Sequence record: MZ560701
DNA: 64,000 nt
Source of the DNA: Escherichia phage vB_EcoM_TU01
Direction: 5' to 3' (one strand)
Position numbers and translations under genes: made by a program
In this document: positions 1 through 64,000 of the stretch, one piece after another
How the letters are laid out: the number at the start of each line of letters is the position of its first letter
Position numbering within the stretch: position 1 is the stretch's first letter
Notes under the pieces: model-generated
Database searches by the model: none
What the model saw: only the letters and a program-made list of their open reading frames with translations
Told to the model about the DNA's origin: nothing

Positions 1-432
1 GACACTGAAGGCTTTTGGACGATTGGCATAGGCCATTTAGTAACAAAGAACCCGTCTTTAGCCGTAGCTAAAGCTGAACTTGACAGAATGATCGGACGTA
101 AATGCAACGGTACAATTACCCTTGATGAGGCTGAAAAGCTATTTAATGAAGACGTTGATAAAGCTGTTCGCGGAATCTTGGGTAATGCTAAACTTAAACC
201 GGTATATGATTCTTTAGATGCGGTTCGTCGATGTGCATTGGTCAATATGGTCTTCCAAATGGGTGTAACAGGCGTCGCTGGTTTTACTAATTCTCTTCGT
301 ATGCTTCAACAGAAACGTTGGGATGAAGCGGCAGTAAATCTAGCCCAATCTAAATGGTATCGTCAGACACCTAATCGCGCGAAACGCGTAATCTCAACAT
401 TTAAAACAGGAACTTGGAAAGCGTATATATGA
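1..432 (+). CDS. e: T4-type lysozyme (endolysin), 5'-truncated at window edge
   Basis: Frame 1 from nt 1 gives ...[10 protein letters not shown]...[55 protein letters not shown]..., near-identical to T4 lysozyme as recalled; stop 430-432. Confidence 0.95.
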
Positions 433-710
433 AAACATATAGTGAATTTTTATCAGAATCTATTCTTAACGAAGCTACTGACACATTTGCAACTAAGCTA
501 GGTGCAGCTTTGGTTGAAGCTGAAAGTCTATTAGCACGTATTTCTGAACTTGCTAGTAAGATAGATACTCGCAAATTTGAACGTACCAGTGATATCGTTA
601 AGCTTGAAGCCTTGTTGCGTATGTGCGATAAACCGGAAGAAATCGCTAAGAACGGCTCGCTGATGAAACAACGTCTTGAAAAATATATTTCAGGCGCTTC
701 AGAAAAATAG
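429..710 (+). CDS. internal-protein-like, N-terminal capsid targeting sequence ([10 protein letters not shown])
   Basis: ATG overlaps e stop (ATGA); N-terminus matches T4 internal-protein CTS consensus MKTYQEFIAE. Confidence 0.6.
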
Positions 711-711
711 T

Positions 712-763
712 GTTTACTTCCTCCAAGGACTTTGATACTATACATTCATCAACTACTTGGAGG
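712..763 (+). promoter_or_regulatory. early promoter in stem-loop (PeSL-like): GTTTAC -35, TG-n-TACTAT -10, inverted repeat CCTCCAAG/CTTGGAGG
   Basis: GTTTAC 712-717, TACTAT 736-741 (18-nt spacer); 3' arm carries the denV Shine-Dalgarno. Confidence 0.55.
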
Positions 764-768
764 AAATT

Positions 769-1182
769 ATGACTCGTATCAATTTAACACTTGTTTCTGA
801 ACTGACCGACCAACATCTTATGGCTGAGTATCGTGAATTACCACGCGTATTTGGTGCAGTCCGTAAACATGTTCAAAACGGTAAACGTGTAAAGGATTTT
901 AAAATCTCTCCAACATTTATCTTAGGCACAGGTCACGTAACATTCTTTTACGACAAACTCGAATTTTTACGTTTACGACAAATCGAGCTAATCGCTGAAT
1001 GCTTGAAACGTGGTTTCAAAATCAAGGACACGACTGTCCAGGATATTTCCGACATCCCTGCCGAATTTCGTAATAATTATGTCCCGTCCGAAGCGTCCAT
1101 TGCGATAAGTCAAGCACGCTTAGATGAAAAAATTGCTCAGCGCCCGACTTGGTACAAATACTATGGTAAACCAATTTACTAA
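769..1182 (+). CDS. denV: endonuclease V, pyrimidine-dimer DNA glycosylase
   Basis: [35 protein letters not shown]...[15 protein letters not shown] matches T4 endoV; GGAGG RBS before ATG 769. Confidence 0.95.
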
Positions 1183-1188
1183 GGAAAA

Positions 1189-1305
1189 ATGAAAATGTAT
1201 CAAGAATTTATCACTGAAGCAGATGACAAAGGTCCTAAAGTAGATGTTGACGATATTGGATACGATTTTAACAACTTCGGAATTATTTCTGGCGGTAAAG
1301 CTTAA
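1189..1305 (+). CDS. small internal-protein-like ORF with CTS (MKMYQEFITEA)
   Basis: 38 codons; AAGGA RBS; CTS-like N-terminus; below ORF-track size cutoff. Confidence 0.4.
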   Translation: MKMYQEFITEADDKGPKVDVDDIGYDFNNFGIISGGKA

Positions 1306-1308
1306 ACG

Positions 1309-1338
1309 GTTTACGCTTAAGTGTTAATATGGTATAAT
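1309..1338 (+). promoter_or_regulatory. T4-type early promoter (GTTTAC-18 nt-TATAAT)
   Basis: GTTTAC 1309-1314, TATAAT 1333-1338. Confidence 0.5.
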
Positions 1339-1368
1339 TACTCTATCAAAACAAACAAGGAAACAAAA

Positions 1369-1683
1369 ATGAAAACGTATAAAGAATTTATTGCAGAATC
1401 CGCCAACCAACGCGTTGAAGGTGGTTATATTTGGATTGAACAAGTTGAGCCACCGAGCCGCACTTCTACAGGTAAATGGAAAATTACTGTTGATGGTCCT
1501 GGTGGTAAACGTAGGACTCTTAAAGAAATTAATGGGTACTATGAAGAAGCTCTTTCGGATGCAGGAACTTACATGATGCAAATCATGATTAAAAACCCTG
1601 AAAACCGTTTTGCAGCTAAAGTCTTCCGTCGCATCGGTAATAAACTTTATGACGCATACTCTAAAAACTTCCCTAAAGAATAA
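1369..1683 (+). CDS. internal-protein-like with CTS (MKTYKEFIAE)
   Basis: N-terminal 10 residues match the T4 IP capsid-targeting consensus; own promoter. Confidence 0.6.
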   Translation: MKTYKEFIAESANQRVEGGYIWIEQVEPPSRTSTGKWKITVDGPGGKRRTLKEINGYYEEALSDAGTYMMQIMIKNPENRFAAKVFRRIGNKLYDAYSKNFPKE

Positions 1684-1709
1684 CATAAATTAAAACAATA
1701 GGAACAAAA

Positions 1710-2012
1710 ATGAAAACNTATNAAGAATTTATNACTGAAGCGCGCGTAACTGCGGGTAAATTAGAAGCCGCTATAAATAAAAAGGCTCATTCATTTCATG
1801 ATTTGTCCGATAAAGACCGTAAGAAACTTGTAAGCCTTTATATTGACAAAGAGCGTATTCTCGCTCTTCCTGGCGCTAATGAAGGTAAACAGGCCAAGCC
1901 TTTGAATGCTGTCGAAAAGAAAATTGATAACTTTGCTTCTAAATTCGGTATGTCTATGGACGACCTTCAGCAAGCGGCTATCGAAGCAGCTAAAGTAATT
2001 AAAGGTAAATAA
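1710..2012 (+). CDS. internal-protein-like with CTS (MKxYxEFxTEA; N-containing)
   Basis: CTS-like N-terminus; AGGAAC RBS. Confidence 0.55.
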   Translation: MKXYXEFXTEARVTAGKLEAAINKKAHSFHDLSDKDRKKLVSLYIDKERILALPGANEGKQAKPLNAVEKKIDNFASKFGMSMDDLQQAAIEAAKVIKGK

Positions 2013-2014
2013 CA

Positions 2015-2066
2015 GTTTACTTTCTCCTAAAATTGTGATAGTATATTCATAATTACTTGGAGGGGT
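2015..2066 (+). promoter_or_regulatory. early promoter (GTTTAC / TAGTAT) upstream of denV-fragment
   Basis: GTTTAC 2015-2020, -10 near 2039-2044, GGAGG RBS. Confidence 0.45.
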
Positions 2067-2069
2067 AAA

Positions 2070-2198
2070 ATGACTTATATTAATTTGACTTTAGTATCTG
2101 AACTTGCTGATCAACATTTAATCGCAGAATACCGTGAANTGCCNCGTGTTTTTGGTATAGTTCGTAAACATGTGGCAAAAATATTTACATTCAAATAA
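2070..2198 (+). pseudogene. truncated duplicate of denV 5' end (first ~36 codons, then divergent and stop)
   Basis: [35 protein letters not shown] then AKIFTFK-stop; parallels denV residues 1-36. Confidence 0.6.
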
Positions 2199-2341
2199 CA
2201 TGGGAACAACCTGGACCTCATGATTCTATGAGGGATTCCCGCCAACCTGTAATAAGGTCGAGCCCAAGTGCGGTAATGGGTAAATACAGAAATGGACAAT
2301 TCATGTGCCACGGAATGGCCCCCAACCTTAAGAGAAATAAT

Positions 2342-2881
2342 ATGAGAACATTTTTAACTGGACCTTATCTATCCCTGATGAATGCTTTTACACACCATTC
2401 TGATGCTAGAGTAGAAGAAATTTGTAAGAACGGTTATGTCCCACCATTTGAAGACGTACTCAAGCAGTACTGTACACTTCGTTTAGACGGTGGCAGACAA
2501 TCCGGTAAATCAACTGCAGTAACTAATTTTGCCGCTAATTGGCTGCATGATGGTGGAACAGTTATTGTTCTTTCTAATACTTCAGCTTATTCTAAAATTT
2601 CTGCTGGCAATATTAAAAAAGAATTTTCTCGTTATTCTAGCGATGATATTCGATTCCGTTTATTTACTGATTCTGTCCGTAGTTTTATTGGCAATGAAGG
2701 TTCTAAATTCCGTGGATTAACGCTTTCTCGTATTCTGTATATAATTGACGAGCCTATTAAAGCTCCTGATATGGATAAGATTTACAACATACATATTAAA
2801 ACAGTCCAACACTGTTGCAAAAGCAAATATTGCATCGGCGGTATTGCTCGTCCTCAATTTTTTGTGATTGGAATGCAATGA
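2342..2881 (+). CDS. P-loop NTPase (Walker A GGRQSGKST, Walker B-like ILYIIDE), unknown function
   Basis: Start could be earlier (ORF open from 2228); 2199-2341 compositionally atypical (GC-richer). Confidence 0.5.
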   Translation: MRTFLTGPYLSLMNAFTHHSDARVEEICKNGYVPPFEDVLKQYCTLRLDGGRQSGKSTAVTNFAANWLHDGGTVIVLSNTSAYSKISAGNIKKEFSRYSSDDIRFRLFTDSVRSFIGNEGSKFRGLTLSRILYIIDEPIKAPDMDKIYNIHIKTVQHCCKSKYCIGGIARPQFFVIGMQ

Positions 2882-3186
2882 TGACCACTATTGAAGTTTT
2901 TGAATATTGTTATAATAGCCCAGTATGCAATAAAAGGGCCCTTGTAGAAAATTATGAGATTTACCATTTTAAACCTAAACGATATCGTTTGACTAAAGGT
3001 CCATTCGCAGGTCAGCAGGTTCTTTGTACTGCTCCTAATGCACGGTTGATGACTAGTATTCCGCATTTCAAAATGGAATTTATTGATGGGCCATTTAAGG
3101 GATTAATCACTCAAAGTTTAATGGCGTTTAATTCCGTCCCATTTTTGATTAAAGAAAAAACTTGGATAAATTTATTTTCTAATTGA
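2878..3186 (+). CDS. hypothetical protein
   Basis: ATG overlaps upstream stop (ATGATGA). Confidence 0.4.
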   Translation: MMTTIEVFEYCYNSPVCNKRALVENYEIYHFKPKRYRLTKGPFAGQQVLCTAPNARLMTSIPHFKMEFIDGPFKGLITQSLMAFNSVPFLIKEKTWINLFSN

Positions 3187-3192
3187 GGTTAT

Positions 3193-3555
3193 ATGAAAGC
3201 ATATCAAATTCTTGAAGGTGCACATAAAGGCACTATTTATTTTGAAGACGGTGCTCAAGCCCGGATTATTGTCTCTAAGACTTTTAAAGAAGACGCTATT
3301 GTAGACCCAGAAATTTTCTACGGTTTGAATGCCCGTGAAATTGAAATTGAACATCAACCTAAAGTTAAAATTGAAGGTGGACAACATCTGAACGTTAACG
3401 TTCTGCGTCGTGAAACTCTGGAAGATGCAGTTAAGCATCCGGAAAAATATCCGCAGCTGACCATCCGTGTATCCGGTTATGCAGTTCGCTTTAACTCTCT
3501 GACTCCAGAACAGCAGCGCGACGTTATCGCTCGTACCTTTACTGAGAGTCTATAA
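3193..3555 (+). CDS. autonomous glycyl-radical cofactor (GrcA/YfiD-like)
   Basis: C-terminus [31 protein letters not shown] is the PFL/GrcA glycyl-radical signature (RVSGYAV). Confidence 0.88.
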
Positions 3556-3779
3556 TGGCTAAATTGATTATAGAAGGGTCTGAAGATGTTTTAAAATGTT
3601 TTGCCGCCTGGTTTAGTTGCTCAGGCGAGCAATCATTCATTGAAGCATTTAGAACGGGTGATATTACTGGAAAATATCCGTCAACCGATATCACTGTACG
3701 CGGATATGGTATTAATGAGCCTATCCAATTGGTCGAATACGACCTTGCCACCGATGAGGAAATTCCTTATGTCGATTGA
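3555..3779 (+). CDS. hypothetical protein
   Basis: TAATG overlap with GrcA stop. Confidence 0.45.
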   Translation: MAKLIIEGSEDVLKCFAAWFSCSGEQSFIEAFRTGDITGKYPSTDITVRGYGINEPIQLVEYDLATDEEIPYVD

Positions 3780-4035
3780 AGACATCAAAGGCTACAAGCC
3801 GCATACCGATGATAAAATCGGTAAAGTGAACGCTATTAAAGATGCTGAAGTCCGTCTTGGATTGATGTTTGATGCTCTGATTGAAGAAGCATATATCTTG
3901 AAAGAAAATGAAACAGAGCAACAAACCAAAGAAGATATGGATGCAGTGCAGGCTCTTAAGTATGCTAAGCAACATCTAAAAGAAGCTAGTATGTGGGCGT
4001 GTCGTGCAGTATTTCGACCAGAGGAAAAATACTAA
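3769..4035 (+). CDS. hypothetical protein
   Basis: In-frame ATG overlapping upstream stop; 3601 start of the tracked ORF rejected. Confidence 0.45.
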   Translation: MSIEDIKGYKPHTDDKIGKVNAIKDAEVRLGLMFDALIEEAYILKENETEQQTKEDMDAVQALKYAKQHLKEASMWACRAVFRPEEKY

Positions 4036-4250
4036 TGGCTTCTACTATTACTGGGTTATTGGACTTTCAAGAAAAGGTCAACAAAATTTGTAGTGAATAC
4101 TTAAAGTATCTTGAAGAAGACNTTGAAGATTGTAAGGAAGAAGGCGAAGAAGACTATGCTGACCAGCGTCGTCGCCAAATCGAAGAGATGAGGCATTTCG
4201 CCGATATGGTATCTAAAGAATCTTGGGCTTTAACTCCATTTTATCAATAA
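4035..4250 (+). CDS. hypothetical acidic protein
   Basis: TAATG overlap start. Confidence 0.4.
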   Translation: MASTITGLLDFQEKVNKICSEYLKYLEEDXEDCKEEGEEDYADQRRRQIEEMRHFADMVSKESWALTPFYQ

Positions 4251-4254
4251 AGTA

Positions 4255-4306
4255 GTTTACTTCTCCTCTAGTTGTGTTACTATAGACCTTGTCAACTAGA
4301 GGAGAA
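4255..4306 (+). promoter_or_regulatory. early promoter within stem-loop (PeSL-like) for regB
   Basis: GTTTAC 4255-4260, TACTAT 4278-4283, inverted repeat CCTCTAGTTG (4265-4274) / CAACTAGAGG (4293-4302). Confidence 0.6.
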
Positions 4307-4311
4307 ATCAA

Positions 4312-4770
4312 ATGACTATCAATTCAGACGTTTTTATCCGCCGTAATAAACTCCGTCGAATCTTTGAAACGGAGTTCCGCAAAATAAATGCCGGTATAAA
4401 AGATGCTGCAAAGTCTCTTGGACTACCAGGCTTTCATATCAAGTATTCTCAACATCTCTTAGATCGTGCCATCCAGAGAGAAATAGATGAGAACTACGTT
4501 TTTGAATTATTTCGTAAAGTAAAAAATCATGTTAAAGAAGTTGCAGAATTTTTATCAATGCCGGCACGTCCAGATGTTGATGAAGATTTTGTCGAAGGCG
4601 TCGAATATCGCCCAGGCCGTTTAGAAATAACTGACGGAAATCTTTGGTTAGGACTTACAGTTTGTCGCGAAAATCCAGCATTCAAAATGAAGACTCTTCA
4701 ATGCAGAATGGCTATTATTAACAGTAAACGACTACCAGGAAAAGCTTCTAAAGCAGTGATTAAAATCTAG
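4312..4770 (+). CDS. regB: RegB site-specific endoribonuclease
   Basis: MTINSDVFIRRNKLRR...HIKYSQHLLDRAIQREIDE...RLPGKASKAVIKI closely matches T4 RegB. Confidence 0.93.
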   Translation: MTINSDVFIRRNKLRRIFETEFRKINAGIKDAAKSLGLPGFHIKYSQHLLDRAIQREIDENYVFELFRKVKNHVKEVAEFLSMPARPDVDEDFVEGVEYRPGRLEITDGNLWLGLTVCRENPAFKMKTLQCRMAIINSKRLPGKASKAVIKI

Positions 4771-4778
4771 AGGTAAAC

Positions 4779-5321
4779 ATGAGAAAAGCACTACTCGCTG
4801 GTCTATTTGCTCTTTCGTTATCAGCACATAGCTCCGAGCATACTTTTAGTAATGTCCAACTCGATAACTTGAATTATGCTTATCAGTTTGGGGAACAGTT
4901 TTCTAAGGACGGAAAATTTAAAACGCATGAAAATATGCATAAGAAAGGACTTGGATACATAATGGCCGCAATACTATGGCAGGAATCATCTGCCGGTATT
5001 AATCTTAAAGATAAGAAAGGTCACCATGCGTATGGAATGTTCCAAAATTATCTACCAACAATGAGGGCAAGAATTAACCAGCTTGGTTATAATATGACTG
5101 ATGCCCAAATTAAGAAAATGCTATCTAAGCGGTCTAATTCAGCCAGATGGGCTTATATCGAATTTTCTTATTGGTTAAATATACATAATGGGGATATAAG
5201 AAAAGCTATATCCTCATATAACGCGGGATGGAAGACAAGTGCTGGAAGTAAATATGCTTCTGAAGTCCTAGAAAAGGCCAATTACCTTAAATCAAATAAA
5301 CTACTGGAAATAAAAGAATGA
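4779..5321 (+). CDS. secreted protein, possible lytic transglycosylase-like fold (LWQESSAG...GMFQ)
   Basis: N-terminal signal peptide MRKALLAGLFALSLSAHS; E-S and G-hMFQ motifs resemble SLT domains. Confidence 0.55.
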   Translation: MRKALLAGLFALSLSAHSSEHTFSNVQLDNLNYAYQFGEQFSKDGKFKTHENMHKKGLGYIMAAILWQESSAGINLKDKKGHHAYGMFQNYLPTMRARINQLGYNMTDAQIKKMLSKRSNSARWAYIEFSYWLNIHNGDIRKAISSYNAGWKTSAGSKYASEVLEKANYLKSNKLLEIKE

Positions 5322-5665
5322 CCAAAATGTTGGCTTTAATAGTTGGCTTGGTTTCATTTAACGCTCTTGCTAATACTACATATACTGATATAACGGAGTA
5401 TACAAACAGAACGGCGTCTGATTATTGTGGTCAAAGTCAAGAGTGTAAAGTAGATTTTTCACAAAAATTGTTATATGCGTATAAAGACGGAGAAAAAGAT
5501 GGGGCGTCTAGTAGGTTCAAGGCGTCTACCTTAATTAAAAGATACTATAAAAAATGGCAAATATTAGAATGCTCGGTGGCGGAACCTAAAGATAAGGCAG
5601 CATGCAATTCTATGGTGGACCGTCTAGTTGACTCTTATAATAGAGGACTTGCAGCAAGTGATTAA
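5318..5665 (+). CDS. secreted hypothetical protein (signal peptide, Cys-containing)
   Basis: MTKMLALIVGLVSFNALA leader; ATGA overlap. Confidence 0.5.
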   Translation: MTKMLALIVGLVSFNALANTTYTDITEYTNRTASDYCGQSQECKVDFSQKLLYAYKDGEKDGASSRFKASTLIKRYYKKWQILECSVAEPKDKAACNSMVDRLVDSYNRGLAASD

Positions 5666-6125
5666 AAACTATATCAAGGGCGATATTGTCGCCCTGTTTT
5701 CTAAAGGTAATAATATCGCTCATGGGTGTAATTGTTTTCATACAATGGGCGCCGGTGTGGCAGGACAATTAGCAAAGGCTTATCCAAAAATTCTAGAAGC
5801 TGATAAACTTCAAACCGAATTCGGAGACGAGTCTAAACTCGGGACTTATTCGGTTTATGAAAAATATTTTAAGACCCATAAAGCTTATTGCTTTAATCTT
5901 TATACGCAGTTTGAGCCGGGACCTAATTTTGAGTACTCTGCTTTAATGAATTGTATAATAGAATTAAATGAATTCGGAAAGAATAAGATAACAAAGCCTG
6001 TAATTTATATGCCAAGAATTGGTGCAGGTATTGGTGGTGGAAACTGGGATGTCATCGAAGAGATTTTAGATACGTATTCCACTAAACTAGAAATTGTGAT
6101 TGTTGATTGGGAACCATTATTATGA
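5658..6125 (+). CDS. macro-domain protein (ADP-ribose binding/processing fold), probable GTG start
   Basis: IKNYIKGDIVALFSKGNNIAHGCNCFHTMGAGVAGQL ... IGAGIGGGNW; no in-frame ATG upstream of the domain; GAGGA 10 nt before GTG 5658. Confidence 0.65.
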   Translation: MIKNYIKGDIVALFSKGNNIAHGCNCFHTMGAGVAGQLAKAYPKILEADKLQTEFGDESKLGTYSVYEKYFKTHKAYCFNLYTQFEPGPNFEYSALMNCIIELNEFGKNKITKPVIYMPRIGAGIGGGNWDVIEEILDTYSTKLEIVIVDWEPLL

Positions 6126-6334
6126 ATATACATTATCCACATCCATATGACCCAAAGAATAAGGCAGTAATTATTCGTCAATGGGAACGAATTTGTCGTA
6201 CCAAATGCCCAATTAATAGTCCACATGATGTAGATAAAGACTACATCGGAACATTCGTTGAATATACCTTTATTGATAAGAAAGGCCGTAAACAACATGT
6301 AGAAGAATATTGCTTAAAGGTGACATGGCTATGA
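6122..6334 (+). CDS. hypothetical protein
   Basis: ATGA overlap with macro-domain stop. Confidence 0.4.
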   Translation: MNIHYPHPYDPKNKAVIIRQWERICRTKCPINSPHDVDKDYIGTFVEYTFIDKKGRKQHVEEYCLKVTWL

Positions 6335-6537
6335 GTCAAACAAAAATTCTTACAGGTGCTAAATGCGAAAAATGCGAATGGCCTGTAGTTTTTGCTTTAT
6401 GCAATGACGAAATGGCTTGTGATTTTGATTATTGGTGTTACTGTTCGAACAAAGGTTGTAGCAATCATAAAGGTGAAGGGTTTTACTCAGGATTTTACCC
6501 TTACCCAGATTTCGTTAAAGAAGGTGAACCTAAATGA
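6331..6537 (+). CDS. Cys-rich small protein (possible Zn-binding)
   Basis: CEKCEW...CNDEMACDFDYWCYCSNKGC. Confidence 0.4.
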   Translation: MSQTKILTGAKCEKCEWPVVFALCNDEMACDFDYWCYCSNKGCSNHKGEGFYSGFYPYPDFVKEGEPK

Positions 6538-6716
6538 AATTAACTAAAGAAGAGAAAGCTAAACTGTTTGAACTTATTCATGACCTATTGGATGAGCAAG
6601 CAGCCACCAATGCGTACGATGAATATGCTCCTTTAACAGATGAAGAATATCAAGCATTGATGGAATCATTTGACAGGAAAGAACAAGAACTCATTGACTA
6701 CGTGAATTCACTATAA
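6534..6716 (+). CDS. hypothetical acidic protein
   Basis: ATGA overlap. Confidence 0.4.
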   Translation: MKLTKEEKAKLFELIHDLLDEQAATNAYDEYAPLTDEEYQALMESFDRKEQELIDYVNSL

Positions 6717-6725
6717 GGGACTCTT

Positions 6726-7307
6726 ATGGCTAGTTTAATTTTTACATATGCCGCTATGAACGCTGGTAAGTCTGCTTCATTACTTACTGCCGCACATAAC
6801 TATAAAGAACGTGGCATGGGTGTATTAGTTCTTAAACCGGCTATTGATACTCGCGATTCAAAAGGTGAAATAGTCTCTCGTATTGGTATTCGTCAGGACG
6901 CCAATATAATTACAAAAGACATGGATATCTTTGAATTCTATAAATGGGCTGCAGCACAAAAGGATATTCATTGTGTATTTGTTGACGAAGCTCAGTTCTT
7001 AACTACTGAAAAGGTGTATCAACTTAGTCGTATTGTTGACGTATACAATGTGCCGGTAATGGCATATGGACTACGAACAGATTTTAAAGGTAATCTATTT
7101 GAAGGTTCTCAAGCATTAATGGCTATTGCCGATAAGCTTGTTGAACTTAAAGGTGTCTGTCATTGTGGTAAAAAGGCCACAATGGTAGCTAGAGTCACGG
7201 AAGACGGACTTCCAATTACAGATGGCAGTCAAATTGAAATTGGTGATACCGATAGATATGTGTCATTATGCCGGAAGCATTGGAATGATTTGACAGGGTT
7301 GTTATAA
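6726..7307 (+). CDS. tk: thymidine kinase
   Basis: P-loop AMNAGKSASLL, FVDEAQF, C-terminal CHCGKKATMVARV...LCRKHW zinc ribbon; matches T4 Tk. Confidence 0.93.
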   Translation: MASLIFTYAAMNAGKSASLLTAAHNYKERGMGVLVLKPAIDTRDSKGEIVSRIGIRQDANIITKDMDIFEFYKWAAAQKDIHCVFVDEAQFLTTEKVYQLSRIVDVYNVPVMAYGLRTDFKGNLFEGSQALMAIADKLVELKGVCHCGKKATMVARVTEDGLPITDGSQIEIGDTDRYVSLCRKHWNDLTGLL

Positions 7308-7334
7308 ATACTAATATCTAACCAAGAGGTATAT

Positions 7335-7547
7335 ATGCAGCAATTAAACGAAAGACAACTTCGTAATCTTACTGTAACCCAATTGGATGAAATCCGAAGA
7401 GAATTAGGACATTCTATTTCTCATTTAAACGAGGATATCCGTCAAACTGGTTCTAAAGCTGATTATACACGCAAGCGCAAGCTGGAAAAATACCTCACAG
7501 ATGTTAAGGCCGTCCAAAGGCGAAAAATAAATACTGGCCAAAATTAA
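7335..7547 (+). CDS. hypothetical protein
   Basis: AGAGG RBS; ORF track. Confidence 0.45.
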
Positions 7548-7559
7548 CAGGAGGCCTAT

Positions 7560-7862
7560 ATGGCCTTAAGAGCGATAGCTGTCATGGCGATGCTGGGGTT
7601 TTTTGCAGCAACAACTCCTAACGTTGGTACTGCGTACACCGACCCATATTTTGATAACTTTATGGAATCAGGGATTAAAAACGTATATACTTTGTTTGAA
7701 ATTCAAAATGTCGAGAATTCTGAAAAATTCTATAAGTATATGGCAAAGCATTACAAAAATAGCCCCTGTGACGATGCATTTGAATGTCATGAACAAGGCA
7801 TAAAAACTGCCAGACAATTTGCCGAGTTCATGAAAATAAAATTAGAGCCTACATCTATCTAA
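7560..7862 (+). CDS. hypothetical protein with N-terminal hydrophobic leader
   Basis: MALRAIAVMAMLGFFAATTP; GGAGG RBS. Confidence 0.45.
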   Translation: MALRAIAVMAMLGFFAATTPNVGTAYTDPYFDNFMESGIKNVYTLFEIQNVENSEKFYKYMAKHYKNSPCDDAFECHEQGIKTARQFAEFMKIKLEPTSI

Positions 7863-7868
7863 TTTACT

Positions 7869-7898
7869 AGCCCCTTCCTTACGGTTGGGGCTTTTTTG
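7869..7898 (+). terminator. rho-independent terminator-like hairpin plus T-run
   Basis: AGCCCC...GGGGCT followed by TTTTTT. Confidence 0.5.
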
Positions 7899-7907
7899 CA
7901 TTTAGCA

Positions 7908-7958
7908 GTTTACTTCTCCTCAGGTTGTGTTATAGTAGTCCTTACTTACTAGAGGAGA
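7908..7958 (+). promoter_or_regulatory. early promoter/stem-loop (PeSL-like)
   Basis: GTTTAC 7908-7913; CTCCTCAGG...ACTAGAGGAG inverted repeat around TG-n-TATAGT. Confidence 0.5.
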
Positions 7959-7963
7959 ACGTT

Positions 7964-8143
7964 ATGTCACGTAAAGAAAAAATTTCTAAGTTAATGTTTT
8001 TGATTGAAGAGTACGCTAATGCGGTATCTGATTGGGAAAATGCTCATGGTTGCGAAGATGGAGACATCGACATTAACAGAGCTATGAAAAAGATGGCCGA
8101 TGCCCACACCGAATTGCAAATGTATGTTAACGAGATTATGTGA
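7964..8143 (+). CDS. hypothetical protein
   Basis: GAGGAG RBS. Confidence 0.45.
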   Translation: MSRKEKISKLMFLIEEYANAVSDWENAHGCEDGDIDINRAMKKMADAHTELQMYVNEIM

Positions 8144-8150
8144 GGATATT

Positions 8151-8315
8151 ATGCTTTACGATTATACTGGAAAATCTGAAGACGGTGTACTTGAACTTTT
8201 ACCTGAAAGCGCTGAAGATGATATGGTAGTGATGTTTTGTGTTGGTTGTCAATCAATGCGTGATGAAATTTTTAAACGTGAACCAAGAAACTGTTGGCAC
8301 AGGAGCATGAGATGA
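8151..8315 (+). CDS. hypothetical protein (MLYDYTG... family)
   Basis: Paralogue of 8407-8622 (MLYD...EDGV..LE.LPE). Confidence 0.4.
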   Translation: MLYDYTGKSEDGVLELLPESAEDDMVVMFCVGCQSMRDEIFKREPRNCWHRSMR

Positions 8316-8407
8316 TTTATTATCTTGAACCTTGGGCTTGGTTAACAATGGCTGTAGGACCTGTTTTAATTGGTTTATTCTTTTCATGGTTAGCGAGGAA
8401 ACTGTAA
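8312..8407 (+). CDS. 31-aa hydrophobic micropeptide (candidate)
   Basis: MIYYLEPWAWLTMAVGPVLIGLFFSWLARKL; ATGA and TAATG overlaps with flanking genes. Confidence 0.3.
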   Translation: MIYYLEPWAWLTMAVGPVLIGLFFSWLARKL

Positions 8408-8622
8408 TGTTATATGACCCAAGCGGNNNTTNTGAAGATGGTGTGATTGTTCTGGAGCCTGAGCATCCAGTTGGTGATGTATATCGCNCNGTTGAAGTAT
8501 GCGAATGTAATTTCGTTGAAGGTAATACTGGCGGAATTTCCATTGAGCAAGATGATGATGTTATTTACCTGGATGCAAGCCAAGTAGAAGCTCTTTATAG
8601 CATTTTAAAACACAATCGGTAG
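8407..8622 (+). CDS. hypothetical protein (MLYDPS... family)
   Basis: Paralogue of 8151-8315. Confidence 0.4.
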   Translation: MLYDPSXXXEDGVIVLEPEHPVGDVYRXVEVCECNFVEGNTGGISIEQDDDVIYLDASQVEALYSILKHNR

Positions 8623-8660
8623 TTTACGTCTTGGTAGGACTATGATATAGTAATCCTACC
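8622..8660 (+). promoter_or_regulatory. early promoter/stem-loop (PeSL-like)
   Basis: GTTTAC 8622-8627; stem GGTAGGA/TCCTACC flanking TATGATATAGT. Confidence 0.5.
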
Positions 8661-8679
8661 AAAACAAATGGAGAACAAA

Positions 8680-8790
8680 ATGAAACTTTTGCTTATCGCT
8701 TATGTTGTAGTACAATACAATTATCCGATGTTTACTTATAACATGGTAAACGGCATAGTGAATCTTATTGAAACGAGTATGGTAAAATGA
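8680..8790 (+). CDS. small hypothetical ORF (36 aa)
   Basis: GGAGAA RBS. Confidence 0.3.
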   Translation: MKLLLIAYVVVQYNYPMFTYNMVNGIVNLIETSMVK

Positions 8791-8966
8791 CCCGTGAACA
8801 AGCTAATAAATTGATGGACCTTATCCATGACTTACGTGAAGCCGATTCAGATTTGAATGATGTAGCTTATCATGCGGTAAATGATAACGGAGACTTTTAT
8901 GAAAATCAGGTTGATGCTTGCCAGAATGCTTTGGTGAATTTTGTTGAAACTTTAATTGGTGAATAA
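8787..8966 (+). CDS. small hypothetical acidic protein (59 aa)
   Basis: ATGA overlap. Confidence 0.35.
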   Translation: MTREQANKLMDLIHDLREADSDLNDVAYHAVNDNGDFYENQVDACQNALVNFVETLIGE

Positions 8967-8967
8967 T

Positions 8968-9498
8968 ATGAAAACTGTAATTGAAACAACCGAGTTGTTT
9001 GGTGATTTATGTATCGAAAAACGTGGNNATGTGTATGTTCTGACACAAGAAGATGATGCTGCTACTATTCTTCCTATGGAACTGGACAAGATTTTGAAAC
9101 TCAATCCACCCGGCCATGCATCTGTAATTAACATTAATGAAGACCTTCAAGTTCGTTTTTATCACGGACTTTATAGTGGGGTTAATATCGAAACTGAAGA
9201 CGAATGTTTTTCTATTAATAATTGGAAAACATTCGTCGCTAAAGTGAAAGAATTCATGGAATCTGAAACAGCCAAAAAGGCCAAACTTCAATGGGCTAAA
9301 TGCCGTAATGCTTTTATTACAAATCAGGACCGCCCTGACTATACAACAGTCCTAGGCGTTAATCCTTCGTATGAAGATGGTGATGTCGTAGTTATTCGTC
9401 AAATTGATGACCTTCGTCAACATATCATTACATTAGACAAAGATGAAGCAGTTGCTCTTAAAGCTTATCTTGATTCTATTATCCCGACTTTGAAATAA
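8968..9498 (+). CDS. hypothetical protein
   Basis: ORF track, start refined to ATG 8968. Confidence 0.5.
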   Translation: MKTVIETTELFGDLCIEKRXXVYVLTQEDDAATILPMELDKILKLNPPGHASVININEDLQVRFYHGLYSGVNIETEDECFSINNWKTFVAKVKEFMESETAKKAKLQWAKCRNAFITNQDRPDYTTVLGVNPSYEDGDVVVIRQIDDLRQHIITLDKDEAVALKAYLDSIIPTLK

Positions 9499-9507
9499 GG
9501 AATTATT

Positions 9508-9981
9508 ATGATTATCAATGAAAACTCTTGGCACTTTAAAATTTATGCCGCGTTCAATAGTACATGGAATCGTCCGAAAACGTTGTGTGCTTATTTTTGG
9601 AAAACGTTAATCCCNGTATTGGCTGTTTCAATTATTGGATTTGCGATTTTAGCAGGTGCCGTAATCATTGGCCAGGAAATTTTAACTANATTCTTTGTTT
9701 TTAGCAGTCTATGGACATTAGTTCCGGCCTCAATTGGTGTAGGCATTTTAANNGTAGCAGTCATGGCTCTTATTGCTGTCGGGTTGGTAATTGGCCCGTC
9801 TTGGTTGTTAGACAAATATAACGACAGAAAATATTATAAAGAAATTGAGTTCATTGCACAAAACCAAGAACGAATTAAAAATGGACTTGAGCCTATTGAA
9901 CGTAAGAAATCATTAATAGGTGAATACCTTAAAGCTCGTAAAGAAAAAGTCTGTCCTACTCTTGAATATAAGGCTAAATGA
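9508..9981 (+). CDS. membrane protein (multiple TM segments)
   Basis: hydrophobic stretches LAVSIIGFAILAGAVIIG, VMALIAVGLVIGPSWLL. Confidence 0.5.
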   Translation: MIINENSWHFKIYAAFNSTWNRPKTLCAYFWKTLIXVLAVSIIGFAILAGAVIIGQEILTXFFVFSSLWTLVPASIGVGILXVAVMALIAVGLVIGPSWLLDKYNDRKYYKEIEFIAQNQERIKNGLEPIERKKSLIGEYLKARKEKVCPTLEYKAK

Positions 9982-10967
9982 TGAAAACAATTATGAAGGC
10001 TTACTTTGGTAGTCACCTTTATGGAACGTCTACTCCTGAATCTGACGTCGATTTTAAAGAAATTTATGTCCCTCATGCTCGTGATATTTTGACCGGTAAC
10101 GTTAAAGAACATATGAGCAAGAACACGAATAACACATCTTCTAAGAACACAAAAGACGACGTGGACCATGAGTTGTATAGTCTCAAATATTTCTTTAAAC
10201 TAGCTGCAGATGGTGAAACCGTCGCATTAGATATGCTTCACACTCCACAAAGTCTAGTAGTTAAATCTGATTTGCCTGANGTNTGGAAGTATATTCAAGA
10301 CAACAGGTCTCGTTTCTATACTACTAACATGAAATCTTATTTAGGGTATGTCCGTAAGCAAGCTTCTAAATACGGTGTCAAGGGTTCTCGACTGGCTGTT
10401 CTTCGACAAGCCCTTAAACGTTCTAATGAATGGGGACAATACTTTGATAATGGTGCAGTAATTCGTTTATCACATATGAAGAATGTTCTGCCTGTAGGTG
10501 AATTTGCTTCGTGGGTTGAAACCGAAAACGAGAAAACAGGTAAGCAAACATTCTATAATCTGTTAGACCGTAAATTCCAAGACACATTAACCAATAAAGA
10601 GTTCAATGCCATCCTTGTTAAACTAGAAGAGAACTATGGCGAACGTGCTCGTAAGGCAGAAGCTAACGAAGGTATTGACTGGAAAGCATTGAGTCATGCA
10701 TGTCGTGGTGGACTTCAATTATTGGAAATTTACAAAACAGGCGACCTGGTTTACCCACTTCAGGATGCTCCATTTATTCTCGATGTTAAGCTTGGTAAAC
10801 ATACGTTTAAAACTGTACAAGAATTCCTAGAAGATATCGTTGACCAAGTTGAACATGCGTCAGAACAAGCTGCCAAGAACGGTATGCAACAAAAAGTAGA
10901 TATGAGTTTCTGGGATGACTTCCTTGAACAAGTCTATCTCGAAAATCATAATTCTTACTATAAATAA
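9978..10967 (+). CDS. Pol-beta-superfamily nucleotidyltransferase-fold protein, unknown substrate
   Basis: N-terminal YFGSHLYGTSTPESDVDF fits the GS...D.D nucleotidyltransferase motif. Confidence 0.55.
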   Translation: MMKTIMKAYFGSHLYGTSTPESDVDFKEIYVPHARDILTGNVKEHMSKNTNNTSSKNTKDDVDHELYSLKYFFKLAADGETVALDMLHTPQSLVVKSDLPXXWKYIQDNRSRFYTTNMKSYLGYVRKQASKYGVKGSRLAVLRQALKRSNEWGQYFDNGAVIRLSHMKNVLPVGEFASWVETENEKTGKQTFYNLLDRKFQDTLTNKEFNAILVKLEENYGERARKAEANEGIDWKALSHACRGGLQLLEIYKTGDLVYPLQDAPFILDVKLGKHTFKTVQEFLEDIVDQVEHASEQAAKNGMQQKVDMSFWDDFLEQVYLENHNSYYK

Positions 10968-10998
10968 GTAGATAAATAACCCTTAACTTGAGGTAAAT

Positions 10999-11265
10999 AT
11001 GAAAAAATTAGTAATTGGTTTATTCGCAGTAATGATGGCATTCTCTGTTGGTGCTACCACGGGTGCAGGAGCTGGTGGTAACCAGTCTTCTGGGCCTTCT
11101 AATGGTTCTGTAAATGCATCACATTCTCAGGGTATTGAGAACATTAAATCAAGCTATATTAATAGCACGGCCGGACAAGCAACTGAAGCATGGTCAAAGG
11201 GCCGAGTAGTTACTCGCTCCGTATTCTGTGATATGCCTAATTATGTTGCTAAGTGCGATAAGTAA
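10999..11265 (+). CDS. secreted Gly/Ser-rich small protein
   Basis: Signal peptide MKKLVIGLFAVMMAFSVGA; GGNQSSGPSNGS. Confidence 0.5.
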   Translation: MKKLVIGLFAVMMAFSVGATTGAGAGGNQSSGPSNGSVNASHSQGIENIKSSYINSTAGQATEAWSKGRVVTRSVFCDMPNYVAKCDK

Positions 11266-11270
11266 ATGTG

Positions 11271-11289
11271 GGGACCTTCGGGTCCCTTT
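11271..11289 (+). terminator. terminator-like hairpin GGGACC-TTCG-GGTCCC
   Basis: GC stem with UUCG tetraloop; weak T tract. Confidence 0.45.
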
Positions 11290-11318
11290 AGGGGGTTAAA
11301 ATATTTTTAAAAAAGTAG

Positions 11319-11346
11319 TGTACATGCTTTTAGGATATGTTATTAT
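11319..11346 (+). promoter_or_regulatory. promoter (TGTACA -35-like, TGCTTTTA MotA-box-like, TATTAT -10)
   Basis: shares the ...GTTATTATAGACCTATC... core with other PeSL-like elements. Confidence 0.4.
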
Positions 11347-11384
11347 AGACCTATCGAAACGAAATGAGTAAATTGGAGAATAAA

Positions 11385-12365
11385 ATGTTCAACGTTCAAA
11401 TCAAAAAAGGTATCTATCGTAATAACGAAATCTCTGGTTCTTATGTTGCCACAAAGACCTGGTTCCCGGCAAAGCTTAATCCTGAATGTTCCCACTTAGG
11501 TGATGGTAAAATTTTCGTTATGATTGATGGTTCTGAACGTGGAGTATGGGTCTTCAAATCAGACATCGTAATGGAAGGAGTTGAGACATCTCCAGTTGCA
11601 GTTGTTGAAAGCACTGAAGATATGAAAACTCGTATCAACAAACGCTTTAAAGTAATGAACATGATGACGAATGGCATTATCGATGGCAAAATTCGTTCAC
11701 TCATTATTTCAGGTGCTGCTGGTATTGGTAAGACGTATTCTCTGGATAAAGCACTTAATAATGCTAATGATAACGGTTTCATCAAATACAAAAGCATTAA
11801 TGGTAAAATCTCTGGTATTGGCCTTTACGAACAACTTTGGCTCAACCGTGATGCAGATAGCGTTCTCTTAATCGACGACGTTGACGTATTCTCAGATATG
11901 GACATCTTGAACCTTCTTAAAGCAGCATTAGATACCGGAGATAAACGCAAAGTTTGTTGGAGCACTGCGTCATCTTATCTCGATGATAAGGGTATTGATA
12001 AAGAATTTGAGTTTGAAGGTACTATCGTTTTCATTACAAACGTTGATATCGATAAAGAGTTAGAACGCGGTTCGAAACTTGCTCCACACCTTCAAGCTTT
12101 AGTATCTCGTTCAGTGTATCTCGACCTTGGAGTACACTCTAATGAAGAGATTATGGTTCGAGTTGAAGATGTAATATTATCTACTGACATGATGCAGAAA
12201 CGTGGTCTGACGGATGCAGAAACGTATAAAGCATTGTCCTGGATGAAGGCTAACGTATCTCGTCTTCGCAATGTATCATTACGTACGGCTCTTTATGTAG
12301 CAGATTTTATTTCAACTGATAAAGACGGTTGGGAGGAAATCTCCGAAGTAACTTTACTGAAATAA
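11385..12365 (+). CDS. AAA-type ATPase-like protein (Walker A GAAGIGKT, Walker B LLIDDVD)
   Basis: Start chosen at ATG 11385 (GGAGA RBS); ORF open from 11364. Confidence 0.55.
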   Translation: MFNVQIKKGIYRNNEISGSYVATKTWFPAKLNPECSHLGDGKIFVMIDGSERGVWVFKSDIVMEGVETSPVAVVESTEDMKTRINKRFKVMNMMTNGIIDGKIRSLIISGAAGIGKTYSLDKALNNANDNGFIKYKSINGKISGIGLYEQLWLNRDADSVLLIDDVDVFSDMDILNLLKAALDTGDKRKVCWSTASSYLDDKGIDKEFEFEGTIVFITNVDIDKELERGSKLAPHLQALVSRSVYLDLGVHSNEEIMVRVEDVILSTDMMQKRGLTDAETYKALSWMKANVSRLRNVSLRTALYVADFISTDKDGWEEISEVTLLK

Positions 12366-12503
12366 GCTTATAGGAAGTTCTGAGGTAACAAAAGCCATAA
12401 AGATGAATAATCATATGGCTTACCTCAAAGAAGGACACCAGGAACCTACTGAGGGCATAGAAATATTTAAAAATAATGATGTACAAATCAAAGAGGATAT
12501 GTT

Positions 12504-12791
12504 ATGGATTTTATGCAAAAAATTAAAGCCGCAGTCGAACTGTATGCTCATCGTATGGTTAGTTCTACGATGCAATATAGCGAGGAGGTTCGCCAGGACT
12601 CTTCCTTGAAAGGAAAAACTAAAGCCTTAATTACCTTAGACCGTCTGCAAAAGAATGCCATAGAGTTGTTCCAGTACGACAAGGATGCATATAAGAAAGA
12701 ACAGGAAGAGAAACTTAAATCCGAAAAATTACAGAAAATNCCGAAGTCGGTTTGGTTCAGTGGAAAAAATACCGAAAAAAGTTTCTTTTAG
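12504..12791 (+). CDS. hypothetical protein
   Basis: AAGAGGA RBS 6 nt upstream. Confidence 0.45.
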   Translation: MDFMQKIKAAVELYAHRMVSSTMQYSEEVRQDSSLKGKTKALITLDRLQKNAIELFQYDKDAYKKEQEEKLKSEKLQKXPKSVWFSGKNTEKSFF

Positions 12792-12793
12792 TT

Positions 12794-12845
12794 GTTTACA
12801 AGGTCTATGGTTATGTTATTATAGACCTATCAACTACTGGAGGTA
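12794..12845 (+). promoter_or_regulatory. early promoter/stem-loop (PeSL-like)
   Basis: GTTTAC 12794-12799, TATTAT 12817-12822, stem AGGTCT/AGACCT, core TATAGACCTATCAACTACTGGAGG. Confidence 0.55.
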
Positions 12846-12849
12846 AAAC

Positions 12850-13377
12850 ATGAACGCTAAAGATATTTTCAACCTGGTAAATTATAACGACGGTAAATTT
12901 AAATCTGAAGCACAAAGCAAGTTCTTTAATGACGTTGCTTATGGTAATGAGATTACCGTGGACGGAGGTCAGATTTTCAAATCTCGCTGGAATTGGATTG
13001 CTATCATCGATTCAGTTGGAATTGTAGAAGTCTACAAAAACACTAACAAAAAACGTACATTATTCTGGTCTCGTGAAACTAACGAGCAGTACAAAAAGGA
13101 TAAAGCATCTCGTTTATCCAAAGTAACCCAGGAAGATATCGAGTTTATCAAGAAAGATATCGAGATGTACGAAAATTTAATCGCTGAAGACCAGGCAGTA
13201 CTCGATAAGTTTGATGAAATTAAAGCTTCTCGTGAAATCCCTGACTTCATGAAAGAAACAGTAAACGAACGATACGCTCTCACTTCAGAACGTATTGCAA
13301 ACTATACAAAACAGAAAGCAGAACGTATTAGTACTCTTCGGAAATTTGAAGAACGTTTAAAGACGGTTCACGCATAA
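12850..13377 (+). CDS. hypothetical protein
   Basis: ORF track; own promoter. Confidence 0.5.
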   Translation: MNAKDIFNLVNYNDGKFKSEAQSKFFNDVAYGNEITVDGGQIFKSRWNWIAIIDSVGIVEVYKNTNKKRTLFWSRETNEQYKKDKASRLSKVTQEDIEFIKKDIEMYENLIAEDQAVLDKFDEIKASREIPDFMKETVNERYALTSERIANYTKQKAERISTLRKFEERLKTVHA

Positions 13378-13378
13378 A

Positions 13379-13404
13379 CGCTTTACCCAAGGACGGGTTA
13401 TAAT
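13379..13404 (+). promoter_or_regulatory. middle-promoter-like (MotA-box-like CGCTTTA + TATAAT 13 nt downstream)
   Basis: TATAAT 13399-13404. Confidence 0.4.
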
Positions 13405-13439
13405 GGTTTTGAGTTCCAATTCAATCTGAGGAAATAGTT

Positions 13440-14435
13440 ATGAGCATTACATCTGATGCGGTAAAACATGAAATTAACGGTTTATGTGCTTCACAGATTA
13501 AAGTGTGGTTTAAAGACCATAATGATCGCAGAGCACTTAATTATGAACAAATTGCTATCCAAGTTCATCAATTACTGACTAGTAAATTTGATTTTCATAT
13601 GCCGTCTGAAATCTATACTAATCTGCCGCGAGCGCTTATTAAAGCGTGTAAAGGTTACGGAAAATCAATGGCTGATGGAATCTTCAGCGCGCTGAATAAA
13701 CTTAACGTTCTGTCGATGATTAACTCTAACAACATTCTGCGTAATCTAGGACGTACTGATTTGTTCGGTCGTGAACAGTGTAAAATGCCTTTGAAATGGA
13801 TTGTTGCTCATCTTAACGAGAACCAAACACGTTTTATGGCCGTATCAGCACGCTTACAAATGGGCCTAGATCGTCAGATGAACTTTAAAACTCATCCACG
13901 TTATTCAGGTTCAACAGACTTTTATAAATGTGAGCTTCAAAAGGTTGCAGGTAAAACTGTCTTAGTAGTTCGTGTAACGTTTGAAGGACGACGTCAAGGA
14001 TATTTTGACCTAATCGGCTCTGGTCTTAAACATTGTGGATTTATTGACGAAGTTGATATCAAGCGAGACGGCATTGGATACCGTATTGGATATGTTTGTA
14101 CTCTTAAAGAAGAGATTTCAGGACCAGCACCAGGACTAAAAGACGTTAGATATAAAGACGAGCTCGTTGAAGAAATAAAAGAAGTTGAATATGATATCAA
14201 CCAAGAAGATGCTCTTAAAGACCTTATTGATGAACTAAACCAAGACGTTATTCCGGTTCAGAAATTTGAATCAAAACATGCTGAGCAAATCAAATACTTT
14301 GAAGCTTTGATTAACGAACTTAATGTAACTATTCAACAGACTGACGATGAAATCTCACGATTAGCAGGCTTAAACGGTAAAAATAAAACAGAACGAGCTA
14401 ATCTTATTCAAGTAGTAAAACTTCTTAAGGAATGA
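13440..14435 (+). CDS. hypothetical protein with C-terminal coiled coil
   Basis: C-terminal heptad-rich EQIKYFEALINELNVTIQQTDDEISRLAG. Confidence 0.5.
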   Translation: MSITSDAVKHEINGLCASQIKVWFKDHNDRRALNYEQIAIQVHQLLTSKFDFHMPSEIYTNLPRALIKACKGYGKSMADGIFSALNKLNVLSMINSNNILRNLGRTDLFGREQCKMPLKWIVAHLNENQTRFMAVSARLQMGLDRQMNFKTHPRYSGSTDFYKCELQKVAGKTVLVVRVTFEGRRQGYFDLIGSGLKHCGFIDEVDIKRDGIGYRIGYVCTLKEEISGPAPGLKDVRYKDELVEEIKEVEYDINQEDALKDLIDELNQDVIPVQKFESKHAEQIKYFEALINELNVTIQQTDDEISRLAGLNGKNKTERANLIQVVKLLKE

Positions 14436-14464
14436 TGTACAACCAAGGATGGTTGGAGTATAAT
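14436..14464 (+). promoter_or_regulatory. repeated promoter cassette TGTACAACCAAGGATGGTTGGAGTATAAT (family A)
   Basis: TATAAT 14459-14464; stem CAACCA/TGGTTG; near-identical copies at 15431, 57295, 57854. Confidence 0.55.
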
Positions 14465-14490
14465 AAATTTTTCAACATGAGGAATATAAA

Positions 14491-15426
14491 ATGGCTTCTA
14501 TTACACGTAGAGAACTTATCAAAGAATTTACCTCGAACGCATATACCCCAGGTCCTAATCCTATCCGTATGCCTGTAAAGACTCCTGAAGAGATTGAGGA
14601 AATTTGTTCATATTATGGGATTACTTCTCGTAAGTTTACTCAATTTGAATGCGTTACTAACACACCCGTTAAAGAGTTCATTAAAAATGGTGAGTTCAGC
14701 CGTTTATTGGCCAAACAGAAACTTCGTAATTTTTGTATCGGCGGNNAAGGACAATATTTCGCTAAACAGTTCAGGAATAACCTTAACAATCTGATGGCCA
14801 TTGCTTCTCGTATTCGTCCTCAAGCAATTAACATGAAACATTTGAAATATACTTACGATAAGTTAGAAATCATGGTTATCAGTGAGAACGAGTTCACTCT
14901 TACGTATAAACCTAAGAATGATAACGTTGCTCGTGTATTCCACCAAGCGTTGGAAGTGTTAGGTGATAATATTCACGAGATTAAAGCAATTTATTCTCGT
15001 GAGCTTAATATTATCAACCCTATCAAGAATAAGGGCCATATCGCTATCCAGGCCCGTGTATCTATTGGTAAAAAGGTTCCTGCGCCATGGTGGCACAAAG
15101 ACTCTGAATACTATCAAAATCTTAAAAAGGAAAATGCAACGTTCGAAGCGTCAATTACTGCAACCCCAATTGGCAATGCTGAAGTTCTAGGTGCATATTC
15201 TACTGCTCCATCTATACACACTTCACCGTCGACTAAACTGGAAATCTCTAACGGTCTTCTTCCTGCCGAAGATTACTATTATAATCAAATCAAGGCCACT
15301 ATGGACCAACTGTCTGTTGAACTTGACAAAGCACAAGCTAAGCTTCGTGATGCTCAAAGTGTTGTAACCAAGCTCCAGTTGCAGTACTCTAAACTTTTTA
15401 ATGCAATGAATGCATTAAAATCATAA
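14491..15426 (+). CDS. hypothetical protein with C-terminal coiled coil
   Basis: QLSVELDKAQAKLRDAQSVVTKLQLQYSKLFNAMNALKS. Confidence 0.5.
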   Translation: MASITRRELIKEFTSNAYTPGPNPIRMPVKTPEEIEEICSYYGITSRKFTQFECVTNTPVKEFIKNGEFSRLLAKQKLRNFCIGXXGQYFAKQFRNNLNNLMAIASRIRPQAINMKHLKYTYDKLEIMVISENEFTLTYKPKNDNVARVFHQALEVLGDNIHEIKAIYSRELNIINPIKNKGHIAIQARVSIGKKVPAPWWHKDSEYYQNLKKENATFEASITATPIGNAEVLGAYSTAPSIHTSPSTKLEISNGLLPAEDYYYNQIKATMDQLSVELDKAQAKLRDAQSVVTKLQLQYSKLFNAMNALKS

Positions 15427-15430
15427 AANA

Positions 15431-15460
15431 GTTTACAACCAAGGACGGTTGGAGTATAAT
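15431..15460 (+). promoter_or_regulatory. repeated promoter cassette GTTTACAACCAAGGACGGTTGGAGTATAAT (family A)
   Basis: GTTTAC 15431-15436, TATAAT 15455-15460. Confidence 0.55.
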
Positions 15461-15488
15461 CTTTCTATCTTAACGAGAGGAAAATATT

Positions 15489-16439
15489 ATGACACGTTCA
15501 CATTACATTGATTATTTTGCAGGTCTTATCGCTAACGTTCATGCTCAGCGTGCTTCTGGTTCATTAGGATTTGATGTTCCACACCGAAATGTAGTAAGTG
15601 GTATTCTTCGAGATTTTGGTACATACACAGGTCAAGAAAATCATATCTGTAAAGATACTCAGAATGCGTATTCTCATTCATTAGGGACATTGCTTCAATG
15701 GTTCAAACGTTCTCGTTTATTATCTTCTACTGTGGCTCGTGATAACATTAAAAACTTTATGAAGCCGAGCTTTATTAAATCTGTGACATCTAAAACTGAT
15801 TTGGTTGAATTTACTATTATTAACGATGTTAAAAAGACTCATTTAGCTGATTGGTTATCTACCATTCCTGAAACTAAATTTGCTGATAAATTTGCTTGTG
15901 AATTCAATAACCAAGTGAATATGCTTTTTAAACATTCACGTAAATTATTCACAGGCGGCGATGACCGTACAAATACGGTTCATGTTAAGGATTGGGTTAC
16001 TGCAGTATTCAAACCAACTGGTAATGGTAACGCATCATTGTCAATTGATATCCAGGTTCCGTATTACTACTCACGTAATCTCGGTACAATGAAAGCCGAA
16101 GAAATTAATAAGCGCAACAAAACCGTTCGTTCGCTATCTTATAAACTTCGTATGATGTTACGGACTATGGACGTAGTAGAAATGTTCAGCGAAACCGAAG
16201 ATAACGGTTCAATGTTATTCAGTTCTCGTATTAAAATTAAGCTGAAGAACCCTAATACGTATAAACCTAAGCCTATTAAAGAGCCTAAAGCAGAAAAAGT
16301 TGATAATTTAAGAGAAGAACGTGAATACCTCAAATCTCGTCTGAAAGAAGTCGAAGCCCAGATTGCAGAACAAACTAAATCGTTAAAAGCTCTGAATGCG
16401 AAAGCGGACGGTTTACGAAATGCCATTGAGGTGTTATAA
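15489..16439 (+). CDS. hypothetical protein with C-terminal coiled coil
   Basis: NLREEREYLKSRLKEVEAQIAEQTKSLKALNAKADGLRNAIEVL. Confidence 0.5.
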   Translation: MTRSHYIDYFAGLIANVHAQRASGSLGFDVPHRNVVSGILRDFGTYTGQENHICKDTQNAYSHSLGTLLQWFKRSRLLSSTVARDNIKNFMKPSFIKSVTSKTDLVEFTIINDVKKTHLADWLSTIPETKFADKFACEFNNQVNMLFKHSRKLFTGGDDRTNTVHVKDWVTAVFKPTGNGNASLSIDIQVPYYYSRNLGTMKAEEINKRNKTVRSLSYKLRMMLRTMDVVEMFSETEDNGSMLFSSRIKIKLKNPNTYKPKPIKEPKAEKVDNLREEREYLKSRLKEVEAQIAEQTKSLKALNAKADGLRNAIEVL

Positions 16440-16744
16440 TGAAACTACGTCTTTTAGAGGATATTGATATGAGCACTAATCATGGCTTGGTTAAGTTTAT
16501 TGACGATAGTTCAAAGATTGAATTTGTTCAGCGAGATAAAATCCACGGTGAAGAAGAGTTCGTTCCTCCGGCATGGAACGAAATCATGAAAATGGTTGAA
16601 CGACGTGAAAATGCTGCCAAATCGGCAGCAAAACATCCATGCCCGGAATGTGGAACTATCCAAGTCCAACTGGTTAACTGGACCACTGATAACTTGAAAT
16701 TGAAATGCCGTAAATGCTTCCACAAATTTGAGAGAACATTATAA
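16439..16744 (+). CDS. hypothetical protein with C-terminal zinc-ribbon (CPECG...CRKC)
   Basis: TAATG overlap; paired Cys-x2-Cys motifs. Confidence 0.45.
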   Translation: MKLRLLEDIDMSTNHGLVKFIDDSSKIEFVQRDKIHGEEEFVPPAWNEIMKMVERRENAAKSAAKHPCPECGTIQVQLVNWTTDNLKLKCRKCFHKFERTL

Positions 16745-17157
16745 TGAGATATAGCCTTCGTTGTTTTATTGTAGCTTTAGTTTTTGCCATCATTCCATTC
16801 ATTTGGAACAGCCAGAATACTTACATGGAAACTAAAGTAATTCCTGTGGAGGTAGTGGAATTAATCTCAGGCCAATCTACAGGAAAATATTCTAAATTAG
16901 AATTTATTGCAGTCTATAAAGATGAGCAAGGACGAGTTTTTGACAGGCATGTATCTCCATCATTTTATACGCTTCTGAATAAAGGTGATACGATAGCTAT
17001 AGAAATTCGTGAGATGGATATCAAACAAACTACTAAAGATAACTTGATTTGGTTCTTTGGTACAGTGTTGTTGGTTTCTATCTGTATCACAGGTTTTATT
17101 ACATGTATTGTATTTGGCGTTGCATATTTAATTGATGAAAGGAAAAATAATGTTTAA
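16744..17157 (+). CDS. membrane protein (N- and C-terminal TM helices)
   Basis: FIVALVFAIIPFIW and LIWFFGTVLLVSICITGFITCIVFGVAYL. Confidence 0.5.
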   Translation: MRYSLRCFIVALVFAIIPFIWNSQNTYMETKVIPVEVVELISGQSTGKYSKLEFIAVYKDEQGRVFDRHVSPSFYTLLNKGDTIAIEIREMDIKQTTKDNLIWFFGTVLLVSICITGFITCIVFGVAYLIDERKNNV

Positions 17158-17413
17158 AGTGTATGGGTATGACTCTACTATTCATAAATGCATTTATTGT
17201 GATAATGCGAAACGATTGCTGACTGTTAAGAAACAGCCATTCGAATTCATTAATGTTATGCCAGAAAAAGGTGTGTTCGATGATGAGAAAATTGCTGAGC
17301 TTCTGGTTAAGCTTGGACGTGAATCACAAGTCGGATTGACTATGCCTCAAGTGTTTGCTCCTGATGGAANTTCGATTGGTGGATTTGACCAACTACGAGA
17401 ATATTTTAAATGA
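17150..17413 (+). CDS. nrdC: glutaredoxin-like thioredoxin
   Basis: MFKVYGYDSTIHKCIYCDNAKRLLTVKKQPFEFINVMPEKGVFDDEKIAEL... matches T4 NrdC. Confidence 0.9.
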   Translation: MFKVYGYDSTIHKCIYCDNAKRLLTVKKQPFEFINVMPEKGVFDDEKIAELLVKLGRESQVGLTMPQVFAPDGXSIGGFDQLREYFK

Positions 17414-17766
17414 CATATTCATTAAATCTTAAAGATTTCCAAGATGTATACGAAGTTTGTGCCAATGAACTTGGTCCTGATGCTCCAACTATTATTGAAG
17501 TTTTAAATGTGCTCCCTTCATCATTAGCTTACGAAGCCAAATCATGGGGTTGGAACGACACTGTCGTTCGTGATGACCTTTACGTCCTGATGAACGATAT
17601 GATGGTTAAAAAGGCAGAACCGGTTGCACCAATGGTTACCATTACCGTTGAAGAATATAATCGCCTGCAAGCCATTGAAGAGCTTCTGTGGAACATTGAA
17701 TGTGACCTGCCTTCAGGGCTAGAATCCTGGATTGATTATGAAGAGCTCAATAAACTCCGGGGTTAA
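17410..17766 (+). CDS. hypothetical protein
   Basis: ATGA overlap with nrdC. Confidence 0.5.
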   Translation: MTYSLNLKDFQDVYEVCANELGPDAPTIIEVLNVLPSSLAYEAKSWGWNDTVVRDDLYVLMNDMMVKKAEPVAPMVTITVEEYNRLQAIEELLWNIECDLPSGLESWIDYEELNKLRG

Positions 17767-17894
17767 ACCGTGGTATTCTGCTCGATGGGAGACTGTCGAG
17801 CCAGACGTCGAAACGGTTTACAACGACGAAGAANCATGTTATGATGAACCTTCAATAAATGAATTAATTGATATGGAAATGGGAAGAGATTATT

Positions 17895-18065
17895 ATGCAA
17901 GTTAAATTATTGTACCGTTTATTAAAAAATGGCAAACATGATTGGTATTTGCTTATTAAAACCGATCCGAATTTTTTCTCTGGACAACCATTTACAGTTC
18001 GTCCTACTAAACGTCAGCTTCGCAAAGCTAAACGTTCTCATCGTAACTTTTATAGAGGATATTGA
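17895..18065 (+). CDS. small protein with basic C-terminal RPTKRQLRKAKR tail (family member 1)
   Basis: ...FTVRPTKRQLRKAKRSHRNFYRGY. Confidence 0.4.
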   Translation: MQVKLLYRLLKNGKHDWYLLIKTDPNFFSGQPFTVRPTKRQLRKAKRSHRNFYRGY

Positions 18066-18066
18066 T

Positions 18067-18480
18067 ATGAATATTTCTGAAACTCGCGGTAAATGGTTCA
18101 AGATTGTTAAAGAAGACGAAGAACTACAAGNNAAGTTTCCTGAATTAAAGAAAGNTACAATCGTCAAGGTAATTGGTACTACTACCGAAGATGGTTATGG
18201 CGACCACGGCATTATCGAAGTGATGTTGAACACAGGTGAGAAACTTTGCATCTATGACCGTGATACTTCTCTTTGGTGCTTCTGGGAATCCCATTCAATA
18301 GATGAACTCGAAGAAATTGACCAAGTAGTTTGTGATNGTGGACTTGGCGAATTTGAAGGTGAACGTATTTCTTATGCTTTAGCTAAATTAGCAGCCCAAG
18401 AAAATAATGACGGTTATGAAGGTAATCTGATGCAAGCCGCAGCGGAATACATTGAATATTTAGAAAGACGTTTAAGTTAA
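18067..18480 (+). CDS. hypothetical acidic protein
   Basis: in-frame ATG right after upstream stop. Confidence 0.45.
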   Translation: MNISETRGKWFKIVKEDEELQXKFPELKKXTIVKVIGTTTEDGYGDHGIIEVMLNTGEKLCIYDRDTSLWCFWESHSIDELEEIDQVVCDXGLGEFEGERISYALAKLAAQENNDGYEGNLMQAAAEYIEYLERRLS

Positions 18481-18489
18481 GGGCTTATT

Positions 18490-18669
18490 ATGAAAACTGC
18501 ATTATTTTTTGGCGAAAGAACAAACGGTCAAAAATCTTGGAAATTTGTTATAATTGGTGCTCCAAACAATCCGAACATGAGGACTTCAATCATTTCGGTA
18601 ACACGTCCTACTAAAAGAATGATTCGTCAATATAAACGTTTTCATCGAGACTTTTATAACGTTTACTAA
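18490..18669 (+). CDS. small protein with basic C-terminal RPTKRMIRQYKR tail (family member 2)
   Basis: ...SVTRPTKRMIRQYKRFHRDFYNVY; below track size cutoff. Confidence 0.4.
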   Translation: MKTALFFGERTNGQKSWKFVIIGAPNNPNMRTSIISVTRPTKRMIRQYKRFHRDFYNVY

Positions 18670-18671
18670 AT

Positions 18672-18701
18672 TATAAATACCCTTATCTANTANGGTAAGG
18701 G
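18672..18701 (+). promoter_or_regulatory. late promoter TATAAATA plus RBS-sequestering hairpin upstream of gene 49
   Basis: TATAAATA 18672-18679; stem CCCTTA (18680-18685) / TAAGGG (18696-18701) includes the SD. Confidence 0.6.
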
Positions 18702-18707
18702 TTTATC

Positions 18708-19181
18708 ATGTTATTATCAGGCAAATTATANAAAGAAGAAAAACAAAAATTTTATGATGCACAGAACGGTAAGTGTCCTATTTGCCACCGTGAATTAGAC
18801 CCTGATGTTCAAGGTAACCATCTTGACCACGACCACGAATTAAACGGGCCAAAAGCAGGTAGAGTTCGTGGGTTACTCTGTAATCTGTGCAACGCAGCAG
18901 AAGGTCAAATGAAGCATAAGTTCAACCGTTCCGGTCTTAAAGGACGTGATGTCGACTACCTCGAATGGCTTGAAGCTCTTCTTGCTTATTTGAAACAAGA
19001 TTATTCTGATAATAATATCCATCCTAATTTTGTTCCAGACAAAACTAAAGAGTTCTCAAGACTAGGTAAAGAGGAAATGATGGCTGAGATGCTTCAAAGA
19101 GGATTTGAATATAATGAATCTGATACCAAAACACAATTAATAGCTTCATTCAAAAAGCAGCTTAGAAAGAGTTTAAAATGA
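18708..19181 (+). CDS. 49: endonuclease VII (Holliday-junction resolvase)
   Basis: MLLSGKLxKEEKQKFYDAQNGKCPICHREL...HLDHDHELNGPKAGRVRGLLCNLCNAAEG... matches T4 gp49. Confidence 0.93.
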   Translation: MLLSGKLXKEEKQKFYDAQNGKCPICHRELDPDVQGNHLDHDHELNGPKAGRVRGLLCNLCNAAEGQMKHKFNRSGLKGRDVDYLEWLEALLAYLKQDYSDNNIHPNFVPDKTKEFSRLGKEEMMAEMLQRGFEYNESDTKTQLIASFKKQLRKSLK

Positions 19182-20995
19182 AAATTGAAAAAGAAATTGA
19201 AGGATTAATTCATAAAACTAATAAAGATCTTTTGAACGAGAATGCTAATAAAGATTCTCGTGTTTTTCCAACTCAACGGGACCTTATGGCTGGTATTGTG
19301 TCTAAGCACATTGCCAAAAATATGGTCCCGTCTTTTATTATGAAAGCGCATGAAAGCGGAATTATCCATTTCCATGATATTGATTATTCCCCTGCTCTTC
19401 CGTTTACTAATTGCTGTTTAGTCGATTTAAAAGGNATGCTTGAGAACGGATTTAANNTAGGCAATGCTCAAATTGAAACGCCTAAATCGATTGGTGTTGC
19501 TACTGCAATTATGGCACAAATTACCGCACAGGTTGCTTCACATCAGTACGGCGGAACGACTTTTGCTAATGTAGATAAAGTACTTTCTCCTTATGTTAAA
19601 CGCACCTATGCAAAACATATTGAGGATGCAGAAAAATGGCAAATCGCTGATGCGTTGAATTATGCCCAATCTAAAACAGAAAAAGATGTATACGATGCAT
19701 TCCAAGCTTATGAATATGAAGTAAATACTCTCTTTAGTTCAAACGGACAAACGCCTTTTGTAACAATTACATTTGGTACTGGAACTGACTGGACTGAACG
19801 AATGATTCAGAAAGCAATTCTGAAAAATCGTATTAAAGGTCTTGGTCGTGATGGGATAACTCCTATTTTCCCTAAACTTGTTATGTTCGTTGAAGAAGGT
19901 GTCAATCTTTATAAAGACGACCCGAACTACGATATTAAGCAGCTTGCTCTAGAGTGTGCAAGCAAAAGAATGTATCCTGATATTATTTCAGTTAAGAACA
20001 ATAAAGCTATCACGGGTTCATCTATTCCTGTTTCTCCAATGGGTTGCCGTAGTTTCTTAAGTGTATGGAAAGATTCGACTGGTAATGAAATTCTTGATGG
20101 ACGTAATAATCTTGGTGTTGTAACACTGAATCTTCCTCGTATTGCATTAGATTCTTATATTGGAACACAGTTCAATGAACAGAAATTTNTCGANNTNTTN
20201 AATGAACGAATGGATCTGTGTTTTGAAGCTTTGATGTGTAGAATTAGTTCTTTAAAGGGAGTTAAAGCAACTGTTGCTCCTATTCTTTACCAAGAAGGTG
20301 CATTCGGGGTTCGTCTTAAACCTGATGACGACATAATTGAGTTATTTAAAAACGGTAGAAGTTCAGTGTCTTTAGGATACATTGGTATTCACGAATTGAA
20401 TATTCTTGTCGGACGTGATATTGGACAGGAAATTTTAACTAAAATGAATGCTCGTCTTAAGCAGTGGACTGAAAGAACTGGTTTTGCTTTTAGCTTGTAT
20501 TCTACACCTGCTGAAAACCTNTGNTATCGCTTCTGTAAACTTGATACTGAGAAATATGGAAGTGTAAANGATGTTACTGATAAAGGCTGGTACACTAACA
20601 GTTTCCACGTTTCAGTAGAAGAAAATATCACTCCGTTTGAAAAGATTTCTCGCGAAGCCCCATATCATTTCATTGCGACAGGCGGNCACATTTCTTATGT
20701 TGAACTTCCTGATATGAAAAATAACCTAAAAGGTCTTGAGGCTGTCTGGGATTATGCTGCGCAACATTTAGATTATTTTGGTGTTAATATGCCAGTAGAT
20801 AAATGTTTTACGTGTGGAAGTACCCATGAAATGACTCCTACTGAAAACGGATTTGTTTGTTCTATTTGTGGAGAAACTGATCCTAAAAAGATGAACACAA
20901 TAAGAAGAACTTGTGGTTATNTTGGAAATCCGAACGAACGCGGATTTAATCTCGGCAAAAATAAAGAAATCATGCATAGGGTTAAACACCAATGA
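19178..20995 (+). CDS. nrdD: anaerobic ribonucleoside-triphosphate reductase (class III), uninterrupted
   Basis: 605-aa ORF; C-terminal Cys cluster and glycyl-radical motif RRTCGYxG; no intron. Confidence 0.95.
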   Translation: MKIEKEIEGLIHKTNKDLLNENANKDSRVFPTQRDLMAGIVSKHIAKNMVPSFIMKAHESGIIHFHDIDYSPALPFTNCCLVDLKXMLENGFXXGNAQIETPKSIGVATAIMAQITAQVASHQYGGTTFANVDKVLSPYVKRTYAKHIEDAEKWQIADALNYAQSKTEKDVYDAFQAYEYEVNTLFSSNGQTPFVTITFGTGTDWTERMIQKAILKNRIKGLGRDGITPIFPKLVMFVEEGVNLYKDDPNYDIKQLALECASKRMYPDIISVKNNKAITGSSIPVSPMGCRSFLSVWKDSTGNEILDGRNNLGVVTLNLPRIALDSYIGTQFNEQKFXXXXNERMDLCFEALMCRISSLKGVKATVAPILYQEGAFGVRLKPDDDIIELFKNGRSSVSLGYIGIHELNILVGRDIGQEILTKMNARLKQWTERTGFAFSLYSTPAENXXYRFCKLDTEKYGSVXDVTDKGWYTNSFHVSVEENITPFEKISREAPYHFIATGXHISYVELPDMKNNLKGLEAVWDYAAQHLDYFGVNMPVDKCFTCGSTHEMTPTENGFVCSICGETDPKKMNTIRRTCGYXGNPNERGFNLGKNKEIMHRVKHQ

Positions 20996-21462
20996 ATTAT
21001 GATAGATTTTATCCTTGTGATTTTGTGAATGGCCCTGGATGCAGGGTCGTTCTTTTCGTTACAGGTTGTTTGCATAAATGCGAAGGGTGTTATAATAAAT
21101 CAACATGGAACGCTAGAAATGGTATTCCATTCACTGGTGAAACACTAGAGCAATTAATTGAATGTTTGAATAATGATTATATAGAAGGATTAACTATAAC
21201 TGGAGGAGACCCTCTCTATCCTGATAACCGAGATGTTGTTCATTGCATTGCTCAAACAGTAAAAAATCTTTATCCNAATAAAAGCATTTGGTTGTGGACA
21301 GGATATAAGTTTGAAGATATTAAACAACTAGAAATGCTTAAATATGTTGATGTTATTATTGATGGGAAGTATGAGAAAAATCTTCCGACCAAAAAGCTGT
21401 GGCGAGGATCAGATAATCAGCGACTTTGGTCAAATACCGATGGGGTGTGGAAACATGATTAA
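20992..21462 (+). CDS. nrdG: anaerobic RNR activating enzyme (radical SAM)
   Basis: CDFVNGPGCRVVLFVTGCLHKCEGCYN cysteine motif. Confidence 0.92.
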   Translation: MNYDRFYPCDFVNGPGCRVVLFVTGCLHKCEGCYNKSTWNARNGIPFTGETLEQLIECLNNDYIEGLTITGGDPLYPDNRDVVHCIAQTVKNLYXNKSIWLWTGYKFEDIKQLEMLKYVDVIIDGKYEKNLPTKKLWRGSDNQRLWSNTDGVWKHD

Positions 21463-21580
21463 ATTGAATTATATTATGGATACTATAAATGATATGATTT
21501 TTCATTTTGGTCCAGAGTTTTATTCGCAATATAGTTTAGTGTTTATCAATGCTTGGTTAATTAAGGGTAAATATGTGTAA
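21455..21580 (+). CDS. small hypothetical ORF (41 aa)
   Basis: ATG overlaps nrdG stop; weak support. Confidence 0.25.
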   Translation: MIKLNYIMDTINDMIFHFGPEFYSQYSLVFINAWLIKGKYV

Positions 21581-21788
21581 ATTTCGTAAAGGTTTAGCTG
21601 ATTTTCTTACAACTGTAACGTTCTTTTTGTTTATGGCAGTTGGAGCTATTTTTCTTATTCCTTTTACTGTTGTATTTTTCGTGATTAGTTTAATTTCTCC
21701 TGAAAAGGGTTTATCCTCCAGCGAATTCAATGAACGTTTGGACAAAATTACTAATAAACTGAATTCTGTTCTTGATAAAAAGGNTTAA
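21573..21788 (+). CDS. small membrane protein
   Basis: LTTVTFFLFMAVGAIFLIPFTVVFFVISLI. Confidence 0.4.
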   Translation: MCKFRKGLADFLTTVTFFLFMAVGAIFLIPFTVVFFVISLISPEKGLSSSEFNERLDKITNKLNSVLDKKX

Positions 21789-21790
21789 TT

Positions 21791-22108
21791 ATGATTAGTT
21801 TTGANCGNTATGTGGTAGAGAGTTGGAATGGTTTTGATATGTTCGGTAATGACTATTATTTCTATGAATGTAGTCTAAATCCTAGTTTTTGGGCNGGACG
21901 TGAACGNGAACTCGAAGAAATTAATAATCGTGCTGAATTGTTAGGTGAATTACCTACGGTTTATTTTACCTTTGATGCATCTGGATTTGTTATCCAGGTT
22001 TATTTTCCTGAAGAAAATTCTGGNGATGATTCTGTTAANCCGCCATATTGGGCTTATCAAGGAATTATTTCTCGTGGAACAAAACTCGAACTTAAAGAAC
22101 AAGATTGA
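21791..22108 (+). CDS. hypothetical protein (N-containing)
   Basis: ORF track. Confidence 0.4.
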   Translation: MISFXXYVVESWNGFDMFGNDYYFYECSLNPSFWXGREXELEEINNRAELLGELPTVYFTFDASGFVIQVYFPEENSXDDSVXPPYWAYQGIISRGTKLELKEQD

Positions 22109-22397
22109 AATTTATGGCATCCCTGAAGAAGTAGGACGTTGTCCAGGATGTTATACTGTTACAAAACTTTTAAAGGAGCTCAATGCTCCTTATACATTTT
22201 ATAAAGTCCTCACTAATAATGGTAAGATTGAATATGACCGTCCTTTAATCGTATCTCTTGCTAAACGTGCAGGATTCACTTCACTTAATATTCGTTATCC
22301 TGTCATATTTTTAAATGATAAGAAACAAAAGAATATTGCAGAGTTTAAAAAGTCCTTGATTTCATTAGGATATGACTCTGATATCATAGAAGATTGA
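22104..22397 (+). CDS. nrdH: glutaredoxin-like protein (CPGC active site); start codon unresolved
   Basis: KIEIYGIPEEVGRCPGCYTVTKLLKEL; no in-frame ATG/GTG/TTG adjacent, reading frame begins at ATT 22104 overlapping upstream stop. Confidence 0.5.
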   Translation: MEIYGIPEEVGRCPGCYTVTKLLKELNAPYTFYKVLTNNGKIEYDRPLIVSLAKRAGFTSLNIRYPVIFLNDKKQKNIAEFKKSLISLGYDSDIIED

Positions 22398-22422
22398 CCA
22401 GGTGCCGCCTGGTCTTCTTTAT
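22396..22422 (+). terminator. terminator-like hairpin GACCAGG-TGCCG-CCTGGTC then T-rich
   Basis: 7-bp GC-rich stem directly after nrdH stop. Confidence 0.5.
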
Positions 22423-22562
22423 CTCATTTCTAATATAATCCATTGGAATCTTCACTTCACTATCTCCTTGTGCCCCTCTCAAATCGAAAATATTTTCATA
22501 AAACAGTTTACATCCTCAATAGATGTGTTAAGATTAAACCATCTACTATAGAGGAAAATAAA

Positions 22563-22745
22563 ATGACAATTGAAGATAAAGAAATTAAGGTCGACCAGTA
22601 CTATTCTGTCAACGGTAATGCAGTACAGATAACCAGAGTTTCAAGCCTGGATGTTTGGTACCGTTCAATCAAATATCCAGAAATTGGTGAAATGCTTTGT
22701 GACCGTGGTATCTTCTGTTCAATTGCGAAGGAAATTAAGCCATGA
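22563..22745 (+). CDS. small hypothetical protein
   Basis: GAGGAAA RBS. Confidence 0.35.
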   Translation: MTIEDKEIKVDQYYSVNGNAVQITRVSSLDVWYRSIKYPEIGEMLCDRGIFCSIAKEIKP

Positions 22746-22990
22746 TTAGTTTAGATTCAAAGAAAGTTGTTCTAACCCTTAAAGTTGATGACGAGCGTCT
22801 AGTATTCGTTACCATTTCCGATTTGCATGTTGAAATTGCTAATGGCGTCCGTACTTATCAAACGTCTAAAACACAATGGGACTATATCCCAATGTTGACG
22901 CTTACTCAGCGTTTAGAATCAATCGGTCTTAAAGACCTTTCAGTAAGTGAAGTGAATTTTATCAAACGCATTGTATCAATCAACCTCTGA
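22742..22990 (+). CDS. hypothetical protein
   Basis: ATGA overlap. Confidence 0.4.
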   Translation: MISLDSKKVVLTLKVDDERLVFVTISDLHVEIANGVRTYQTSKTQWDYIPMLTLTQRLESIGLKDLSVSEVNFIKRIVSINL

Positions 22991-22997
22991 GGTACTT

Positions 22998-23291
22998 ATG
23001 GGTAAAACGTATCGTCGTAAAGATTTGAAAGTTCGTGATTACGACTATTTTGGTAAACGTAAAGCTCCTGACGGTGTTAGCCACAAAGACATGGTTGAAA
23101 ACATATTCCGCTCAGATAAATGGAAACGTATGAAAGGCGTTGATTCCGAAGTCAAGAACGAAATGAATCGACAACTCCGCAAAGAAGTTCGTAAGTTGAA
23201 AAAAGATGTTTACAGTAAAGAAGATTATGATTATAATACTTCTCATACTGAAGCCAAACGTAAAGCCAACGAATGTTATCGTTACAGTTGA
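22998..23291 (+). CDS. small basic protein (Lys/Arg-rich)
   Basis: GAGGT RBS. Confidence 0.4.
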   Translation: MGKTYRRKDLKVRDYDYFGKRKAPDGVSHKDMVENIFRSDKWKRMKGVDSEVKNEMNRQLRKEVRKLKKDVYSKEDYDYNTSHTEAKRKANECYRYS

Positions 23292-23298
23292 GGAAATT

Positions 23299-23433
23299 AT
23301 GAATATCAAACGAATGCTTTTTAAGCAGGGATTATATACTTTAAATGTTAATCCAAAGGGTGATACAACTAAATGGTCTGTAAATGACTGGATTAAGTTC
23401 ATCGACGAAAATGGGGCGTGGAACACAAAATGA
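23299..23433 (+). CDS. small hypothetical ORF (44 aa)
   Basis: GAGGAAA RBS. Confidence 0.3.
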   Translation: MNIKRMLFKQGLYTLNVNPKGDTTKWSVNDWIKFIDENGAWNTK

Positions 23434-23630
23434 ATCCTGAAAATATTGTGTCATGGCAACTTCGTGAAGAACGTGCCAAATTCTTTGCCAACATGAAACT
23501 CAACGGTGTTGAGGATGAAGACTTTTTACGTTGGTTCTGGATTTACAAATACAAAGAATGCCAACATGCTGTGCTATTGACTTGCGCAGCTATGTACGAA
23601 GGCTGGAAAGGCGCTAAAAAGTTCGGTTAA
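23430..23630 (+). CDS. hypothetical protein
   Basis: ATGA overlap. Confidence 0.4.
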   Translation: MNPENIVSWQLREERAKFFANMKLNGVEDEDFLRWFWIYKYKECQHAVLLTCAAMYEGWKGAKKFG

Positions 23631-23633
23631 TAA

Positions 23634-23672
23634 TGTACAACGATAGGAAGACATGTTATTATCTTCCTATCG
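23634..23672 (+). promoter_or_regulatory. early promoter in perfect 11-bp hairpin (PeSL-like)
   Basis: TGTACA 23634-23639; stem CGATAGGAAGA/TCTTCCTATCG enclosing TGTTATTAT. Confidence 0.55.
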
Positions 23673-23693
23673 TCTTAAAATGAGGAAAATATC

Positions 23694-23933
23694 ATGGCCC
23701 AAGAATTAGANNNNNNNNNNNNNNNNNNNNNNNNNNNNNNNNNNNNNNNNNNNNNNNNNNNNNNNNNNNNNTATGACATTTTAACAGATGCTATTACTGT
23801 TAGTTGTGGTGGAAANNNNNNNNNNNNNNNNNNNACTGAAAACAAATACCCAATCTATAAAGGCATCTTTGATATGGGTGTTGATATTAGNNNNNNNNNN
23901 NNNNNNNNNNNNNNNNNNNNNNNNNNNAAATAA
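23694..23933 (+). CDS. hypothetical protein, mostly N-masked
   Basis: ORF spans three N runs; only fragments readable. Confidence 0.25.
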   Translation: MAQELXXXXXXXXXXXXXXXXXXXXXYDILTDAITVSCGGXXXXXXXTENKYPIYKGIFDMGVDIXXXXXXXXXXXXXK

Positions 23934-23999
23934 TGCACAAACTCTTGAGAGCAGAGTATAATGCTCTCATTGGATAATAAAATAACCGAGGAAAATAAT

Positions 24000-24332
24000 A
24001 TGTCTACTAAAATCAAAAACGTAGTTAATTCTTTCGCTTTCGATAAAGTTGTTGCTCTTCTGGAATCCGGCAATATTGTTACTCCTCAAGTTCTTGACGC
24101 GTGGGAATTCCGTCTTTATGAAATCATGCAAAAACACGACCAGAAAATTGGACGTAATTCTATTCGTGAAATTCTAGTACAATATATTCTTTCTGAATTT
24201 GACGTTGCTGCATTTGGTGTTGAATCTAAAGCTTATCAGAAACATGAAATCTCTGAAAAGACTATCCGTCGTATGAAAAATCAACGTAAGAAAAAATTCG
24301 TTGACCTGAAAATTGTTAAGGCGGTAAAATGA
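24000..24332 (+). CDS. hypothetical protein
   Basis: GAGGAAAA RBS. Confidence 0.45.
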   Translation: MSTKIKNVVNSFAFDKVVALLESGNIVTPQVLDAWEFRLYEIMQKHDQKIGRNSIREILVQYILSEFDVAAFGVESKAYQKHEISEKTIRRMKNQRKKKFVDLKIVKAVK

Positions 24333-24556
24333 GCGTATTAACAGAAACTTTGATTAATGACCTGCGTCTAGCTGGTTACGAAGTTGGTACAAATAGTCTA
24401 GGTCTTTCTCAGATTGAAGGGCTTGGATTTATCCTAGAATATGAATTCAAACAATGGTGGCTATATGCTACGGCTGACGATGCGTTGAATATTGATTTCG
24501 TTGACCAATTTGATTCGTTGGATGCTGCTCTTGAAGCAGCAAAGGAACTAGAATGA
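24329..24556 (+). CDS. hypothetical acidic protein
   Basis: ATGA overlap. Confidence 0.45.
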   Translation: MSVLTETLINDLRLAGYEVGTNSLGLSQIEGLGFILEYEFKQWWLYATADDALNIDFVDQFDSLDAALEAAKELE

Positions 24557-24822
24557 AATTAACTCGAATCAGTATAACTGAAGAAAAGCTGGGCGAATTT
24601 TATGTTGACGAATACATGAAAGTCACGTATTTTCCATTCGTTAAAGGTGTTGGTTTTTGGGAAACTCATGTATCTCAATTAAACGAAGGCGACTATAACG
24701 AAACACATGAGAACTTTTTAGATTTTCTTTATAATGCCGGTCTTACTGAGCTTTATATCGATATCCATGAGTTCAAACGTTTAATGGAAAAAGTGTTTCA
24801 GGCTTATTGTTTGCTCCGATAG
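24553..24822 (+). CDS. hypothetical protein
   Basis: ATGA overlap. Confidence 0.45.
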   Translation: MKLTRISITEEKLGEFYVDEYMKVTYFPFVKGVGFWETHVSQLNEGDYNETHENFLDFLYNAGLTELYIDIHEFKRLMEKVFQAYCLLR

Positions 24823-24829
24823 TATCTCG

Positions 24830-24871
24830 TGCTTTAAGATAGGTCTCTAAATATTATGATATAATAGACCT
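24830..24871 (+). promoter_or_regulatory. MotA-box (TGCTTTA) middle-promoter-like element plus hairpin AGGTCT/AGACCT upstream of gene 55
   Basis: exact TGCTTTA at 24830-24836; TATAAT-like 24860-24865 in hairpin loop. Confidence 0.45.
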
Positions 24872-24894
24872 ATGAATTGAGCCAAGAGGTACTT

Positions 24895-25452
24895 ATGACT
24901 GAACAAAAACCTAAAAATAACTATGTGAATAATAAAGAGCTTCTCGCCGCTATAATCGAGTGGAAAAAGGAGCTCTTAAATAATAAAGACCCAAACAAAA
25001 TTATTCGTCAGAATGATACCATCGGTTTAGCAATTATGCTTATCGCCGAAGGCCTGTCCAAACGTTTCAACTTTTCAGGATATACCCAGTCTTGGAAGCA
25101 GGAGATGATTGCAGATGGGATTGAAGCCTCTATTAAGGGACTTCATAATTTCGACGAAACTAAGTACAATAACCCACATGCATACATAACTCGAGCTTGT
25201 TTTAATGCTTTTGTCCAACGTATCAAAAAAGAACGTAAGGAAGTTGCAAAGAAATATAGTTACTTCGTTCATAATGTCTACGACAGTCATGACGATGATA
25301 TGGTAGCGTTGGTAGATGAAACGTTTATTCAAGACATCTACGATAAAATGACGCATTATGAAGAATCCGCTTATAAAGCTCCTGGGGCTGAAAAGAAGGA
25401 AGTTGTTAGCGATTCGCCTAGTTTGGATTTTTTATATGAGGATGACAATTGA
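24895..25452 (+). CDS. 55: late-transcription sigma factor gp55
   Basis: [88 protein letters not shown]... matches T4 gp55. Confidence 0.93.
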
Positions 25453-25651
25453 CATCTCTAACTACTTAGAAGAACCTTTTGACGAAGCAATCCCTTATTT
25501 GGTAAAACTGTTGGGTCGTGAATTTAAAATTAATTTTGACATCGACCCTTTGAACCCACATGACGTGTCATTTTCGATAAATGGGACTCCGGTTGAGTAT
25601 GAGTTCTGTATTGAAGAGGACGGACGTTTTTATTTTAATTTAATGAGATAA
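25436..25651 (+). CDS. hypothetical protein
   Basis: overlaps 3' end of gene 55 in another frame; start ambiguous (25436 or 25442). Confidence 0.35.
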
Positions 25652-25652
25652 T

Positions 25653-25976
25653 ATGACTACCGAGATTATTGAAAATAAAGAAGCAGAAGATGCAGTAGCT
25701 AAAATGCTACAAGAAATCCAAANGAAAAATGAAGCTGAAGCACGTAAAAAATCCGAAAAGATTCTTAAAAAGAATCGTTTTGAACTAAACCGTCTTTATG
25801 CTCATGCTCAAGAAGCAGCAATTCAAAACAACTTCGAAGCTTACGAATATGCTATTAAGAAATCTCGGGATATTCTACGACAACCATATAATGACAAGTT
25901 AATTAAAATCCAGTGGATTACTACTCGTCAGGCTATTGAGGACATCATTAATGGCGCTAGTTCAAACAAAGTTTAA
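25653..25976 (+). CDS. hypothetical protein
   Basis: ORF track. Confidence 0.45.
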   Translation: MTTEIIENKEAEDAVAKMLQEIQXKNEAEARKKSEKILKKNRFELNRLYAHAQEAAIQNNFEAYEYAIKKSRDILRQPYNDKLIKIQWITTRQAIEDIINGASSNKV

Positions 25977-26157
25977 ACGTCTGAAGCTGAACGCAGGGTT
26001 CACCCTTAAATTGGGAGGTCCTCTTTGTGTTAAAATTTCTGAAAAGGAATATCACGACGGTTCTATTACAGAAATTTGTCCGCCTATTGTAAAGGCAGAC
26101 CCAAAACAACTCGTGTGGGTTGATTCATTTCAAGTTAAGAAATGGTGGAAACGATGA
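25951..26157 (+). CDS. hypothetical protein
   Basis: ORF track, start refined. Confidence 0.35.
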   Translation: MALVQTKFKRLKLNAGFTLKLGGPLCVKISEKEYHDGSITEICPPIVKADPKQLVWVDSFQVKKWWKR

Positions 26158-26196
26158 GAGAAATCGATTTAGGNNTTTTCTGAGAGGTGCTTATGC

Positions 26197-26370
26197 ATGA
26201 CGAACGACCCGACCTCTGAAAATTTCGATAAAATCCGTAAAGGCAAAGCAGAAAGAATGAGACGTTTTAAAGAGTCTTATGATAAAGCTAAAGCCGAAGG
26301 AACTATTACATACAAGCCCATTCGATTTAAAAGTTCAAATGAGCCTCTGTACGGTGTACTATGTGGATAG
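26197..26370 (+). CDS. small hypothetical basic protein (57 aa)
   Basis: GAGAGGTG RBS; followed by strong terminator. Confidence 0.3.
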   Translation: MTNDPTSENFDKIRKGKAERMRRFKESYDKAKAEGTITYKPIRFKSSNEPLYGVLCG

Positions 26371-26395
26371 GAACTCTTCGGAGTTCCTTTTTTGC
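26369..26395 (+). terminator. rho-independent terminator AGGAACTC-TTCG-GAGTTCCT + TTTTTT
   Basis: 8-bp stem, UUCG loop, T-run. Confidence 0.75.
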
Positions 26396-26439
26396 TTTAT
26401 AAACGGATGATAGAATGAATTAACTAATGAGGAAATAAT

Positions 26440-27459
26440 ATGAAAATTTTAAATTTAGGTGATTGGCATTTAGGTGTTAAAGCCGATGATGAGTGGGTTC
26501 AATCCATTCAGTTGGATGGAATTAAACAAGCAATAGAATATTCTAAGAAAAANGGAATTACTACATGGATTCAATACGGCGATATTTTTGATGTGCGAAA
26601 AGCAATCACNCATAAAACTATGGANTTCGCNCGTGAAATAGTTCAAATGCTTGATGATGCTGGTATTACCCTACATACTGTNGTAGGAAACCATGATATG
26701 CACTTTAAAAATACTTTAACTCCAAATGCTTCTACTGAGCTTTTGGCTAAATATCCTAATGTTAAAGTATATGATAAGCCNACTACNGTAGATTTTGATG
26801 GATGTTTGATTGATTTAATTCCATGGATGTGTGAAGAAAATACAGGTGAAATCTTAGAGCACATCAAGACTTCTTCAGCAGCGTATTGTGTTGGGCACTG
26901 GGAACTGAATGGCTTTTATTTCTATAAAGGAATGAAGTCTCATGGGCTTGAACCTGATTTCTTAAAGACCTATAAACAAGTCTGGTCTGGCCACTTCCAC
27001 ACAATCTCTGAAGCTGCTAACGTCAAATATATTGGGACACCATGGACCCTTACTGCAGGCGATGAGAACGACCCTCGAGGATTCTGGGTATTTGACACTG
27101 ATGTTGAACGTATGGAATTTATTCCTAATGAAACAACATGGCATCGACGAATCACTTATCCGTTTAAAGGCAAAATCAATTATTCTGATTATACTAATCT
27201 AGCCGTACGTGTTATAGTATCAGAAATTGATTCAGAGTTGACTAAGTTTGAATCTGAACTTGAAAAAGTAGTTCACTCTCTTCGTATGGTTTCTAAAGTT
27301 GATAACAGTGTTGAATCTGATGATGACCAGGAAATCGAGATTAAATCACTTCAAGATATCATTAAAGAATATATTGACGCGATTCCAGATATCTCAGACG
27401 AAGACAGAGAAGCGCTGGTCAAATATTCCAACGAACTTTATATTGAGGCAACACAATGA
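26440..27459 (+). CDS. 47: recombination nuclease subunit gp47 (Mre11-like)
   Basis: MKILNLGDWHLGVKADDEW...GNHDMHFKN...GHWELNG...GHFH matches T4 gp47 phosphoesterase motifs. Confidence 0.95.
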   Translation: MKILNLGDWHLGVKADDEWVQSIQLDGIKQAIEYSKKXGITTWIQYGDIFDVRKAIXHKTMXFXREIVQMLDDAGITLHTXVGNHDMHFKNTLTPNASTELLAKYPNVKVYDKXTXVDFDGCLIDLIPWMCEENTGEILEHIKTSSAAYCVGHWELNGFYFYKGMKSHGLEPDFLKTYKQVWSGHFHTISEAANVKYIGTPWTLTAGDENDPRGFWVFDTDVERMEFIPNETTWHRRITYPFKGKINYSDYTNLAVRVIVSEIDSELTKFESELEKVVHSLRMVSKVDNSVESDDDQEIEIKSLQDIIKEYIDAIPDISDEDREALVKYSNELYIEATQ

Positions 27460-27713
27460 CTTTAGATGAATTTAACAATGCTGGACTCAGGCTTGAAGTT
27501 GAAATGGACGTTAAAGATGATGATGGATTCGAGAACACTATCAAGTATTGGATTGAGCCATTACGCGTTGAAGGCAATGAAGTTAAAGCAGTTCATGTCT
27601 GCACCGACTGGGCTATTGAATTTAGCTTTAATATAATGGACAACGATACTCCTGGCTCTATTCTTAAAATGGCTGAAGCGTGTATTGAGGATGCGTATAA
27701 TGACGAAGACTGA
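27456..27713 (+). CDS. hypothetical acidic protein
   Basis: ATGA overlap with gene 47. Confidence 0.5.
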   Translation: MTLDEFNNAGLRLEVEMDVKDDDGFENTIKYWIEPLRVEGNEVKAVHVCTDWAIEFSFNIMDNDTPGSILKMAEACIEDAYNDED

Positions 27714-27939
27714 TTATGAAATCCATCGTCATGAATTTAGTATTGGTGACGGTTATATTGGTATCGTTGAATGGACTGAGAATTACGAGGAATCAACTCC
27801 TCGTTTCTTTGGAACAATGTATGTTACCTGTGAGTACGCACCAGGTGTTGTTATGTATGCAGAACTAGATGAATATTTTGCTGATAGAGATGACATGTTA
27901 AAATATGTAGAGGACTTCATTCGAAGAGAATACATATGA
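27700..27939 (+). CDS. hypothetical protein
   Basis: overlapping start; GAGGA RBS. Confidence 0.45.
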   Translation: MTKTDYEIHRHEFSIGDGYIGIVEWTENYEESTPRFFGTMYVTCEYAPGVVMYAELDEYFADRDDMLKYVEDFIRREYI

Positions 27940-29624
27940 AATCATTTAAATTAAATCGTGTTCGTTATCAAAATATCATGTCGGTAGGCGGGAATCCTAT
28001 TGATATCCAATTAGATAAAGTCCAAAAGACATTAATCACTGGTAAAAATGGCGGTGGTAAATCTACGATGTTAGAAGCCATTACTTTCGGACTTTTCGGT
28101 AAACCATTTCGTGATGTTAAGAAAGGGCAAATCATTAATAGCACGAACAAGAAAGAGCTCTTAGTTGAGCTTTGGATGGAATTCGATGGTAAAAAATACT
28201 TCATTAAACGTGGCCAAAAGCCCAATATTTTCGAAATCTCCGTTGACGGTGTTCGTCTTGATGAATCTGCCAGCAGTCGTGACTTCCAAGAAGAATTTGA
28301 ACGTAGCATCGGAATGTCATACGCGTCTTTTAAACAAATCGTTGTGCTTGGGACGGCAGGGTATACCCCTTTCATGGCTCTTAGCACCCCTGCTCGTAGA
28401 AAACTTGTCGAAGACCTTTTAGAAGTCGGCACACTCGCTGAAATGGATAAAATCAATAAGTCTCAAGTTCGAGAACTTAATTCCCAGGGACAAGTTCTCG
28501 ATGCCAAGAAAGATGGTGTTATCCAACAAATTAAGATTTATAACGAGAATATCGAACGTCAAAAGAAATTATCTGGTGATAATGTAGCGCGTCTACAGAA
28601 TATGTATGACGACCTAGCCAAAGAAGCTCGTTCATTAAAAGCAGAAATTGAAGAAGCTAACGAGCGTCTACTTAATATCGTTCTTGACGAAGACCCTACT
28701 GAGGCATTCAACAAGATCGGACAAGAAGCACTCTTGATTAAATCTAAAATTGACTCATATAACAAAGTTATTAAGATGTATCATGATGGTGGTACATGTC
28801 CTACTTGTGCATCACAGTTGCACCAGGGTGATCCTATTGTCTCTAAGATTACCAATAAGCTTCACGAATGTAATCACTCATTCGAGCAACTTACATGTCA
28901 CAGAGATAATCTGAGTGTCCTAGTGGACGAATATAGAGCTAATGTTAAGACTAAACAGGACCTTGCATCTGATATTCGTACCAAGAAACAAGCAATGATT
29001 GCCACTATTGATAAAGCTAAGAAAGTTAAAGCTGCAATAGAACAAGCCTCGGCGGAATTTATCGACCATGCCGATGAGATAGCTTTGCTTCAAAAAGAAC
29101 TTGATAAAATCATTAAAACAAAATCAGATATCGTTCTTGAAAAATACCATCGTGGTATTATCACAGATATGTTAAAAGATTCTGGTATTAAAGGTGCTAT
29201 CATTAAAAAATATGTGCCTCTGTTCAACAAGCAGATTAACCATTATCTTAAAATCATGGAAGCTGATTACGTGTTTTCTATTGACGAAGAATTCAATGAA
29301 TCTATAAAATCACGTGGTCGTGAAGATTTTAGTTATGCTTCATTTAGTCAAGGTGAAAAAGCACGTATCGATATCGCATTGTTGTTTACATGGCGAGATA
29401 TTGCTGAAAAGGTCTCTGGCGTTAAAATCAACACTCTGATTCTTGATGAGGTTTTTGACGGCGCTGTTGATTCTGAGGCTGTTAAGGCTATAGATACCAT
29501 TCTTGGAAGTTTACAAAACACTAATGTGTTCATTATCTCTCATCGAGACCATGACCCTCAACGGTATGGACAGCATCTTCAGATGAGCAAAGTTGGACGA
29601 TTTACGGTAATGACTGTTTCATAA
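27936..29624 (+). CDS. 46: recombination ATPase gp46 (Rad50/SbcC-like)
   Basis: Walker A GKNGGGKSTMLEAITFGLFG, central coiled coil with CPTC zinc hook, C-terminal LILDEVFDG. Confidence 0.95.
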   Translation: MKSFKLNRVRYQNIMSVGGNPIDIQLDKVQKTLITGKNGGGKSTMLEAITFGLFGKPFRDVKKGQIINSTNKKELLVELWMEFDGKKYFIKRGQKPNIFEISVDGVRLDESASSRDFQEEFERSIGMSYASFKQIVVLGTAGYTPFMALSTPARRKLVEDLLEVGTLAEMDKINKSQVRELNSQGQVLDAKKDGVIQQIKIYNENIERQKKLSGDNVARLQNMYDDLAKEARSLKAEIEEANERLLNIVLDEDPTEAFNKIGQEALLIKSKIDSYNKVIKMYHDGGTCPTCASQLHQGDPIVSKITNKLHECNHSFEQLTCHRDNLSVLVDEYRANVKTKQDLASDIRTKKQAMIATIDKAKKVKAAIEQASAEFIDHADEIALLQKELDKIIKTKSDIVLEKYHRGIITDMLKDSGIKGAIIKKYVPLFNKQINHYLKIMEADYVFSIDEEFNESIKSRGREDFSYASFSQGEKARIDIALLFTWRDIAEKVSGVKINTLILDEVFDGAVDSEAVKAIDTILGSLQNTNVFIISHRDHDPQRYGQHLQMSKVGRFTVMTVS

Positions 29625-29666
29625 ACGCTTTAACACGATGTGGTTATAATGACCACATCAAATTAA

Positions 29667-29867
29667 ATGGAGAACAACATGGAGTATTCAACCGGACAAC
29701 ATCTTCTCGTTGTCCCTGAAATTAAAAAATATGTTTTGACCAACACGTTTTCAGGTGAAGAACATATTGTTACTGAACAAATGCTCAAATCTGCTTTTAA
29801 AGATGAGTATAATAAAATAATGTCTAATCGCAATTCCGCATGGACAGTTACCGACTTCTACGAATAA
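29667..29867 (+). CDS. hypothetical protein
   Basis: GGAGAA RBS. Confidence 0.45.
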   Translation: MENNMEYSTGQHLLVVPEIKKYVLTNTFSGEEHIVTEQMLKSAFKDEYNKIMSNRNSAWTVTDFYE

Positions 29868-29879
29868 GAGAGAAATAAT

Positions 29880-30296
29880 ATGTTTACTACTGCTAAAGGT
29901 TTCACTGCTGCTGATCTGAAAGTTACTTCTATCCGTACTGACGCTAACCCACATAACCATAATCGTGTTCGTAAAGCATGGGTCCTGCATTGTGATGACG
30001 CAAGTGCTAAAAAACTCCAATCTTTGCCACAAGAAACTCGTTTTATGATTTATGGTTTTATTGATAACGATGTATCTGATATGTGGATTCATCTGATGCG
30101 TAAGCACTATAAAGATTCTATTGAAGCCGGCGGAAAAATCGTTCTTGATAAAGATGGTTCTGAGCGTCTGGAAGATCTCTACTGTGTTGATGCCGACGAA
30201 CAACTAATTGCAGCTGGCGAAATTGTTGCTTCTAAAATTCCAGAATATATTGAATCACTGCCTGAAGCTATTAAAAAGCAGATGGTTGCTGCATAA
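29880..30296 (+). CDS. rpbA: RNA-polymerase-binding protein A (by position and size)
   Basis: 138-aa ORF immediately upstream of gene 45 as in T4; assignment by synteny. Confidence 0.6.
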   Translation: MFTTAKGFTAADLKVTSIRTDANPHNHNRVRKAWVLHCDDASAKKLQSLPQETRFMIYGFIDNDVSDMWIHLMRKHYKDSIEAGGKIVLDKDGSERLEDLYCVDADEQLIAAGEIVASKIPEYIESLPEAIKKQMVAA

Positions 30297-30338
30297 TAAA
30301 TTTGTTATAAACTTTGAATTGTCTTGAAAGGAAATAAA

Positions 30339-31025
30339 ATGAAACTGTCTAAAGATACTATCGCTATTCTGAAAAACTTTGCCTCTATTAACTCCGGCAT
30401 TCTGCTGAGTCAAGGTAAATTTATTATGACTCGTGCAGTTAATGGCACCACTTATGCGGAAGCAAATATCTCTGATGAAATTGATTTTGACGTAGCACTT
30501 TATGATTTGAATAGCTTCTTAAGCATTTTGAGTTTAGTGTCTGATGATGCTGAAATTTCAATGCACACCGATGGCAATATTAAAATTGCAGATACACGTT
30601 CCACAGTTTATTGGCCTGCCGCTGACAAGAGCACCATTGTTTTTCCTAATAAGCCAATTCAATTCCCAGTGGCTTCTGTGATTACTGAAATTAAAGCCGA
30701 AGACCTTCAACAATTGCTTCGAGTTTCACGCGGTCTTCAGATTGATACAATTGCTATTACAAATAAAGATGGTAAAATTGTTATCAATGGCTATAATAAA
30801 GTTGAAGATTCTGGACTAACTCGTCCTAAGTATTCTTTGACTCTTACCGATTATGATGGTTCTAACAATTTTAACTTCGTAATCAATATGGCTAATATGA
30901 AAATCCAGCCAGGTAACTATAAAGTAATGTTGTGGGGAGCTGGTGATAAAGTTGCAGCCAAGTTTGAAAGCTCTCAAGTAAGTTATGTTATTGCGATGGA
31001 AGCCGATTCTACTCACGACTTCTAA
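30339..31025 (+). CDS. 45: sliding clamp gp45
   Basis: MKLSKDTIAILKNFASINSGILLSQGKFIMTRAVNGTTYAEANISDEIDFDVA... matches T4 gp45. Confidence 0.95.
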   Translation: MKLSKDTIAILKNFASINSGILLSQGKFIMTRAVNGTTYAEANISDEIDFDVALYDLNSFLSILSLVSDDAEISMHTDGNIKIADTRSTVYWPAADKSTIVFPNKPIQFPVASVITEIKAEDLQQLLRVSRGLQIDTIAITNKDGKIVINGYNKVEDSGLTRPKYSLTLTDYDGSNNFNFVINMANMKIQPGNYKVMLWGAGDKVAAKFESSQVSYVIAMEADSTHDF

Positions 31026-31100
31026 GTCAAAGCTTTACGTTTAATGTGATACTATTATGGAGGAGAAATCCTCCAGTTTAATGATAATGAGGAAAATTAC

Positions 31101-32063
31101 ATGATTACTATCAATTCCAAAGAACACATTCTAGAACAGAAATATCGTCCTTCTTCCATTGACGAATGTATTCTGCCTGCGTATGACCATGAAACATTCA
31201 AGTCTTTAGTATCTAAAGGAAAACTTCCTCATATTATTTTGCACTCTCCTTCTCCTGGCACAGGTAAAACAACCGTAGCAAAAGCATTATGTAATGATAT
31301 CAATGCCGAAATGATGTTCGTCAATGGTTCTGATTGTAAGATTGATTTTGTGCGGGGTCCGTTAACCGCATTCGCTCGTTCAGTCTCAATGGAAGGCAAG
31401 CCTAAAGTTATTGTTATTGATGAATTTGACCGTAGTGGCCTCGCCGAATCACAACGTCACCTTCGTACGTTTATGGAAGAATTCTCTAGTAACTGCTCTA
31501 TTGTTATTACGGCTAACAACATCGATGGAATTATTGAACCATTACGTAGTCGTTGTCGAGTTATCGAATTCGGACGTCCAACCGAAGAAGATAAAATCTC
31601 GATGATGAAGAAAATGATTCATCGTATGGTTGAAATCTGTAAGAACGAAAATATCGAAATCGCTGATATGAAAGTTGTTGCAGCTCTGGTTAAAAAGAAC
31701 TTCCCAGACTTTCGTCGTACAATTGGTCAATTAGACCAGTACTCGTCTAAAGGTGTTCTTGATGCGGGTATTTTGTCTATCGTAACTAATGACCGTGGCA
31801 CAGTCTCTGATGTTATCGAAGCAATGAAGAACAAAGATATCAAACAGCTTCGTGCATTAGCTCCAAAATATGCCGCAGATTATTCATGGTTCATCGATAA
31901 ATTAGTTTCAGAATGTTATGACCAAGTTGCACCTGGTAAAAGTATTATTTCGCTTTATGAAATTGCAGGCGAAAACAATAAGTTTCATGGATTAGCAAGT
32001 AATATTGAATTACATGTTATGTATATGCTTCTTCAACTGACCTGCGAACTGACTTGGAAATAA
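31101..32063 (+). CDS. 44: clamp-loader large subunit gp44 (AAA+)
   Basis: [26 protein letters not shown]...[16 protein letters not shown]...VIVIDEFDR matches T4 gp44. Confidence 0.95.
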
Positions 32064-32064
32064 T

Positions 32065-32628
32065 ATGAACTTATTCGATGATGACGTCCGGCTTAACGAG
32101 CACCAAATTGCATGGAAGTCTAATGACGCTGATGCGATTCAAAAATGTGCTGATATGTTTAAAGAAAAACCTGAGAATGAATTCTTTAAAATCATTAATG
32201 CTATTAATGAAAAGAAATCTATGTCAATTGCTCAGGTCGACTACTCAAAATTTATGGTTGAGAACTCATTATCCCAGTTCCCAGAATGTATGCCAGCTGT
32301 TTACATGATGAACTTAGTCGGTTCTGAATTAAGTGATGAAGCGCACTTCAACTATATGATGGCGGCAATTCCGCGTGGTCGTCGATTCTCTAAATGGGCT
32401 AAACTAGTCGAAGACACTTCAGAGTTACTAGTTATCAAACTGTTGATGAAACGTTACACAATCAACATGAATGATGCTACCGAGTATAAGCGGCTCCTTG
32501 AAAAAAATAACAAGTTGCCAATAGTCCTTAAAGAACTGAAGGCCATGGTCACTGATGAGTTTCTCAAAGAAGTTACAAAAAATGTGAAAGAACAAAAACA
32601 ATTTAAAAAATTAGCATTGGAATGGTAA
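32065..32628 (+). CDS. 62: clamp-loader small subunit gp62
   Basis: matches T4 gp62 (…[30 protein letters not shown]…LKKLALEW). Confidence 0.9.
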
Positions 32629-32630
32629 AA

Positions 32631-32999
32631 ATGATTGAAATTAAATTGAAGAACCCTGAAGATTTTCTGAAAGTCAAAGAGACTTTGACCCGTATGGGCA
32701 TCGCTAATAACAAGGATAAAGTCCTTTACCAGTCTTGTCATATCCTCCAAAAGCAAGGTAAATATTACATCGTCCACTTTAAAGAAATGCTGCGTATGGA
32801 CGGACGACAGGTTGATATTGATGGTGAAGACTATCAGCGACGTGATTCGATTGCTCAGTTGCTTGAAGACTGGGGATTGATTGTTATTGAAGACTCTGCT
32901 CGTGAAGATCTGTTTGGCCTGACTAATAACTTCCGTGTTATCTCTTTTAAACAGAAAGATGACTGGACTTTGAAAGCAAAATATACAATTGGTAATTAA
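32631..32999 (+). CDS. regA: translational repressor RegA
   Basis: MIEIKLKNPEDFLKVKETLTRMGIANNKDKVLYQSCHILQKQGKYYIVHFKEMLRMDGRQV... matches T4 RegA. Confidence 0.92.
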   Translation: MIEIKLKNPEDFLKVKETLTRMGIANNKDKVLYQSCHILQKQGKYYIVHFKEMLRMDGRQVDIDGEDYQRRDSIAQLLEDWGLIVIEDSAREDLFGLTNNFRVISFKQKDDWTLKAKYTIGN

Positions 33000-33002
33000 A
33001 GC

Positions 33003-33033
33003 AATGGGACTTCGGTCCCATTTGGAGTATAAT
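33003..33033 (+). promoter_or_regulatory. 8-bp hairpin with UUCG loop followed by TATAAT, between regA and gene 43
   Basis: AATGGGAC-TTCG-GTCCCATT (33003-33022), TATAAT 33028-33033; could be terminator/processing site or gene-43 control element. Confidence 0.45.
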
Positions 33034-33080
33034 AAGTTCATCAACAAACAAAAGACAATAACTCGTCTAAAGGAAATTAA

Positions 33081-35792
33081 ATGAAAGAATTTTACTTAAC
33101 GGTTGAACAGATTGGTGATTCAATTTTTGAACGTTACATCGATTCTAATGGCCGTGAACGTACTCGTGAAGTAGAATATAAACCATCACTGTTTGCTCAT
33201 TGTCCAGAAAGTCAGGCTACGAAATATTTCGATATCTACGGTAAGCCGTGTACTCGTAAGTTGTTCGCTAATATGCGTGATGCCTCCCAATGGATTAAAC
33301 GCATGGAAGATATCGGACTTGAAGCACTTGGCATGGACGATTTCAAATTGGCGTATTTGTCTGACACTTATAACTATGAAATCAAATACGACCATACAAA
33401 AATTCGTGTGGCTAACTTCGACATCGAAGTAACATCTCCGGACGGGTTCCCTGAGCCGTCACAAGCAAAACATCCGATTGATGCTATCACCCATTATGAC
33501 TCAATTGACGACAGGTTCTACGTATTTGATCTATTGAATTCTCCATATGGTAATGTAGAAGAATGGTCTATCGAAATCGCTGCTAAGCTTCAAGAACAAG
33601 GCGGTGATGAAGTTCCATCCGAAATTATCGATAAAATCATTTATATGCCGTTCGATAACGAAAAAGAATTGTTGATGGAATATCTCAACTTCTGGCAACA
33701 GAAAACTCCTGTCATTTTGACTGGATGGAACGTTGAGTCATTTGATATTCCATATGTGTATAACCGAATCAAGAATATTTTTGGCGAATCTACTGCGAAA
33801 CGTTTATCACCACATCGTAAAACTCGTGTTAAAGTTATCGAAAACATGTATGGTTCTCGTGAAATCATTACATTGTTCGGTATCTCTGTTCTTGATTACA
33901 TTGACCTTTACAAAAAATTCTCTTTTACCAATCAACCGTCGTATTCTCTGGATTACATTTCAGAATTTGAATTGAACGTTGGTAAACTGAAATATGACGG
34001 CCCTATTTCTAAGCTTCGTGAAAGCAATCACCAACGATACATTTCTTATAACATTATCGACGTGTATCGTGTATTGCAAATTGATGGTAAACGTCAGTTC
34101 ATTAACTTGAGCTTGGACATGGGTTATTATGCTAAGATACAGATTCAATCTGTGTTTAGCCCAATTAAAACATGGGATGCTATTATTTTTAATAGCCTTA
34201 AAGAGCAGAACAAGGTGATTCCACAAGGTCGTTCTCACCCGGTTCAACCTTATCCTGGCGCTTTTGTTAAGGAACCTATTCCAAATCGATACAAATATGT
34301 GATGAGCTTCGACCTCACATCTCTGTATCCAAGTATTATTCGCCAAGTGAATATTAGCCCAGAAACAATAGCAGGAACGTTTAAAGTAGCTCCATTGCAT
34401 GATTATATTAACGCTGTTGCTGAACGTCCTTCTGATGTGTACAGTTGTTCTCCTAACGGCATGATGTATTATAAAGACCGTGACGGTGTTGTTCCAACTG
34501 AAATCACTAAGGTCTTTAATCAACGTAAAGAACATAAAGGTTANATGCTTGCAGCTCAACGTAATGGTGAAATAATTAAAGAGGCATTGCATAATCCTAA
34601 TCTTTCTGTTGACGAACCATTAGATGTTGATTATCGTTTCGACTTCAGTGATGAGATTAAAGAAAAGATTAAAAAGTTGTCTGCTAAATCTCTTAATGAA
34701 ATGTTGTTTAGAGCTCAACGTACTGAAGTTGCAGGTATGACTGCACAGATTAACCGTAAATTGCTTATCAACTCNCTTTATGGTGCACTTGGAAACGTNT
34801 GGTTCCGTTATTANGATTTGCGTAATGCTACTGCAATCACAACATTCGGGCAAATGGCTTTACAGTGGATTGAACGTAAAGTTAATGAATATCTGAATGA
34901 AGTTTGTGGCACAGAAGGTGAAGCTTTCGTTCTTTATGGTGATACAGACTCTATTTACGTATCTGCNGATAAAATTATCGATAAGGTTGGTGAATCTAAA
35001 TTCCGTGATACCAACCATTGGGTAGACTTCTTAGATAAGTTTGCACGTGAACGTATGGAACCAGCTATTGATAGAGGTTTCCGTGAAATGTGTGAATATA
35101 TGAACAATAAACAACACTTAATGTTCATGGACCGAGAAGCTATCGCTGGTCCTCCGCTCGGTTCTAAAGGTATTGGTGGATTCTGGACTGGTAAGAAACG
35201 TTATGCATTAAACGTGTGGGATATGGAAGGTACTCGTTACGCTGAACCTAAGCTTAAAATCATGGGTCTCGAGACGCAGAAATCTTCGACTCCTAAAGCA
35301 GTACAGAAAGCTCTTAAAGAATGTATTCGTCGTATGCTTCAAGAAGGTGAAGAATCATTACAAGAATATTTTAAAGAGTTTGAAAAAGAATTCCGTCAAT
35401 TGAATTATATTAGCATCGCGTCGGTATCTTCTGCGAATAACATTGCTAAATATGATGTAGGTGGATTCCCTGGTCCCAAATGTCCGTTCCATATTCGTGG
35501 AATTCTGACGTATAACCGGGCTATCAAAGGTAATATCGATGCACCGCAAGTTGTAGAAGGTGAAAAAGTATATGTTCTGCCTTTACGTGAAGGAAACCCA
35601 TTCGGTGATAAATGTATCGCATGGCCTTCTGGTACTGAAATCACAGATTTAATTAAAGACGACGTACTTCATTGGATGGACTACACTGTTCTCCTTGAGA
35701 AGACATTTATTAAACCACTTGAAGGATTCACATCAGCAGCGAAACTCGATTACGAGAAGAAAGCATCTCTGTTCGATATGTTCGATTTTTGA
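33081..35792 (+). CDS. 43: DNA polymerase gp43 (family B), RB69-type
   Basis: 903-aa ORF; exo motifs FDIEV, YNIIDV; pol motifs DLTSLYPSI, KLLINSLYGALGN, YGDTDS; N-terminus MKEFYLTVEQIGDSIFERYID matches RB69 gp43 as recalled. Confidence 0.98.
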   Translation: MKEFYLTVEQIGDSIFERYIDSNGRERTREVEYKPSLFAHCPESQATKYFDIYGKPCTRKLFANMRDASQWIKRMEDIGLEALGMDDFKLAYLSDTYNYEIKYDHTKIRVANFDIEVTSPDGFPEPSQAKHPIDAITHYDSIDDRFYVFDLLNSPYGNVEEWSIEIAAKLQEQGGDEVPSEIIDKIIYMPFDNEKELLMEYLNFWQQKTPVILTGWNVESFDIPYVYNRIKNIFGESTAKRLSPHRKTRVKVIENMYGSREIITLFGISVLDYIDLYKKFSFTNQPSYSLDYISEFELNVGKLKYDGPISKLRESNHQRYISYNIIDVYRVLQIDGKRQFINLSLDMGYYAKIQIQSVFSPIKTWDAIIFNSLKEQNKVIPQGRSHPVQPYPGAFVKEPIPNRYKYVMSFDLTSLYPSIIRQVNISPETIAGTFKVAPLHDYINAVAERPSDVYSCSPNGMMYYKDRDGVVPTEITKVFNQRKEHKGXMLAAQRNGEIIKEALHNPNLSVDEPLDVDYRFDFSDEIKEKIKKLSAKSLNEMLFRAQRTEVAGMTAQINRKLLINXLYGALGNXWFRYXDLRNATAITTFGQMALQWIERKVNEYLNEVCGTEGEAFVLYGDTDSIYVSXDKIIDKVGESKFRDTNHWVDFLDKFARERMEPAIDRGFREMCEYMNNKQHLMFMDREAIAGPPLGSKGIGGFWTGKKRYALNVWDMEGTRYAEPKLKIMGLETQKSSTPKAVQKALKECIRRMLQEGEESLQEYFKEFEKEFRQLNYISIASVSSANNIAKYDVGGFPGPKCPFHIRGILTYNRAIKGNIDAPQVVEGEKVYVLPLREGNPFGDKCIAWPSGTEITDLIKDDVLHWMDYTVLLEKTFIKPLEGFTSAAKLDYEKKASLFDMFDF

Positions 35793-35832
35793 TATAATGA
35801 CATGGACGGTAAACTAATTAAATGAGAGAAAT

Positions 35833-36468
35833 ATGAAAACTACTCCTATTACTATCGCTATTGACGCAATCATAAAACAAGCTTCTTCTTTGGCCGCTAT
35901 GGCCAAAGTAATTAGTCAAAACCCTGCTCGTTATAATGCTATTCTAGAAACTCTTCGACGCCCAGGACTTAGNAATTANGAAAGCCGAGTAATTATTACA
36001 GGTGTTGGTAAGAATGCTAATATTGCAACTAAAGCTTCTGAGACATTTGCTTCACTCGGTATCCCGAGTATGTACTTGAACACCGGGCATTATTCTCACG
36101 GTGATGCAGGATTCATTGCGCCTAATGATGTGTTGATTCATATTAGTCGTTCTGGTAAAACTGAAGAAATGATAGGCGTTGCTAAGCATCTTAAAATGAT
36201 TCGTCCGAACGTCAAACAGATTCTGTTGCATTGTAACCCAGACATTCCACAAGAAAATGAAGCCCTTTTTGATTACTCTTTCTGTACAGGCATCGCAGTA
36301 GAGGTTGATGAGAATTCTCTGGCTCCGACTATGTCCACTACATTGTTGTTAGCGCTTATCGATACTTTTGCTATCAACCTTTCGTCTGAGCGTGGATTTA
36401 CCTCTAATGACTTCCTTAAGTTCCACCCTGGTGGTGCACTAGGTGCCATGTTACGAGGCGAACAATGA
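35833..36468 (+). CDS. SIS-domain sugar-phosphate isomerase (KpsF/GutQ/KdsD-like, no CBS domains)
   Basis: VIITGVGKNANIATKASETFASLGIPSMYLNTGHYSHGDAGFIAPNDVLIHISRSGKTEEM is a canonical SIS domain. Confidence 0.8.
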   Translation: MKTTPITIAIDAIIKQASSLAAMAKVISQNPARYNAILETLRRPGLXNXESRVIITGVGKNANIATKASETFASLGIPSMYLNTGHYSHGDAGFIAPNDVLIHISRSGKTEEMIGVAKHLKMIRPNVKQILLHCNPDIPQENEALFDYSFCTGIAVEVDENSLAPTMSTTLLLALIDTFAINLSSERGFTSNDFLKFHPGGALGAMLRGEQ

Positions 36469-36608
36469 AAGCAATAACAATAGGACTTTTACTATTGATG
36501 CTTGTCATGACTATCTACTGGAGCTTAACGGCTCCAGTAATGATTCCAACACTTGTAATTGGATGGATTATGATTGGACTACAAGCAAAGTATGAATGCT
36601 TTAACTAG
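36465..36608 (+). CDS. 47-aa hydrophobic micropeptide (candidate)
   Basis: MKAITIGLLLLMLVMTIYWSLTAPVMIPTLVIGWIMIGLQ; ATGA overlap with SIS gene. Confidence 0.3.
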   Translation: MKAITIGLLLLMLVMTIYWSLTAPVMIPTLVIGWIMIGLQAKYECFN

Positions 36609-36649
36609 AATAGTGTACAATACTCCTACTTACCAATGAGGACNNCAAC

Positions 36650-38335
36650 ATGAAAAAAGCTGTTATTCTTGGTGCTGGACTGGCAACTCGTTTGTATCCA
36701 ATAACGCATCATATTCCTAAGGTGCTTGTTAACTATAAACAAGACACTATTCTGAGCAATTTGTATACAATTTATTCTGACCTTGGCGCAGATGAAATTA
36801 TTGTAGTAGTTCATTCAAAATTTGCTGAAACTGTTCGAGCTTATTGTGAGCAAGAAGGGTTCAATGTGACTATTCGTACAGTTGATGAAGCGTATGGTTC
36901 TGCTTATGCTCTTGCTAAATTACACAAAGATTTAGACGGCCATAATGTAATTGTTAACTGGTGTGATATTATTCCTGATTTTGGTTCATGGTCTTGGAAT
37001 GTTAACGCAATCTATGTTAAGGGTGATGAATGTCGATATAATTTCGACGGTGAAAATATCACTAACGTAGGTTCAACAGGTGGTAATGTTGTAGGAATTT
37101 ATCAGTTCAAAGACTGGGAATTCTATATGGGTTCTACTGATGAGGAAATTCATGAATACTGCAAAGGACGTGATTTCGTAGAATTCCTTTACGGCAGCGC
37201 ATTCAATAAATCAGAGCTTATGAATCTAATTGATTTAGGTGATATGCCTAAACTTGAAAAAGCTCATGAAGTTCGTGAACTTAATCGTAGTTTTAATGCA
37301 GTTGAAATTGGTGAAGAAACTGTAACTAAATTCGCATTAACCGAACAGGGTCGAGCTCTTCAGAAAGATGAGATTTCATGGTATCTTAAAGTGAAATCAG
37401 ATTCAGTTCCTCAGTTAGTTTCTGTTAATGAAAATAACTTTGAAATGGAACGCATTAAAGGTAAGCCGGCATTTGAATATATTAAATCCAAATCGAGTCT
37501 TGCTCGTCCACAAATTGTTGATGCAATTTTAGATGCACTGAAATTCAGCACAGACACTTATTTTGTAAGTCCTGAAACTGTTCGTCGTGATTTCACTAAA
37601 GAATTCTATACGAAAGTTATTGATCGTTGTGAAAGTATTCAACCATTGATTGATTCATTTGGTAAAATCACACATGTGAACTACACTAAGATTGGACGTC
37701 TGAAGCCAATGCTGAAACAAGCTTTAGAACACCTTATTCGTTATCATAACCGTTCTCAGGGACAGTACTCTGTTATTCATGGCGACCCGAACTTCAGTAA
37801 TACTATGATTACTGATAACGGCGAAGTCAAGTTTATCGACCCTCGTGGATATTTTGGTGAAACCAAGATTTACGGGCCAAAATTGTACGATGAAGCTAAA
37901 GTGCTTTATGCTGTTTCAGGTTATGATGAATTCAACGCTAATCCGACCTGGGGACAGTTTACTATTGACGAAACAACTTGTAATGTGACTATTAACATCA
38001 ATCCATTAATTTACAAATATGGAAAGCTGAGTTCGTTTAACGAGTATCATCATTTGGCCGTAGCAATTATCTGGATTGCATTAGGTGGTTATTTCAAGAA
38101 TAATCCACTTAAAGCGGTAGCCGCATATTATAAAGGTATGGAACTTCTGACTAAGCAATTACGTAACATGGGCCGTGTACTTCAAGACGGCTCTATTAGT
38201 TATGACGTAGCAGAACCTGTAACGGCTACTCTGATTACAAAAAATCCTGGTAAATGGGTACTAACTGATAAAGAAACTGGTGTTTCCTATCGTCCAATCG
38301 GTGGCGATATCACTCATCAATGGGAACGAATCTAA
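36650..38335 (+). CDS. bifunctional sugar-1-phosphate nucleotidyltransferase (N-term, LicC/RmlA-like) + APH/choline-kinase-fold kinase (C-term)
   Basis: N-term MKKAVILGAGLATRLYPIT...KVLV (G-x-G-T-R-L-x-P); C-term SVIHGDPNFSNTMITDNGEVKFIDPRGYFG (H-G-D-x4-N and I-D-x-R). Confidence 0.8.
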   Translation: MKKAVILGAGLATRLYPITHHIPKVLVNYKQDTILSNLYTIYSDLGADEIIVVVHSKFAETVRAYCEQEGFNVTIRTVDEAYGSAYALAKLHKDLDGHNVIVNWCDIIPDFGSWSWNVNAIYVKGDECRYNFDGENITNVGSTGGNVVGIYQFKDWEFYMGSTDEEIHEYCKGRDFVEFLYGSAFNKSELMNLIDLGDMPKLEKAHEVRELNRSFNAVEIGEETVTKFALTEQGRALQKDEISWYLKVKSDSVPQLVSVNENNFEMERIKGKPAFEYIKSKSSLARPQIVDAILDALKFSTDTYFVSPETVRRDFTKEFYTKVIDRCESIQPLIDSFGKITHVNYTKIGRLKPMLKQALEHLIRYHNRSQGQYSVIHGDPNFSNTMITDNGEVKFIDPRGYFGETKIYGPKLYDEAKVLYAVSGYDEFNANPTWGQFTIDETTCNVTININPLIYKYGKLSSFNEYHHLAVAIIWIALGGYFKNNPLKAVAAYYKGMELLTKQLRNMGRVLQDGSISYDVAEPVTATLITKNPGKWVLTDKETGVSYRPIGGDITHQWERI

Positions 38336-38721
38336 TGCACCGTGTAGAAAACATGCTTAATCTTTGTTTTGATGTCGATGATTGTATAACAGAGTGGAAT
38401 AACAATCGTGATTACGTGAACTTCAAGCCGGACGTCGAAATGGTGAATGCCATTAATGCCCTGTATGATGCAGGGCACACAATAACGCTTTACACTGCTC
38501 GCGGTATGAAGTCAGTAGGTCCTGGTCGTATAGCAATTGACATTCTCCCAAGTCTTATTCAGAACTTGGCAAACATTGGCTTGAAGTACCATAATTTGCT
38601 AACACATAAACCAGTATATGATTGGATTATCGACGACAAAGCTATGCGTCCTGACGAATTCAAAGCTCTTATGAATAAAGGCGAATTCGAAACATTTAAA
38701 TCATATAAACCGAATCTATAA
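38335..38721 (+). CDS. small HAD-superfamily phosphatase (KdsC-like size)
   Basis: LCFDVDDCIT (motif I DxDx[TV]), ITLYTARG (motif II), YDWIIDDK (motif IV); start 38335 or 38353. Confidence 0.7.
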   Translation: MHRVENMLNLCFDVDDCITEWNNNRDYVNFKPDVEMVNAINALYDAGHTITLYTARGMKSVGPGRIAIDILPSLIQNLANIGLKYHNLLTHKPVYDWIIDDKAMRPDEFKALMNKGEFETFKSYKPNL

Positions 38722-38775
38722 TAATTTAAGTAAGACCTGCAAAAACCATCGCATCAATTAACGCGAGATGCAAAA

Positions 38776-39936
38776 ATGAATACTTTTAAAATCGGAACGA
38801 ATTTTGATTTAGCTCTTCTTGATAAAATCGTAGAGCTCAATAAAACTTATCCTAATAGCTTGATAAACGAAGTATATGGCTCTACAAGAGAAATGGCTTT
38901 TGTAGCAGCCAGACCTGATTTTAGGCTTCCTGACGTTGACAAAAAGATGTTAGAAGATTACGTTAAACGTTGTAACGAATTAGGTATTTGCTTTAACTAT
39001 ACACTCAACACGATAAATCCTGGTTCAAAAAGAGAACTAGTTGAGTGGAAGAAGAAAGCTATTCAGGACTATGTTCAGTATCTTTGGTCAATAGGCGTAT
39101 GGCGTATTACTATCGCTAACCCTGTTGTTATGGAAATTGTTCGTGAAGTCAATAAAGACATTGAGATTGAAGTTTCAACAATTTTACATGTCGATGCTGT
39201 AACTCAAATCAAATACTTACATGACCAGTATAATATCAAAAAGGTCTGCTGTGGAATTCATAAGAACCGTTCAGTTTCTTTCCTGAAGCGTGCAGCAGAG
39301 TTTTGCAATAAGAACAATATAATATTTGAAGTTCTTGTAAATGAGTTCTGTTCTAATGCTGGTAAAGGGTATACAACACATTGTAGCTATCGTGACTCTT
39401 GCTATATTTTCCATAGTACTGATGTTACAGCTGATGATGCTAAATCCTTAAATGGATATCCTATGCAGCACTGTATTAAAGCTCGTGATACAGACCCATT
39501 TAACTGGTTGAGAACTCGTTTTGTTCGTCCACAAGATTTGAAACTTTATAATGATATTGGTATCACTCAATTTAAAGTTTCGGGACGTACAGGTAGCACC
39601 GACTACATTTTGAAAGTTCTTGAAGCTTATGCTTCTGAAAAGTTTGAAGGTAATTTGTTGGAATTGTGGAAGCCTTTAGAGACCATTTTCACTCTTGAAA
39701 ATGAGACCGAGTTTTCACATACGGTAAATATTGAAACCTCTTTGTTAGACGGCTTTTTAGAAAAAAGGTGGTTCAGACATCCGGATTTCGATTGTGCTAA
39801 TGAAATCTGCGGGACGACGTGTACATATTGTGAAAGATATTATAAACGTCAGTTATCTAAAAATGGGTTATCAGAAAATTCTATATCTATTATTGATATA
39901 ACTAACTCTGACGACGCTTTGAGGTACCCAGAATGA
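38776..39936 (+). CDS. Cys-rich enzyme of unknown function (possible U32-like TIM barrel; C-terminal CGTTCTYC Cx3Cx2C cluster)
   Basis: 386 aa; FEVLVNEFCSNAGKGYTTHCSYRDSC and CANEICGTTCTYC; family assignment tentative. Confidence 0.5.
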   Translation: MNTFKIGTNFDLALLDKIVELNKTYPNSLINEVYGSTREMAFVAARPDFRLPDVDKKMLEDYVKRCNELGICFNYTLNTINPGSKRELVEWKKKAIQDYVQYLWSIGVWRITIANPVVMEIVREVNKDIEIEVSTILHVDAVTQIKYLHDQYNIKKVCCGIHKNRSVSFLKRAAEFCNKNNIIFEVLVNEFCSNAGKGYTTHCSYRDSCYIFHSTDVTADDAKSLNGYPMQHCIKARDTDPFNWLRTRFVRPQDLKLYNDIGITQFKVSGRTGSTDYILKVLEAYASEKFEGNLLELWKPLETIFTLENETEFSHTVNIETSLLDGFLEKRWFRHPDFDCANEICGTTCTYCERYYKRQLSKNGLSENSISIIDITNSDDALRYPE

Positions 39937-40109
39937 TTTCTAGAAAAACTTTTAACCACCAACTTAATGAAGAGATTTTGACTATAAAAATTAACAGCAA
40001 CGAACAAATTCTTAAAAAGGCCCTTATGGGCCTGTTTGAAACTAAAGCGGCTAAAGCGATTAAAGAAACCTGTTCAACTAGAATACTATGCCGACGCATT
40101 CCTTCATAG
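39933..40109 (+). CDS. small hypothetical protein (58 aa)
   Basis: ATGA overlap. Confidence 0.3.
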   Translation: MISRKTFNHQLNEEILTIKINSNEQILKKALMGLFETKAAKAIKETCSTRILCRRIPS

Positions 40110-40172
40110 TGTCCTTGGAAGTATTGATGCCGAAGCTCTACGTTATATCAACATCGCTAAGAAATTCAAATA

Positions 40173-40196
40173 AGCTTTATGAATTGAGTATATAAT
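40173..40196 (+). promoter_or_regulatory. middle-promoter-like element (MotA-box-like AGCTTTA, TATAAT 11 nt downstream) for gene 42
   Basis: AGCTTTA 40173-40179, TATAAT 40191-40196. Confidence 0.45.
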
Positions 40197-40215
40197 AAAC
40201 TGTATTGAGGTAAAC

Positions 40216-40932
40216 ATGGGAAAACATAACACAATGAAATATATTAAAGCCGCAGATTTTCAATCCGCATTTAAAGCTGTCAATCGTGAAATTTTAGAAA
40301 ACCCAGAATTCGTAACTGATTCTCGTATTGGACGTTGTAATGAAATTGGGTCTATGACAGTAGTTGTTGACACTCCATCATCATTCAAAATGACCGACCC
40401 ACGTATTAACCGCATCTCTTATGAATATGCCGAAGATTTCTGGAAATTTATGATTTCTGGCGGNACTGANGCAGAAGAAGCATTTAAGGCATATCCTAAT
40501 GTCGCTAAATTTATTTCTAAACCAAAATCAGACGCTTTGCCTGCGAACTTCAACACTTTCTATGGTCCTCGCATTGCGGCCCAATTACCAGCTCTTCTAA
40601 AAGAACTTAAAGAGAAGCCTAACTCTCGAAGAGTTGTGTTCCAAATTCTTGAAAGTTCTGATCAGGCTTTGCTTGATTCGGACGAAACGCTTGAATATCC
40701 ATGTACTGACTCAGTGACTTATTATATTCGTGATGGTAAGCTTTATACCCACTGTCATATGCGTTCCCAGAACTGTGCTGTTGTTATGCAGTTGGATTTT
40801 TATCTCCAAGGAAAATTACTTCATTATATCGCTAAAGAATGCGGTGTAGAAGTTGGTGATTATACTCATACCATGGTAAGTGCCCATGTGTTTGAACGTG
40901 ATTTTGATTATGTTAAAGGATTCCTTGACTAA
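40216..40932 (+). CDS. 42: dCMP hydroxymethylase (thymidylate-synthase fold)
   Basis: 238 aa; CTDSVTYYIRDGKLYTHCHMRSQNCAVVMQLDF parallels T4 gp42 catalytic-Cys region; between 43 and uvsX. Confidence 0.85.
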   Translation: MGKHNTMKYIKAADFQSAFKAVNREILENPEFVTDSRIGRCNEIGSMTVVVDTPSSFKMTDPRINRISYEYAEDFWKFMISGXTXAEEAFKAYPNVAKFISKPKSDALPANFNTFYGPRIAAQLPALLKELKEKPNSRRVVFQILESSDQALLDSDETLEYPCTDSVTYYIRDGKLYTHCHMRSQNCAVVMQLDFYLQGKLLHYIAKECGVEVGDYTHTMVSAHVFERDFDYVKGFLD

Positions 40933-41831
40933 TGGCTATTTTCCGCGTACCTATCTTGAGTATGCGGTCTTATGAAACCGGACAGTATGCTATCCTTAAG
41001 GATGGCAACTTCCAACTTCATTTGCACCGTGCTAATCCGGGTGATGTGATTACATATCCACGTAATGCATCTGATATTAAAGAATGTGAACGTCTTTTCC
41101 CAGAATTTAAGTTTGTTCCATTATGGTATAAAGATAACGCGTATAACACTCGTAAATATTTCTGGTCTGAAAATGAATTTGTGGTTGATTCATTAATTGC
41201 TTATTATGATTGTGATTTTCTAATCACAGATATCACTGGATATGACGGAGCTTTTGATGTAGAATTCAATTTCAATATCACTGCAGACCCTAATAAACCA
41301 CGTTTTTATATTGACGAATTCTTAAAAACCGACATGTTGTCGGTTAATCGTTCACTTCAAACTACTGTGTTGAATGAACGTCAAAAAGAAGTGCTGGTTA
41401 ACGCTGGTGCAGATGGTAATAAGATTATCGTAACCCAGAAAGTTATACGTCCTTCCATCATGCAGCGTCTTGTAGGTGATTTGGCTCCTATTCATCTAGA
41501 TGGTATTTTTCATCCATTTCGAATTAGTGACCCGTGCTATCGTTTTGAACAAGTGGTTGAATGTGCAATTCAATTAGGTCAACCGCTTTATGTAACCGAT
41601 CCAAATAATAGTTTCGATAGAAATAAGTATCCTGAAGAAGCGCTGATTCGAATTTTTAAACCAACTAAAACTGAGTACTATCAAATTCTTAAAGGACGGC
41701 CGAAGATTCAATATTTCGAAAATCCTGAAGAAGTATTCCATCCAGGTCTTGGCGAGTTCATCTACTTTAATGCTTTAATTTCTTCACCGTATAATATACC
41801 TAAATACGAAGATGTCGTAATCGAGGAATAA
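40932..41831 (+). CDS. hypothetical protein at the T4 beta-glucosyltransferase locus (no resemblance to T4 beta-gt)
   Basis: 299 aa; TAATG overlap with gene 42; no motif I could assign. Confidence 0.5.
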   Translation: MAIFRVPILSMRSYETGQYAILKDGNFQLHLHRANPGDVITYPRNASDIKECERLFPEFKFVPLWYKDNAYNTRKYFWSENEFVVDSLIAYYDCDFLITDITGYDGAFDVEFNFNITADPNKPRFYIDEFLKTDMLSVNRSLQTTVLNERQKEVLVNAGADGNKIIVTQKVIRPSIMQRLVGDLAPIHLDGIFHPFRISDPCYRFEQVVECAIQLGQPLYVTDPNNSFDRNKYPEEALIRIFKPTKTEYYQILKGRPKIQYFENPEEVFHPGLGEFIYFNALISSPYNIPKYEDVVIEE

Positions 41832-41832
41832 A

Positions 41833-42381
41833 ATGGCTAAAATTATTTTAGTAGATGGCCCGGATAATGCTGGTAAAACAACTTTCATTAATGATATAAT
41901 GGAAATTAGTGAAAGATATGTAAAGATTGATTTCCCTAAACGAACAGTTGATGGACGTTTCGATGTTAAGTCTCGAAATGAAGTTGGCTGTTTCGAAACG
42001 ATGTTGAATTATTTAGACCCTACTAAGATTTATCTGTTAGACCGTGGATATATTAGTAACTGGGTTTATGGACGTATTCGACAAGATGCGGACTCGGTTC
42101 TTGACGTTTATGAACAGGATTATGTTCGTCTTTGCCAAAACCATGATGTGTTCACAATTATTTTAACACGTAACGAAATGACTGAAAGTTTTGAAGACGA
42201 CCTTATTACTTTGTCTTCATTCGGTTTTAATACAGTCATTTCACATTTTGAAGAGTTTGCAATTCATAACAAAATCCAAACGTATCAATTACTTAATCAT
42301 GATGGTGCTAACAAAGTTATAGGATTTAATGCAAGCGAACGTAATTATTTGATTACAGAAATTATCAAATGGGCTCGTTAA
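41833..42381 (+). CDS. P-loop nucleoside/nucleotide-kinase-like protein
   Basis: MAKIILVDGPDNAGKTTFI (Walker A), LLDRGYISNWVYG (DR motif typical of dNK/dNMP kinases). Confidence 0.55.
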   Translation: MAKIILVDGPDNAGKTTFINDIMEISERYVKIDFPKRTVDGRFDVKSRNEVGCFETMLNYLDPTKIYLLDRGYISNWVYGRIRQDADSVLDVYEQDYVRLCQNHDVFTIILTRNEMTESFEDDLITLSSFGFNTVISHFEEFAIHNKIQTYQLLNHDGANKVIGFNASERNYLITEIIKWAR

Positions 42382-42402
42382 GAGCCTGTTTAAAGTTTTT
42401 AA

Positions 42403-42428
42403 ATGCTGTATAACCCTTAGTATATAAT
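42403..42428 (+). promoter_or_regulatory. middle-promoter-like element (MotA-box-like ATGCTGTA, TATAAT) for uvsX
   Basis: TATAAT 42423-42428, 12 nt after box. Confidence 0.45.
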
Positions 42429-42481
42429 CGTCTTATCTTTTAAACATGAGTAAAATATAATGATGCCTATGGAAAAATACA

Positions 42482-43654
42482 ATGTCTGATTTAAAATCTC
42501 GTCTGATTAAAGCTTCTACTTCTAAAATGACTGCAGACTTGACTAAGTCTAAGCTGTTTAATAATCGTGATGAAGTCCCTACTCGTATTCCGATGTTGAA
42601 TATTGCATTAGGTGGTGCACTGAATGCCGGGTTGCAATCAGGCTTAACTATTTTTGCTGCTCCTTCTAAACACTTTAAAACGTTGTTTGGACTGACCATG
42701 GTTGCAGCATATATGAAGAAATATAAAGATGCAATTTGTTTGTTCTATGATTCAGAATTTGGTGCTTCAGAATCTTATTTTCGTTCAATGGGTGTTGATT
42801 TAGACCGTGTAGTTCATACTCCGATTCAATCTGTCGAACAACTTAAAGTTGATATGACTAATCAGCTTGACGCGATTGAACGTGGTGATAAAGTTATTAT
42901 CTTTATCGATTCAATCGGTAATACTGCATCTAAGAAAGAAACTGAAGATGCGTTGAACGAGAAAGTTGTAGGTGATATGTCTCGTGCTAAGGCACTTAAA
43001 TCTCTGTTCCGCATTGTGACTCCTTATCTGACTATTAAAGATATTCCATGTGTTGCAATCAACCATACAGCAATGGAAATCGGCGGACTATATCCTAAAG
43101 AGATTATGGGCGGTGGTACAGGTATTCTTTACTCTGCTAACACTGTATTCTTTATCTCTAAACGTCAGGTTAAAGAAGGTACAGAATTGACCGGNTANGA
43201 NTTCACGTTGAAAGCAGAAAAATCTCGTACAGTTAAAGAGAAATCTACTTTCCCGATCACGGTTAATTTTGATGGCGGTATTGACCCATTCAGTGGCTTG
43301 TTAGAAATGGCAACTGAAATTGGTTTTGTAGTTAAGCCTAAAGCCGGTTGGTACGCTCGCGAATTCCTTGACGAAGAAACAGGCGAAATGATTCGTGAAG
43401 AAAAATCATGGCGTGCTAAAGCTACTGATTGTGTAGAATTCTGGGGACCATTGTTTAAACACAAACCTTTCCGAGATGCAATTGAAACTAAATATAAACT
43501 AGGTGCTATCTCTTCTATTAAAGAAGTTGATGACGCTGTTAATGACCTTATTAATTGCAAAGCAACAACTAAAGTTCCGGTTAAAACTTCTGATGCTCCG
43601 TCTGCAGCAGATATAGAAAACGACCTTGACGAAATGGAAGATTTCGATGAATAA
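42482..43654 (+). CDS. uvsX: RecA-like recombinase UvsX
   Basis: MSDLKSRLIKASTSKMTADLTKSKLFNNRDEVPTRIPMLNIALGGALNAGLQSGLTIFAAPSKHFKT matches T4 UvsX. Confidence 0.95.
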   Translation: MSDLKSRLIKASTSKMTADLTKSKLFNNRDEVPTRIPMLNIALGGALNAGLQSGLTIFAAPSKHFKTLFGLTMVAAYMKKYKDAICLFYDSEFGASESYFRSMGVDLDRVVHTPIQSVEQLKVDMTNQLDAIERGDKVIIFIDSIGNTASKKETEDALNEKVVGDMSRAKALKSLFRIVTPYLTIKDIPCVAINHTAMEIGGLYPKEIMGGGTGILYSANTVFFISKRQVKEGTELTXXXFTLKAEKSRTVKEKSTFPITVNFDGGIDPFSGLLEMATEIGFVVKPKAGWYAREFLDEETGEMIREEKSWRAKATDCVEFWGPLFKHKPFRDAIETKYKLGAISSIKEVDDAVNDLINCKATTKVPVKTSDAPSAADIENDLDEMEDFDE

Positions 43655-43988
43655 TCTCGATGATTTAAATCTAGAAATCGTTGATGAATCCCCTTCTTCG
43701 GAAGGGGAAGACATTCGCAAAGAACGAGTGTTTAATGAATCTCTTAAAATTGTCCGTTCAGCAATGGAAAATGTCATTCAAGAGATTCTGATTACGCTTG
43801 AAGATGGTTCTCATCATATAGTCTATATTACAAAACTAGACTGGGTTGATGGTAAAATCGTAATGGACTTTGCAGTTCTTGACCAGGACAGAAAAGCAGA
43901 ACTTGCACCACATGTTGAAAAATGTGTTACAATGCAAGTACAACAAGCTTTTAATGAACGGACCAAGAAAAAATTTAAATTCTTTTAA
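43647..43988 (+). CDS. 40: gp40-like protein (by position between uvsX and 41)
   Basis: 113 aa; synteny with T4 gene 40. Confidence 0.55.
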   Translation: MNNLDDLNLEIVDESPSSEGEDIRKERVFNESLKIVRSAMENVIQEILITLEDGSHHIVYITKLDWVDGKIVMDFAVLDQDRKAELAPHVEKCVTMQVQQAFNERTKKKFKFF

Positions 43989-43997
43989 GGAGTTATC

Positions 43998-45440
43998 GTG
44001 GTAGAAATTATTTTGTCTCATCTAGTATATGACCAGGCTTATTTTTCTAAGGTCTGGCCTTATATGGATTCTGAGTATTTTGAGCGTGGACCGGCAAAAA
44101 ACGTCTTTAAAATTATAAAGAGCCACGTTAACGAATATAATGCAATGCCATCTATCAACGCGTTAAAGGTGGCTTTAGATAACAGTTCTTTAACTGAAGC
44201 CGAATATAAAGGAACTTCAGACCTAATTGAAAAATTGGCTGATACTCCTGAAGACCACGAATGGTTGGTTAAAGAAACTGAGAAATATGTCCAGCAAAAA
44301 GCGATGTATAATGCTACATCCAAAATCATTGAGATTCAGTCTAATGCTGAACTACCTCCAGAACAACGTAACAAGAAAATGCCTGACGTAGGAGCTATTC
44401 CTGATATTATGCGTCAAGCACTTTCAATTTCGTTTGATAGTTATGTTGGACATGACTGGATGGAAGACTACGAAGCACGCTGGCTTTCTTATCTGAACAA
44501 AGCACGTAAGGTCCCGTTCAAATTAAACATTCTGAATAAAATCACTAAAGGCGGTGCAGAAACAGGTACACTGAACGTTTTAATGGCCGGTGTTAACGTC
44601 GGTAAATCTTTAGGCCTTTGTTCACTTGCTGCAGATTATCTTCAAACAGGTCATAATGTTCTTTATATTTCCATGGAAATGGCCGAAGAAGTTTGCGCTA
44701 AGCGTATAGATGCAAACATGCTTGACGTATCACTTGACGATATTGATGATGGTAACGTATCTTATGCTGAATATAAAGCCAAGATGGAAAAATGGCGTTC
44801 AAAAACAACATTAGGACGTTTAGTAGTTAAACAGTATCCTACTGGTGGAGCTAATGCTAATACATTCCGTGCATTGCTTAATGAATTGAAACTCAAGAAG
44901 AACTTTGTGCCATCTGTAATCATGGTTGATTACTTAGGTATTTGTGGGTCTTGTCGTATCAGAGTTTACACTGAAAATAGTTACACATTAGTTAAAGCTA
45001 TCGCAGAAGAACTTCGTGCATTAGCAGTAGAATCTGAAACAGTTCTATGGACTGCAGCTCAAGTAGGACGTGCAGCATGGGATGCTTCGGATATGAACAT
45101 GAGCGATATTGCAGAATCAGCAGGTTTACCAGCAACGGCGGATTTCATGTTGGCCGTAATTGAAACAGAAGAACTTGCACAAGCTGAACAACAACTTATC
45201 AAACAAATCAAATCACGATACGGTGATAAGAATAAGTGGAATAAATTCCTGATGGGTGTACGTAAAGGCAACCAGAAATGGATTGAGATTGAGCAAGAAG
45301 GCATGAACACACCTAACACAGTAAATGAAAACGCAGGTGCTCAGATGCGTCAGGCAGAGGTGAATCGTACGGAACGCGTAGGTAAAGCCAAAACAACACG
45401 TGCTGACCTAGATAGCTTAGCCAATGAGTTAAAATTTTAA
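43998..45440 (+). CDS. 41: replicative DNA helicase gp41 (DnaB-like), GTG start
   Basis: MVEIILSHLVYDQAYFSKVWPYMDSEYFE...GVNVGKSLGLCSLAADY matches T4 gp41; AAGGAG RBS before GTG. Confidence 0.95.
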   Translation: MVEIILSHLVYDQAYFSKVWPYMDSEYFERGPAKNVFKIIKSHVNEYNAMPSINALKVALDNSSLTEAEYKGTSDLIEKLADTPEDHEWLVKETEKYVQQKAMYNATSKIIEIQSNAELPPEQRNKKMPDVGAIPDIMRQALSISFDSYVGHDWMEDYEARWLSYLNKARKVPFKLNILNKITKGGAETGTLNVLMAGVNVGKSLGLCSLAADYLQTGHNVLYISMEMAEEVCAKRIDANMLDVSLDDIDDGNVSYAEYKAKMEKWRSKTTLGRLVVKQYPTGGANANTFRALLNELKLKKNFVPSVIMVDYLGICGSCRIRVYTENSYTLVKAIAEELRALAVESETVLWTAAQVGRAAWDASDMNMSDIAESAGLPATADFMLAVIETEELAQAEQQLIKQIKSRYGDKNKWNKFLMGVRKGNQKWIEIEQEGMNTPNTVNENAGAQMRQAEVNRTERVGKAKTTRADLDSLANELKF

Positions 45441-45445
45441 TAAAA

Positions 45446-45499
45446 AGGAGACTTCGGTCTCCTTTCGGGGTTTACATCTTCCTCTAGGCATGATATGAT
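45446..45499 (+). promoter_or_regulatory. terminator-like hairpin (AGGAGAC-TTCG-GTCTCCT) followed by early promoter (GTTTAC 45470-45475, TATGAT -10)
   Basis: hairpin 45446-45463 directly after gene 41 stop. Confidence 0.5.
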
Positions 45500-45528
45500 G
45501 TACTTACACCAACCAAGAGGAAAACATT

Positions 45529-45903
45529 ATGAATATGTCTCAAGCAATTTTTACTGCAATCACCGAAAACACAACTGTTGAAGTAGTTTCTCCGCTGGCA
45601 ACCTACGTTATTCTTGCTCCTAAAACTATTGTATCTCGTATGGAAAACATGGGCAAACGTATCGTACAAATTGTTGGAGCCGGAAATCAAAAACTTGATT
45701 ATCTGCGAACCATCAAAGCTTATGAACATTTCCAACTCGAAAAAGGTTCTCCTATCCAGGTAGAACTCGTAAATGGTGATATCGTTCGAGCAATGTTCCA
45801 TCATTTCTATGCATTGAATGACCCATCTAAAGCGGTTCGTTTAATTGCATATGACGCAAACCAAAACGAAATCAACGCAGATATATCTAAATTACGTTTT
45901 TAA
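45529..45903 (+). CDS. hypothetical protein
   Basis: AGAGGAAAA RBS. Confidence 0.5.
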   Translation: MNMSQAIFTAITENTTVEVVSPLATYVILAPKTIVSRMENMGKRIVQIVGAGNQKLDYLRTIKAYEHFQLEKGSPIQVELVNGDIVRAMFHHFYALNDPSKAVRLIAYDANQNEINADISKLRF

Positions 45904-45950
45904 GTTTACTTCTCCAGTAGTTGTGTTATTATAGACCTATCAACTACTGG
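45904..45950 (+). promoter_or_regulatory. early promoter/stem-loop (PeSL-like)
   Basis: GTTTAC 45904-45909, TATTAT 45927-45932, CCAGTAGTTG/CAACTACTGG inverted repeat. Confidence 0.55.
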
Positions 45951-45958
45951 AGAACAAA

Positions 45959-46276
45959 ATGAAAACCATCGATTGTAAAGCAGAATTTAAGATTTTTTAT
46001 CACGGTTCAAGTAGTTCAGCTAACATCGAAAACATGCTTTGTCCTCCTGAAGAAACAGGAGTTCTGTCTGAAACTGGACGTAAGAAAAACTTGGATCGTG
46101 TGTTCTTTACTGAAGATATCGGTTTAGCAAAGATTTATGCAGGACGAGCAGCACGCTCTTATGGAGGTGAACCACGACTCTATCGAGTAATTTCTCCGGT
46201 AGACGTAGTTCAAATGAATAATACTAAAGGTGCTACAGTTTATCACGCTGAATGGGCATTTTGCGAGGAAATATGA
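45959..46276 (+). CDS. hypothetical protein (contains YHGSSS motif)
   Basis: 105 aa; directly precedes dmd. Confidence 0.45.
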   Translation: MKTIDCKAEFKIFYHGSSSSANIENMLCPPEETGVLSETGRKKNLDRVFFTEDIGLAKIYAGRAARSYGGEPRLYRVISPVDVVQMNNTKGATVYHAEWAFCEEI

Positions 46277-46464
46277 GCAAATTAACTAAAGTTACTTTTA
46301 TCGGTTGGTTTAAAAGCGGTGAGATGTTCACTAAAGATATCATGTTATCAGGTGATCGCGAAGAAATCGAGTGGGTTACGGTACAACTTGCTGAAGTGAA
46401 CAAAGCATTAGTTAAAGCATTTGTTAATGACGAGAAAGTTTTTGAAGCTGATTTCAGAGGATAA
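46273..46464 (+). CDS. dmd: Dmd antitoxin (discriminator of mRNA degradation)
   Basis: MSKLTKVTFIGWFKSGEMFTKDIMLSGD...QLAEVNKALVKAFVNDEKVFEADFRG resembles T4 Dmd as recalled. Confidence 0.75.
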   Translation: MSKLTKVTFIGWFKSGEMFTKDIMLSGDREEIEWVTVQLAEVNKALVKAFVNDEKVFEADFRG

Positions 46465-46465
46465 T

Positions 46466-46678
46466 ATGTATTCAACTGTGTTTAAACCATCAACATACGA
46501 ATTTGCATCAACTACACAATGGAAAGCTCTTATTCTGGAAGGATGGGAACTAATGATGGATTGTGAAGCATCTGAAAAGTTTCCACACGGCAAAGTGGAC
46601 TTCGTTAAATTTGCTGTACGTCCGACTAAACGACAGATTCGTCAAGAAAAACGCAAATTTCGCAAAAGTTTAAAATAA
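46466..46678 (+). CDS. small protein with basic C-terminal RPTKRQIRQEKRKFR tail (family member 3)
   Basis: ...FAVRPTKRQIRQEKRKFRKSLK. Confidence 0.45.
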   Translation: MYSTVFKPSTYEFASTTQWKALILEGWELMMDCEASEKFPHGKVDFVKFAVRPTKRQIRQEKRKFRKSLK

Positions 46679-46680
46679 CT

Positions 46681-46709
46681 GTTTACAAGCACCACATACT
46701 GTGTTACTA
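46681..46709 (+). promoter_or_regulatory. T4-type early promoter (GTTTAC-17 nt-TACTAT)
   Basis: GTTTAC 46681-46686, TACTAT 46704-46709. Confidence 0.5.
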
Positions 46710-46738
46710 TCTTTCTATCAACTACAGAGGAAATTGAA

Positions 46739-47107
46739 ATGAAAAAATTAATCGCTTTAGCAATGGTATTTGGATTAACCGGATGTGGTGCCCATGGCTT
46801 TATCCCTAATAACGTTGGCCAACTGATTTACAATCCGAATGTTAAACAGTATGACCAACCTAAAGTTGAAGTGGAAGACCCGGTTACTGTAGGTAATCGA
46901 ATGATTCAAGCTGATGCACATGCTCAACGTTATCGTGATTCTGATACTGTAGCATTGTCAAAAGAACAACGCGTTAAAGAACATTGTCTACAGGCTACTG
47001 AAATCGCATTCATTCGCTATGTTGAAACAACTGGTAAAGAGCCTACCCAGAAACAAATCGCGAATAACTACGTCCAGTGTATTGAACGTTTAAACAAATT
47101 TAATTAA
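46739..47107 (+). CDS. putative lipoprotein (lipobox LTGC)
   Basis: MKKLIALAMVFGLTGCGAHGF. Confidence 0.55.
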   Translation: MKKLIALAMVFGLTGCGAHGFIPNNVGQLIYNPNVKQYDQPKVEVEDPVTVGNRMIQADAHAQRYRDSDTVALSKEQRVKEHCLQATEIAFIRYVETTGKEPTQKQIANNYVQCIERLNKFN

Positions 47108-47110
47108 TTG

Positions 47111-47140
47111 GTTTACGCCAAAGTTAAAACAAGATATTAT
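47111..47140 (+). promoter_or_regulatory. T4-type early promoter (GTTTAC-18 nt-TATTAT)
   Basis: GTTTAC 47111-47116, TATTAT 47135-47140. Confidence 0.5.
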
Positions 47141-47168
47141 AAACATAACAAATCAAGAGGAAATTAAC

Positions 47169-47417
47169 ATGGAATTATTCGTAGCTAGTTCAGTAGCGGT
47201 TTTAATTGCAGGTATTGGTTCAATCATCATTTACATGTTGCCTTGGGTAATCGCACTTATTCGTGGCACAAAAAGCACAACAGCAATCTTCTTTGTATCT
47301 TTACTCTTTAACTGGACGATGGTTGGTTGGATTGGAACTTTAATTTGGTCTATCGTTGCCGAAAAGAAATCTGCTCAGCAGCCTCAACAAGTAATTATTA
47401 TTCGCGAAAAAGAATAA
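47169..47417 (+). CDS. small two-TM membrane protein (superinfection-immunity-like candidate)
   Basis: VAVLIAGIGSIIIYMLPWVIALI and AIFFVSLLFNWTMVGWIGTLIWSIV. Confidence 0.45.
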   Translation: MELFVASSVAVLIAGIGSIIIYMLPWVIALIRGTKSTTAIFFVSLLFNWTMVGWIGTLIWSIVAEKKSAQQPQQVIIIREKE

Positions 47418-47421
47418 ACTT

Positions 47422-47456
47422 GTTTACATTATAGATGGACTATAGTATAGTAGTCC
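47422..47456 (+). promoter_or_regulatory. early promoter/stem-loop (PeSL-like)
   Basis: GTTTAC 47422-47427; stem GGACTA/TAGTCC around TATAGT. Confidence 0.5.
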
Positions 47457-47480
47457 TATCAAATCAACTAAGGAGTTAAA

Positions 47481-47774
47481 ATGAAAAAGTTATCATTGGC
47501 AGCAATCTTACTTGCAGTATCATGTGCACCAGCTCCAGTTACGGCAGGTTATGATAAAGACCTCTGTGAGTGGTCAATGACTGCAAATCAAGAAGATGTT
47601 GAACAACAAATCTTCTCTGATATCATGAACATCACTAAACGAGACCGTCCTAATATGGTTAATAAAGTTGTTGAACAACTTAAGTCTGGCGGTATCATGC
47701 AGTACAATTATGTTTTGTATTGTGACCCTAATTTCGATAACAAAGATATCGTAACCGAAATCACAGGTGAATAA
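47481..47774 (+). CDS. sp: periplasmic protein, spackle-like by position and size (97 aa with signal peptide)
   Basis: MKKLSLAAILLAVSCAPAPVTA leader; located in the 41-61 interval like T4 sp; weak assignment. Confidence 0.45.
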   Translation: MKKLSLAAILLAVSCAPAPVTAGYDKDLCEWSMTANQEDVEQQIFSDIMNITKRDRPNMVNKVVEQLKSGGIMQYNYVLYCDPNFDNKDIVTEITGE

Positions 47775-47775
47775 T

Positions 47776-48426
47776 ATGATTTATTATATGCACAAAAATG
47801 CGCCATTTAAATATGGTAAATTTCCTAATGCACAATGTTATAATATAACGCCGAATGAAAATAATAACGGATACCATATTGGTGTAATTTTTGTAATTGT
47901 TAAAGATAACGAAATCGTTGCCTGGGCAGATTTTAAAGGTACAACATATGATGTTAATCCAGTGCCTTTCACATATTACAACATAATGGATTTGGCATAT
48001 GATTATAACTGGTTTAATCATGACGCGTTGGCTCATATTGAAGGTGTAGGATTTGACATCTCTTATTCTAGCTATTCATTATGTCCTATGAGCCGAGCTC
48101 ACGGTAAAGATGCATCATATCTTTCAATTCGGAAACGTGTAAACTTCAAACGTAGCACAGAGTATGTTGGTGGACTCTTTGTTAAAGATAATAAAATAAC
48201 CCGTATTAGTTATCCTTTAAGTGTAGGTCAAAAAGATGTTGATGTTGATTTAGACTTAACCGAAAATAACATTAATCATATTGCTTCTGTATATTTTGAT
48301 ATCGATGAAAAAATTGTAGTGTGTGGATACGAATTACCACCTGAAGAAAAGGCTGAAGCAATTGAAGTCGAATTAGAAATTTCTGTTGATGACCAAATAT
48401 TTAATGCATTTATGAATCGAGGTTAA
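47776..48426 (+). CDS. hypothetical protein
   Basis: start refined to ATG 47776. Confidence 0.5.
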   Translation: MIYYMHKNAPFKYGKFPNAQCYNITPNENNNGYHIGVIFVIVKDNEIVAWADFKGTTYDVNPVPFTYYNIMDLAYDYNWFNHDALAHIEGVGFDISYSSYSLCPMSRAHGKDASYLSIRKRVNFKRSTEYVGGLFVKDNKITRISYPLSVGQKDVDVDLDLTENNINHIASVYFDIDEKIVVCGYELPPEEKAEAIEVELEISVDDQIFNAFMNRG

Positions 48427-48427
48427 A

Positions 48428-48625
48428 ATGACTACTGCAATTTGCACTGGTTCTAAAATTAGTGTTTTTACAAGTTTTGAAGATTATGAAGTTGTTTCAA
48501 AACACCAATACCATATTAGCGTAAAAGCTAATGACGGTGTAATTTGGAATATTCCGCAGTATGAAGGCACTACATATGAAGTCACAGATATAAATGGTGA
48601 CAAAGCAATCTTTGTAATTGATTAA
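48428..48625 (+). CDS. hypothetical protein
   Basis: ORF track. Confidence 0.4.
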   Translation: MTTAICTGSKISVFTSFEDYEVVSKHQYHISVKANDGVIWNIPQYEGTTYEVTDINGDKAIFVID

Positions 48626-48644
48626 ATATACTCAGGAGGTACCT

Positions 48645-49112
48645 ATGGGTATTATTAACACTGCAATAGATTCTGTTTATGCATATAAGTTTATTAGACT
48701 AATGCAAAAACCTTTTACCGAATGGAAAGCGTACGAAGCCAAAATCATAGATGAACGTGGAAGTGTTCTTAAACGTCCTTCTACTCCCGAAGAGAAAGCG
48801 GCGTATACACCTTTTCATGCTTCAGTTCGTTCAATGAAGCGAATGATGAGCACTGTTCCAGGTCTTAATGGAATGGCCTCAATGATGTCTGCCTGGAGTG
48901 CTGTAGCTTCACGCTATAACATTACGGAAGAACAACAGAAAGAAATATTTAAAGAACTCCCTTTATTTGAGGATATGGTTGCTGGTGATTCAGGCGGTAN
49001 TCCTCAAGCTATTGCATCAGGAACAACTACAGGTGCAGTCGTAAATAAAGGTCCAGAACAAATTCCTTCCAAGAAAAGAAAGCGAATTAAAGTAAATATT
49101 AATAAGTTGTGA
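48645..49112 (+). CDS. hypothetical protein with basic C-terminus
   Basis: GGAGG RBS; KKRKRIKVNINKL tail. Confidence 0.5.
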   Translation: MGIINTAIDSVYAYKFIRLMQKPFTEWKAYEAKIIDERGSVLKRPSTPEEKAAYTPFHASVRSMKRMMSTVPGLNGMASMMSAWSAVASRYNITEEQQKEIFKELPLFEDMVAGDSGGXPQAIASGTTTGAVVNKGPEQIPSKKRKRIKVNINKL

Positions 49113-49151
49113 TATGATGGCCTTATTAATTTAAGGCCTCTGGAGAATACT

Positions 49152-50174
49152 ATGGCTGAATGGATAGATAATGAATTTGCTTATCGTGCGTTTTCTCACC
49201 TACCTCGTTTTAGACAAATCAATAATTCAAGCACATTTAAATTAACATTTCGATGTCCAGTTTGTGGCGACTCCCAGACAGATGCAATGAAAGCTCGCGG
49301 ATGGTATTATGGCGGTACTCCTGGTAATGTACATTGCTATAATTGCCAATACCACAATACAATTTCCGGATACTTAAAAGAGTATGATGAAGAGCTTTAT
49401 CGCGAATATCTAATGGAAGTTCGTAAAGAAAAAGCTAGAATGGAACCAAAGATTGAAAAGGTTCCTGAACATAAACCAGAACCGGAGAAAAAGACTATAA
49501 ATTCTTTGCCGTCTTGTTCTCGTCTGGACAAGCTGCCTGAAGAGCATCCTATTGTGAAATATGTTAAGACTCGATGCATTCCTAAAGAATCATGGAACAG
49601 ATTATGGTTCACATTAGAATGGCCCAAATTGGTCAACAAGATTCAACCTGGTACGTATAAGAAAGAGATTCCCGAACCACGTTTAGTGATTCCTATTTTT
49701 AATAAAGATGGGAAGGCTGAGTCATTCCAAGGACGTGCACTTCGTAAAGATGCTCCTCAGAAATATATCACTATTAAAGCGTTTGAGTCTGCAACAAAAA
49801 TTTATGGTGTTGAACGTGTTAAGGAAGGAGACGTCTGGGTAATGGAAGGCCCTATTGATAGTTTATTCATACCCAATGCAATCGCTATTACAGGCGGCTC
49901 AATAGATTTAGATGTGGTACCATTTAAAGAACGTCGTGTATGGGTAATGGATAATGAACCTAGGCATCCGGATACTATAGCTCGCATGAAGCGATTAGTT
50001 GATGCAGGCGAACGTGTCATGTTCTGGGACCGAGCTCCATGGAGATCAAAGGATGTGAATGATATGGTAATGAAAGAAAATGCAACACCACAAGAAATTT
50101 TAGAATATATGAAACAGAATATTTCAAGTGGGTTGCATGCTAAAATGAGATTATCTCGTTATTCGAAGATTTAA
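49152..50174 (+). CDS. 61: DNA primase gp61
   Basis: zinc ribbon CPVCGDSQTD...HCYNC, Toprim-like core; matches T4 gp61. Confidence 0.93.
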   Translation: MAEWIDNEFAYRAFSHLPRFRQINNSSTFKLTFRCPVCGDSQTDAMKARGWYYGGTPGNVHCYNCQYHNTISGYLKEYDEELYREYLMEVRKEKARMEPKIEKVPEHKPEPEKKTINSLPSCSRLDKLPEEHPIVKYVKTRCIPKESWNRLWFTLEWPKLVNKIQPGTYKKEIPEPRLVIPIFNKDGKAESFQGRALRKDAPQKYITIKAFESATKIYGVERVKEGDVWVMEGPIDSLFIPNAIAITGGSIDLDVVPFKERRVWVMDNEPRHPDTIARMKRLVDAGERVMFWDRAPWRSKDVNDMVMKENATPQEILEYMKQNISSGLHAKMRLSRYSKI

Positions 50175-50368
50175 ACAAGCCCTATAATAGCAAAGGCCAA
50201 ATCAACTACAGTATCCAATGGAACAGAAGGAACCATAACACCATTAGCAACTAACAATGGTGCAATCCCGAAGTTCCATGAAATAATGCCACCTACAACT
50301 ATTGCAGCGATAGCAGTTTTCTTTTTATTGCCTTTAATAGCGTTGATTAACGATGGAAGTTTAAACAT
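50171..50368 (-). CDS. reverse-strand small membrane protein (65 aa), candidate
   Basis: Only ORF in the 61-56 gap; AAGGAG 5 nt upstream of ATG on minus strand; MFKLPSLINAIKGNKKKTAIAAIVVGGIISWNFGIAPLLVANGVMVPSVPLDTVVDLAFAIIGLV. Confidence 0.45.
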   Translation of the reverse strand: MFKLPSLINAIKGNKKKTAIAAIVVGGIISWNFGIAPLLVANGVMVPSVPLDTVVDLAFAIIGLV

Positions 50369-50456
50369 AATATCTCCTTAGTTACCTATTATTTATTACG
50401 CTTTATAAAATTAATGTTAGAATTAACTCTCTTATACTGAATTGAAAGGAAAAATA

Positions 50457-50978
50457 ATGGCACACTTTAACGAATGTTCACAACTTATTTCTGGTGTTGA
50501 TAAAGCAGAAGAAGCTTATTTTAATGCTCTGATTCACGAAGATAAAGACCCACTGCAGGTAATGCTTGATATGCAGAAATCTTTACAGGTTCGTCTGGCA
50601 AATGACAAGCCTGAACATAACAAACATCCTGATGAATTGGCCACTGCTGGTGATGTTGTTGATTGGCTGCGTAATCAGAAAGATTATATTGATGATGAAT
50701 TCCGTGAACTGCTGACTTCACTTGGTGGTATGAGCAATGGCGAAAAAGCCGCTAGCTCTGTATGGAAGCCGTGGAAAGCACAACATGCTGAATATCGAAA
50801 TCGTCGTATCGATGAACTGTCTCCTGAAGACCAGCTTGAAATTAAATTCGAGATGATTGATATNCTGCACTTTGTTCTGAATATGTTCCAAGGTCTGGGT
50901 CTTTCGGCTGAAGAAATCTTTAAACTTTACTACTTGAAAAACCAACACAACTTTGAACGCCAGGATAATGGTTACTGA
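50457..50978 (+). CDS. 56: dCTPase/dUTPase gp56
   Basis: MAHFNECSQLISGVDKAEEAYFNALIHEDKDPLQVMLDMQKSLQVRLAN... matches T4 gp56. Confidence 0.93.
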   Translation: MAHFNECSQLISGVDKAEEAYFNALIHEDKDPLQVMLDMQKSLQVRLANDKPEHNKHPDELATAGDVVDWLRNQKDYIDDEFRELLTSLGGMSNGEKAASSVWKPWKAQHAEYRNRRIDELSPEDQLEIKFEMIDXLHFVLNMFQGLGLSAEEIFKLYYLKNQHNFERQDNGY

Positions 50979-50984
50979 TTAAGT

Positions 50985-50992
50985 TATAAATA
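50985..50992 (+). promoter_or_regulatory. late promoter TATAAATA for soc
   Basis: exact TATAAATA upstream of AAGGAG RBS. Confidence 0.6.
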
Positions 50993-51023
50993 CACCTGTA
51001 ATTAAACAACAAAGGAGTTAATT

Positions 51024-51260
51024 ATGGGTGGTTATGTTAACATCAAAACCTTTACGCATCCTGCTGGTGAAGGCAAAGAAGTTAAAGGTATGGAAGTTTC
51101 TGTACCGTTTGAGATTTATTCAAACGAACATCGGATTGCAGATTCTCATTACCAAATCTTTCCGTCAGAAAANGCAGCTTATTCTNNTGTAGTTTCTGAT
51201 GCAGCNACTTGGAAAACTAAGAACGCTGCAATGTTTACGCCTACANNANTAGGTGGTTAA
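51024..51260 (+). CDS. soc: small outer capsid protein Soc
   Basis: GYVNIKTF...SVPFEIYS...HYQIFPSExAAYS resembles T4 Soc. Confidence 0.85.
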   Translation: MGGYVNIKTFTHPAGEGKEVKGMEVSVPFEIYSNEHRIADSHYQIFPSEXAAYSXVVSDAXTWKTKNAAMFTPTXXGG

Positions 51261-51267
51261 ATAATTC

Positions 51268-51298
51268 AAGGAATCCTTCGGGATTCCTTTTTTTTTTG
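51268..51298 (+). terminator. rho-independent terminator AAGGAATCC-TTCG-GGATTCCTT + T10
   Basis: 9-bp stem, UUCG loop, 10-nt T-run. Confidence 0.85.
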
Positions 51299-51306
51299 TT
51301 TCTACA

Positions 51307-51336
51307 GTTTACAACCACTAAAAACTGTGTTAAGAT
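51307..51336 (+). promoter_or_regulatory. T4-type early promoter (GTTTAC-18 nt-TAAGAT)
   Basis: GTTTAC 51307-51312. Confidence 0.45.
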
Positions 51337-51364
51337 ATTCTTACTTACTCAAGAGGAGAACAAT

Positions 51365-51592
51365 ATGTTAAATCGTTGGATTAAACCTAATAACACATTA
51401 GGTGCTTTGATTGCTCAAGAAGTTTCGTTGAAATACGGTCTTGGATATTACGATGATGTAGTCGTACACTCATTCATGATGGATGGTGAAGACGTCAAAT
51501 TTAATGCCGAAATCCGTTGGGATGACGGTGGTGTTCGTTTTGTTCGAGGAACAATTAATGCTTACGATGCTGAAGAAGTTGTTTGCTGTTAA
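51365..51592 (+). CDS. hypothetical protein
   Basis: GAGGAG RBS. Confidence 0.45.
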   Translation: MLNRWIKPNNTLGALIAQEVSLKYGLGYYDDVVVHSFMMDGEDVKFNAEIRWDDGGVRFVRGTINAYDAEEVVCC

Positions 51593-51790
51593 ACCAGGCG
51601 AAGGTATGATGCCTATTCCTGATACACNCGAAAAGNCTTGGGAATATATCGGCGACGGAATGATGGAAGAAGTTGTTCGTCCAAAGTCTGCTTCAAGCTC
51701 TTCAAGTTATAATCATTCATACGTATCGTCTTGGCCTGGTGATTCTGGGTCAAGTTATTCTGATTGTGGTTCAAGCTCAGGGAGCTGCGA

Positions 51791-51970
51791 ATGAACANGA
51801 TAGTAAAATGGTTTAAAAGCTGGGACGATGGTGTCGGTCCGGAAGATTGGCTGGATGTTCTTGAAGAGAATATGGCTAAAGAATTCCAGAAACACGAAGA
51901 GAAGCTCGTCGAAGATGAAGGCGAACGTATTGTAAAACTTTATATGGGTGAACCATCGAGGAAATTATAA
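51791..51970 (+). CDS. small hypothetical acidic protein
   Basis: ATGA overlap. Confidence 0.35.
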   Translation: MNXIVKWFKSWDDGVGPEDWLDVLEENMAKEFQKHEEKLVEDEGERIVKLYMGEPSRKL

Positions 51971-52434
51971 TGGATGCTATGTTATTTAAAATGTATTTGC
52001 TTGAAGCCAAGTCGTTTAAACATATACCAGTAGAAGATAAGACTCCACTAGAAATAGCTATTCTCATTAACAAAAGTCTAAATAATCCGCAATATATCGT
52101 AGAAGAATTCTGCAAATTGCAGATTCCTAAAGGTTATAAAATTCGTGTAGAGCGAGTTGGAGCTATTACTCATTCTAAAAATTCTCCGTTTAGTCTTGAA
52201 GAAGGCATAAAGGACTTAGGTTATGAATCTACGGAAAATGCAGTTTATGTGAATCCAGAAAAGCGTTTAGACCTGTTTGAAAAGCGAGACCATAAGTATT
52301 TTGCCAAAAAATACTTTATTACATCATTAGCAGATTTAANCCATTTGCAACGAGCTATTTGGAAATTTTTTAAGACAAAAGGTGTAGCACTAGAAACATT
52401 CTCTGAACCTGCTAGTTTTTATCTTGGTGAATAA
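51970..52434 (+). CDS. hypothetical protein
   Basis: ORF track. Confidence 0.5.
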   Translation: MDAMLFKMYLLEAKSFKHIPVEDKTPLEIAILINKSLNNPQYIVEEFCKLQIPKGYKIRVERVGAITHSKNSPFSLEEGIKDLGYESTENAVYVNPEKRLDLFEKRDHKYFAKKYFITSLADLXHLQRAIWKFFKTKGVALETFSEPASFYLGE

Positions 52435-52435
52435 T

Positions 52436-52615
52436 ATGGACNTNATGAGTATGTTTGATGAGCCTGAAGTTGAGGCTCCTAAAGTGCATCGTAGTGAACT
52501 TGTTGATGAACTAGATAGTATTATACAACGTCACGGCTTTAGTTTACCTGTTGAAGCCCTGAAAGACCTTGCCTCTTATTATGACGACCCTCCACCATGG
52601 AGTCCTTGGAAATGA
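52436..52615 (+). CDS. small hypothetical acidic protein
   Basis: ORF track, start refined. Confidence 0.4.
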   Translation: MDXMSMFDEPEVEAPKVHRSELVDELDSIIQRHGFSLPVEALKDLASYYDDPPPWSPWK

Positions 52616-52776
52616 AAGAGAAATTTAAAGAGAAATTCTTACTAGAAATCAAGGAAAAAGACTTTGAGACATGGTATCGAATGGTGAAAGGGTTGACATT
52701 GCTTTTTAAAGCATCCTTATTCATGTTAGAACAACCTGGACCTGATGGACCTTTAGTAGGAAAGCTTAAAAAGTAG
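52612..52776 (+). CDS. small hypothetical protein (54 aa)
   Basis: ATGA overlap; below track cutoff. Confidence 0.3.
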   Translation: MKEKFKEKFLLEIKEKDFETWYRMVKGLTLLFKASLFMLEQPGPDGPLVGKLKK

Positions 52777-52804
52777 TTTACATTCCCTCCTCTCGTGTTA
52801 TGAT
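52776..52804 (+). promoter_or_regulatory. T4-type early promoter (GTTTAC-17 nt-TATGAT)
   Basis: GTTTAC 52776-52781. Confidence 0.45.
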
Positions 52805-52831
52805 AGGCTTATCTTTAAATGGAGGTCTATC

Positions 52832-53413
52832 ATGACATGTCAATCTGAACTTCAAGAACGTGAATACCTAACAAATCTGATTGATAGCAAATTCACCCGC
52901 CAAGAACAAAACATTCTCTGGGCTTGCACCGATTCTAAGGAAGACCCGGATTTCCACTATGAATTAGACCATCTTGTTCGTAAGCATATGACTTCTACAG
53001 TACCAGTAGAACTCTACCGTGGTGTAACTCCAGAAGAAGTAGAACGTCTTTCACTTCTTTCTGTTGGATGCCATTGGTCTCCTGGACGAGTAACATCGTT
53101 CACAACTGATTTCAGTACAGCTCGTCAATTCTCCGGGAGATGGGAATATCAGACGTACACTATTCTTAGTCTCAGGAATGCTCCATTCATTTTTGATTAC
53201 TACCAAAACATGGTTAACATTGTACTTGCCGGAAAGAACCCTAAGCATGTTATGGAAGAAACTCGTNTNGATGTCCTAGATATGATTGAATCTGAACAAG
53301 AGTACATGGTCTCAGGTATCTCTAGATTTGAGATTGTGGAAATTGAAGACTTAGAATATGACCCTTTATCTCGATTATACAAAATCATTCATTTAAAAAT
53401 GTTGAATTTTTAG
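52832..53413 (+). CDS. modB: ADP-ribosyltransferase, ModB-like by position
   Basis: R-S-E class motifs: ELYRG, SFTTDFSTAR, EQEYMV; paralogue of next gene. Confidence 0.7.
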   Translation: MTCQSELQEREYLTNLIDSKFTRQEQNILWACTDSKEDPDFHYELDHLVRKHMTSTVPVELYRGVTPEEVERLSLLSVGCHWSPGRVTSFTTDFSTARQFSGRWEYQTYTILSLRNAPFIFDYYQNMVNIVLAGKNPKHVMEETRXDVLDMIESEQEYMVSGISRFEIVEIEDLEYDPLSRLYKIIHLKMLNF

Positions 53414-53442
53414 TGTACAAACTCTACNGACGATGATACTAT
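53414..53442 (+). promoter_or_regulatory. early promoter (TGTACA-17 nt-TACTAT)
   Basis: TGTACA 53414-53419. Confidence 0.4.
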
Positions 53443-53470
53443 ACTTTTATCAACCACAGGAGAAACCTAA

Positions 53471-54079
53471 ATGTTTATGCCGTATAATGAATGTGAAATT
53501 GAGGAAATGGTTCGACGTGCNCAAAACCCCGAATATCAAGATGTATTGCAGTACGAAATNGATAGTCAATTCAGCGACATTGAACAAAGTGTACTGTGGC
53601 AATGTATGGAAAACAAGCCAGACAGCATCCAACAAGATTTAAGTGCAATTGTTCGTAGAAATTGGTCNTCTTCNGTTCCTGAGACAATGTATCGTGGAAT
53701 CTCTAAGAAAACTATGGCCACACTCGACGATAAAGGCNTTGGTAGTATTATTAAATTTGACAGAGTAATGAGCTTTAGTCCGGTGTTCGGTGTAGCACGT
53801 AACTTCGCTTCATATAATTTTTATGGAACATTTAATATGTTCTGCATCAAAGATGCACCATTTGCTTTCAACTTCCGTGAACATATGCTTAATATGATTC
53901 TGGCTGCACCATCTTGTGAGTTCAATGGAGCTTTCCCTGAAGCGACAAGACGGTCTAATGCTAGACTTATATCTGACGAATGTGAATTTATGCTCCCTAT
54001 AGGGACTACACTGCGTGTAGATTCTATTATTCAAGATGGACGTTATACAATCTGGAATCTGTCTATTGTCAGTTACTGA
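53471..54079 (+). CDS. modA: ADP-ribosyltransferase, ModA-like by position
   Basis: TMYRG, SFSPVFGVAR, ECEFML motifs; paralogue of modB-like. Confidence 0.7.
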   Translation: MFMPYNECEIEEMVRRXQNPEYQDVLQYEXDSQFSDIEQSVLWQCMENKPDSIQQDLSAIVRRNWXSXVPETMYRGISKKTMATLDDKGXGSIIKFDRVMSFSPVFGVARNFASYNFYGTFNMFCIKDAPFAFNFREHMLNMILAAPSCEFNGAFPEATRRSNARLISDECEFMLPIGTTLRVDSIIQDGRYTIWNLSIVSY

Positions 54080-54231
54080 CTGGATTGGAATAACCGGATG
54101 GAACTCAGAACCATTATAACACATAAAAAATTAAAGCATTTTACGAAAAAAGAGTGTACACTACCTGAGGGCATGATATTATANACCNATCAGCTAAATG
54201 ACCTAACGTCCGTAAGACAGAGGAAAATATT

Positions 54232-54978
54232 ATGTTATCAAATAATAAAATTAACAAAATCAATCGTCGTCTTGACCACACCAGAGCTTCTGCGAAGAGA
54301 CGCTCTAAGGATTTTAACTTAGACTTTAATTACCTTAAAAACATTCTTGATCAAAAGGTCTGCGCTTACTCAGGTGAATCTTTCAATAACTCTGTTGAAG
54401 GTGAGAAATTATCCTTAGAACGTTTTAATAATGATATAGGCTACATTAAAGGTAATGTCATCCCAGTTAAGAAAAAATATAACACGGCTCGTTCTGATTT
54501 AACATTAGAAGAACTTATTGAGAAACGTGACGCNATTGCAAGACGTATCGCTAATCCTTCTGCCCGTAAAGTAGAGAAACTTAATCTCGACGAGAAGAAA
54601 TGGGCCCAAATTAAAAAGGTTTATGGTACTATTTTAAAAATCCGAGCAAAACGTGAAAATCGTGTTAAGCATATGGCGAACATGATGAAAAATCAACCTT
54701 TATCTAACGAATCTAAACTTAGAATTGTTGCTTTGAAAGCACGCATTAATGGATCACATCAAGCAGAAGGCCATGAACTTACTAAACTCAANGTTCTTCT
54801 TAAAGGCTCTGACTGGAAAACTAAAACTAAATTAACTGACGCTGAATCGCTTTTCGATACATATGATAAAGTTATCCAAGGTCTGCAACGTTTTGAAAAG
54901 ATCGGTTTCATNGGTAAATTAAAATTGAAACGTGGCTTACCACTTAGCGCATCNTTATTCCAACTGATTAAAGGTTAA
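54232..54978 (+). CDS. srd: Srd-like protein (similarity to T4 Srd by size and synteny)
   Basis: 248 aa between modA-like and dda; basic N-terminus. Confidence 0.65.
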   Translation: MLSNNKINKINRRLDHTRASAKRRSKDFNLDFNYLKNILDQKVCAYSGESFNNSVEGEKLSLERFNNDIGYIKGNVIPVKKKYNTARSDLTLEELIEKRDXIARRIANPSARKVEKLNLDEKKWAQIKKVYGTILKIRAKRENRVKHMANMMKNQPLSNESKLRIVALKARINGSHQAEGHELTKLXVLLKGSDWKTKTKLTDAESLFDTYDKVIQGLQRFEKIGFXGKLKLKRGLPLSAXLFQLIKG

Positions 54979-54980
54979 TT

Positions 54981-55292
54981 ATGGTTTATGTATATGCAAT
55001 AGTTTATCGAGATATGGAAGGATTTACTGTCCCGGTTCCACTTGATGAGCATCGTCCTGCAGTATTTTTTAGAAAGGATATTGCAGATAAAGTTTTCGAT
55101 ACTTTGAAAACACAGTATAAAACAGATTTAAAAATGGGAGTTCTAAGAATGGTCGAAACTCCGCGTAAGTTCTGGTTTAATAAGCTTGAAATGAAACACA
55201 TTAAACTAGATGCGGAGACGCAAAAATTNTATCAACGAATCCTGGACACAGGCCGTATTGTTAGTATTCCAATTGCAGGGACTTTACGATGA
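54981..55292 (+). CDS. hypothetical protein (dda.1 position)
   Basis: ATGA overlap with dda. Confidence 0.5.
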   Translation: MVYVYAIVYRDMEGFTVPVPLDEHRPAVFFRKDIADKVFDTLKTQYKTDLKMGVLRMVETPRKFWFNKLEMKHIKLDAETQKXYQRILDTGRIVSIPIAGTLR

Positions 55293-56602
55293 CATTTGAT
55301 GATTTGACTGAAGGCCAGAAAAACGCCTTCAACGTTGTTATGNANGCTATTAAAGAAAAGAAACATCACGTAACTATTAATGGGCCTGCTGGTACAGGTA
55401 AAACAACCCTTACTAGATTCATCGTTGAAGCCCTTATTTCTTCTGGAGAATCAGGTATTATTTTAGCAGCCCCTACACATGCCGCTAAAAAGGTTCTAAG
55501 CAAACTTGCGGGTCAAGAAGCATCGACTATTCATAGCATTCTTAAAATCAACCCAACTACATACGAAGAAAACGTATTGTTTGAACAGAAAAAGGTTCCC
55601 GACTTAGCCTTGTGCCGTGTACTGTTATTTGATGAAGCGTCAATGTGCGACCGTTCTCTGTTTAAAATAATGTTAGCTAGTATCCCTAAATGGTGTACAG
55701 TAATTGGAATCGGCGACCGATGTCAGATTCGTCCGGTAGACCCAGGCGAATCAACTGCGTATCTAAGTCCTTTCTTCACACACAAAGACTTCGTGCAATG
55801 CAACCTTACAGAAGTTAAACGTAGCAATGCACCAATTATTGATGTTGCGACTGATATTCGTAACGGCAAATGGATTTACGATAAAGTAGTTGATGGGCAC
55901 GGTGTTCATGGATATACAGACCTTAAATCGTATATGATGAACTATTTTAACGTCGTTAAAACTCCTGAAGACCTTTTCGAAAATCGAATGATGGCATTCA
56001 CAAATAAGTCGGTGGACAAGTTAAATTCAATTATTCGCCGAAAACTTCTTGAAACAGAAAAACCATTTATTAAAGACGAAGTCATTGTTCTACAAGAGCC
56101 ATTTACTAAGACATATAAGCTAGATGGTAAAAATATGACCGAAATGCTTTTCAATAACGGTCAATTCGTTCGTATTCGAGATGCTGTAGAAACGTCTACA
56201 TTCGTTAAAGCACGNGGTGTTTCAGGCGAATATATGATACGATACTGGAATCTTACAGTAGAAACATACGGGGATGATGAAGAATACATCCGCGAAGATA
56301 TAAAGGTTATTTCTTCTGAAGAAGAGCTTTATAAATTCAATTTGTTTTTGGCTAAGACCGCAGAAACATACAAATTTTGGAATAAAGGTGGTAAAGCTCC
56401 ATGGAGCGAATTCTGGGATGCTAAACGTATGTTCACTAAGGTGAAGGCNCTACCAGTATCAACCTTCCATAAGGCCCAGGGTATGTCTGTTGACACGGCC
56501 TTTGTTTATACACCGTGTATCCATTANGCCGATTCAGAATTAGCTAAACAGTTATTGTATGTTGGCACAACTCGTGGTCGGTTTGACGTCCATTTTATTT
56601 GA
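55289..56602 (+). CDS. dda: Dda DNA helicase (SF1B)
   Basis: MTFDDLTEGQKNAFNVVM...NGPAGTGKTTL...LLFDEASM matches T4 Dda. Confidence 0.95.
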   Translation: MTFDDLTEGQKNAFNVVMXAIKEKKHHVTINGPAGTGKTTLTRFIVEALISSGESGIILAAPTHAAKKVLSKLAGQEASTIHSILKINPTTYEENVLFEQKKVPDLALCRVLLFDEASMCDRSLFKIMLASIPKWCTVIGIGDRCQIRPVDPGESTAYLSPFFTHKDFVQCNLTEVKRSNAPIIDVATDIRNGKWIYDKVVDGHGVHGYTDLKSYMMNYFNVVKTPEDLFENRMMAFTNKSVDKLNSIIRRKLLETEKPFIKDEVIVLQEPFTKTYKLDGKNMTEMLFNNGQFVRIRDAVETSTFVKAXGVSGEYMIRYWNLTVETYGDDEEYIREDIKVISSEEELYKFNLFLAKTAETYKFWNKGGKAPWSEFWDAKRMFTKVKXLPVSTFHKAQGMSVDTAFVYTPCIHXADSELAKQLLYVGTTRGRFDVHFI

Positions 56603-56611
56603 GAGAAAATT

Positions 56612-57289
56612 ATGAGCACTGATGTTATTATAGATTTTGAAACATTCGGCAATACATCAAAAGCGGCTGTTATTGACCTTGCGGTTATTGCATATAATTC
56701 CGACCCTGAAGTTGTTGAATCATTTGAAGAACTTGTNCAACGAGGTAAGCGAATTAAATTTAATTTAGCTTCTCAGAAAGGGAAGCGAGTTTTCGCTAAA
56801 TCCACTATGAAATGGTGGAAAGAACAATCNGCTGAAGCNCGTAAAAACTTGGCTCCGTCTGAAGACGATGTCACTACGCTTGAAGGCATTAAAATCTTTT
56901 TAGATTATTGCCGAGCTAATAAAGTTGACCAATGGAAATCACAGATGTGGTGNCGTGGTATGAGCTTTGACTTCCCGATATTGGTCGATTTGATTCGTGA
57001 CCTCTATCGTGATGAAGGTGTTCTTGAACCAGAGATTGATACTGATAAATTAGAACCGGTTAAATTCTGGGCTCAACGCGATATTCGTACGGCAATCGAA
57101 GCTTACTCGTTGACACGAGGATTAAGTATGTGTCCATTACCGATGGGTACGCTAAAAGGATTCGTTGCCCATGATAGTATTCATGATTGTGCTAAAGATA
57201 TTTTGATGTTAAAATATGCTCAGCGTTATGCGCTTGGCCTTGAAGATGTCCCTGAGAATCCTGACCCGTTAAGTGTAAAACAGCGATAA
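56612..57289 (+). CDS. dexA: exonuclease A (DEDD 3'-5' exonuclease)
   Basis: VIIDFETFGNTSKAAVIDLAVIAY...HDSIHDCAKD matches T4 DexA. Confidence 0.88.
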   Translation: MSTDVIIDFETFGNTSKAAVIDLAVIAYNSDPEVVESFEELXQRGKRIKFNLASQKGKRVFAKSTMKWWKEQXAEXRKNLAPSEDDVTTLEGIKIFLDYCRANKVDQWKSQMWXRGMSFDFPILVDLIRDLYRDEGVLEPEIDTDKLEPVKFWAQRDIRTAIEAYSLTRGLSMCPLPMGTLKGFVAHDSIHDCAKDILMLKYAQRYALGLEDVPENPDPLSVKQR

Positions 57290-57294
57290 AACCA

Positions 57295-57324
57295 GTTTAC
57301 AACCAAGGATGGTTGGAGTATAAT
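57295..57324 (+). promoter_or_regulatory. repeated promoter cassette GTTTACAACCAAGGATGGTTGGAGTATAAT (family A)
   Basis: GTTTAC 57295-57300, TATAAT 57319-57324. Confidence 0.55.
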
Positions 57325-57355
57325 CTTTCTATCTTAACNAAACNGGAAAAACATT

Positions 57356-57850
57356 ATGAATATCAATACTACGGCTACTTACATCCTGAAAGACGAAAAA
57401 CAAATCAACTGGTACGGTGCTTCAGTGCGAGCTTATGAAAAGTTTTGTGAAATTTTAGGTGCCACTCAAGGTAATAGTTTCACTATTGTTAACTTCATTA
57501 AACAAGCTGAAGGCCCTTGGTTATTCTTAGAAATTAAAAATTCATACGGTACAATTTCTACTACCGCCATTCCAAGCACCGACTTTGAACTGTTGATTGA
57601 AGAAGCACCTGTTAAAGATGGTCTCCACTTTGATATGGATATCGCTTGTATGTACGGTACTCTGATTAAGCCTATTGAGCCTACTGATTTATTGTGTAAA
57701 TATGTTTCAATTCGNCGCCCATTCGCTGGNCCNGTAAATGGNTGGGTAACTGACCAGTGGATTGAAGATGGGGTTGAACTTCTGAACGTTGTTCATGCCG
57801 GTGATTTTAGTGTTGTTCCACGTAGTGCAGTAGTTAATATTCTAAATTAA
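57356..57850 (+). CDS. hypothetical protein, paralogue family WVxDxWxEDG (member 1)
   Basis: C-terminal WVTDQWIEDGVELLNVVHAGDFSVVP. Confidence 0.5.
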   Translation: MNINTTATYILKDEKQINWYGASVRAYEKFCEILGATQGNSFTIVNFIKQAEGPWLFLEIKNSYGTISTTAIPSTDFELLIEEAPVKDGLHFDMDIACMYGTLIKPIEPTDLLCKYVSIXRPFAXXVNXWVTDQWIEDGVELLNVVHAGDFSVVPRSAVVNILN

Positions 57851-57853
57851 TGT

Positions 57854-57882
57854 TGTACATCCAAGGATGGATGGAGTATAAT
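57854..57882 (+). promoter_or_regulatory. repeated promoter cassette TGTACATCCAAGGATGGATGGAGTATAAT (family A)
   Basis: TATAAT 57877-57882. Confidence 0.55.
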
Positions 57883-57912
57883 GAATTCAACTTAAACAAA
57901 GAGAGAAAAATT

Positions 57913-58368
57913 ATGATTACTATTGGTGAAATTAAGCGTGTATCAACTGCNTCNCGNTCTAAAGCNGCAGGTCGTCTGGTTGAAGTTGTCGGACTTCGNA
58001 CNAANGGCATGGGACGTNTTAAAGAAGTTAAAGTTCGAATCATTCCTAGTTTTGGACGTCAGGATNCTCAGTANGCTTACGTAAGTCCTAAATTCCTGGA
58101 AACTCCTGTGAGNGCTCCATTTGNTTCTACTGAACCTAATGCACAGTTNAAATGGGCCCTNTGCAAAGGCGTTGAATTCCAGACCGATAAAGAATTTGAT
58201 TACATCGACGAATACGGNTATCCAAGCAAAACTGATATTATGTGTGGCTTCATTAGTGACCAATGGGTTGAAGATGGTGAAAAGTTATACAATATCGTAT
58301 TCTTAGGTGACTTCCGAGTTGTTAAAGAATCTGAAATCACTCGCTATGTGTCTCCTCGTAAAGCTTAA
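57913..58368 (+). CDS. hypothetical protein, paralogue family (member 2; N-rich)
   Basis: C-terminal GFISDQWVEDGEKLYNIVFLGDFRVV. Confidence 0.5.
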   Translation: MITIGEIKRVSTXXXSKXAGRLVEVVGLXXXGMGRXKEVKVRIIPSFGRQDXQXAYVSPKFLETPVXAPFXSTEPNAQXKWAXCKGVEFQTDKEFDYIDEYXYPSKTDIMCGFISDQWVEDGEKLYNIVFLGDFRVVKESEITRYVSPRKA

Positions 58369-58377
58369 GGAATTATT

Positions 58378-58797
58378 ATGAATATTGTAAATCTCTCTAC
58401 AGGTGATTACGTATATGTATCTGTTGCTTCTCGCTCTAAAGTTGCCGGGAAGTTGGTTGAAGTTCTTTCTGTGAGTGATCCGGTTTTTGGTCGTAACCAA
58501 GTTAAAGTTCGTGACGCCGATGGTAACATTGGTTANGTCNCAAGCCAATTCATTGAACCNGAAGAACATGCGTTCAAATGGGGACTATGCAGATCAGTTT
58601 CAGTTGAAAAAGACCATGAATTCACTATTGCTGCGGCAACTGATGGGTCTCCATGGACAACTAAGCAAGTTGCCGGTTTTATTTCGGACCGTTGGGTAGA
58701 AGATGGTGTTAAGCTTTATAACATCGTTTTCGCTGGACAGTTCATGGTAGTTCCTGAATTCCAAATTAAAAAATATAGCCCAGCGGCTTTTGCATAA
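58378..58797 (+). CDS. hypothetical protein, paralogue family (member 3)
   Basis: C-terminal GFISDRWVEDGVKLYNIVFAGQFMVV. Confidence 0.5.
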   Translation: MNIVNLSTGDYVYVSVASRSKVAGKLVEVLSVSDPVFGRNQVKVRDADGNIGXVXSQFIEXEEHAFKWGLCRSVSVEKDHEFTIAAATDGSPWTTKQVAGFISDRWVEDGVKLYNIVFAGQFMVVPEFQIKKYSPAAFA

Positions 58798-58801
58798 AGT
58801 T

Positions 58802-58848
58802 GTTTACTTCTCCTCTGGTTTTGATATTATAACCATATCAACCAGAGG
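58802..58848 (+). promoter_or_regulatory. early promoter/stem-loop (PeSL-like)
   Basis: GTTTAC 58802-58807, TATTAT 58826-58831, CCTCTGGTT/AACCAGAGG inverted repeat. Confidence 0.55.
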
Positions 58849-58856
58849 AGAATAAT

Positions 58857-59381
58857 ATGTTAGTTTACCGCGTAGAACGTAGTTTTTGTACTCAACGTGA
58901 ATCATTACCTGGAATTGCTATCGAAGACGGTAAAGCCGTCAGAATTTGGGAAACCTCTTGGAATAAAGAACCTCGTTCGCCATACGGTTGGTCGGGCACC
59001 GACAACTCTGAAGAAACATGGGAGTTCCTTGATAAGCATGGAATACTCTCAGGTAACTTCTACCATCACGGCGACAACTATAANGTCCCTAATCGTCCTA
59101 CAGTAAATGAAGACAAACTCCTTGAACAAAATATCTTAAGATACTATAGAATTGAGCACACATTTGAATTGAGTGAAGATTGGGCTCAAGGGTTCTATTT
59201 TGGATTTGAAAGTGTTGACGCGGTTTATGCATGGTTTGATGACCAGGTGGATGTTGAACTCTTGAAAGCTAAAGGATACTACATCGCGGTCTATGAAGCA
59301 CCTGATTTCATCCTCGGAAGTTGTCAATTAATGTTCAGACGTTCATTGGCAGAACAAGTTGATTTTATTTTGCTAAAATGA
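58857..59381 (+). CDS. hypothetical protein
   Basis: GAGGAG RBS. Confidence 0.5.
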   Translation: MLVYRVERSFCTQRESLPGIAIEDGKAVRIWETSWNKEPRSPYGWSGTDNSEETWEFLDKHGILSGNFYHHGDNYXVPNRPTVNEDKLLEQNILRYYRIEHTFELSEDWAQGFYFGFESVDAVYAWFDDQVDVELLKAKGYYIAVYEAPDFILGSCQLMFRRSLAEQVDFILLK

Positions 59382-59416
59382 TGTACAACAACTATGGTCT
59401 ATGATACTATAGACCT
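59382..59416 (+). promoter_or_regulatory. early promoter/stem-loop (PeSL-like)
   Basis: TGTACA 59382-59387, TACTAT 59406-59411, GGTCTA/TAGACC stem. Confidence 0.5.
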
Positions 59417-59438
59417 ATCAAAACAAGAGGAGAATATT

Positions 59439-59666
59439 ATGAAACGTCAAATCATTAAAAACGTAACTACTGATTCAAACATCGATGAGTTTGAAGATGT
59501 TCTGTTTAATCCTGATTTAGTTGTTGTACAGAAAAACTGGACTGAATTTTTATGCTACACTGAAGTGGTTTACGTTTACGAAAAACTCGGTGACGAAATG
59601 CCTATCTATGGCATCTTCCGTGAAATCACTGAAAATGGTACAACTTATTGGAAGGAAACTTACTAA
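59439..59666 (+). CDS. hypothetical protein
   Basis: GAGGAG RBS; ORF open from 59394 but that start lies inside the promoter hairpin. Confidence 0.4.
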
Positions 59667-60076
59667 TGGCTAATAAATTCCGCGTTAACTCATGGTACCA
59701 ATTTATAGATAAACGTGCCCAAGAAGAGTTTATTAAAGACCACACTGATAANGGGATTTATGCACGACGTCTTGGCATGGAACCTTTTAAAATTTTAGAT
59801 GTTGACCATCTTNGNCGTCCTACTAAAATTTTAACATCTACTGGCACGGTTGGATACGCAACAGGTGGTGATATCCTTGATGAAAACTTTATCTGGCTCT
59901 CCACGAATGAAGCAGAGTTTTTTGATGAAGTTGAAAATCCATATCAAGCGTCCGAAGAGCAAGATTCTGATGAACTTGACGAATTGTCTGAATTTCCGGT
60001 GATGACGATTACTATCGAAAATAACGACCAGGCATGGTCTTTGTATCAAATGTTGAAAGCACATTTTAAGGAATAA
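59666..60076 (+). CDS. hypothetical acidic protein
   Basis: TAATG overlap. Confidence 0.45.
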
Positions 60077-60078
60077 TA

Positions 60079-60258
60079 ATGCCGTTATACGACTATAAAT
60101 GTCAATCTGAAGATTGTGGTCATGAATATGAAAAAATTAAAAGGATTTCTGAACGAGAAAACGATGTTTGCCCTGAATGTCATCGTCTGTCTACTCGTCG
60201 GGTTTCTGCTCCTAAACATGTGAATGGTGGTTTTTACGACTTACTTAAGAAGGGTTAA
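60079..60258 (+). CDS. small zinc-ribbon protein (FmdB-like MPLYDYKC...CPEC)
   Basis: MPLYDYKCQSEDCGHEYEKIKRISERENDVCPECH. Confidence 0.5.
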   Translation: MPLYDYKCQSEDCGHEYEKIKRISERENDVCPECHRLSTRRVSAPKHVNGGFYDLLKKG

Positions 60259-60260
60259 TT

Positions 60261-60683
60261 ATGGCTTTTAAAGGTTTTGAAGTTGGTAAGAAATATCGTA
60301 TTATCAAAGGACAGGAAGATAATTTCTTGAGACTTCTTAATACGACTGGTAAACGTCTTAATACTAATCTGCATACTNCTTTATTGTCNAAAGATTTTAT
60401 TGTAGAAGAGATGATTGGTTACGGCGTTTCGATTATTGCCGNNNNNNNNNNNNNNNNNNNNNNNNNNNTCATTAGTATGCAAGGTGATATTCTGCTTTAT
60501 GGTGCAGAATTTAAATTCTTTGAAGAAGTTCCGGAACCAGATACAGCTGTCGATTTCAAAAAAGGCTCTGTAGAATTTGTTGATGGTTCGGTGATCGTAT
60601 CAGGCGATGTGGTCATTACAGTTAAAAGTGAACAAGGGCGTTTGGCTGCAATTGATGCACTTCAGAAAATTAAATTTAAATAA
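60261..60683 (+). CDS. hypothetical protein (contains N-masked block)
   Basis: ORF track. Confidence 0.45.
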   Translation: MAFKGFEVGKKYRIIKGQEDNFLRLLNTTGKRLNTNLHTXLLXKDFIVEEMIGYGVSIIAXXXXXXXXXXISMQGDILLYGAEFKFFEEVPEPDTAVDFKKGSVEFVDGSVIVSGDVVITVKSEQGRLAAIDALQKIKFK

Positions 60684-60702
60684 GGGCTTCGGCCCTTTTT
60701 GC
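60684..60702 (+). terminator. rho-independent terminator GGGC-TTCG-GCCC + TTTTT
   Basis: GC stem, UUCG loop, T-run after stop. Confidence 0.65.
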
Positions 60703-60746
60703 TTTAGATTTCGGATGATAGAATACCTTCATAACGAGGAGACAAC

Positions 60747-62564
60747 ATGATTAAAAATGAAATTAAGGTATTGTCAGATGTAGAACATATTAAGAAACGT
60801 AGTGGTATGTATATTGGTTCTTCGGCTAAAGAAGCNCANGAGCGTTTTTTGTTTGGTAAATATCAACAAGTTGAATATGTTCCTGGTCTGGTTAAATTAA
60901 TCGATGAGATTATTGACAACTCGGTTGATGAAGCTATTCGTACATCATTTAAGTTTGCAAATAAAATTGATGTGCAAATTAAAAATAATCAAGTTTCGGT
61001 GGAAGATAACGGACGTGGTATTCCTCAAGGTTTAGTTACCGACCAAACAGGTGAACAAATTCCTGGTCCTGTAGCAGCCTGGACTATTCCAAAGGCTGGT
61101 GGTAACTTTGGTGATGACTCTGAACGCAAGACTGGTGGTATGAANGGCGTCGGGAGTAGTTTAACTAATATCTTCTCTACGTTGTTTACAGGCATCACGT
61201 CNGATGGCGAAAATGAAATCACTGTTAACTGTTCAAACGGAATGGAAAACAAATCNTGGTCTTCTAAGAAATCTAAAGGTAAAGGCACTAAAGTAATCTT
61301 CACTCCTGATTTCTCTTCNTTTGAAGAGCATAATTTATCTCAAATTTATTTAGATATTACTTTAGACCGACTTCAAACATTGGCAGTCGTTTATCCTGAT
61401 ATCAAGTTCACATTTAATGGTAAAAAGGTTGATGGTAATTTTAAACGATTTGCTAAACAATTTGGTGAAGATAACATCATTCAAGAAAATGATAAAGTCT
61501 CTATAGCNTTCACAACATCACCAGANGGCTTCCGTCATTTAACTTATGTGAATAACATCCATACTAAAAATGGNGGTCATCATGTTGAATGTGTAATGGA
61601 TGATATCTGCGAACATCTTTTGCCTGGNATTAAAAAGAAATATAAGGGTATTGAAGTCACTAAAGCTCGTGTTAAAGAATGTCTCACAATGTTGATGTTT
61701 ATTAGAGACATGAGCAACATGCGTTTTGATTCTCAGACTAAAGAACGTTTAACGTCAACGTATGGTGATATTCGTAATCATATCCAATTAGATGCTAAGA
61801 AAATTGCTCAGGCACTTCTTAAAAANGAAGCCTTGATTATGCCTATTGTTGAAGCAGCATTAGCTCGTAAATTGGCNGCAGAAAAGGCTGCAGAAACTAA
61901 AGCAGCTAAAAAGGCAACTAAAGCTAAGGTTCATAAGCATATTAAAGCTAACCAATGNGGTAAAGANGCAGATACGACATTGTTCTTAACAGAAGGTGAT
62001 TCGGCAATTGGTTATCTCATTGATGTTCGTGACCGTGAACTACACGGTGGATTCCCANTACGTGGTAAGGTAATGAATAGCTGGGGTATGTCATATGCTG
62101 ATATGATGAAGAACAAAGAGCTCTTTGATATCTGTGCTATCACAGGTCTTATTCTTGGTGAAAAGGCAGAGAATACGAACTATCGTAATATTGCAATTAT
62201 GACCGATGCCGATCATGACGGTCTTGGAAGTATTTATCCGGCTTTGCTTGCTTTCTTTAGTAATTGGCCTGAATTGTTTGAACAAGGACGTATTCGCTTT
62301 GTTAAAACGCCTGTAATTATTGCACAAATTGGCAAAACTCAAAAATGGTTTTATACTGTAGCTGAGTATGAAGAAGCTAAAGATACACTGCCTAAGCATA
62401 GTATTCGATACATCAAGGGATTGGGCTCCCTTGAAAAGTCAGAATATCGTGAAATGATTCAGAACCCTGTGTACGACGTAGTTAAACTTCCTGAAAATTG
62501 GAAAGAACTCTTTGAAATGTTGTTGGGTGANGATTCAGAACTTCGTAAAGAATGGATGTCCTAA
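60747..62564 (+). CDS. 39: DNA topoisomerase II large subunit, single uninterrupted 39+60 ORF
   Basis: 605 aa; GHKL ATPase N-terminus plus C-terminal region that T4 encodes separately as gene 60. Confidence 0.92.
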   Translation: MIKNEIKVLSDVEHIKKRSGMYIGSSAKEXXERFLFGKYQQVEYVPGLVKLIDEIIDNSVDEAIRTSFKFANKIDVQIKNNQVSVEDNGRGIPQGLVTDQTGEQIPGPVAAWTIPKAGGNFGDDSERKTGGMXGVGSSLTNIFSTLFTGITXDGENEITVNCSNGMENKXWSSKKSKGKGTKVIFTPDFSXFEEHNLSQIYLDITLDRLQTLAVVYPDIKFTFNGKKVDGNFKRFAKQFGEDNIIQENDKVSIXFTTSPXGFRHLTYVNNIHTKNXGHHVECVMDDICEHLLPXIKKKYKGIEVTKARVKECLTMLMFIRDMSNMRFDSQTKERLTSTYGDIRNHIQLDAKKIAQALLKXEALIMPIVEAALARKLXAEKAAETKAAKKATKAKVHKHIKANQXGKXADTTLFLTEGDSAIGYLIDVRDRELHGGFPXRGKVMNSWGMSYADMMKNKELFDICAITGLILGEKAENTNYRNIAIMTDADHDGLGSIYPALLAFFSNWPELFEQGRIRFVKTPVIIAQIGKTQKWFYTVAEYEEAKDTLPKHSIRYIKGLGSLEKSEYREMIQNPVYDVVKLPENWKELFEMLLGXDSELRKEWMS

Positions 62565-62606
62565 GCTCCTTCGGGAGCTTCATTTTAATTTTAATAAGGC
62601 TTAATT

Positions 62607-63707
62607 ATGAAAGTTATGTTTATCCCATCTCGNGCAGTCCCATTTAATCCTGACCGTGTACAAGGTGGNCTTGAAGCAGTACATTTAAATGTGTTGAAAT
62701 ATCTTGTGTCCATCGGTGCTGATATTGATTATATCGGCTTTGATAATGACACGTTTGGTGACTGGAAAGTTAAACACCATCCTGTTGGTCATCTGACTAA
62801 ATTCAGTCTAGGTATGAGTTATACTATGGCTCGTAAGATTGTTGAACTAGCNGGCATCCATGAATACGATTTTGTTGTTACTATGGAACCGACTAAACTA
62901 ACCGTTCAGGCAATTAAAGACGCAGGTCTCTCTAAAGTTCATAAGAATTTTATGGCAACACCATTTGAACCGGTATCTCGTGGCATTGTTCAAATTTGGG
63001 ACCANACTATTCAAATTCATAAGAATGGTGGTAAGAGTTATGCTCCTACTAAAGCCTTCCGTGAATTTGAACGCAAATATTGTTATATGACTTCAGGTCT
63101 GACTGACAAAATTGATTATGATTATTGGCGAGCAAATCCGTTGTTTGAAGCCGAAGATTATCCGGTTATTTGTTTGANTGAGAAACCNGAAGTTCTTCCG
63201 GCNACTGATNTGATTATTAGTGCACAACGTTATGACACTAAAATGCGTCGTACTGATGTTGCTCTTGAAGCGATTAAAGCACTAGGCGAAAATGGTGTAG
63301 GATACTGTCCTAGTAAATGGGCACCACCAGCTAAATATCCTGTTATTATTGATGCTCCACACAGTGAAATCATGGAACGTCTTAAAACAGCTAAAGCACT
63401 TATTAATACGTGTCCTGACACAGGTACNGTAGAGAATAGTTCTATTGAAGCCATCTCTAAAGGTGTCCCTGTAATCCAGTTAGTTTTTAAGGATTATCCT
63501 CATGCGACATTCGAATACGACCCAGATACTGTGCGTGTAGAAATTGATTCCTCTACTCCTAAGAAAGAAGTAGTTGCGCTTTACACAAAAGCTGTATTAG
63601 AATTCACTGACACATACGAAGCTCGAGTTAAACGNGCTGAAGCAGTATGGAAGAAGTATAATCGAGATGCAGTTGTTGCGATGTGGGATAAAATCTTCAC
63701 AGCGTAA
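62607..63707 (+). CDS. GT-B-fold glycosyltransferase (GT4-like), candidate DNA sugar transferase
   Basis: N-terminal MKVMFIPS..PFNPDRVQGGLEAVHLNVLKYL and C-terminal ENSSIEAISKGVPVI resemble GT4 motifs; N-containing. Confidence 0.6.
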   Translation: MKVMFIPSXAVPFNPDRVQGXLEAVHLNVLKYLVSIGADIDYIGFDNDTFGDWKVKHHPVGHLTKFSLGMSYTMARKIVELXGIHEYDFVVTMEPTKLTVQAIKDAGLSKVHKNFMATPFEPVSRGIVQIWDXTIQIHKNGGKSYAPTKAFREFERKYCYMTSGLTDKIDYDYWRANPLFEAEDYPVICLXEKXEVLPXTDXIISAQRYDTKMRRTDVALEAIKALGENGVGYCPSKWAPPAKYPVIIDAPHSEIMERLKTAKALINTCPDTGXVENSSIEAISKGVPVIQLVFKDYPHATFEYDPDTVRVEIDSSTPKKEVVALYTKAVLEFTDTYEARVKXAEAVWKKYNRDAVVAMWDKIFTA

Positions 63708-63799
63708 ATCCTGAATNGCCTGAGGCACTATTACACANAAGATGATAGATTATATGGTCTTTANTAATAGTGCCCTAGGAATCTACTGAAGAGAATATT

Positions 63800-64000
63800 A
63801 TGAGAACATATAACGTGGACTTGGANCTTTTTGATAAAGCGGTGCTCCGGGAATTCCGGCTTATCCAAAGATTTTTTGANATCGAGTCAGCAGAGTCCTT
63901 TAAAGAACGCTTTAAAGAAATTCGATATAAAATACAAACCGATACAGCTACTAAAGAAGAACTTCTTGAAGTAGCAGAAATTTTTAAACGTAACTTGTGA
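63800..64000 (+). CDS. small hypothetical protein; stop coincides with window end
   Basis: ORF track; AGAGAATATT upstream. Confidence 0.4.
   Translation: MRTYNVDLXLFDKAVLREFRLIQRFFXIESAESFKERFKEIRYKIQTDTATKEELLEVAEIFKRNL

Follow-up and report, generated by a model that had tools for sequence, protein, structure and literature searches.

Promoter-early-stem-loop elements (PeSLs) were described in RB49 and phi1 (Arbiol et al. 2010, PMC2839356) and in T4/PST and KVP40/nt-1 (Comeau et al. 2014, PMC4122927). [quoted passage not shown] T-even early promoters in general have a common -35, -10 and flanking consensus (PMC2988021), and the 'uber' promoters of T4 and RB69, with UP, -35, TGn and -10 elements, have been treated as a consensus class and not as repeated, recombining hairpin cassettes (Hinton 2010, PMC2988021; Nolan et al. 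2006, PMC1524935). Another type of hairpin is known from T4 e, soc, 49 and I-TevI: its 5' arm lies upstream of an internal start and its 3' arm over the SD, such that long transcripts are masked and the promoter-proximal transcript is open, and the internal promoter is late and delays expression (PMC3014915).

Here we analysed a 64,000-nucleotide stretch of Escherichia phage vB_EcoM_TU01 (MZ560701), referred to as the window. It matches Mosigvirus genomes at 97-98% identity, has its early genes on the + strand, and by these sequence criteria is the early-gene region of an RB69-like (Mosigvirus) phage of the T4 family. The largest direct-repeat families within it are promoter cassettes. These repeated elements are likely to be early promoters that depend on sigma-70, arranged as PeSL-class cassettes in a T-even phage of the RB69 type. 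Like the PeSLs, they are intergenic composites of an AT-rich stretch, a sigma-70-like promoter, a stem-loop, an SD and an ATG; their copies are concentrated in plastic parts of the early region, beside indels or replacements, and recombination of flanking copies removes the intervening ORF. Unlike the PeSLs, they occur in Mosigvirus, and their stems are richer in A/T, are not built of G-tracts and C-tracts, and have no terminator signature. Moreover, one subfamily here combines a fixed AGGA loop with covarying stems and is common to three genera, and another pairs the spacer with the SD. The stem-loop lies between -35 and -10 (family 1), overlaps the -10, or reaches the SD, while five positions are given in the PeSL literature.

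Family 1 promoter cassettes

A sequence-only reading of the window had claimed a near-identical core of about 28 nt at four loci, and this was borne out. Family 1 has the form T(T/G)TACA-N17-TATAAT with a near-identical spacer, and its degenerate 29-mer was found at 14436, 15432, 57296 and 57854, all on the + strand, with 0-1 mismatch, compared with 0 matches in 100 shuffles (0 expected by chance). Of the coordinates first listed, 14436 and 57854 are exact, while 15431 and 57295 point to the G of GTTTAC, one base upstream of the element. All four copies are the top sigma-70 matches of their regions (10-11/12, 17-nt spacer), start 0-10 nt past a stop codon and end 27-31 nt ahead of an SD-preceded ATG.

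Copy A (14436..14464) has its -35 TGTACA at 14436-14441 and, after the 17-nt spacer, its -10 TATAAT at 14459-14464. It lies after the nrdC.6 stop codon and ahead of nrdC.5 (ATG 14491), with the hairpin CAACCA-AGGA-TGGTTG at 14440-14455. Copy B (15432..15460; -35 TTTACA, -10 TATAAT) is upstream of nrdC.3 (ATG 15489), and in its hairpin, at 15436-15451, the closing pair is lost (AGGAC). Copy C (57296..57324; -35 TTTACA, hairpin 57300-57315, -10 TATAAT) follows dexA and precedes a motB.1-like gene (ATG 57356). Copies B and C are 94% identical across 50 nt, and their cassette identity spans 46-50 nt, reaching 20 nt past the -10. Copy D (57854..57882; -35 TGTACA, -10 TATAAT) is upstream of motB (ATG 57913), and its hairpin CATCCA-AGGA-TGGATG at 57858-57873 carries a compensatory change from A-T to T-A. 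Each of the four copies has its RB69 orthologue among the early promoters predicted in 2006 (Nolan et al. 2006, PMC1524935); from A to D, these orthologues fall within Pe:52042, Pe:51019, Pe:8947 and Pe:8387. A degenerate fifth copy, TTTACC-CAAGGACGGGT-TATAAT, remains as a relic upstream of nrdC.6 (13382..13404, + strand); its spacer is only about 11 nt, so the promoter is probably inactive.

An extended -10 had been ascribed to every element. It is present in family 2 (TGn) but not in family 1, in which GAG precedes TATAAT. Judged by its sequence, family 1 is a -35/-10 variant inside the T4-type early-promoter class, because TGn is absent from it while present in family 2 and in most other promoters of the window. 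The GTTTAC-type -35, the 16-17-nt spacer, the TATAAT-like -10 and the start-site consensus are those of the 'uber' promoters (PMC2988021; PMC1524935), from which family 1 differs by its missing TGn. Promoter activity and start sites are taken as probable from the sequence together with published predictions. A complete cassette would measure about 50-65 nt. It would open with AT-rich sequence behind the stop codon of the preceding gene, continue with the -35, the spacer, the -10 and a short leader, and close with the SD and ATG. The A+T content in the 25 nt 5' of the -35 averages 72% in 19 promoters, compared with 63% in the window as a whole, a modest enrichment.

The genes behind the cassettes had been described as unrelated. 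This is true of nrdC.5 and nrdC.3, but paralogous MotB-like genes follow 57296 and 57854. Part of the repetition is tandem gene duplication (nrdC.3/nrdC.4 and three MotB-like genes), and tandem paralogy as the sole source could be rejected only in part, on the ground that nrdC.5 and nrdC.3 are unrelated. Identity limited to the cassette was found ahead of different genes both within and between genera.

Genomes lacking the intervening genes

Copies A and B are 996 nt apart and enclose nrdC.5 (14491..15426, + strand). Phage vB_Eco_F27 lacks this gene and has a single chimeric A/B element at the junction; of 170 matching phage records, about 21 show this arrangement. Between copies C and D, which are spaced by 558 nt, lies the motB.1-like gene (57356..57850, + strand). 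It is missing from phage AV118, whose junction carries one chimeric C/D element, and about 19 of 156 matching records are of this kind. The motB.1-less genotype was counted by an identity of at least 94%, since coverage was unusable (non-deleted genomes align over 98 nt at 88%). Gene-less junctions thus make up about 12% of the matching records. From these sequences, neighbouring direct copies have evidently recombined in nature, giving genomes without the intervening gene and with one chimeric element kept. The chimeric junctions of F27 and AV118, as read from their sequence, are the recombination product that the PeSL model predicts and are the strongest evidence. The gene-less junctions could instead be ancestral, with a gene-plus-cassette unit inserted later.

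Synteny breaks are also enriched at promoter junctions: 16/19 against 53/99 in the comparison with T4 (p = 0.010), and 14/17 against 38/82 with VR5 (p = 0.006). The sole indel relative to NHEP10 ends 24 nt 5' of a promoter. The proposal of mobile, PeSL-like cassettes is therefore supported by their anatomy, by the synteny breaks and by the chimeric junctions in gene-less Mosigviruses. Duplication with ectopic recombination or gene conversion would account for copies that are near-identical within a genome yet different between genera.

Morons of lambdoid phages are single genes with their own promoter. The cassette genes resemble them in this respect; the difference is that in the window crossover takes place in the repeated promoter itself.

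Family 2 and predicted SD-masking promoters

Family 2 had been placed at four loci. Two of these, 12794 and 45904, have an exact 28-29-mer in common (the exact 28-mer is confined to 12815 and 45925), while 59382 and 11319 share with them just the 18-nt core TG(T/A)TA(T/C)TATAGACCTATC. Four more promoters also fit this core with at most 3 mismatches, and the core is therefore a general early-promoter consensus of the phage, made up of TGn, -10 and start region. All these elements are on the + strand. The nrdC.8 promoter (12794..12849) has GTTTAC and TGn plus TATTAT, with an 8-bp inverted repeat AGGTCTAT/ATAGACCT on either side of the -10; its RB69 orthologue is in the predicted Pe:53683. The looser members are the cef promoter (59382..59438), which has TGTACA, TGn plus TACTAT and the inverted repeat GGTCTAT/ATAGACC on either side of the -10 (RB69 orthologue in Pe:6863), and the nrdC.10 promoter (11319..11384), in which folding detected no significant hairpin; immediately 5' of this promoter, at about 11266-11297, is a hairpin that resembles a terminator.

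The inverted repeats had been said to end at the SD of the next gene, and the hairpin was suspected of masking the ribosome binding site. On the predicted folds, both statements hold for a third family, at 4256, 7909, 45905 and 58803, whose spacer contains an anti-SD arm that can pair with the ribosome site of the next gene in read-through RNA only. Neither holds for family 1, and at 12794 and 59382 the arms flank the -10. These type-A promoters are also on the + strand. In the regB promoter (4255..4311) the spacer arm TTCTCCTCTAGTTG pairs with CAACTAGAGGAGAA, which holds the SD (predicted -21.3 kcal/mol). The element at 7908..7963, of the same family as those at 4255 and 58802, pairs its spacer anti-SD arm with the SD GAGGAGAA. 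The element at 45904..45958 belongs to both family 2 and type A, its spacer 5' arm TTCTCCAGTAGTTG pairing with CAACTACTGGAGAA, including the SD (predicted -21.1 kcal/mol, z = -5.9). Upstream of the motB.2 homologue, the element at 58802..58856 has the arms TTCTCCTCTGGTT and AACCAGAGGAGAA (predicted -23.9 kcal/mol, z = -7.9), and its RB69 orthologue is in the predicted Pe:7443. The family has 14 pairs, 5 of which are compensatory. Its predicted SD accessibility, as unpaired probability, is 0.00-0.11 in read-through RNA compared with 0.57-0.82 in the own transcript. SD masking as a general rule for promoter hairpins was rejected, as median read-through SD accessibility was no different between the 19 promoters and 101 promoter-less genes (p = 0.41); it is retained for this one family.

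In the TTCTCCTC family, the spacer arm would mimic an anti-SD and make the GGAG of the ribosome site inaccessible in RNA read through from upstream. Translation would then hinge on the gene's own promoter, as probably would RegB cleavage of the SD, and each cassette would be insulated from its neighbours. The four loci of the third family share the arm arrangement and, by prediction, the masked long and open promoter-proximal transcripts of the T4 e, soc, 49 and I-TevI type (PMC3014915). The promoter in the window is early and not late, so with masking only the early transcript of the gene itself would be translated. Family 1, with both arms in the spacer, has no such architecture.

The hairpin of family 1

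Promoter regions exceed the background in structure (Mann-Whitney p = 3e-5), and leaders that begin at the element's own start site have folding energies near 0, i.e. they are unstructured. Since its 5' arm is inside the promoter, the hairpin of each family is confined to RNA read through from upstream. Sense and antisense hairpin stability, compared as a guide to the strand on which the hairpins act, gave p = 0.067, and an Rfam scan of the whole window matched no family.

Both arms of the family 1 hairpin are inside the spacer, between -35 and -10, and do not reach the SD. Across Mosigvirus, Dhakavirus and T4 the stem covaries and the AGGA loop is constant. In this alignment 90.7% of the cells are paired compared with 63.5% in shuffles, none of 500 shuffles reaching the observed value; two-sided changes were found in 4/6 pairs, and covariation scored 0.67, while slid registers gave 0.03-0.16. 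Relatives in IMG/VR were retrieved by protein anchoring (4 loci) and by exact-pattern scans (11 loci, then 109, mostly chance matches). The chance matches served as the null for stem length, with stems of 2-3 bp compared with 4-7 bp for the T-even promoter matches. The alignments show hairpins kept by compensatory changes. The central CA-AGGA-TG is unchanged in all variants, and in T4 (CCACA-AGGA-TGTGG-TATAAT) the hairpin is 4 nt nearer the -10 than in the window. It is still present where the promoter has decayed, at T4 nrdC.3 and at 13382 in the window.

With its invariant top, freely covarying stem and floating position in the spacer in at least three T-even genera, the hairpin may, we propose tentatively, be a discrete functional module of RNA or single-stranded DNA. 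Such a module could insulate neighbouring cassettes, with the loop as a specific recognition site of a phage nuclease or of the ribosome, or its structure could direct the recombination between copies. The AGGA-loop hairpin, too, would act in read-through RNA, whether as an attenuator, a processing signal or a guard of the 3' end.

Alternative explanations

The confinement of the hairpins to read-through RNA, and their intergenic position, would suit terminators or attenuators of upstream transcription, which have been proposed for the PeSLs of RB49 and phi1 and would isolate the cassettes transcriptionally; one RB49 PeSL stem-loop lowered lacZ expression to a degree similar to that of a strong terminator (PMC2839356). 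We regard this role as unlikely for the window. Our scan found no T-run after the stem of any promoter-embedded hairpin and called none an intrinsic terminator, so the published attenuator role has no sequence support here. In addition, the family 1 stems are weak (predicted -6 to -8 kcal/mol), the RB49 stems are G/C tracts unlike those of the window, and distinct terminator-like hairpins lie 5' of some promoters, namely the one near nrdC.10 and another after gene 41.

An RNA processing signal would explain the family 1 element differently: in read-through transcripts, RegB with S1, or RNase E, would cut the single-stranded GGAGUAUAAU just 3' of the hairpin. The upstream mRNA would then end in a hairpin that protects it and would no longer be coupled to the cistron that follows. 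A strong RegB site has the consensus GG*AGRAYARAA; RegB alone recognises GGA, and secondary structure guards against cleavage (PMC3014915). All Mosigvirus and Dhakavirus copies have GGAG 3' of the hairpin, and GGAGUAUAAU fits 4/6 positions after the GGAG of the consensus. However, this match to the extended consensus is only partial, cleavage here is a prediction, and the T4 variants have no GGAG. We consider this reading improbable.

The palindromic spacer of family 1 could also be an operator for a dimeric DNA-binding regulator, with the four genes co-regulated and the near-identity due to selection on the protein site and not to common descent or recombination. An inverted repeat between -35 and -10 is in the classic repressor position, and the invariant CA-AGGA-TG centre would agree with it. 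On the other hand, one stem position runs through four different base pairs, G-U pairs included, a pattern that fits nucleic-acid pairing but not a protein that recognises a specific duplex sequence. The invariant AGGA core is itself non-palindromic, the hairpin is displaced in the T4 variants, and recombinant junctions show exchange among copies. T-even phage DNA contains modified cytosine, which disfavours host factors. We consider an operator very unlikely.

Mere convergence on a strong promoter consensus, without common descent or exchange, can practically be dismissed: the -35, -10 and flanking consensus is indeed common to all T-even early promoters (PMC2988021), but the 17-nt spacer, free of sigma-70 constraint, is (nearly) identical among the copies and unlike the spacers of the other promoters found in the window, the identity of 15432 and 57296 continues past the -10, and the chimeric junctions prove exchange.

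Significance

The elements are PeSL-type promoter cassettes, already known as a kind, and are real and well supported here; the results overturn nothing in current understanding. Three hairpin architectures that are lumped together in the PeSL literature can now be told apart. The anti-SD arm in the spacer suggests, on the predicted folds, that cassettes may be insulated via translation and RegB sensitivity rather than termination. In a well-sampled phage genus, the window provides a clean natural example of repeated promoter cassettes driving gene gain and loss in T4-family genomes, as nrdC.5 and the motB.1-like gene are each present or absent among isolates, with the crossover within the repeated promoter.

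Promoter cassettes of the early-gene arm

The window matches Mosigvirus genomes (JS09, JN02, NHEP10), which form the RB69 group within the T-even phages, at 97-98% identity. Its early-gene arm comprises e, regB, tk, the nrdC cluster, nrdD, 55, 46/47, 45/44/62, 43, 41, modA/B, dda, dexA, motB and gene 39, up to rIIA.1, and every gene of the arm is on the + strand. The sequence-only reading had noted a promoter cassette repeated at four loci (family 1), and the repetition is borne out: the pattern matches at 14436, 15432, 57296 and 57854 (copies A to D) and shuffled sequences give 0 matches. Each copy consists of T(T/G)TACA, the 17-nt spacer ACCAAGGA(T/C)GGTTGGAG and TATAAT, with an ATCC...GGAT variant of the spacer in copy D. 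The copies start 0-10 nt past a stop codon, end 27-31 nt ahead of an ATG preceded by a Shine-Dalgarno (SD) sequence, and are the top sigma-70 matches of their regions; the extended -10 (TGn) ascribed to them is lacking. With a fifth, truncated copy at 13382-13404 upstream of nrdC.6, the consecutive genes nrdC.6, nrdC.5 and nrdC.3 are each headed by a family-1 element.

A second family had been proposed with four members. Its 28-mer is present in exact form at 12815 and 45925 alone, while the elements at 59382 and 11319 have in common with it just the core TG(T/A)TA(T/C)TATAGACCTATC, which other promoters match too. According to a repeat search, the largest direct-repeat families of the window are all promoter cassettes. 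A third such family (4249, 7902, 58796, plus 45898) was absent from the earlier list.

The RB69 study of Nolan et al. (2006) predicted 58 early promoter sites according to its Additional file 3, 57 according to its text (PMC1524935). The RB69 orthologues of family 1 at 52027-51999, 51004-50976 and 8932-8904 are located inside Pe:52042, Pe:51019 and Pe:8947, and the motB copy, which closely precedes motB (RB69 start 8318), has its orthologue inside Pe:8387. The family-2 and type-A (see below) orthologues fall inside Pe:53683, Pe:7443 and Pe:6863. The early-promoter identity of the elements is therefore not new.

Some other features of the window were also recorded. There are 322 N characters scattered singly amid otherwise high-quality sequence, and those at 15429, 57339 and 57344 are inside two promoter elements. 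A 205-nt stretch (46455-46657), missing from phage NHEP10, is followed after 24 nt by a promoter, TTTACA-N17-TACTAT at 46682. A 61-nt patch (23711-23771) cannot be aligned with JS09, where it has equal length and the flanking alignment is gap-free at ~98% identity; it lies in the 5' part of a small gene (23694-23933) that follows closely on the promoter at 23634. One repeat family (18000-18054, 18604-18658, 46619-46673) gives three small ORFs a similar basic C-terminal stretch (CGTCCTACTAAACGT..., roughly RPTKRQ.R..KR....), which may be a motif common to unrelated small early proteins. Another (422-458, 1182-1218, 1362-1398, 1703-1739; ATGAAAAC.TAT.AAGAATTT...) is the first ~12 codons common to four neighbouring small genes in the internal-protein region, and it resembles the N-terminal targeting leader shared by T4 internal proteins.

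Three hairpin architectures

Each promoter was folded from the -35 box through the ATG, and three architectures were distinguished. In type A (4256, 7909, 45905, 58803), the 5' arm directly follows the -35 box and the SD forms the 3' arm, with predicted energies of -21 to -24 kcal/mol and z as low as -7.9. In type B (8623, 12795, 23634, 47423, 59382), the arms lie on either side of the -10 box. Type C is family 1, with the entire hairpin within the spacer (-6 to -8 kcal/mol, z about -2 to -3). The inverted repeat had been described as reaching the SD of the next gene, which is true of type A and not of types B and C. A few folded promoters (1310, 47112, 11319, 54155) have no hairpin. Compared with random 60-mers of the window, promoter regions show more structure (median z -1.6 vs 0.0, p = 3e-5), and for every promoter folded, RNA started at the element itself has a leader with essentially no structure. 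An Rfam search gave no family match anywhere in the window. Upstream of rIIA.1 (~63725-63800), a 10-bp inverted repeat, GGCACTATTA...TAATAGTGCC, surrounds ATTACA...TATATG, which resembles a weak promoter; the corresponding place in T4 is taken by an AGGA-hairpin promoter.

The hairpins do not look like intrinsic terminators. That they act as operators in duplex DNA is unlikely, because the stems covary, G-U pairs are found and the hairpin is shifted in position; they may act in sense RNA or in single-stranded DNA. Orthologous or paralogous T4 promoters keep the AGGA loop of family 1 on different stems: (G/A)CCACA-AGGA-TGTGG(T) at nrdC.4 and rIIA.1, and AGCCA-AGGA-TGGCT in a decayed element upstream of nrdC.3. 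The stem is CATCCA/TGGATG in Dhakavirus and CTTCCA/TGGAGG in ~170-kb T-even contigs of IMG/VR. Among nine distinct variants, paired cells make up 90.7%, compared to 63.5% after shuffling (0/500 shuffles), 4 of the 6 stem pairs are altered on both sides, and a single position cycles through A-U, U-A, G-C and C-G. The covariation score is 0.67 in the true register and 0.03-0.16 in slid registers. We regard this evidence as good but not overwhelming, since the variant set is small and was in part picked by a pattern with fixed CA...TG. In the IMG/VR pattern scan, chance matches had stems of 2-3 bp (a few of 4-5 bp), while T-even promoter matches had stems of 4-7 bp and a 17-nt spacer in all cases. 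The loop occupies positions -25 to -22 in the window but -21 to -18 in T4, and so it is no fixed contact for RNA polymerase. Covariation extends to the type-A family (14 pairs, 5 of them compensatory), in a set that includes a VR5 promoter and that of T4 regB.

Predicted masking of the Shine-Dalgarno sequence

Whether the hairpin masks the ribosome-binding site had been posed as a check, and for type A masking is predicted. There, an anti-SD mimic, TTCTCCTC, forms the spacer arm, and the predicted unpaired probability of the SD is 0.00-0.11 in read-through RNA, transcribed from upstream across the element, vs 0.57-0.82 in the gene's own transcript. The type-A SDs (GGAGAACAAAA and similar) fit GG*AGRAYARAA, the strong site for RegB, against which secondary structure is protective (PMC3014915). 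From the paired SD, the site match and this protection, we infer that read-through RNA of type-A genes would be untranslated and RegB-resistant, the own transcript being open to both. The same masking logic is known for T4 e, soc, 49 and I-TevI, but type A differs in having an early promoter within the hairpin. The family-1 hairpin does not mask the SD. Nor is masking general: median accessibility is equal between 19 promoters and 101 other genes (p = 0.41), and only the share of strongly masked SDs is higher for the promoters (7/19 vs 15/101).

Exchange of cassettes

Between copies, identity is sharply confined to the cassette, extending over 46 nt for 15432/57296 and 29 nt for 12795/45905. 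It covers 32 nt between the T4 nrdC.4 and rIIA.1 promoters, and 38 nt between the T4 motB and VR5 gp55.2 promoters, which belong to different genera and precede different genes. The downstream genes, described earlier as unrelated, are so for nrdC.5 and nrdC.3; nrdC.3 and nrdC.4 are distant paralogues, and three consecutive genes after dexA (57356, 57913, 58378; span 57356-58797) are MotB-like paralogues. Gene duplication therefore accounts for part of the repetition.

A motB.2 homologue (58857-59381) follows the MotB-like genes, while in T4 and VR5 it comes directly after dexA. Every unit moved in this transposition is headed by a promoter, and the arrangement after dexA is a permutation of promoter-headed units. 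Synteny breaks are enriched at promoter junctions over others in comparison with T4 (16/19 vs 53/99, p = 0.010) and with VR5 (14/17 vs 38/82, p = 0.006), also when the comparison is limited to intergenic gaps no shorter than 40 nt (p = 0.038 and p = 0.007, respectively). The motB leaders of T4 and VR5 retain a family-1 3' remnant, (G/A)TGGAG(T/A)ATAAA, downstream of a complete but different promoter cassette, as if an ancestral family-1 promoter had had its 5' half replaced.

A natural recombinant, vB_Eco_F27, turned up in a BLAST search with the nrdC.6-nrdC.3 stretch: ~996 nt are missing and nrdC.5 is absent; the junction is one element, with its upstream half from copy A (GGAATGA-TGTACA...) and its downstream half from copy B (...TATAAT-CTTTCTATCTTAACGAGAGG). 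AV118, a second recombinant, lacks the motB.1-like gene and has one element joining the upstream half of copy C to the downstream half of copy D. The F27-type junction was found in 21/170 records as a single full-length match and the AV118-type in ~19/156 (identity at least 94%), counts that include some duplicates of the same phage. Both occur together in several phages. Such gene-less junctions are the expected product of recombination between direct PeSL (promoter-early stem-loop) copies, as predicted by a published model (PMC2839356), and would arise by deletion or mark the state before gene-plus-cassette insertion.

Conclusions

The interpretation as mobile PeSL-like cassettes was essentially right: on sequence grounds, the elements belong to the PeSL kind of T-even early promoter, here in an RB69-like phage, and neighbouring copies have recombined naturally. 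This kind was already known (2006, 2010, 2014). Our analysis adds a conserved AGGA-loop hairpin and the case of Mosigvirus, sorts the hairpins into three architectures and gives covariation for two of these.

Follow-up and report, generated by a model that had tools for sequence, protein, structure and literature searches.

Short TifA-family proteins on either side of the Lon inhibitor gene pin in a T-even phage: candidate RNA-anchored anti-defence proteins

TifA, or ToxN inhibitory factor A, is one of few phage counter-defence proteins with a worked-out mechanism, and the mechanism is an unusual one in which a toxin is trapped on cellular RNA. Amplification of dmd-tifA allows phage T4 to escape toxIN, a type III toxin-antitoxin system; microhomology-mediated rearrangements have been described for this process, and the dmd-tifA-adfA region has been named an 'anti-TA island' (Srikant et al., PMC9391042). 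The same work showed that TifA of T2, T4, T6 and RB69 neutralises ToxN, that RB69 is far less restricted by toxIN than T2, T4 and T6, and that nrdC.5, a gene of the nrdC region, counters Dsr1 (PMC9391042). TifA is predicted to form a three-stranded sheet packed on a basic C-terminal helix that is capped by Pro-Thr (Guegler et al., PMC10853763). [quoted passage not shown] In this mechanism ToxN is trapped together with TifA on high-molecular-weight RNA, chiefly 16S rRNA; RNA binding is not sequence-specific, although 16S rRNA is enriched, and TifA also binds ssDNA and dsDNA in vitro (PMC10853763). RNA binding via the helix has been shown only for TifA-RB69 and TifA-T4 (PMC10853763).

What the helix does not supply is the choice of toxin. 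Ten TifA homologs, all of the long gp61.4 type, have been assayed and four of them were active, and no ToxN or TenpN was neutralised by the six divergent homologs, whose basic helix is intact (PMC10853763); the helix is therefore not sufficient. Specificity for ToxN maps to a loop around residue 41, which tunes inhibition, and the helix is conserved family-wide and the loop varies, from which the authors suggest that the loop adapts to particular toxins (PMC10853763). As the residue-41 loop is not conserved across the wider family, it defines a ToxN-specific subgroup and not the family.

We analysed a window of 64,000 nucleotides, by which we mean the whole stretch of DNA under study. The region described here is 96-98% identical to the Mosigvirus genomes JN02, JS09 and phiC120 (RB69 group), and the window comes from an RB69/JS09-like T-even phage (Mosigvirus). 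The genes follow one another in the order nrdC, an RB69ORF091c-like ORF, a 49.1 homolog, ORF-A, pin, ORF-B, gene 49 (endonuclease VII) and nrdD, with the start codon of ORF-A overlapping the stop of the 49.1 homolog. The window carries scattered N bases, none of them within ORF-A or ORF-B. The features that concern us are the following.

17817..17845, plus strand: promoter-like site (TTTACA-17-TATGAT, extended by TG) lying upstream of ORF-A within the 49.1 homolog; a consensus match only.
17895..18065, plus strand: ORF-A, 56 aa, putative short TifA paralog from the ORF list; orthologue of JS09_097 / RB69ORF089c and an annotated CDS in JS09; Pfam DUF7279 54.5 bits (cutoff 24.5), PHROG 3272 E 1e-26.
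17997..18023, plus strand: motif VRPTKRQLR in ORF-A, comprising the Pro-Thr helix cap and the first basic residues; aligns with TifA-RB69 R52-R59.
18067..18480, plus strand: pin (PinA, host Lon protease inhibitor), 137 aa; Inhibitor_I24 E 4e-47, PHROG 2167, annotated in JS09 and RB69.
18490..18669, plus strand: ORF-B, 59 aa, putative short TifA paralog from the ORF list; orthologue of JS09_099 / RB69ORF087c and likewise an annotated CDS in JS09; Pfam DUF7279 53.8 bits (cutoff 24.5), PHROG 3272 E 2e-30.
18601..18627, plus strand: motif TRPTKRMIR in ORF-B; aligns with TifA-RB69 R52-R59.
18679..18703, plus strand: hairpin followed by TTTAT, terminator-like, between ORF-B and gene 49.
46252..46464, plus strand: dmd (antitoxin against RnlA/LsoA), immediately upstream of tifA; Pfam Dmd E 9e-22, PHROG 2102.
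46466..46678, plus strand: tifA (gp61.4), third family member, 70 aa; six-frame hmmsearch, DUF7279 72.1 bits.
46616-46642, plus strand: motif VRPTKRQIR in tifA.

ORF-A and ORF-B (hereafter A and B) are almost certainly short paralogs of TifA, that is, of gp61.4 of T4 and RB69 (Pfam DUF7279 / PF23945), to judge from their sequences. T4 TifA and five further TifA homologs (Table S2, PMC10853763) match DUF7279 at 57-73 bits, and DUF7279 can therefore be equated with the TifA family; the existing Pfam model already covers A and B. In line with this, a profile of the short proteins compared by hhalign with eight TifA homologs (Table S2) gave a probability of 97.1% (E 4.9e-11, 40 columns), and BLASTP aligned ORF-A with the TifA of the window over the motif at E 7e-7. 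The third member at 46466..46678 was found by a profile of B-type sequences and A, and the encoded gp61.4 is 100% identical to RB69 gp61.4 (TifA) by tblastn. An earlier note, made from the sequence of the window, had seen in 17895-18669 a small-protein family with a conserved basic C-terminal tail, (V/T)RPTKR(Q/M)(L/I)R. The family is real in that A, B and gp61.4 all lie above the DUF7279 gathering score, and the motif is present to the letter at nt 17997 in A (...FTVRPTKRQLRKAKRSHRNFYRGY) and at nt 18601 in B (...SVTRPTKRMIRQYKRFHRDFYNVY); the interval begins precisely at the ATG of ORF-A and finishes with the stop of ORF-B, but also holds the unrelated pin in between. In a six-frame translation of the window the full motif occurs three times (nt 17997, 18601 and 46616) and not once in 300 shuffles of the window, in which the RPTKR core has a mean of 0.03 per shuffle.

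The similarity of A and B is one of proteins. They align over their whole length with 36% identity (BLASTP, E 4e-11), and the arginine codons of the motif are cgt in A and aga in B, so that conservation is at the protein level and does not reflect a DNA repeat; a shared 3' sequence acting as a DNA-level repeat or regulatory cassette was dropped on the same grounds of differing codon usage and similarity spanning the whole proteins. Word-indexed protein searches returned just 5 and 2 close relatives, to which an exhaustive representative search added few true ones, and a related-locus search returned three loci. The large repeat proteins P0006, P0010 and P0012 match the N-terminal hairpin only and were dismissed as chance strand-turn-strand repeat similarity. 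The complete RB69 genome has exactly three family members, which speaks against further hidden copies elsewhere in the genome. Pin is bracketed by A and B and is itself outside the TifA family: neither A nor B matches the Inhibitor_I24 HMM, which only the middle gene at 18067-18480 does.

Comparison with TifA in detail shows that A and B have kept all the residues that TifA is known to need for binding RNA. Counted along its sequence, the TifA of the window reads R52 P53 T54 K55 R56 Q57 I58 R59, which is exactly the motif of the earlier note, and in this already characterised family member the motif is the RNA-binding site. ORF-A keeps R36 P37 T38 K39 R40 R43 K46 R47 R50 and ORF-B keeps R39 P40 T41 K42 R43 R46 K49 R50 R53, and both thereby reproduce P53 T54 K55 R56 R59 K62 R63 R66 of TifA-RB69 with identical spacing, the Lys/Arg positions of the helix falling at i, i+1, i+4, i+7, i+8 and i+11 after the Pro-Thr cap. 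AF2 models, which were built on shallow alignments (6 and 9 sequences), predict a beta-beta-beta-helix fold for B (pLDDT 87; strands 2-9, 15-24 and 27-36, helix 42-58) and, with medium confidence only, a disordered N-terminus, strands 19-24, 28-33 and 43-48 and a helix at 55-69 for the TifA of the window (pLDDT 65). The folds agree with the published description of TifA, in a family that has predictions only and no solved structure. Thus, A and B have in common with TifA the Pfam family, the predicted three-strand sheet with a C-terminal helix, and the identical Pro-Thr cap and spacing of six basic helix residues, and like TifA they are small accessory phage genes in the early region.

In contrast, the remainder of both proteins has diverged. 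In length, A and B fall 11-14 residues short of TifA-RB69 and 26-29 residues short of TifA-T4, and they lack the N-terminal extension (~8-10 residues). Their connection between strand 2 and strand 3, KTDPNFFSG in A and GAPNNPNMR in B, is shorter than the residue-41 specificity loop of TifA (DCEASEKFPHGK) and unrelated to it. Moreover, basic residues outnumber acidic ones in the N-terminal sheet part of A and B (5 K/R vs 1-2 D/E), the reverse of what is seen in TifA-RB69 (5 vs 7, net acidic), and the pI is 11.1 for A and 11.4 for B as against 9.9 for TifA; A has a net charge of +12, and A and B together range from +10 to +12. Finally, A and B flank pin at 17.9-18.7 kb, whereas the third copy alone follows dmd.

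The product of dmd offers a second comparison. Dmd (T4 gp61.5), too, is made early by T-even phages, is small (about 60 aa) and counters an endoribonuclease toxin of the host; its gene lies in the window just upstream of tifA. The protein binds its toxin directly, and we know of no RNA-binding basic helix described for it. There is no sequence relationship between Dmd and A or B: the notion that A and B are Dmd-like was rejected, as neither matches Pfam Dmd (PF17587), which is matched only by 46252-46464.

The reading that we regard as the best explanation overall, with a probability of roughly 0.55, is that A and B are RNA-anchored anti-defence proteins that hold a host RNA-directed effector, probably not the ToxN that TifA handles. 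A and B would bind RNA by the Pro-Thr-capped basic helix, as TifA does, the divergent sheet/loop face would engage a host RNA-directed defence effector, and the effector would be held inactive on bulk cellular RNA. The parts of this proposal differ in strength. Binding of RNA through the basic helix is likely by analogy with TifA, with the caution that a very basic protein of 56-59 aa could bind any polyanion; an anti-defence role comes close to an even bet without quite reaching it; and a target other than ToxN is a more tentative suggestion. That the target differs is plausible from the sequences, since the known homologs are toxin-specific, the loop of A and B is a different one and their N-terminal part carries a net positive charge. 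The two genes sit on either side of pin within an accessory early region and are probably themselves expressed early. Lon, the target of pin, degrades many protein antitoxins, and A and B together with pin may make up a small cluster against toxins, a second one beside the comparable dmd-tifA-adfA island.

A bolder form of the same idea, which we consider doubtful as a whole, would make A and B specificity-diversified 'mini-TifA' traps. Each of the two would hold its own RNA-targeting effector of host immunity on bulk RNA, and candidates for such effectors include a type III toxin other than ToxN and an abortive-infection RNase unrelated to these toxins. A and B would then belong to a small T-even paralog family of RNA-anchored toxin traps that recombination at microhomologies has reshuffled around the gene for the Lon inhibitor, and in the tail of classical T4 PinA a fragment of one such trap would have been domesticated. 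If three paralogs in one genome do combine a common RNA anchor with a differing face that chooses the victim, they represent a natural experiment on how inhibitors change their target, and A and B offer two short, easily synthesised candidates for new anti-defence activities. If they merely duplicate TifA or have no phenotype, the finding is one of routine annotation.

Whether A and B duplicate TifA is the first alternative to weigh. They could be redundant or auxiliary ToxN inhibitors, with the additional copies raising the TifA-like dose in a natural equivalent of the tifA amplification seen in T4. Dose matters, because T4 escapes plasmid-borne toxIN by amplifying dmd-tifA, and A and B have both the family and the RNA-binding-type helix in common with TifA. 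In addition, RB69, on which toxIN acts far more weakly than on T2, T4 or T6, carries an intact B in addition to TifA, and T4 is without B. Yet TifA-RB69 expressed from a plasmid already explains the stronger inhibition by itself, and the six divergent TifA homologs with intact basic helices neutralised no ToxN. Moreover, the residue-41 loop is replaced in A and B by a shorter, unrelated and non-acidic segment. We therefore judge this explanation unlikely.

Equally improbable, in our view, is that A and B are general RNA- or ribosome-binding factors of host takeover with no specific defence target, which might stabilise phage mRNA or modulate translation via 16S rRNA. This explanation would account for a pI above 11 and a net charge of +10 to +12 that is spread across the whole protein and is not confined to the helix, it would fit with the sequence-independent RNA binding and 16S rRNA enrichment reported for TifA, and no partner-binding acidic surface is evident in A or B. 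However, the sole characterised member of the family is a toxin-specific inhibitor, and the presence/absence polymorphism and rapid turnover of A and B are typical of accessory genes, such as those for counter-defence, and not of core takeover functions.

This turnover is evident when the locus is compared among phages. Four states were found in Mosigvirus: A-pin-B, in the window, in JS09 and in a further locus (L006); A-pin, with B cleanly deleted, in AlbertHofmann; A-pin::B-tail in ZQ3, where pin ends in ...LERRFHRDFYNVY after a deletion between ACGTTT microhomologies, the last 8 aa of pin coming from B and the junction arginine being common to pin and B; and an A::B chimera with loss of pin in PTK and phiE142, in which ...RSHRNFY is joined to NVY and the junction lies in AACTTTTATA. 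In KIT03 (Tequatrovirus) an untailed pin (148 aa) is followed directly by B. T4 has no B gene; there, a deletion has placed the final 15 codons of B (MIQQYKRLHQMFYNT) in frame behind ...SFSDR of pin. In RB32 the fused pin comes first, a repeat of the 3' end of pin follows, and a complete B stands last. A and B are thus dispensable in nature, with B deleted, reduced, merged or absent in several phages and A frameshifted in the RB69 reference. The rearrangements resemble the microhomology-mediated ones described for tifA amplification (Srikant et al.), and the locus provides living examples of how short homologies in paralogs delete, fuse and re-assort accessory genes.

The history of the locus also accounts for how T4 PinA, a protein studied for many years, acquired its C-terminal tail. 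The Pin core (Inhibitor_I24) is unrelated to DUF7279, and of the T4-type Pin the tail alone is shared, the final 15 residues of this protein being homologous to the C-terminus of B; the Pin encoded in the window has no such tail. The last 15 residues of the classical 161-aa T4 PinA are thus the relic of a TifA paralog, and an in-frame pin::B-tail fusion arose at least twice independently, in the T4 lineage and in the Mosigvirus ZQ3. The fusions look like by-products of microhomology deletions.

The same fusions are among the arguments for a further alternative, in which A and B join PinA in acting on Lon, for example as adaptors, co-inhibitors or Lon-binding peptides. Under this explanation the end of the C-terminal helix would be functional, which would explain its fusion onto PinA, and it would be consistent with the repeated origin of the fusions, with retention of the T4-type tail in T4, RB32 and one other locus (L007), and with the placement of A and B around pin in Mosigvirus and of B after pin in many Tequatroviruses. 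What the fusions drop, however, are the RPTK cap and the first basic residues, the very parts shown to matter in TifA, and, as noted, they resemble by-products of microhomology deletion. The association with pin is also loose in both directions: pin is tail-less in the window and in KIT03 and occurs without B in AlbertHofmann, A::B survives without pin in PTK and phiE142, and TifA itself lies about 28 kb away beside dmd. No pin homolog was detected beside the family members at the JS10 and Gelderlandvirus loci, so that linkage of the family to pin is not universal. We found no paper on the function of the PinA C-terminus or on a role for its tail, and we regard a joint action on Lon as very unlikely.

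Sequences of the B type were present in 359 phage records spread over several Tevenvirinae genera (Mosigvirus, Tequatrovirus, Dhakavirus, Gelderlandvirus and others) and A-type sequences (at least 80% identity) in about 145, those examined being Mosigvirus; TifA occurs in 639 records. In pairwise Nei-Gojobori comparisons of a handful of sequences, B has a dN/dS of 0.05-0.23 at dS up to 0.85 and is under purifying selection. A is almost invariant among Mosigviruses (dS below 0.11, with 0-5.5 substitutions of each class per pair), and there are too few changes for a firm dN/dS ratio. The frameshift in the RB69 reference sequence of A (an A7 run in place of A6) could go back to an error in early sequencing. 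We consider it highly improbable that A and B are duplicates in decay without present function: the frameshifted RB69 copy and the deletions and chimeras in several phages would fit with decay, but the ORFs are intact in hundreds of genomes, B shows the low dN/dS just given, and the cap and all basic positions are conserved though A and B are only 36% identical.

The preferred reading, that A and B are RNA-anchored anti-defence proteins, draws on a family and a mechanism that are already published. The A-type sequence of phiE142 (UniProt A0A0U4JDN8) appears in the alignment of 'TifA homologs' in Fig. 5C of PMC10853763, which means that the authors already counted the short type as a homolog. 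The word 'paralog' is absent from both TifA papers (PMC9391042, PMC10853763), and pin is unmentioned in the eLife paper and appears in the NAR paper only within a reference. In neither paper nor in later literature did we find a genome with three TifA paralogs, two TifA paralogs bracketing pin, a functional test of the short type, or a derivation of the T4 PinA tail from a TifA paralog, and searches for DUF7279 by name and for later work on TifA paralogs returned nothing. NCBIfam has no model for the family, and public annotation calls its members 'hypothetical protein' or, lately, 'DUF7279 family protein'. From their sequences, A and B are credible candidates for new counter-defence specificities, though nothing categorically new.

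The promoter-like site upstream of ORF-A is weak evidence, because the regional count of such sites is not above that in shuffles. The hairpin after ORF-B has a 10-bp stem (-12.9 kcal/mol, z -2.4, from the fold of the N-free JS09-type sequence), is annotated as a terminator in ATK48 and other records and is conserved in Tequatrovirus, and it probably marks the end of an early transcription unit.

We found that T4 PinA ends in 15 residues (MIQQYKRLHQMFYNT) that share homology with the C-terminal end of B-type TifA paralogs, the counterparts of ORF-B. In T4, pin has been joined to the B tail by an in-frame deletion and the B gene is absent, KIT03 retains a pin without the tail and has B next to it, and in RB32 the fused pin is followed first by a repeated pin 3' end, then by an intact B.

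T4 (L005), 2398-2883, minus strand: fused pin with B-type tail
KIT03 (L018), 455-1077: untailed pin, then B
RB32 (L002), 1979-2677: fused pin, pin 3'-end repeat and B

Among Mosigviruses, the locus shows microhomology deletions that have arisen independently. The final 8 residues of B are fused onto pin in ZQ3, B has been lost cleanly in AlbertHofmann, and PTK and phiE142 each carry an A::B chimera, with pin gone.

ZQ3 (L011), 1400-1825: pin::B-tail fusion
AlbertHofmann (L010), 1785-1880: site of the B deletion
PTK (L009), 1228-1398: A::B chimera
phiE142 (L008), 3974-4168: A::B chimera

In JS10, the pin region is broken in two, leaving a fragment of 57 aa and an ORF of 100 aa, with a B-type gene downstream. 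The Gelderlandvirus locus holds two divergent family members, one of which has KLTPR instead of RPTKR, and no pin was detectable beside them.

JS10 (L003), 2029-2686: split pin region and B-type gene
Salmonella phage UTK0003 (L004), 2486-2662 and 3024-3194: two divergent family members

Comparison of ORF-A (17895-18065) with ORF-B (18490-18669) across five loci (L001, L006, L012, L016 and L017) gave Mosigvirus dS values of 0.15-0.85 for ORF-B and below 0.11 for ORF-A, despite a separation of only 430 bp. This far higher dS in ORF-B suggests mosaic exchange affecting the B segment. In the RB69 reference (L012; NC_004928, 48375-48573, minus strand), ORF-A is frameshifted at a site matching window position ~17930, where a homopolymer run of A6 in the window has been lengthened by one base to A7, which is why RB69ORF089c is annotated at only 38 aa; this could reflect a true pseudogene or a sequencing error from 2003.

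An exhaustive protein search also matched the N-terminal hairpin of ORF-B (residues 3-34; window 18496-18591) to tandem repeats of very large proteins, for example the 655-aa P0010 (repeats AVNPNGSKRWEF...). We do not regard this as kinship, as the similarity is that of a strand-turn-strand unit and probably arose by chance.

Elsewhere in the window, the counterpart of a 118-aa ORF (17410-17766, plus strand) is divided in RB69 between ORF092c and ORF091c. A search with the 118-aa product gave a PHROG 3402 match ("antitoxin from a toxin-antitoxin system", E 1e-32) over the C-terminal half, and the ORF weakly matches models of the T7 Gp5.9 RecBCD inhibitor (Pfam, E 0.015; PHROG 6234, E 0.03). 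Immediately 5' of dmd lies a 105-aa ORF (45959-46276, plus strand), which had no match in a Pfam search and belongs to PHROG 2110, of unknown function; the region holding this ORF and dmd is an "anti-TA island" according to Srikant et al.

Follow-up and report, generated by a model that had tools for sequence, protein, structure and literature searches.

The window analysed here is a stretch of 64,000 nucleotides from Escherichia phage vB_EcoM_TU01 (MZ560701), an RB69-like Mosigvirus with approximately 98% nucleotide identity to RB69, and includes 322 ambiguous bases. Four open reading frames (ORFs), described as co-directional in the first-pass annotation, were confirmed between positions 35833 and 39936, all on the + strand: 35833-36468 (211 aa), 36650-38335 (561 aa), 38320-38721 (133 aa) and 38776-39936 (386 aa). 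The module is bounded on its 5' side by the gene of DNA polymerase gp43 (33081-35792, + strand; gene 43 in the RB69 annotation), considered here as context only, and on the other side by that of a thymidylate synthase (TS) homolog (40216-40932, + strand). Its G+C content is that of the flanks. Moreover, it shares synteny with RB69 ORF055c-050c, to which it is 97.8% identical in nucleotides, and the locus is 97.8-98.6% identical to RB69 and approximately 150 other Mosigviruses, all of which keep this gene order. A candidate terminator, a hairpin followed by a T-run detected by a consensus scan alone, lies at the 3' end of the cluster (42367-42391, + strand).

Genes for an activated arabinose

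The first gene (35833-36468, + strand) encodes a single-domain SIS protein, a predicted arabinose-5-phosphate (Ara5P) isomerase orthologous to RB69 gp55 and containing two ambiguous residues. Profile searches matched it to Pfam SIS (7.8e-11) and to the NCBIfam families KpsF/GutQ (2e-32) and KdsD (5.9e-31), and its matches in the PDB are the Ara5P isomerases 3etn (1.4e-25) and 2xhz (2.4e-19); conversion of ribulose-5-phosphate into Ara5P is the role proposed for gp55-type proteins (PMC13326640). It is followed by a hydrophobic 47-aa ORF resembling RB69 gp54 (36465-36608, + strand), with copies 55-64% identical in LC53, Entb_45 and JS98 and the annotation 'transmembrane segment(s)' in LC53, which probably lies outside the pathway.

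The 561-aa protein (36650-38335, + strand), an ortholog of RB69 gp52:53 and of the HY126 AfhE type, is encoded by one intact ORF, and its domains and orthology point to an N-terminal Araf-1-P uridylyltransferase fused to a C-terminal, APH-like Ara5P C1-kinase. Residues 3-99 match Pfam NTP_transferase (8.5e-10), and the sequence shows the signature GxGxRLxPxT...PK. The kinase domain yields sub-threshold Pfam matches only, while its relatives do pass Pfam APH. Structure prediction nevertheless bore out the kinase fold named in the first-pass annotation: the AF2 model of residues 225-561 (pLDDT 96.1) resembles APH and choline/ethanolamine kinases, which account for all its top Foldseek matches in the PDB, 3ham (APH(2'')-IIa) being the first. 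In addition, the motifs HGDxxxxN and IDPRG are invariant across 56 homologs of this domain. Both activities are reported for HY126 AfhE, as relayed in PMC13326640.

The third gene (38320-38721, + strand) encodes a small HAD-superfamily phosphatase orthologous to RB69 gp51 and of the AfhF type. Whereas SIS and NTP_transferase were recovered in Pfam, as the first-pass annotation anticipated, the Pfam search gave no match for this ORF, and its fold is recognized through NCBIfam TIGR01689 (2.8e-13) and through the PDB entries 1xpj (4.9e-10) and 9IQW (2.1e-87), a near-identical solved structure from which it differs at 1 of 129 aligned residues. Lee et al. obtained a FoldSeek match of gp51 to heptose bisphosphate phosphatase, and in their account of HY126 the AfhF-type enzyme removes the 5-phosphate of Araf-1,5-bisphosphate (PMC13326640). 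HAD, SIS, nucleotidyltransferase and kinase domains also occur fused in single proteins (Rosetta-stone fusions), which supports a shared pathway.

All enzyme activities are assigned to vB_EcoM_TU01 by orthology. On this basis, host ribulose-5-phosphate would be isomerized to Ara5P by the SIS enzyme and phosphorylated at C1 by the APH-like domain, yielding Araf-1,5-bisphosphate; the HAD phosphatase would then take off the 5-phosphate, and the nucleotidyltransferase domain would form UDP-Araf. The same succession, from Ara5P via Araf-1,5-bisphosphate and Araf-1-P to UDP-Araf, is that of the HY126 reconstitution as summarized in PMC13326640. That the kinase acts before the phosphatase goes back to He et al. 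2026, as described by Lee et al. (PMC13326640). Phosphorylation of C1 while C5 is still blocked would keep the sugar in its furanose form.

The modified base and its glycosylation

The TS homolog (40216-40932, + strand) is orthologous to RB69 gp48, matches Pfam Thymidylat_synt (1.8e-15) and aligns over its full length with PDB 9IQC/9IR2 (5.3e-160), being near-identical to the solved 9IQC. RB69 gp48 was shown to have flavin- and O2-dependent 5-hydroxy-dCMP synthase activity, with the use of 18O2 (PMC13326640). The placement beside DNA polymerase given in the first-pass annotation holds, but the other neighbour, which it took for the dCMP hydroxymethylase of gene 42, is by this near-identity and by published work a 5-hydroxy-dCMP synthase (PMC13326640, PMC13390438). 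This enzyme would convert dCMP, and the 5-hydroxy-dCTP derived from its product would bring 5-hydroxycytosine into DNA. Immediately downstream, an intact glycosyltransferase of 299 aa (40932-41831, + strand), orthologous to RB69 gp46:47 and 60-68% identical to its orthologs in other genera, is the putative first DNA arabinosyltransferase (PMC13326640 Table 1). The second, an ortholog of RB69 ORF003c assigned its role after PMC13326640, is encoded 23 kb away from the cluster (62607-63707, + strand) and is 96% identical to RB69p003, all other differences being ambiguous residues. Both transferases would spend UDP-Araf on 5-hydroxycytosine. Finally, a thymidylate-kinase-like nucleotide kinase orthologous to RB69 gp45 (41833-42381, + strand), identified by a weak dTMP-kinase P-loop match and PMC13326640 Table 1, accompanies the cluster in every lineage examined.

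The first-pass annotation envisaged that the HAD enzyme frees arabinose from Ara5P, the kinase then acts at C1, and the resulting NDP-arabinose joins hydroxymethylcytosine (hmC) made by a gene-42 dCMP hydroxymethylase. An order with HAD acting on Ara5P and the kinase on free arabinose still appears in Table 1 of Lee et al. (PMC13326640), and arabinosyl-hmC was the original RB69 report (PMC6024577). However, NMR and MS place the sugar in an ether bond directly at C5, i.e., on 5-hydroxycytosine, in RB69, DLP3 and Mosigvirus NP (PMC13326640, PMC13390438), in accordance with 5-hydroxy-dCMP formation by gp48; the modified base is thus arabinosyl-5-hydroxycytosine. Furthermore, HY126 AfhE and AfhF are reported to act on Ara5P and Araf-1,5-bisphosphate, respectively, with no free pentose in the reconstitution as relayed in PMC13326640, and arabinose released as the free sugar would tend to close into a pyranose. 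Release of free arabinose for attachment to hmC is, therefore, very improbable.

Even less credence can be given to a cell-envelope or other non-DNA function, such as a boost to Kdo/LPS or capsule synthesis or a modification of the host surface. Such a function is evoked by the NCBIfam names KpsF/GutQ, 'capsule biosynthesis phosphatase' and GlmU and by GenBank annotations, but in every lineage the genes lie within the replication and nucleotide-metabolism region, beside the base hydroxylase, nucleotide kinase and DNA glycosyltransferases, and the virion DNA of RB69-like phages carries arabinose (PMC13326640, PMC13390438). The RB69 genome reportedly has neither alpha-gt nor beta-gt (PMC13326640).

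Judged by its sequence, the module is the published gene cluster by which RB69-like coliphages make UDP-arabinose for 5-hydroxycytosine in DNA. Two proposals of the first-pass annotation are consequently sustained: an NDP-pentose donor made for DNA rather than the envelope, in view of the published system and the multi-domain fusions, and an RB69-type arabinosylation system, in view of the approximately 98% identity, shared gene order and literature. Such a donor for DNA hypermodification is not new, since it is already known from Thomas 2018, Mahler 2025, He 2026 and Lee 2026. Taken as a whole, with its step order, base and transferases, the explanation of 35833-38721 as the phage's own supply of UDP-D-arabinofuranose is very likely to be correct.

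The U32 protein gp50

The fourth gene (38776-39936, + strand) encodes an ortholog of RB69 gp50, a Peptidase_U32-family protein for which both Pfam U32 membership and fold hold, and is the sole gene of the cluster still without explanation. Three of the four enzymes joined into one sugar module in the first-pass annotation have received roles there, but the U32 gene is outside the sugar route: it was not detected in Acinetobacter phages and Dhakaviruses whose sugar module is otherwise present. The nucleotidyltransferase-kinase (NT-kinase) is present in 57 Acinetobacter phage records, and no Acinetobacter phage occurs among the ten genera or the 60 rows listed for U32, seven further organism names (~12 records) standing outside that listing. 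Acinetobacter hosts are strict aerobes. A sugar role is also opposed by the DLP1 cluster, which has no U32, and by the related DLP3, whose DNA bears tri-arabinosylated 5hoC while no U32 is found in its cluster as tabulated (PMC13326640).

The U32 family includes RlhA and TrhP, prephenate-dependent, O2-independent enzymes that form ho5C in rRNA and ho5U in tRNA, respectively (PMC6599085; PMC13602947). In the alignment, Glu185 and Cys192 of gp50 correspond to E162 and C170, essential residues of TrhP (PMC6599085), and nine Cys residues are invariant across 97 gp50 homologs. However, the second essential Cys of TrhP and RlhA (CX6C) is replaced by Gly, with a Cys four residues beyond, so that the cluster ligands of gp50 depart from the canonical pattern, and profile comparison with UbiU and TrhP is weak past the N-terminal barrel.

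The genomic context points to prephenate. In 51 phage records of sister genera, an AroQ chorismate mutase (Pfam CM_2, 1.7e-11; PDB 1ybz, 7e-14) sits between U32 and the TS homolog; its invariant residues match what we take to be the active site of the E. coli enzyme, except for Asn in place of Asp48. No chorismate mutase was found in the vB_EcoM_TU01 window, where the slot, held by a chorismate mutase in most sister genera, is filled by a small gp49-like ORF (39933-40176, + strand) that, aligned with RB69, is broken by a 1-nt insertion and is intact in NHEP10; some genera hold both genes. gp49 was ruled out as a chorismate mutase, having no similarity to those of phages. The survey was extended to approximately 30 non-T4-like viral and metagenomic U32 loci (up to 10 kb on either side, several of them truncated), in which SIS and NT-kinase accompany U32 in 10, a gp46:47-like glycosyltransferase in 14, often immediately 5' of U32, and an adjoining DAHP synthase in six, of which four form a fusion with chorismate mutase. 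DnaE-type phages unrelated to the T4-likes combine U32 with the same arabinose genes and a DAHP-synthase/chorismate-mutase fusion. Across genera, U32 is 83-87% identical, compared with 69-80% for DNA polymerase and 43-72% for the NT-kinase.

We consider it somewhat probable that gp50 hydroxylates pyrimidines at C5 as an Fe-S enzyme that depends on prephenate and not on O2. Such an enzyme would supply a second, anaerobic path to 5-hydroxy-(d)cytosine in the gut. In vB_EcoM_TU01 its prephenate would be host-derived, since Mosigviruses are without the chorismate mutase of sister genera. A counter-example is provided by the E. coli Dhakaviruses (JS98), which have the TS homolog and the sugar genes without U32. 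A different job for U32 is possible but appreciably less probable. It could be a reductase, gp50 being labelled 'sugar or heterocycle reductase' by Lee et al. (PMC13326640 Table 1), or a tRNA/rRNA hydroxylase, as the characterized U32 pyrimidine hydroxylases have RNA substrates (PMC6599085; PMC13602947), or an accessory of the TS-type hydroxylase, and its non-canonical Cys pattern would suit such readings. On the other hand, U32 is set among nucleotide-metabolism, replication or arabinose/glycosyltransferase genes in the loci sampled, and its chorismate mutase and DAHP synthase partners indicate prephenate chemistry. T4-like phages encode tRNAs, which counts for an RNA substrate, but gp50 has none of the C-terminal extensions seen in RlhA and TrhP. 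As for an accessory function, the sampled flanks of the non-T4-like loci gave a single weak TS match (3e-5), so that in DnaE-type phages, with no clear TS homolog nearby, U32 cannot merely be a TS assistant.

Comparison with known systems

The closest system is the RB69 gp45-gp55/HY126 Afh cluster (PMC6024577; PMC13326640), whose genes are orthologous one by one at approximately 98% nucleotide identity. RB69 and vB_EcoM_TU01 share the order SIS, small ORF, NT-kinase, HAD, U32, gp49, TS homolog, glycosyltransferase and kinase, as well as an ORF003c-type glycosyltransferase apart from the cluster. The NT-kinase and glycosyltransferase are single intact ORFs in vB_EcoM_TU01 and split in the RB69 GenBank record because of sequencing errors (PMC13326640; PMC6024577), whereas gp49 is frameshifted in vB_EcoM_TU01, unlike in RB69.

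The putative hydroxylase gp50 has the Pfam U32 domain and TIM-barrel fold of RlhA (ho5C2501, 23S rRNA), TrhP (ho5U34, tRNA) and UbiU/UbiV (anaerobic ubiquinone synthesis), and keeps the Glu and first motif Cys of U32 hydroxylases along with many invariant Cys residues. C5 hydroxylation of a pyrimidine is the chemistry the phage requires, and the genomic link of gp50 homologs to prephenate supply recalls the prephenate dependence of RlhA and TrhP; the O2-dependent TS homolog beside gp50 would parallel TrhO beside TrhP. Nevertheless, identity is approximately 17-23%, and the second Cys of the motif has shifted position. gp50 also has an additional invariant motif in its C-terminal part, CX4CX3CX2C, but no RNA-binding C-terminal domains, and would presumably act on a deoxynucleotide or DNA instead of RNA.

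In the ADP-L-glycero-beta-D-manno-heptose pathway, the SIS isomerase GmhA, the HldE kinase, the HAD 1,7-bisphosphate 7-phosphatase GmhB and the HldE transferase act in succession. This four-step logic is that of the phage route, the isomerase and phosphatase folds match, and kinase and transferase are fused in both. However, a heptose destined for LPS is replaced by a pentose, a UDP carrier and DNA, and the phage kinase has an APH/choline-kinase fold and the domain order transferase-kinase, unlike HldE, whose kinase is of the ribokinase type.

Lastly, the T4 glucosyl-hmC system (gp42, alpha-gt, beta-gt and host UDP-glucose) follows the same strategy, in which a modified dCMP is the product of a TS-family enzyme and the base enters DNA during replication, to be glycosylated afterwards, and both loci occupy the neighbourhood between genes 43 and uvsX. 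The RB69-type system differs in its base (5-hydroxy instead of 5-hydroxymethyl), its hydroxylase cofactor (flavin and O2 instead of folate) and its GT-B glycosyltransferases, unrelated to those of T4 (PMC13326640). Moreover, whereas T4 uses a sugar donor of its host, the RB69-type donor is no metabolite of the host, so that the phage encodes its synthesis.

Gene organization of the modification cluster

The first-pass annotation had proposed four co-directional enzyme genes, and four enzyme-sized ORFs indeed lie on the + strand at exactly the coordinates it gave, encoding a SIS isomerase (ORF1, 35833-36468), a nucleotidyltransferase/kinase fusion (NT-kinase; ORF2, 36650-38335), a HAD phosphatase (ORF3, 38320-38721), and a Peptidase_U32 protein (ORF4, 38776-39936; U32 hereafter). 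The enzyme encoded by the fourth ORF had been left without a name. The cluster is bounded upstream by the DNA polymerase gene (33081-35792, + strand), and the four ORFs are followed downstream by a thymidylate synthase (TS) homolog (40216-40932, + strand). Over this stretch, RB69 and some 150 further Mosigvirus genomes show 97.8-98.6% identity, and the genes match RB69 ORF055c-ORF049c one to one. An origin as a foreign island was rejected, since the G+C content of the cluster equals that of its flanks.

Two smaller ORFs on the + strand complete the arrangement. A conserved 47-aa hydrophobic ORF resembling RB69 gp54 (36465-36608) separates the isomerase from the NT-kinase; the phages LC53 and Entb_45 have it as well, and in JS98, which has no isomerase, it adjoins imm. 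Between U32 and the TS homolog, a gp49-like ORF (39933-40176) is split by a frameshift due to a 1-nt insertion (AAAGAAACC in the window versus AAAGAACC in RB69), while gp49 is whole (79 aa) in RB69 and in NHEP10, the closest relative; this insertion may be a sequencing error. Ambiguous bases (n = 322) are spread through the whole window (e.g., 1718, 8427-8432, and 23711-23716) and introduce X residues into several proteins, including the DNA polymerase, the SIS isomerase, the TS homolog, and the gp3-like glycosyltransferase, which looks like the result of a low-quality or consensus assembly.

Downstream of the TS homolog, the + strand carries a gp46:47-type DNA arabinosyltransferase gene (40932-41831), orthologous across genera, and a thymidylate-kinase-like gene (41833-42381) that accompanies the cluster in T4-like phages. 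A consensus scan placed a terminator-like hairpin followed by a T-run exactly where the kinase gene ends (42367-42391, + strand), and found none as strong elsewhere on the + strand of 35833-42381, which is compatible with a single transcription unit across this interval. The promoter scan was uninformative, since sigma-70-like sites were fewer than in shuffled sequence. A second DNA arabinosyltransferase gene, of the ORF003c type and 96% identical to RB69p003, is located apart from the cluster at 62607-63707 (+ strand).

Sugar activation and the identity of the modified base

The central idea of the first-pass annotation, an activated-pentose donor for DNA hypermodification, is correct and was already published (PMC6024577, PMC13326640). 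Arabinose was found on RB69 DNA, and ORF055c and the fused ORF53_52c were proposed as UDP-arabinose genes by Thomas et al. 2018 (PMC6024577). The modification cluster was later delimited as RB69 gp45-gp55, and mono- and di-arabinosyl-5-hydroxycytosine were identified in RB69 DNA by MS and NMR (Lee et al. 2026, PMC13326640). LC-MS and NMR of virion DNA from RB69 and from another Mosigvirus, NP, show mono- and di-arabinosyl-5-hydroxy-dC in place of dC (PMC13326640, PMC13390438), and the latter source calls the earlier 5-hydroxymethylcytosine (hmC) assignment erroneous. The hmC base initially assumed for the window is therefore unsupported. As written, the pentose-activation module restates a known system, whose candidate genes were named in 2018 and whose chemistry was revised in 2025-2026 to arabinosyl-5-hydroxycytosine.

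All the folds named in the first-pass annotation (SIS, nucleotidyltransferase, kinase, and HAD) were recovered by Pfam, NCBIfam, and PDB searches, together with structure modelling and Foldseek for the C-terminal part of ORF2. ORF1 consists of one SIS domain and belongs to the arabinose-5-P isomerases of the KpsF/GutQ family (Pfam 7.8e-11; NCBIfam 2e-32), with PDB matches 3etn (1.4e-25) and 2xhz (2.4e-19). The N-terminus of ORF2 is a sugar-1-P nucleotidyltransferase domain (Pfam 8.5e-10) in which the GAGLATRLYPIT...PK signature is seen. Since all Pfam kinase matches of its C-terminal half were sub-threshold, residues 225-561 were modelled with 56 homologs (pLDDT 96.1), and the top Foldseek PDB matches of the model, headed by 3ham, are all aminoglycoside, choline, or ethanolamine kinases. 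Moreover, HGDxxxxN and IDPRG are invariant in this kinase half, and more distant relatives of ORF2 pass the Pfam APH threshold. For ORF3, which has no Pfam match, the NCBIfam search recovered TIGR01689 (2.8e-13), and the protein is all but identical to that of the solved structure 9IQW (2.1e-87). The window contains the isomerase, bifunctional kinase/nucleotidyltransferase, and HAD phosphatase of the RB69/HY126-type cluster, as well as both of its DNA arabinosyltransferases (gp46:47-type and ORF003c-type).

The order of the reactions reported for coliphage HY126 differs from the one first envisaged, in which the phosphatase acted before the kinase. According to the part of He et al. 2026 relayed in PMC13326640, AfhE of this phage, the counterpart of the NT-kinase, both phosphorylates arabinose-5-P, yielding Araf-1,5-bisphosphate, and forms UDP-Araf, and the HAD protein AfhF strips the 5-phosphate between these two steps; the phosphatase-first order is thus unsupported by what is relayed there. 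As cited in the same source, the UDP-arabinofuranose route has been reconstituted for a near-identical phage. The HAD and TS proteins of the window are near-identical to PDB entries 9IQW and 9IQC/9IR2/9IQU, respectively, which we infer to be HY126 proteins.

HAD, SIS, NTP_transferase, and kinase domains are joined in one polypeptide of 890-955 aa in relatives of ORF2 from metagenomic and eukaryotic sources, which supports a single shared pathway. These fusions include the ORF2 homologs P0204, P0208, P0209, P0211, P0212, and similar ones, one of them from a eukaryotic transcriptome set. Since the four-domain fusions extend to this eukaryotic member, a UDP-arabinose-type route probably exists outside phages.

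The TS homolog had been labelled as the gene 42 hydroxymethylase. This label is unsupported, since the protein, an ortholog of RB69 gp48 located next to the sugar genes, is of the 5-hydroxy-dCMP (5hodCMP) synthase type, as judged from its match to PDB 9IQC/9IR2 (5.3e-160 over residues 1-238) and from gp48 itself, which converts dCMP into 5-hydroxy-dCMP using O2 and flavin (PMC13326640). Lee et al. proposed D169N and N177D (ThyA numbering) as a signature of 5hodCMP synthases. The TS homolog reads HMRSQNCAVVMQLD, and setting its RS dyad on ThyA R166-S167 places N at position 169 and D at position 177, with an ambiguous register for D169N because MAFFT moves this stretch by two residues. The neighbouring thymidylate-kinase-like enzyme may act on a hydroxylated nucleotide; genes of the same family are also found close to U32 in unrelated DnaE-type phages (loci L010, L014, L016, and L045). 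The practical value of the pentose-module finding lies in correct annotation, as GenBank still labels genes of the cluster 'phosphoheptose isomerase', 'GlmU', 'peptidase', and 'dCMP hydroxymethylase'.

U32 as a candidate O2-independent hydroxylase

The residual interest of the locus is U32 and its possible connection with prephenate, a directly testable lead. U32 is separable from the sugar module: it is absent from the Acinetobacter phage DLP1 and the coliphage JS98, in which the NT-kinase, HAD, TS homolog, glycosyltransferase, and kinase are present. Lee et al. list no U32 for DLP3, a relative of DLP1 with tri-arabinosylated DNA, and the U32 ortholog RB69 gp50 is entered there only in a table, under the label 'sugar or heterocycle reductase', and is never discussed (PMC13326640). 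In the Serratia phage LC53, a putative homing endonuclease gene (L002 5352-5990), missing from the other genera, is inserted between HAD and U32, marking the junction of the two modules as a break point.

The U32 family includes RlhA (5-hydroxycytidine in 23S rRNA), TrhP (5-hydroxyuridine in tRNA), and UbiU/UbiV; RlhA and TrhP require prephenate but no O2, and TrhP parallels the O2-dependent TrhO (PMC6599085, PMC13602947). The Pfam Peptidase_U32 domain and the U32 TIM-barrel fold are present in the window protein, whose direct sequence search against solved structures gave no match at E<=1. The U32 motif of TrhP has an essential Glu (E162) and a Cys pair (C170 and C177); in the alignment, Glu185 of the window protein takes the place of E162, and Cys192 that of C170. 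Unlike the canonical CX6C arrangement, the second Cys is displaced, as the C177 position is occupied by Gly198 and an invariant Cys203 lies nearby; this ligand mapping is uncertain because the phage family profile matches E. coli UbiU and TrhP weakly and only in the N-terminal barrel. The subfamily comprises at least 268 proteins (37-58% identity), and nine Cys residues are invariant among 97 aligned sequences (158, 192, 203, 209, 233, and a C-terminal CX4CX3CX2C), a pattern compatible with one or two putative Fe-S clusters. Moreover, few proteins of the cluster are as conserved as U32, which is 83-87% identical across genera, compared with 69-80% for DNA polymerase and 43-72% for NT-kinase.

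Prephenate is the product of chorismate mutase. In Winkler-, Kanagawa-, Marfa-, and Tegunavirus-like phages and other genera, an AroQ chorismate mutase gene fills the slot between U32 and the TS homolog, immediately adjoining both, an association that recurs in 51 phage records of sister genera. The assignment is based on Pfam CM_2 (1.7e-11 and 2.4e-10) and PDB 1ybz (7e-14), and the invariant residues R8, R25, K36, N45, E49, S71, and Q75 presumably correspond to the active-site positions of the E. coli enzyme, with Asn in place of Asp48. No chorismate mutase was found in the window, and Mosigviruses, including this one, have lost it. The possibility that gp49 (39933-40176) is a diverged version was rejected by BLASTP (E=6.9) and hhalign (probability 0.1%), and is also countered by several genera that carry both genes side by side.

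Outside T4-like phages, about 30 U32 loci were compared over flanks of up to 10 kb per side, shorter in several, and most look like large DnaE-polymerase phages. Within the sampled flanks, one weak match (3e-5) was the only sign of a TS homolog. SIS and NT-kinase lie upstream of U32 in 10 of these loci, and a gp46:47-like glycosyltransferase is present in 14, often immediately upstream of U32. DAHP synthase adjoins U32 in six (in L013, TIGR01361 5e-64), and in four of the six it is fused to chorismate mutase, as in L045 (Pfam DAHP_synth_1 5.9e-24 and CM_2 2e-24), where the gene order is kinase, SIS, NT-kinase, DAHPS/CM, HAD, and U32. A gene of about 248 aa following U32 in some DnaE phages was considered as a hidden TS homolog and rejected, as its product resembles an epimerase in three loci and in L013 is a DAHP synthase.

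Some DnaE-type contigs carry a dCMP deaminase immediately upstream of U32 (L010 7447-8004, L014 7504-7929) and a UDG domain fused to the polymerase; in deaminase-bearing phages, the hydroxylated base may be uracil rather than cytosine. The metagenomic locus L011 encodes a second, divergent U32 paralog (13227-14360) beside radical-SAM/SPASM, deoxynucleoside kinase, NT5C nucleotidase, and nucleoside deoxyribosyltransferase-like genes, and a dockerin-bearing glycoside hydrolase nearby suggests an anaerobic, Clostridia-type host.

The listed and classifiable hosts of U32 phages (Enterobacterales and Shewanella) are all facultative anaerobes. Acinetobacter is a strict aerobe, and its phages contribute 57 records with NT-kinase; no Acinetobacter phage is among the ten genera or the 60 rows listed for U32, with seven further organism names (about 12 records) beyond that listing. 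It is an evenly balanced proposition, in our judgement, that U32, with chorismate mutase or DAHP synthase elsewhere, is a prephenate-dependent, O2-independent pyrimidine C5 hydroxylase of DNA precursors, either backing up the TS homolog or acting as the sole hydroxylase. Using prephenate as a co-substrate, U32 is predicted to hydroxylate pyrimidines at C5 in DNA precursors or in DNA. In enteric T4-like phages, it would provide an anaerobic back-up for the O2- and flavin-dependent TS-type 5-hydroxy-dCMP synthase, and in many DnaE-type phages, whose sampled flanks showed no TS homolog, the hydroxypyrimidines of glycosylated DNA may depend on U32 as the sole hydroxylase. The displaced second Cys, the weak homology to UbiU and TrhP beyond the N-terminal barrel, and the absence of U32 from the Dhakaviruses of E. 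coli, JS98 among them, weigh against this reading. A literature search, with He 2026 and Mahler 2025 outside its scope, turned up no work that connects phage DNA hydroxylation with U32, prephenate, or chorismate mutase; the U32 gene goes unmentioned in the Thanatos paper, and the phage Tn-seq preprint holds no essentiality data for it.

If correct, this would make U32 the first hydroxylase of its family with an assigned role in DNA modification, extending U32/prephenate hydroxylation chemistry to DNA, beyond RNA and quinones. An O2-independent cytosine hydroxylase would fill a gap, since the known hydroxylase needs O2 and the hosts live largely without it, and would account for the full replacement of cytosine by these phages in the anoxic gut. 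Furthermore, glycosylated hydroxypyrimidine DNA would be expected in a much wider set of uncultured phages, with implications for how phages evade restriction and CRISPR and for which phages are chosen for therapy.

Relationship to known sugar and DNA modification systems

The T4 glucosyl-hmC system, which combines a folate-dependent dCMP hydroxymethylase (gp42) with alpha- and beta-glucosyltransferases, is not matched in the window, and the genome-wide absence of alpha/beta-gt has been reported for RB69 (PMC13326640). In contrast to T4, the slot beside the TS homolog of the window holds a glycosyltransferase unrelated to the alpha/beta-glucosyltransferases. In its overall logic, the sugar route of the window parallels the synthesis of ADP-heptose by GmhA/HldE/GmhB.
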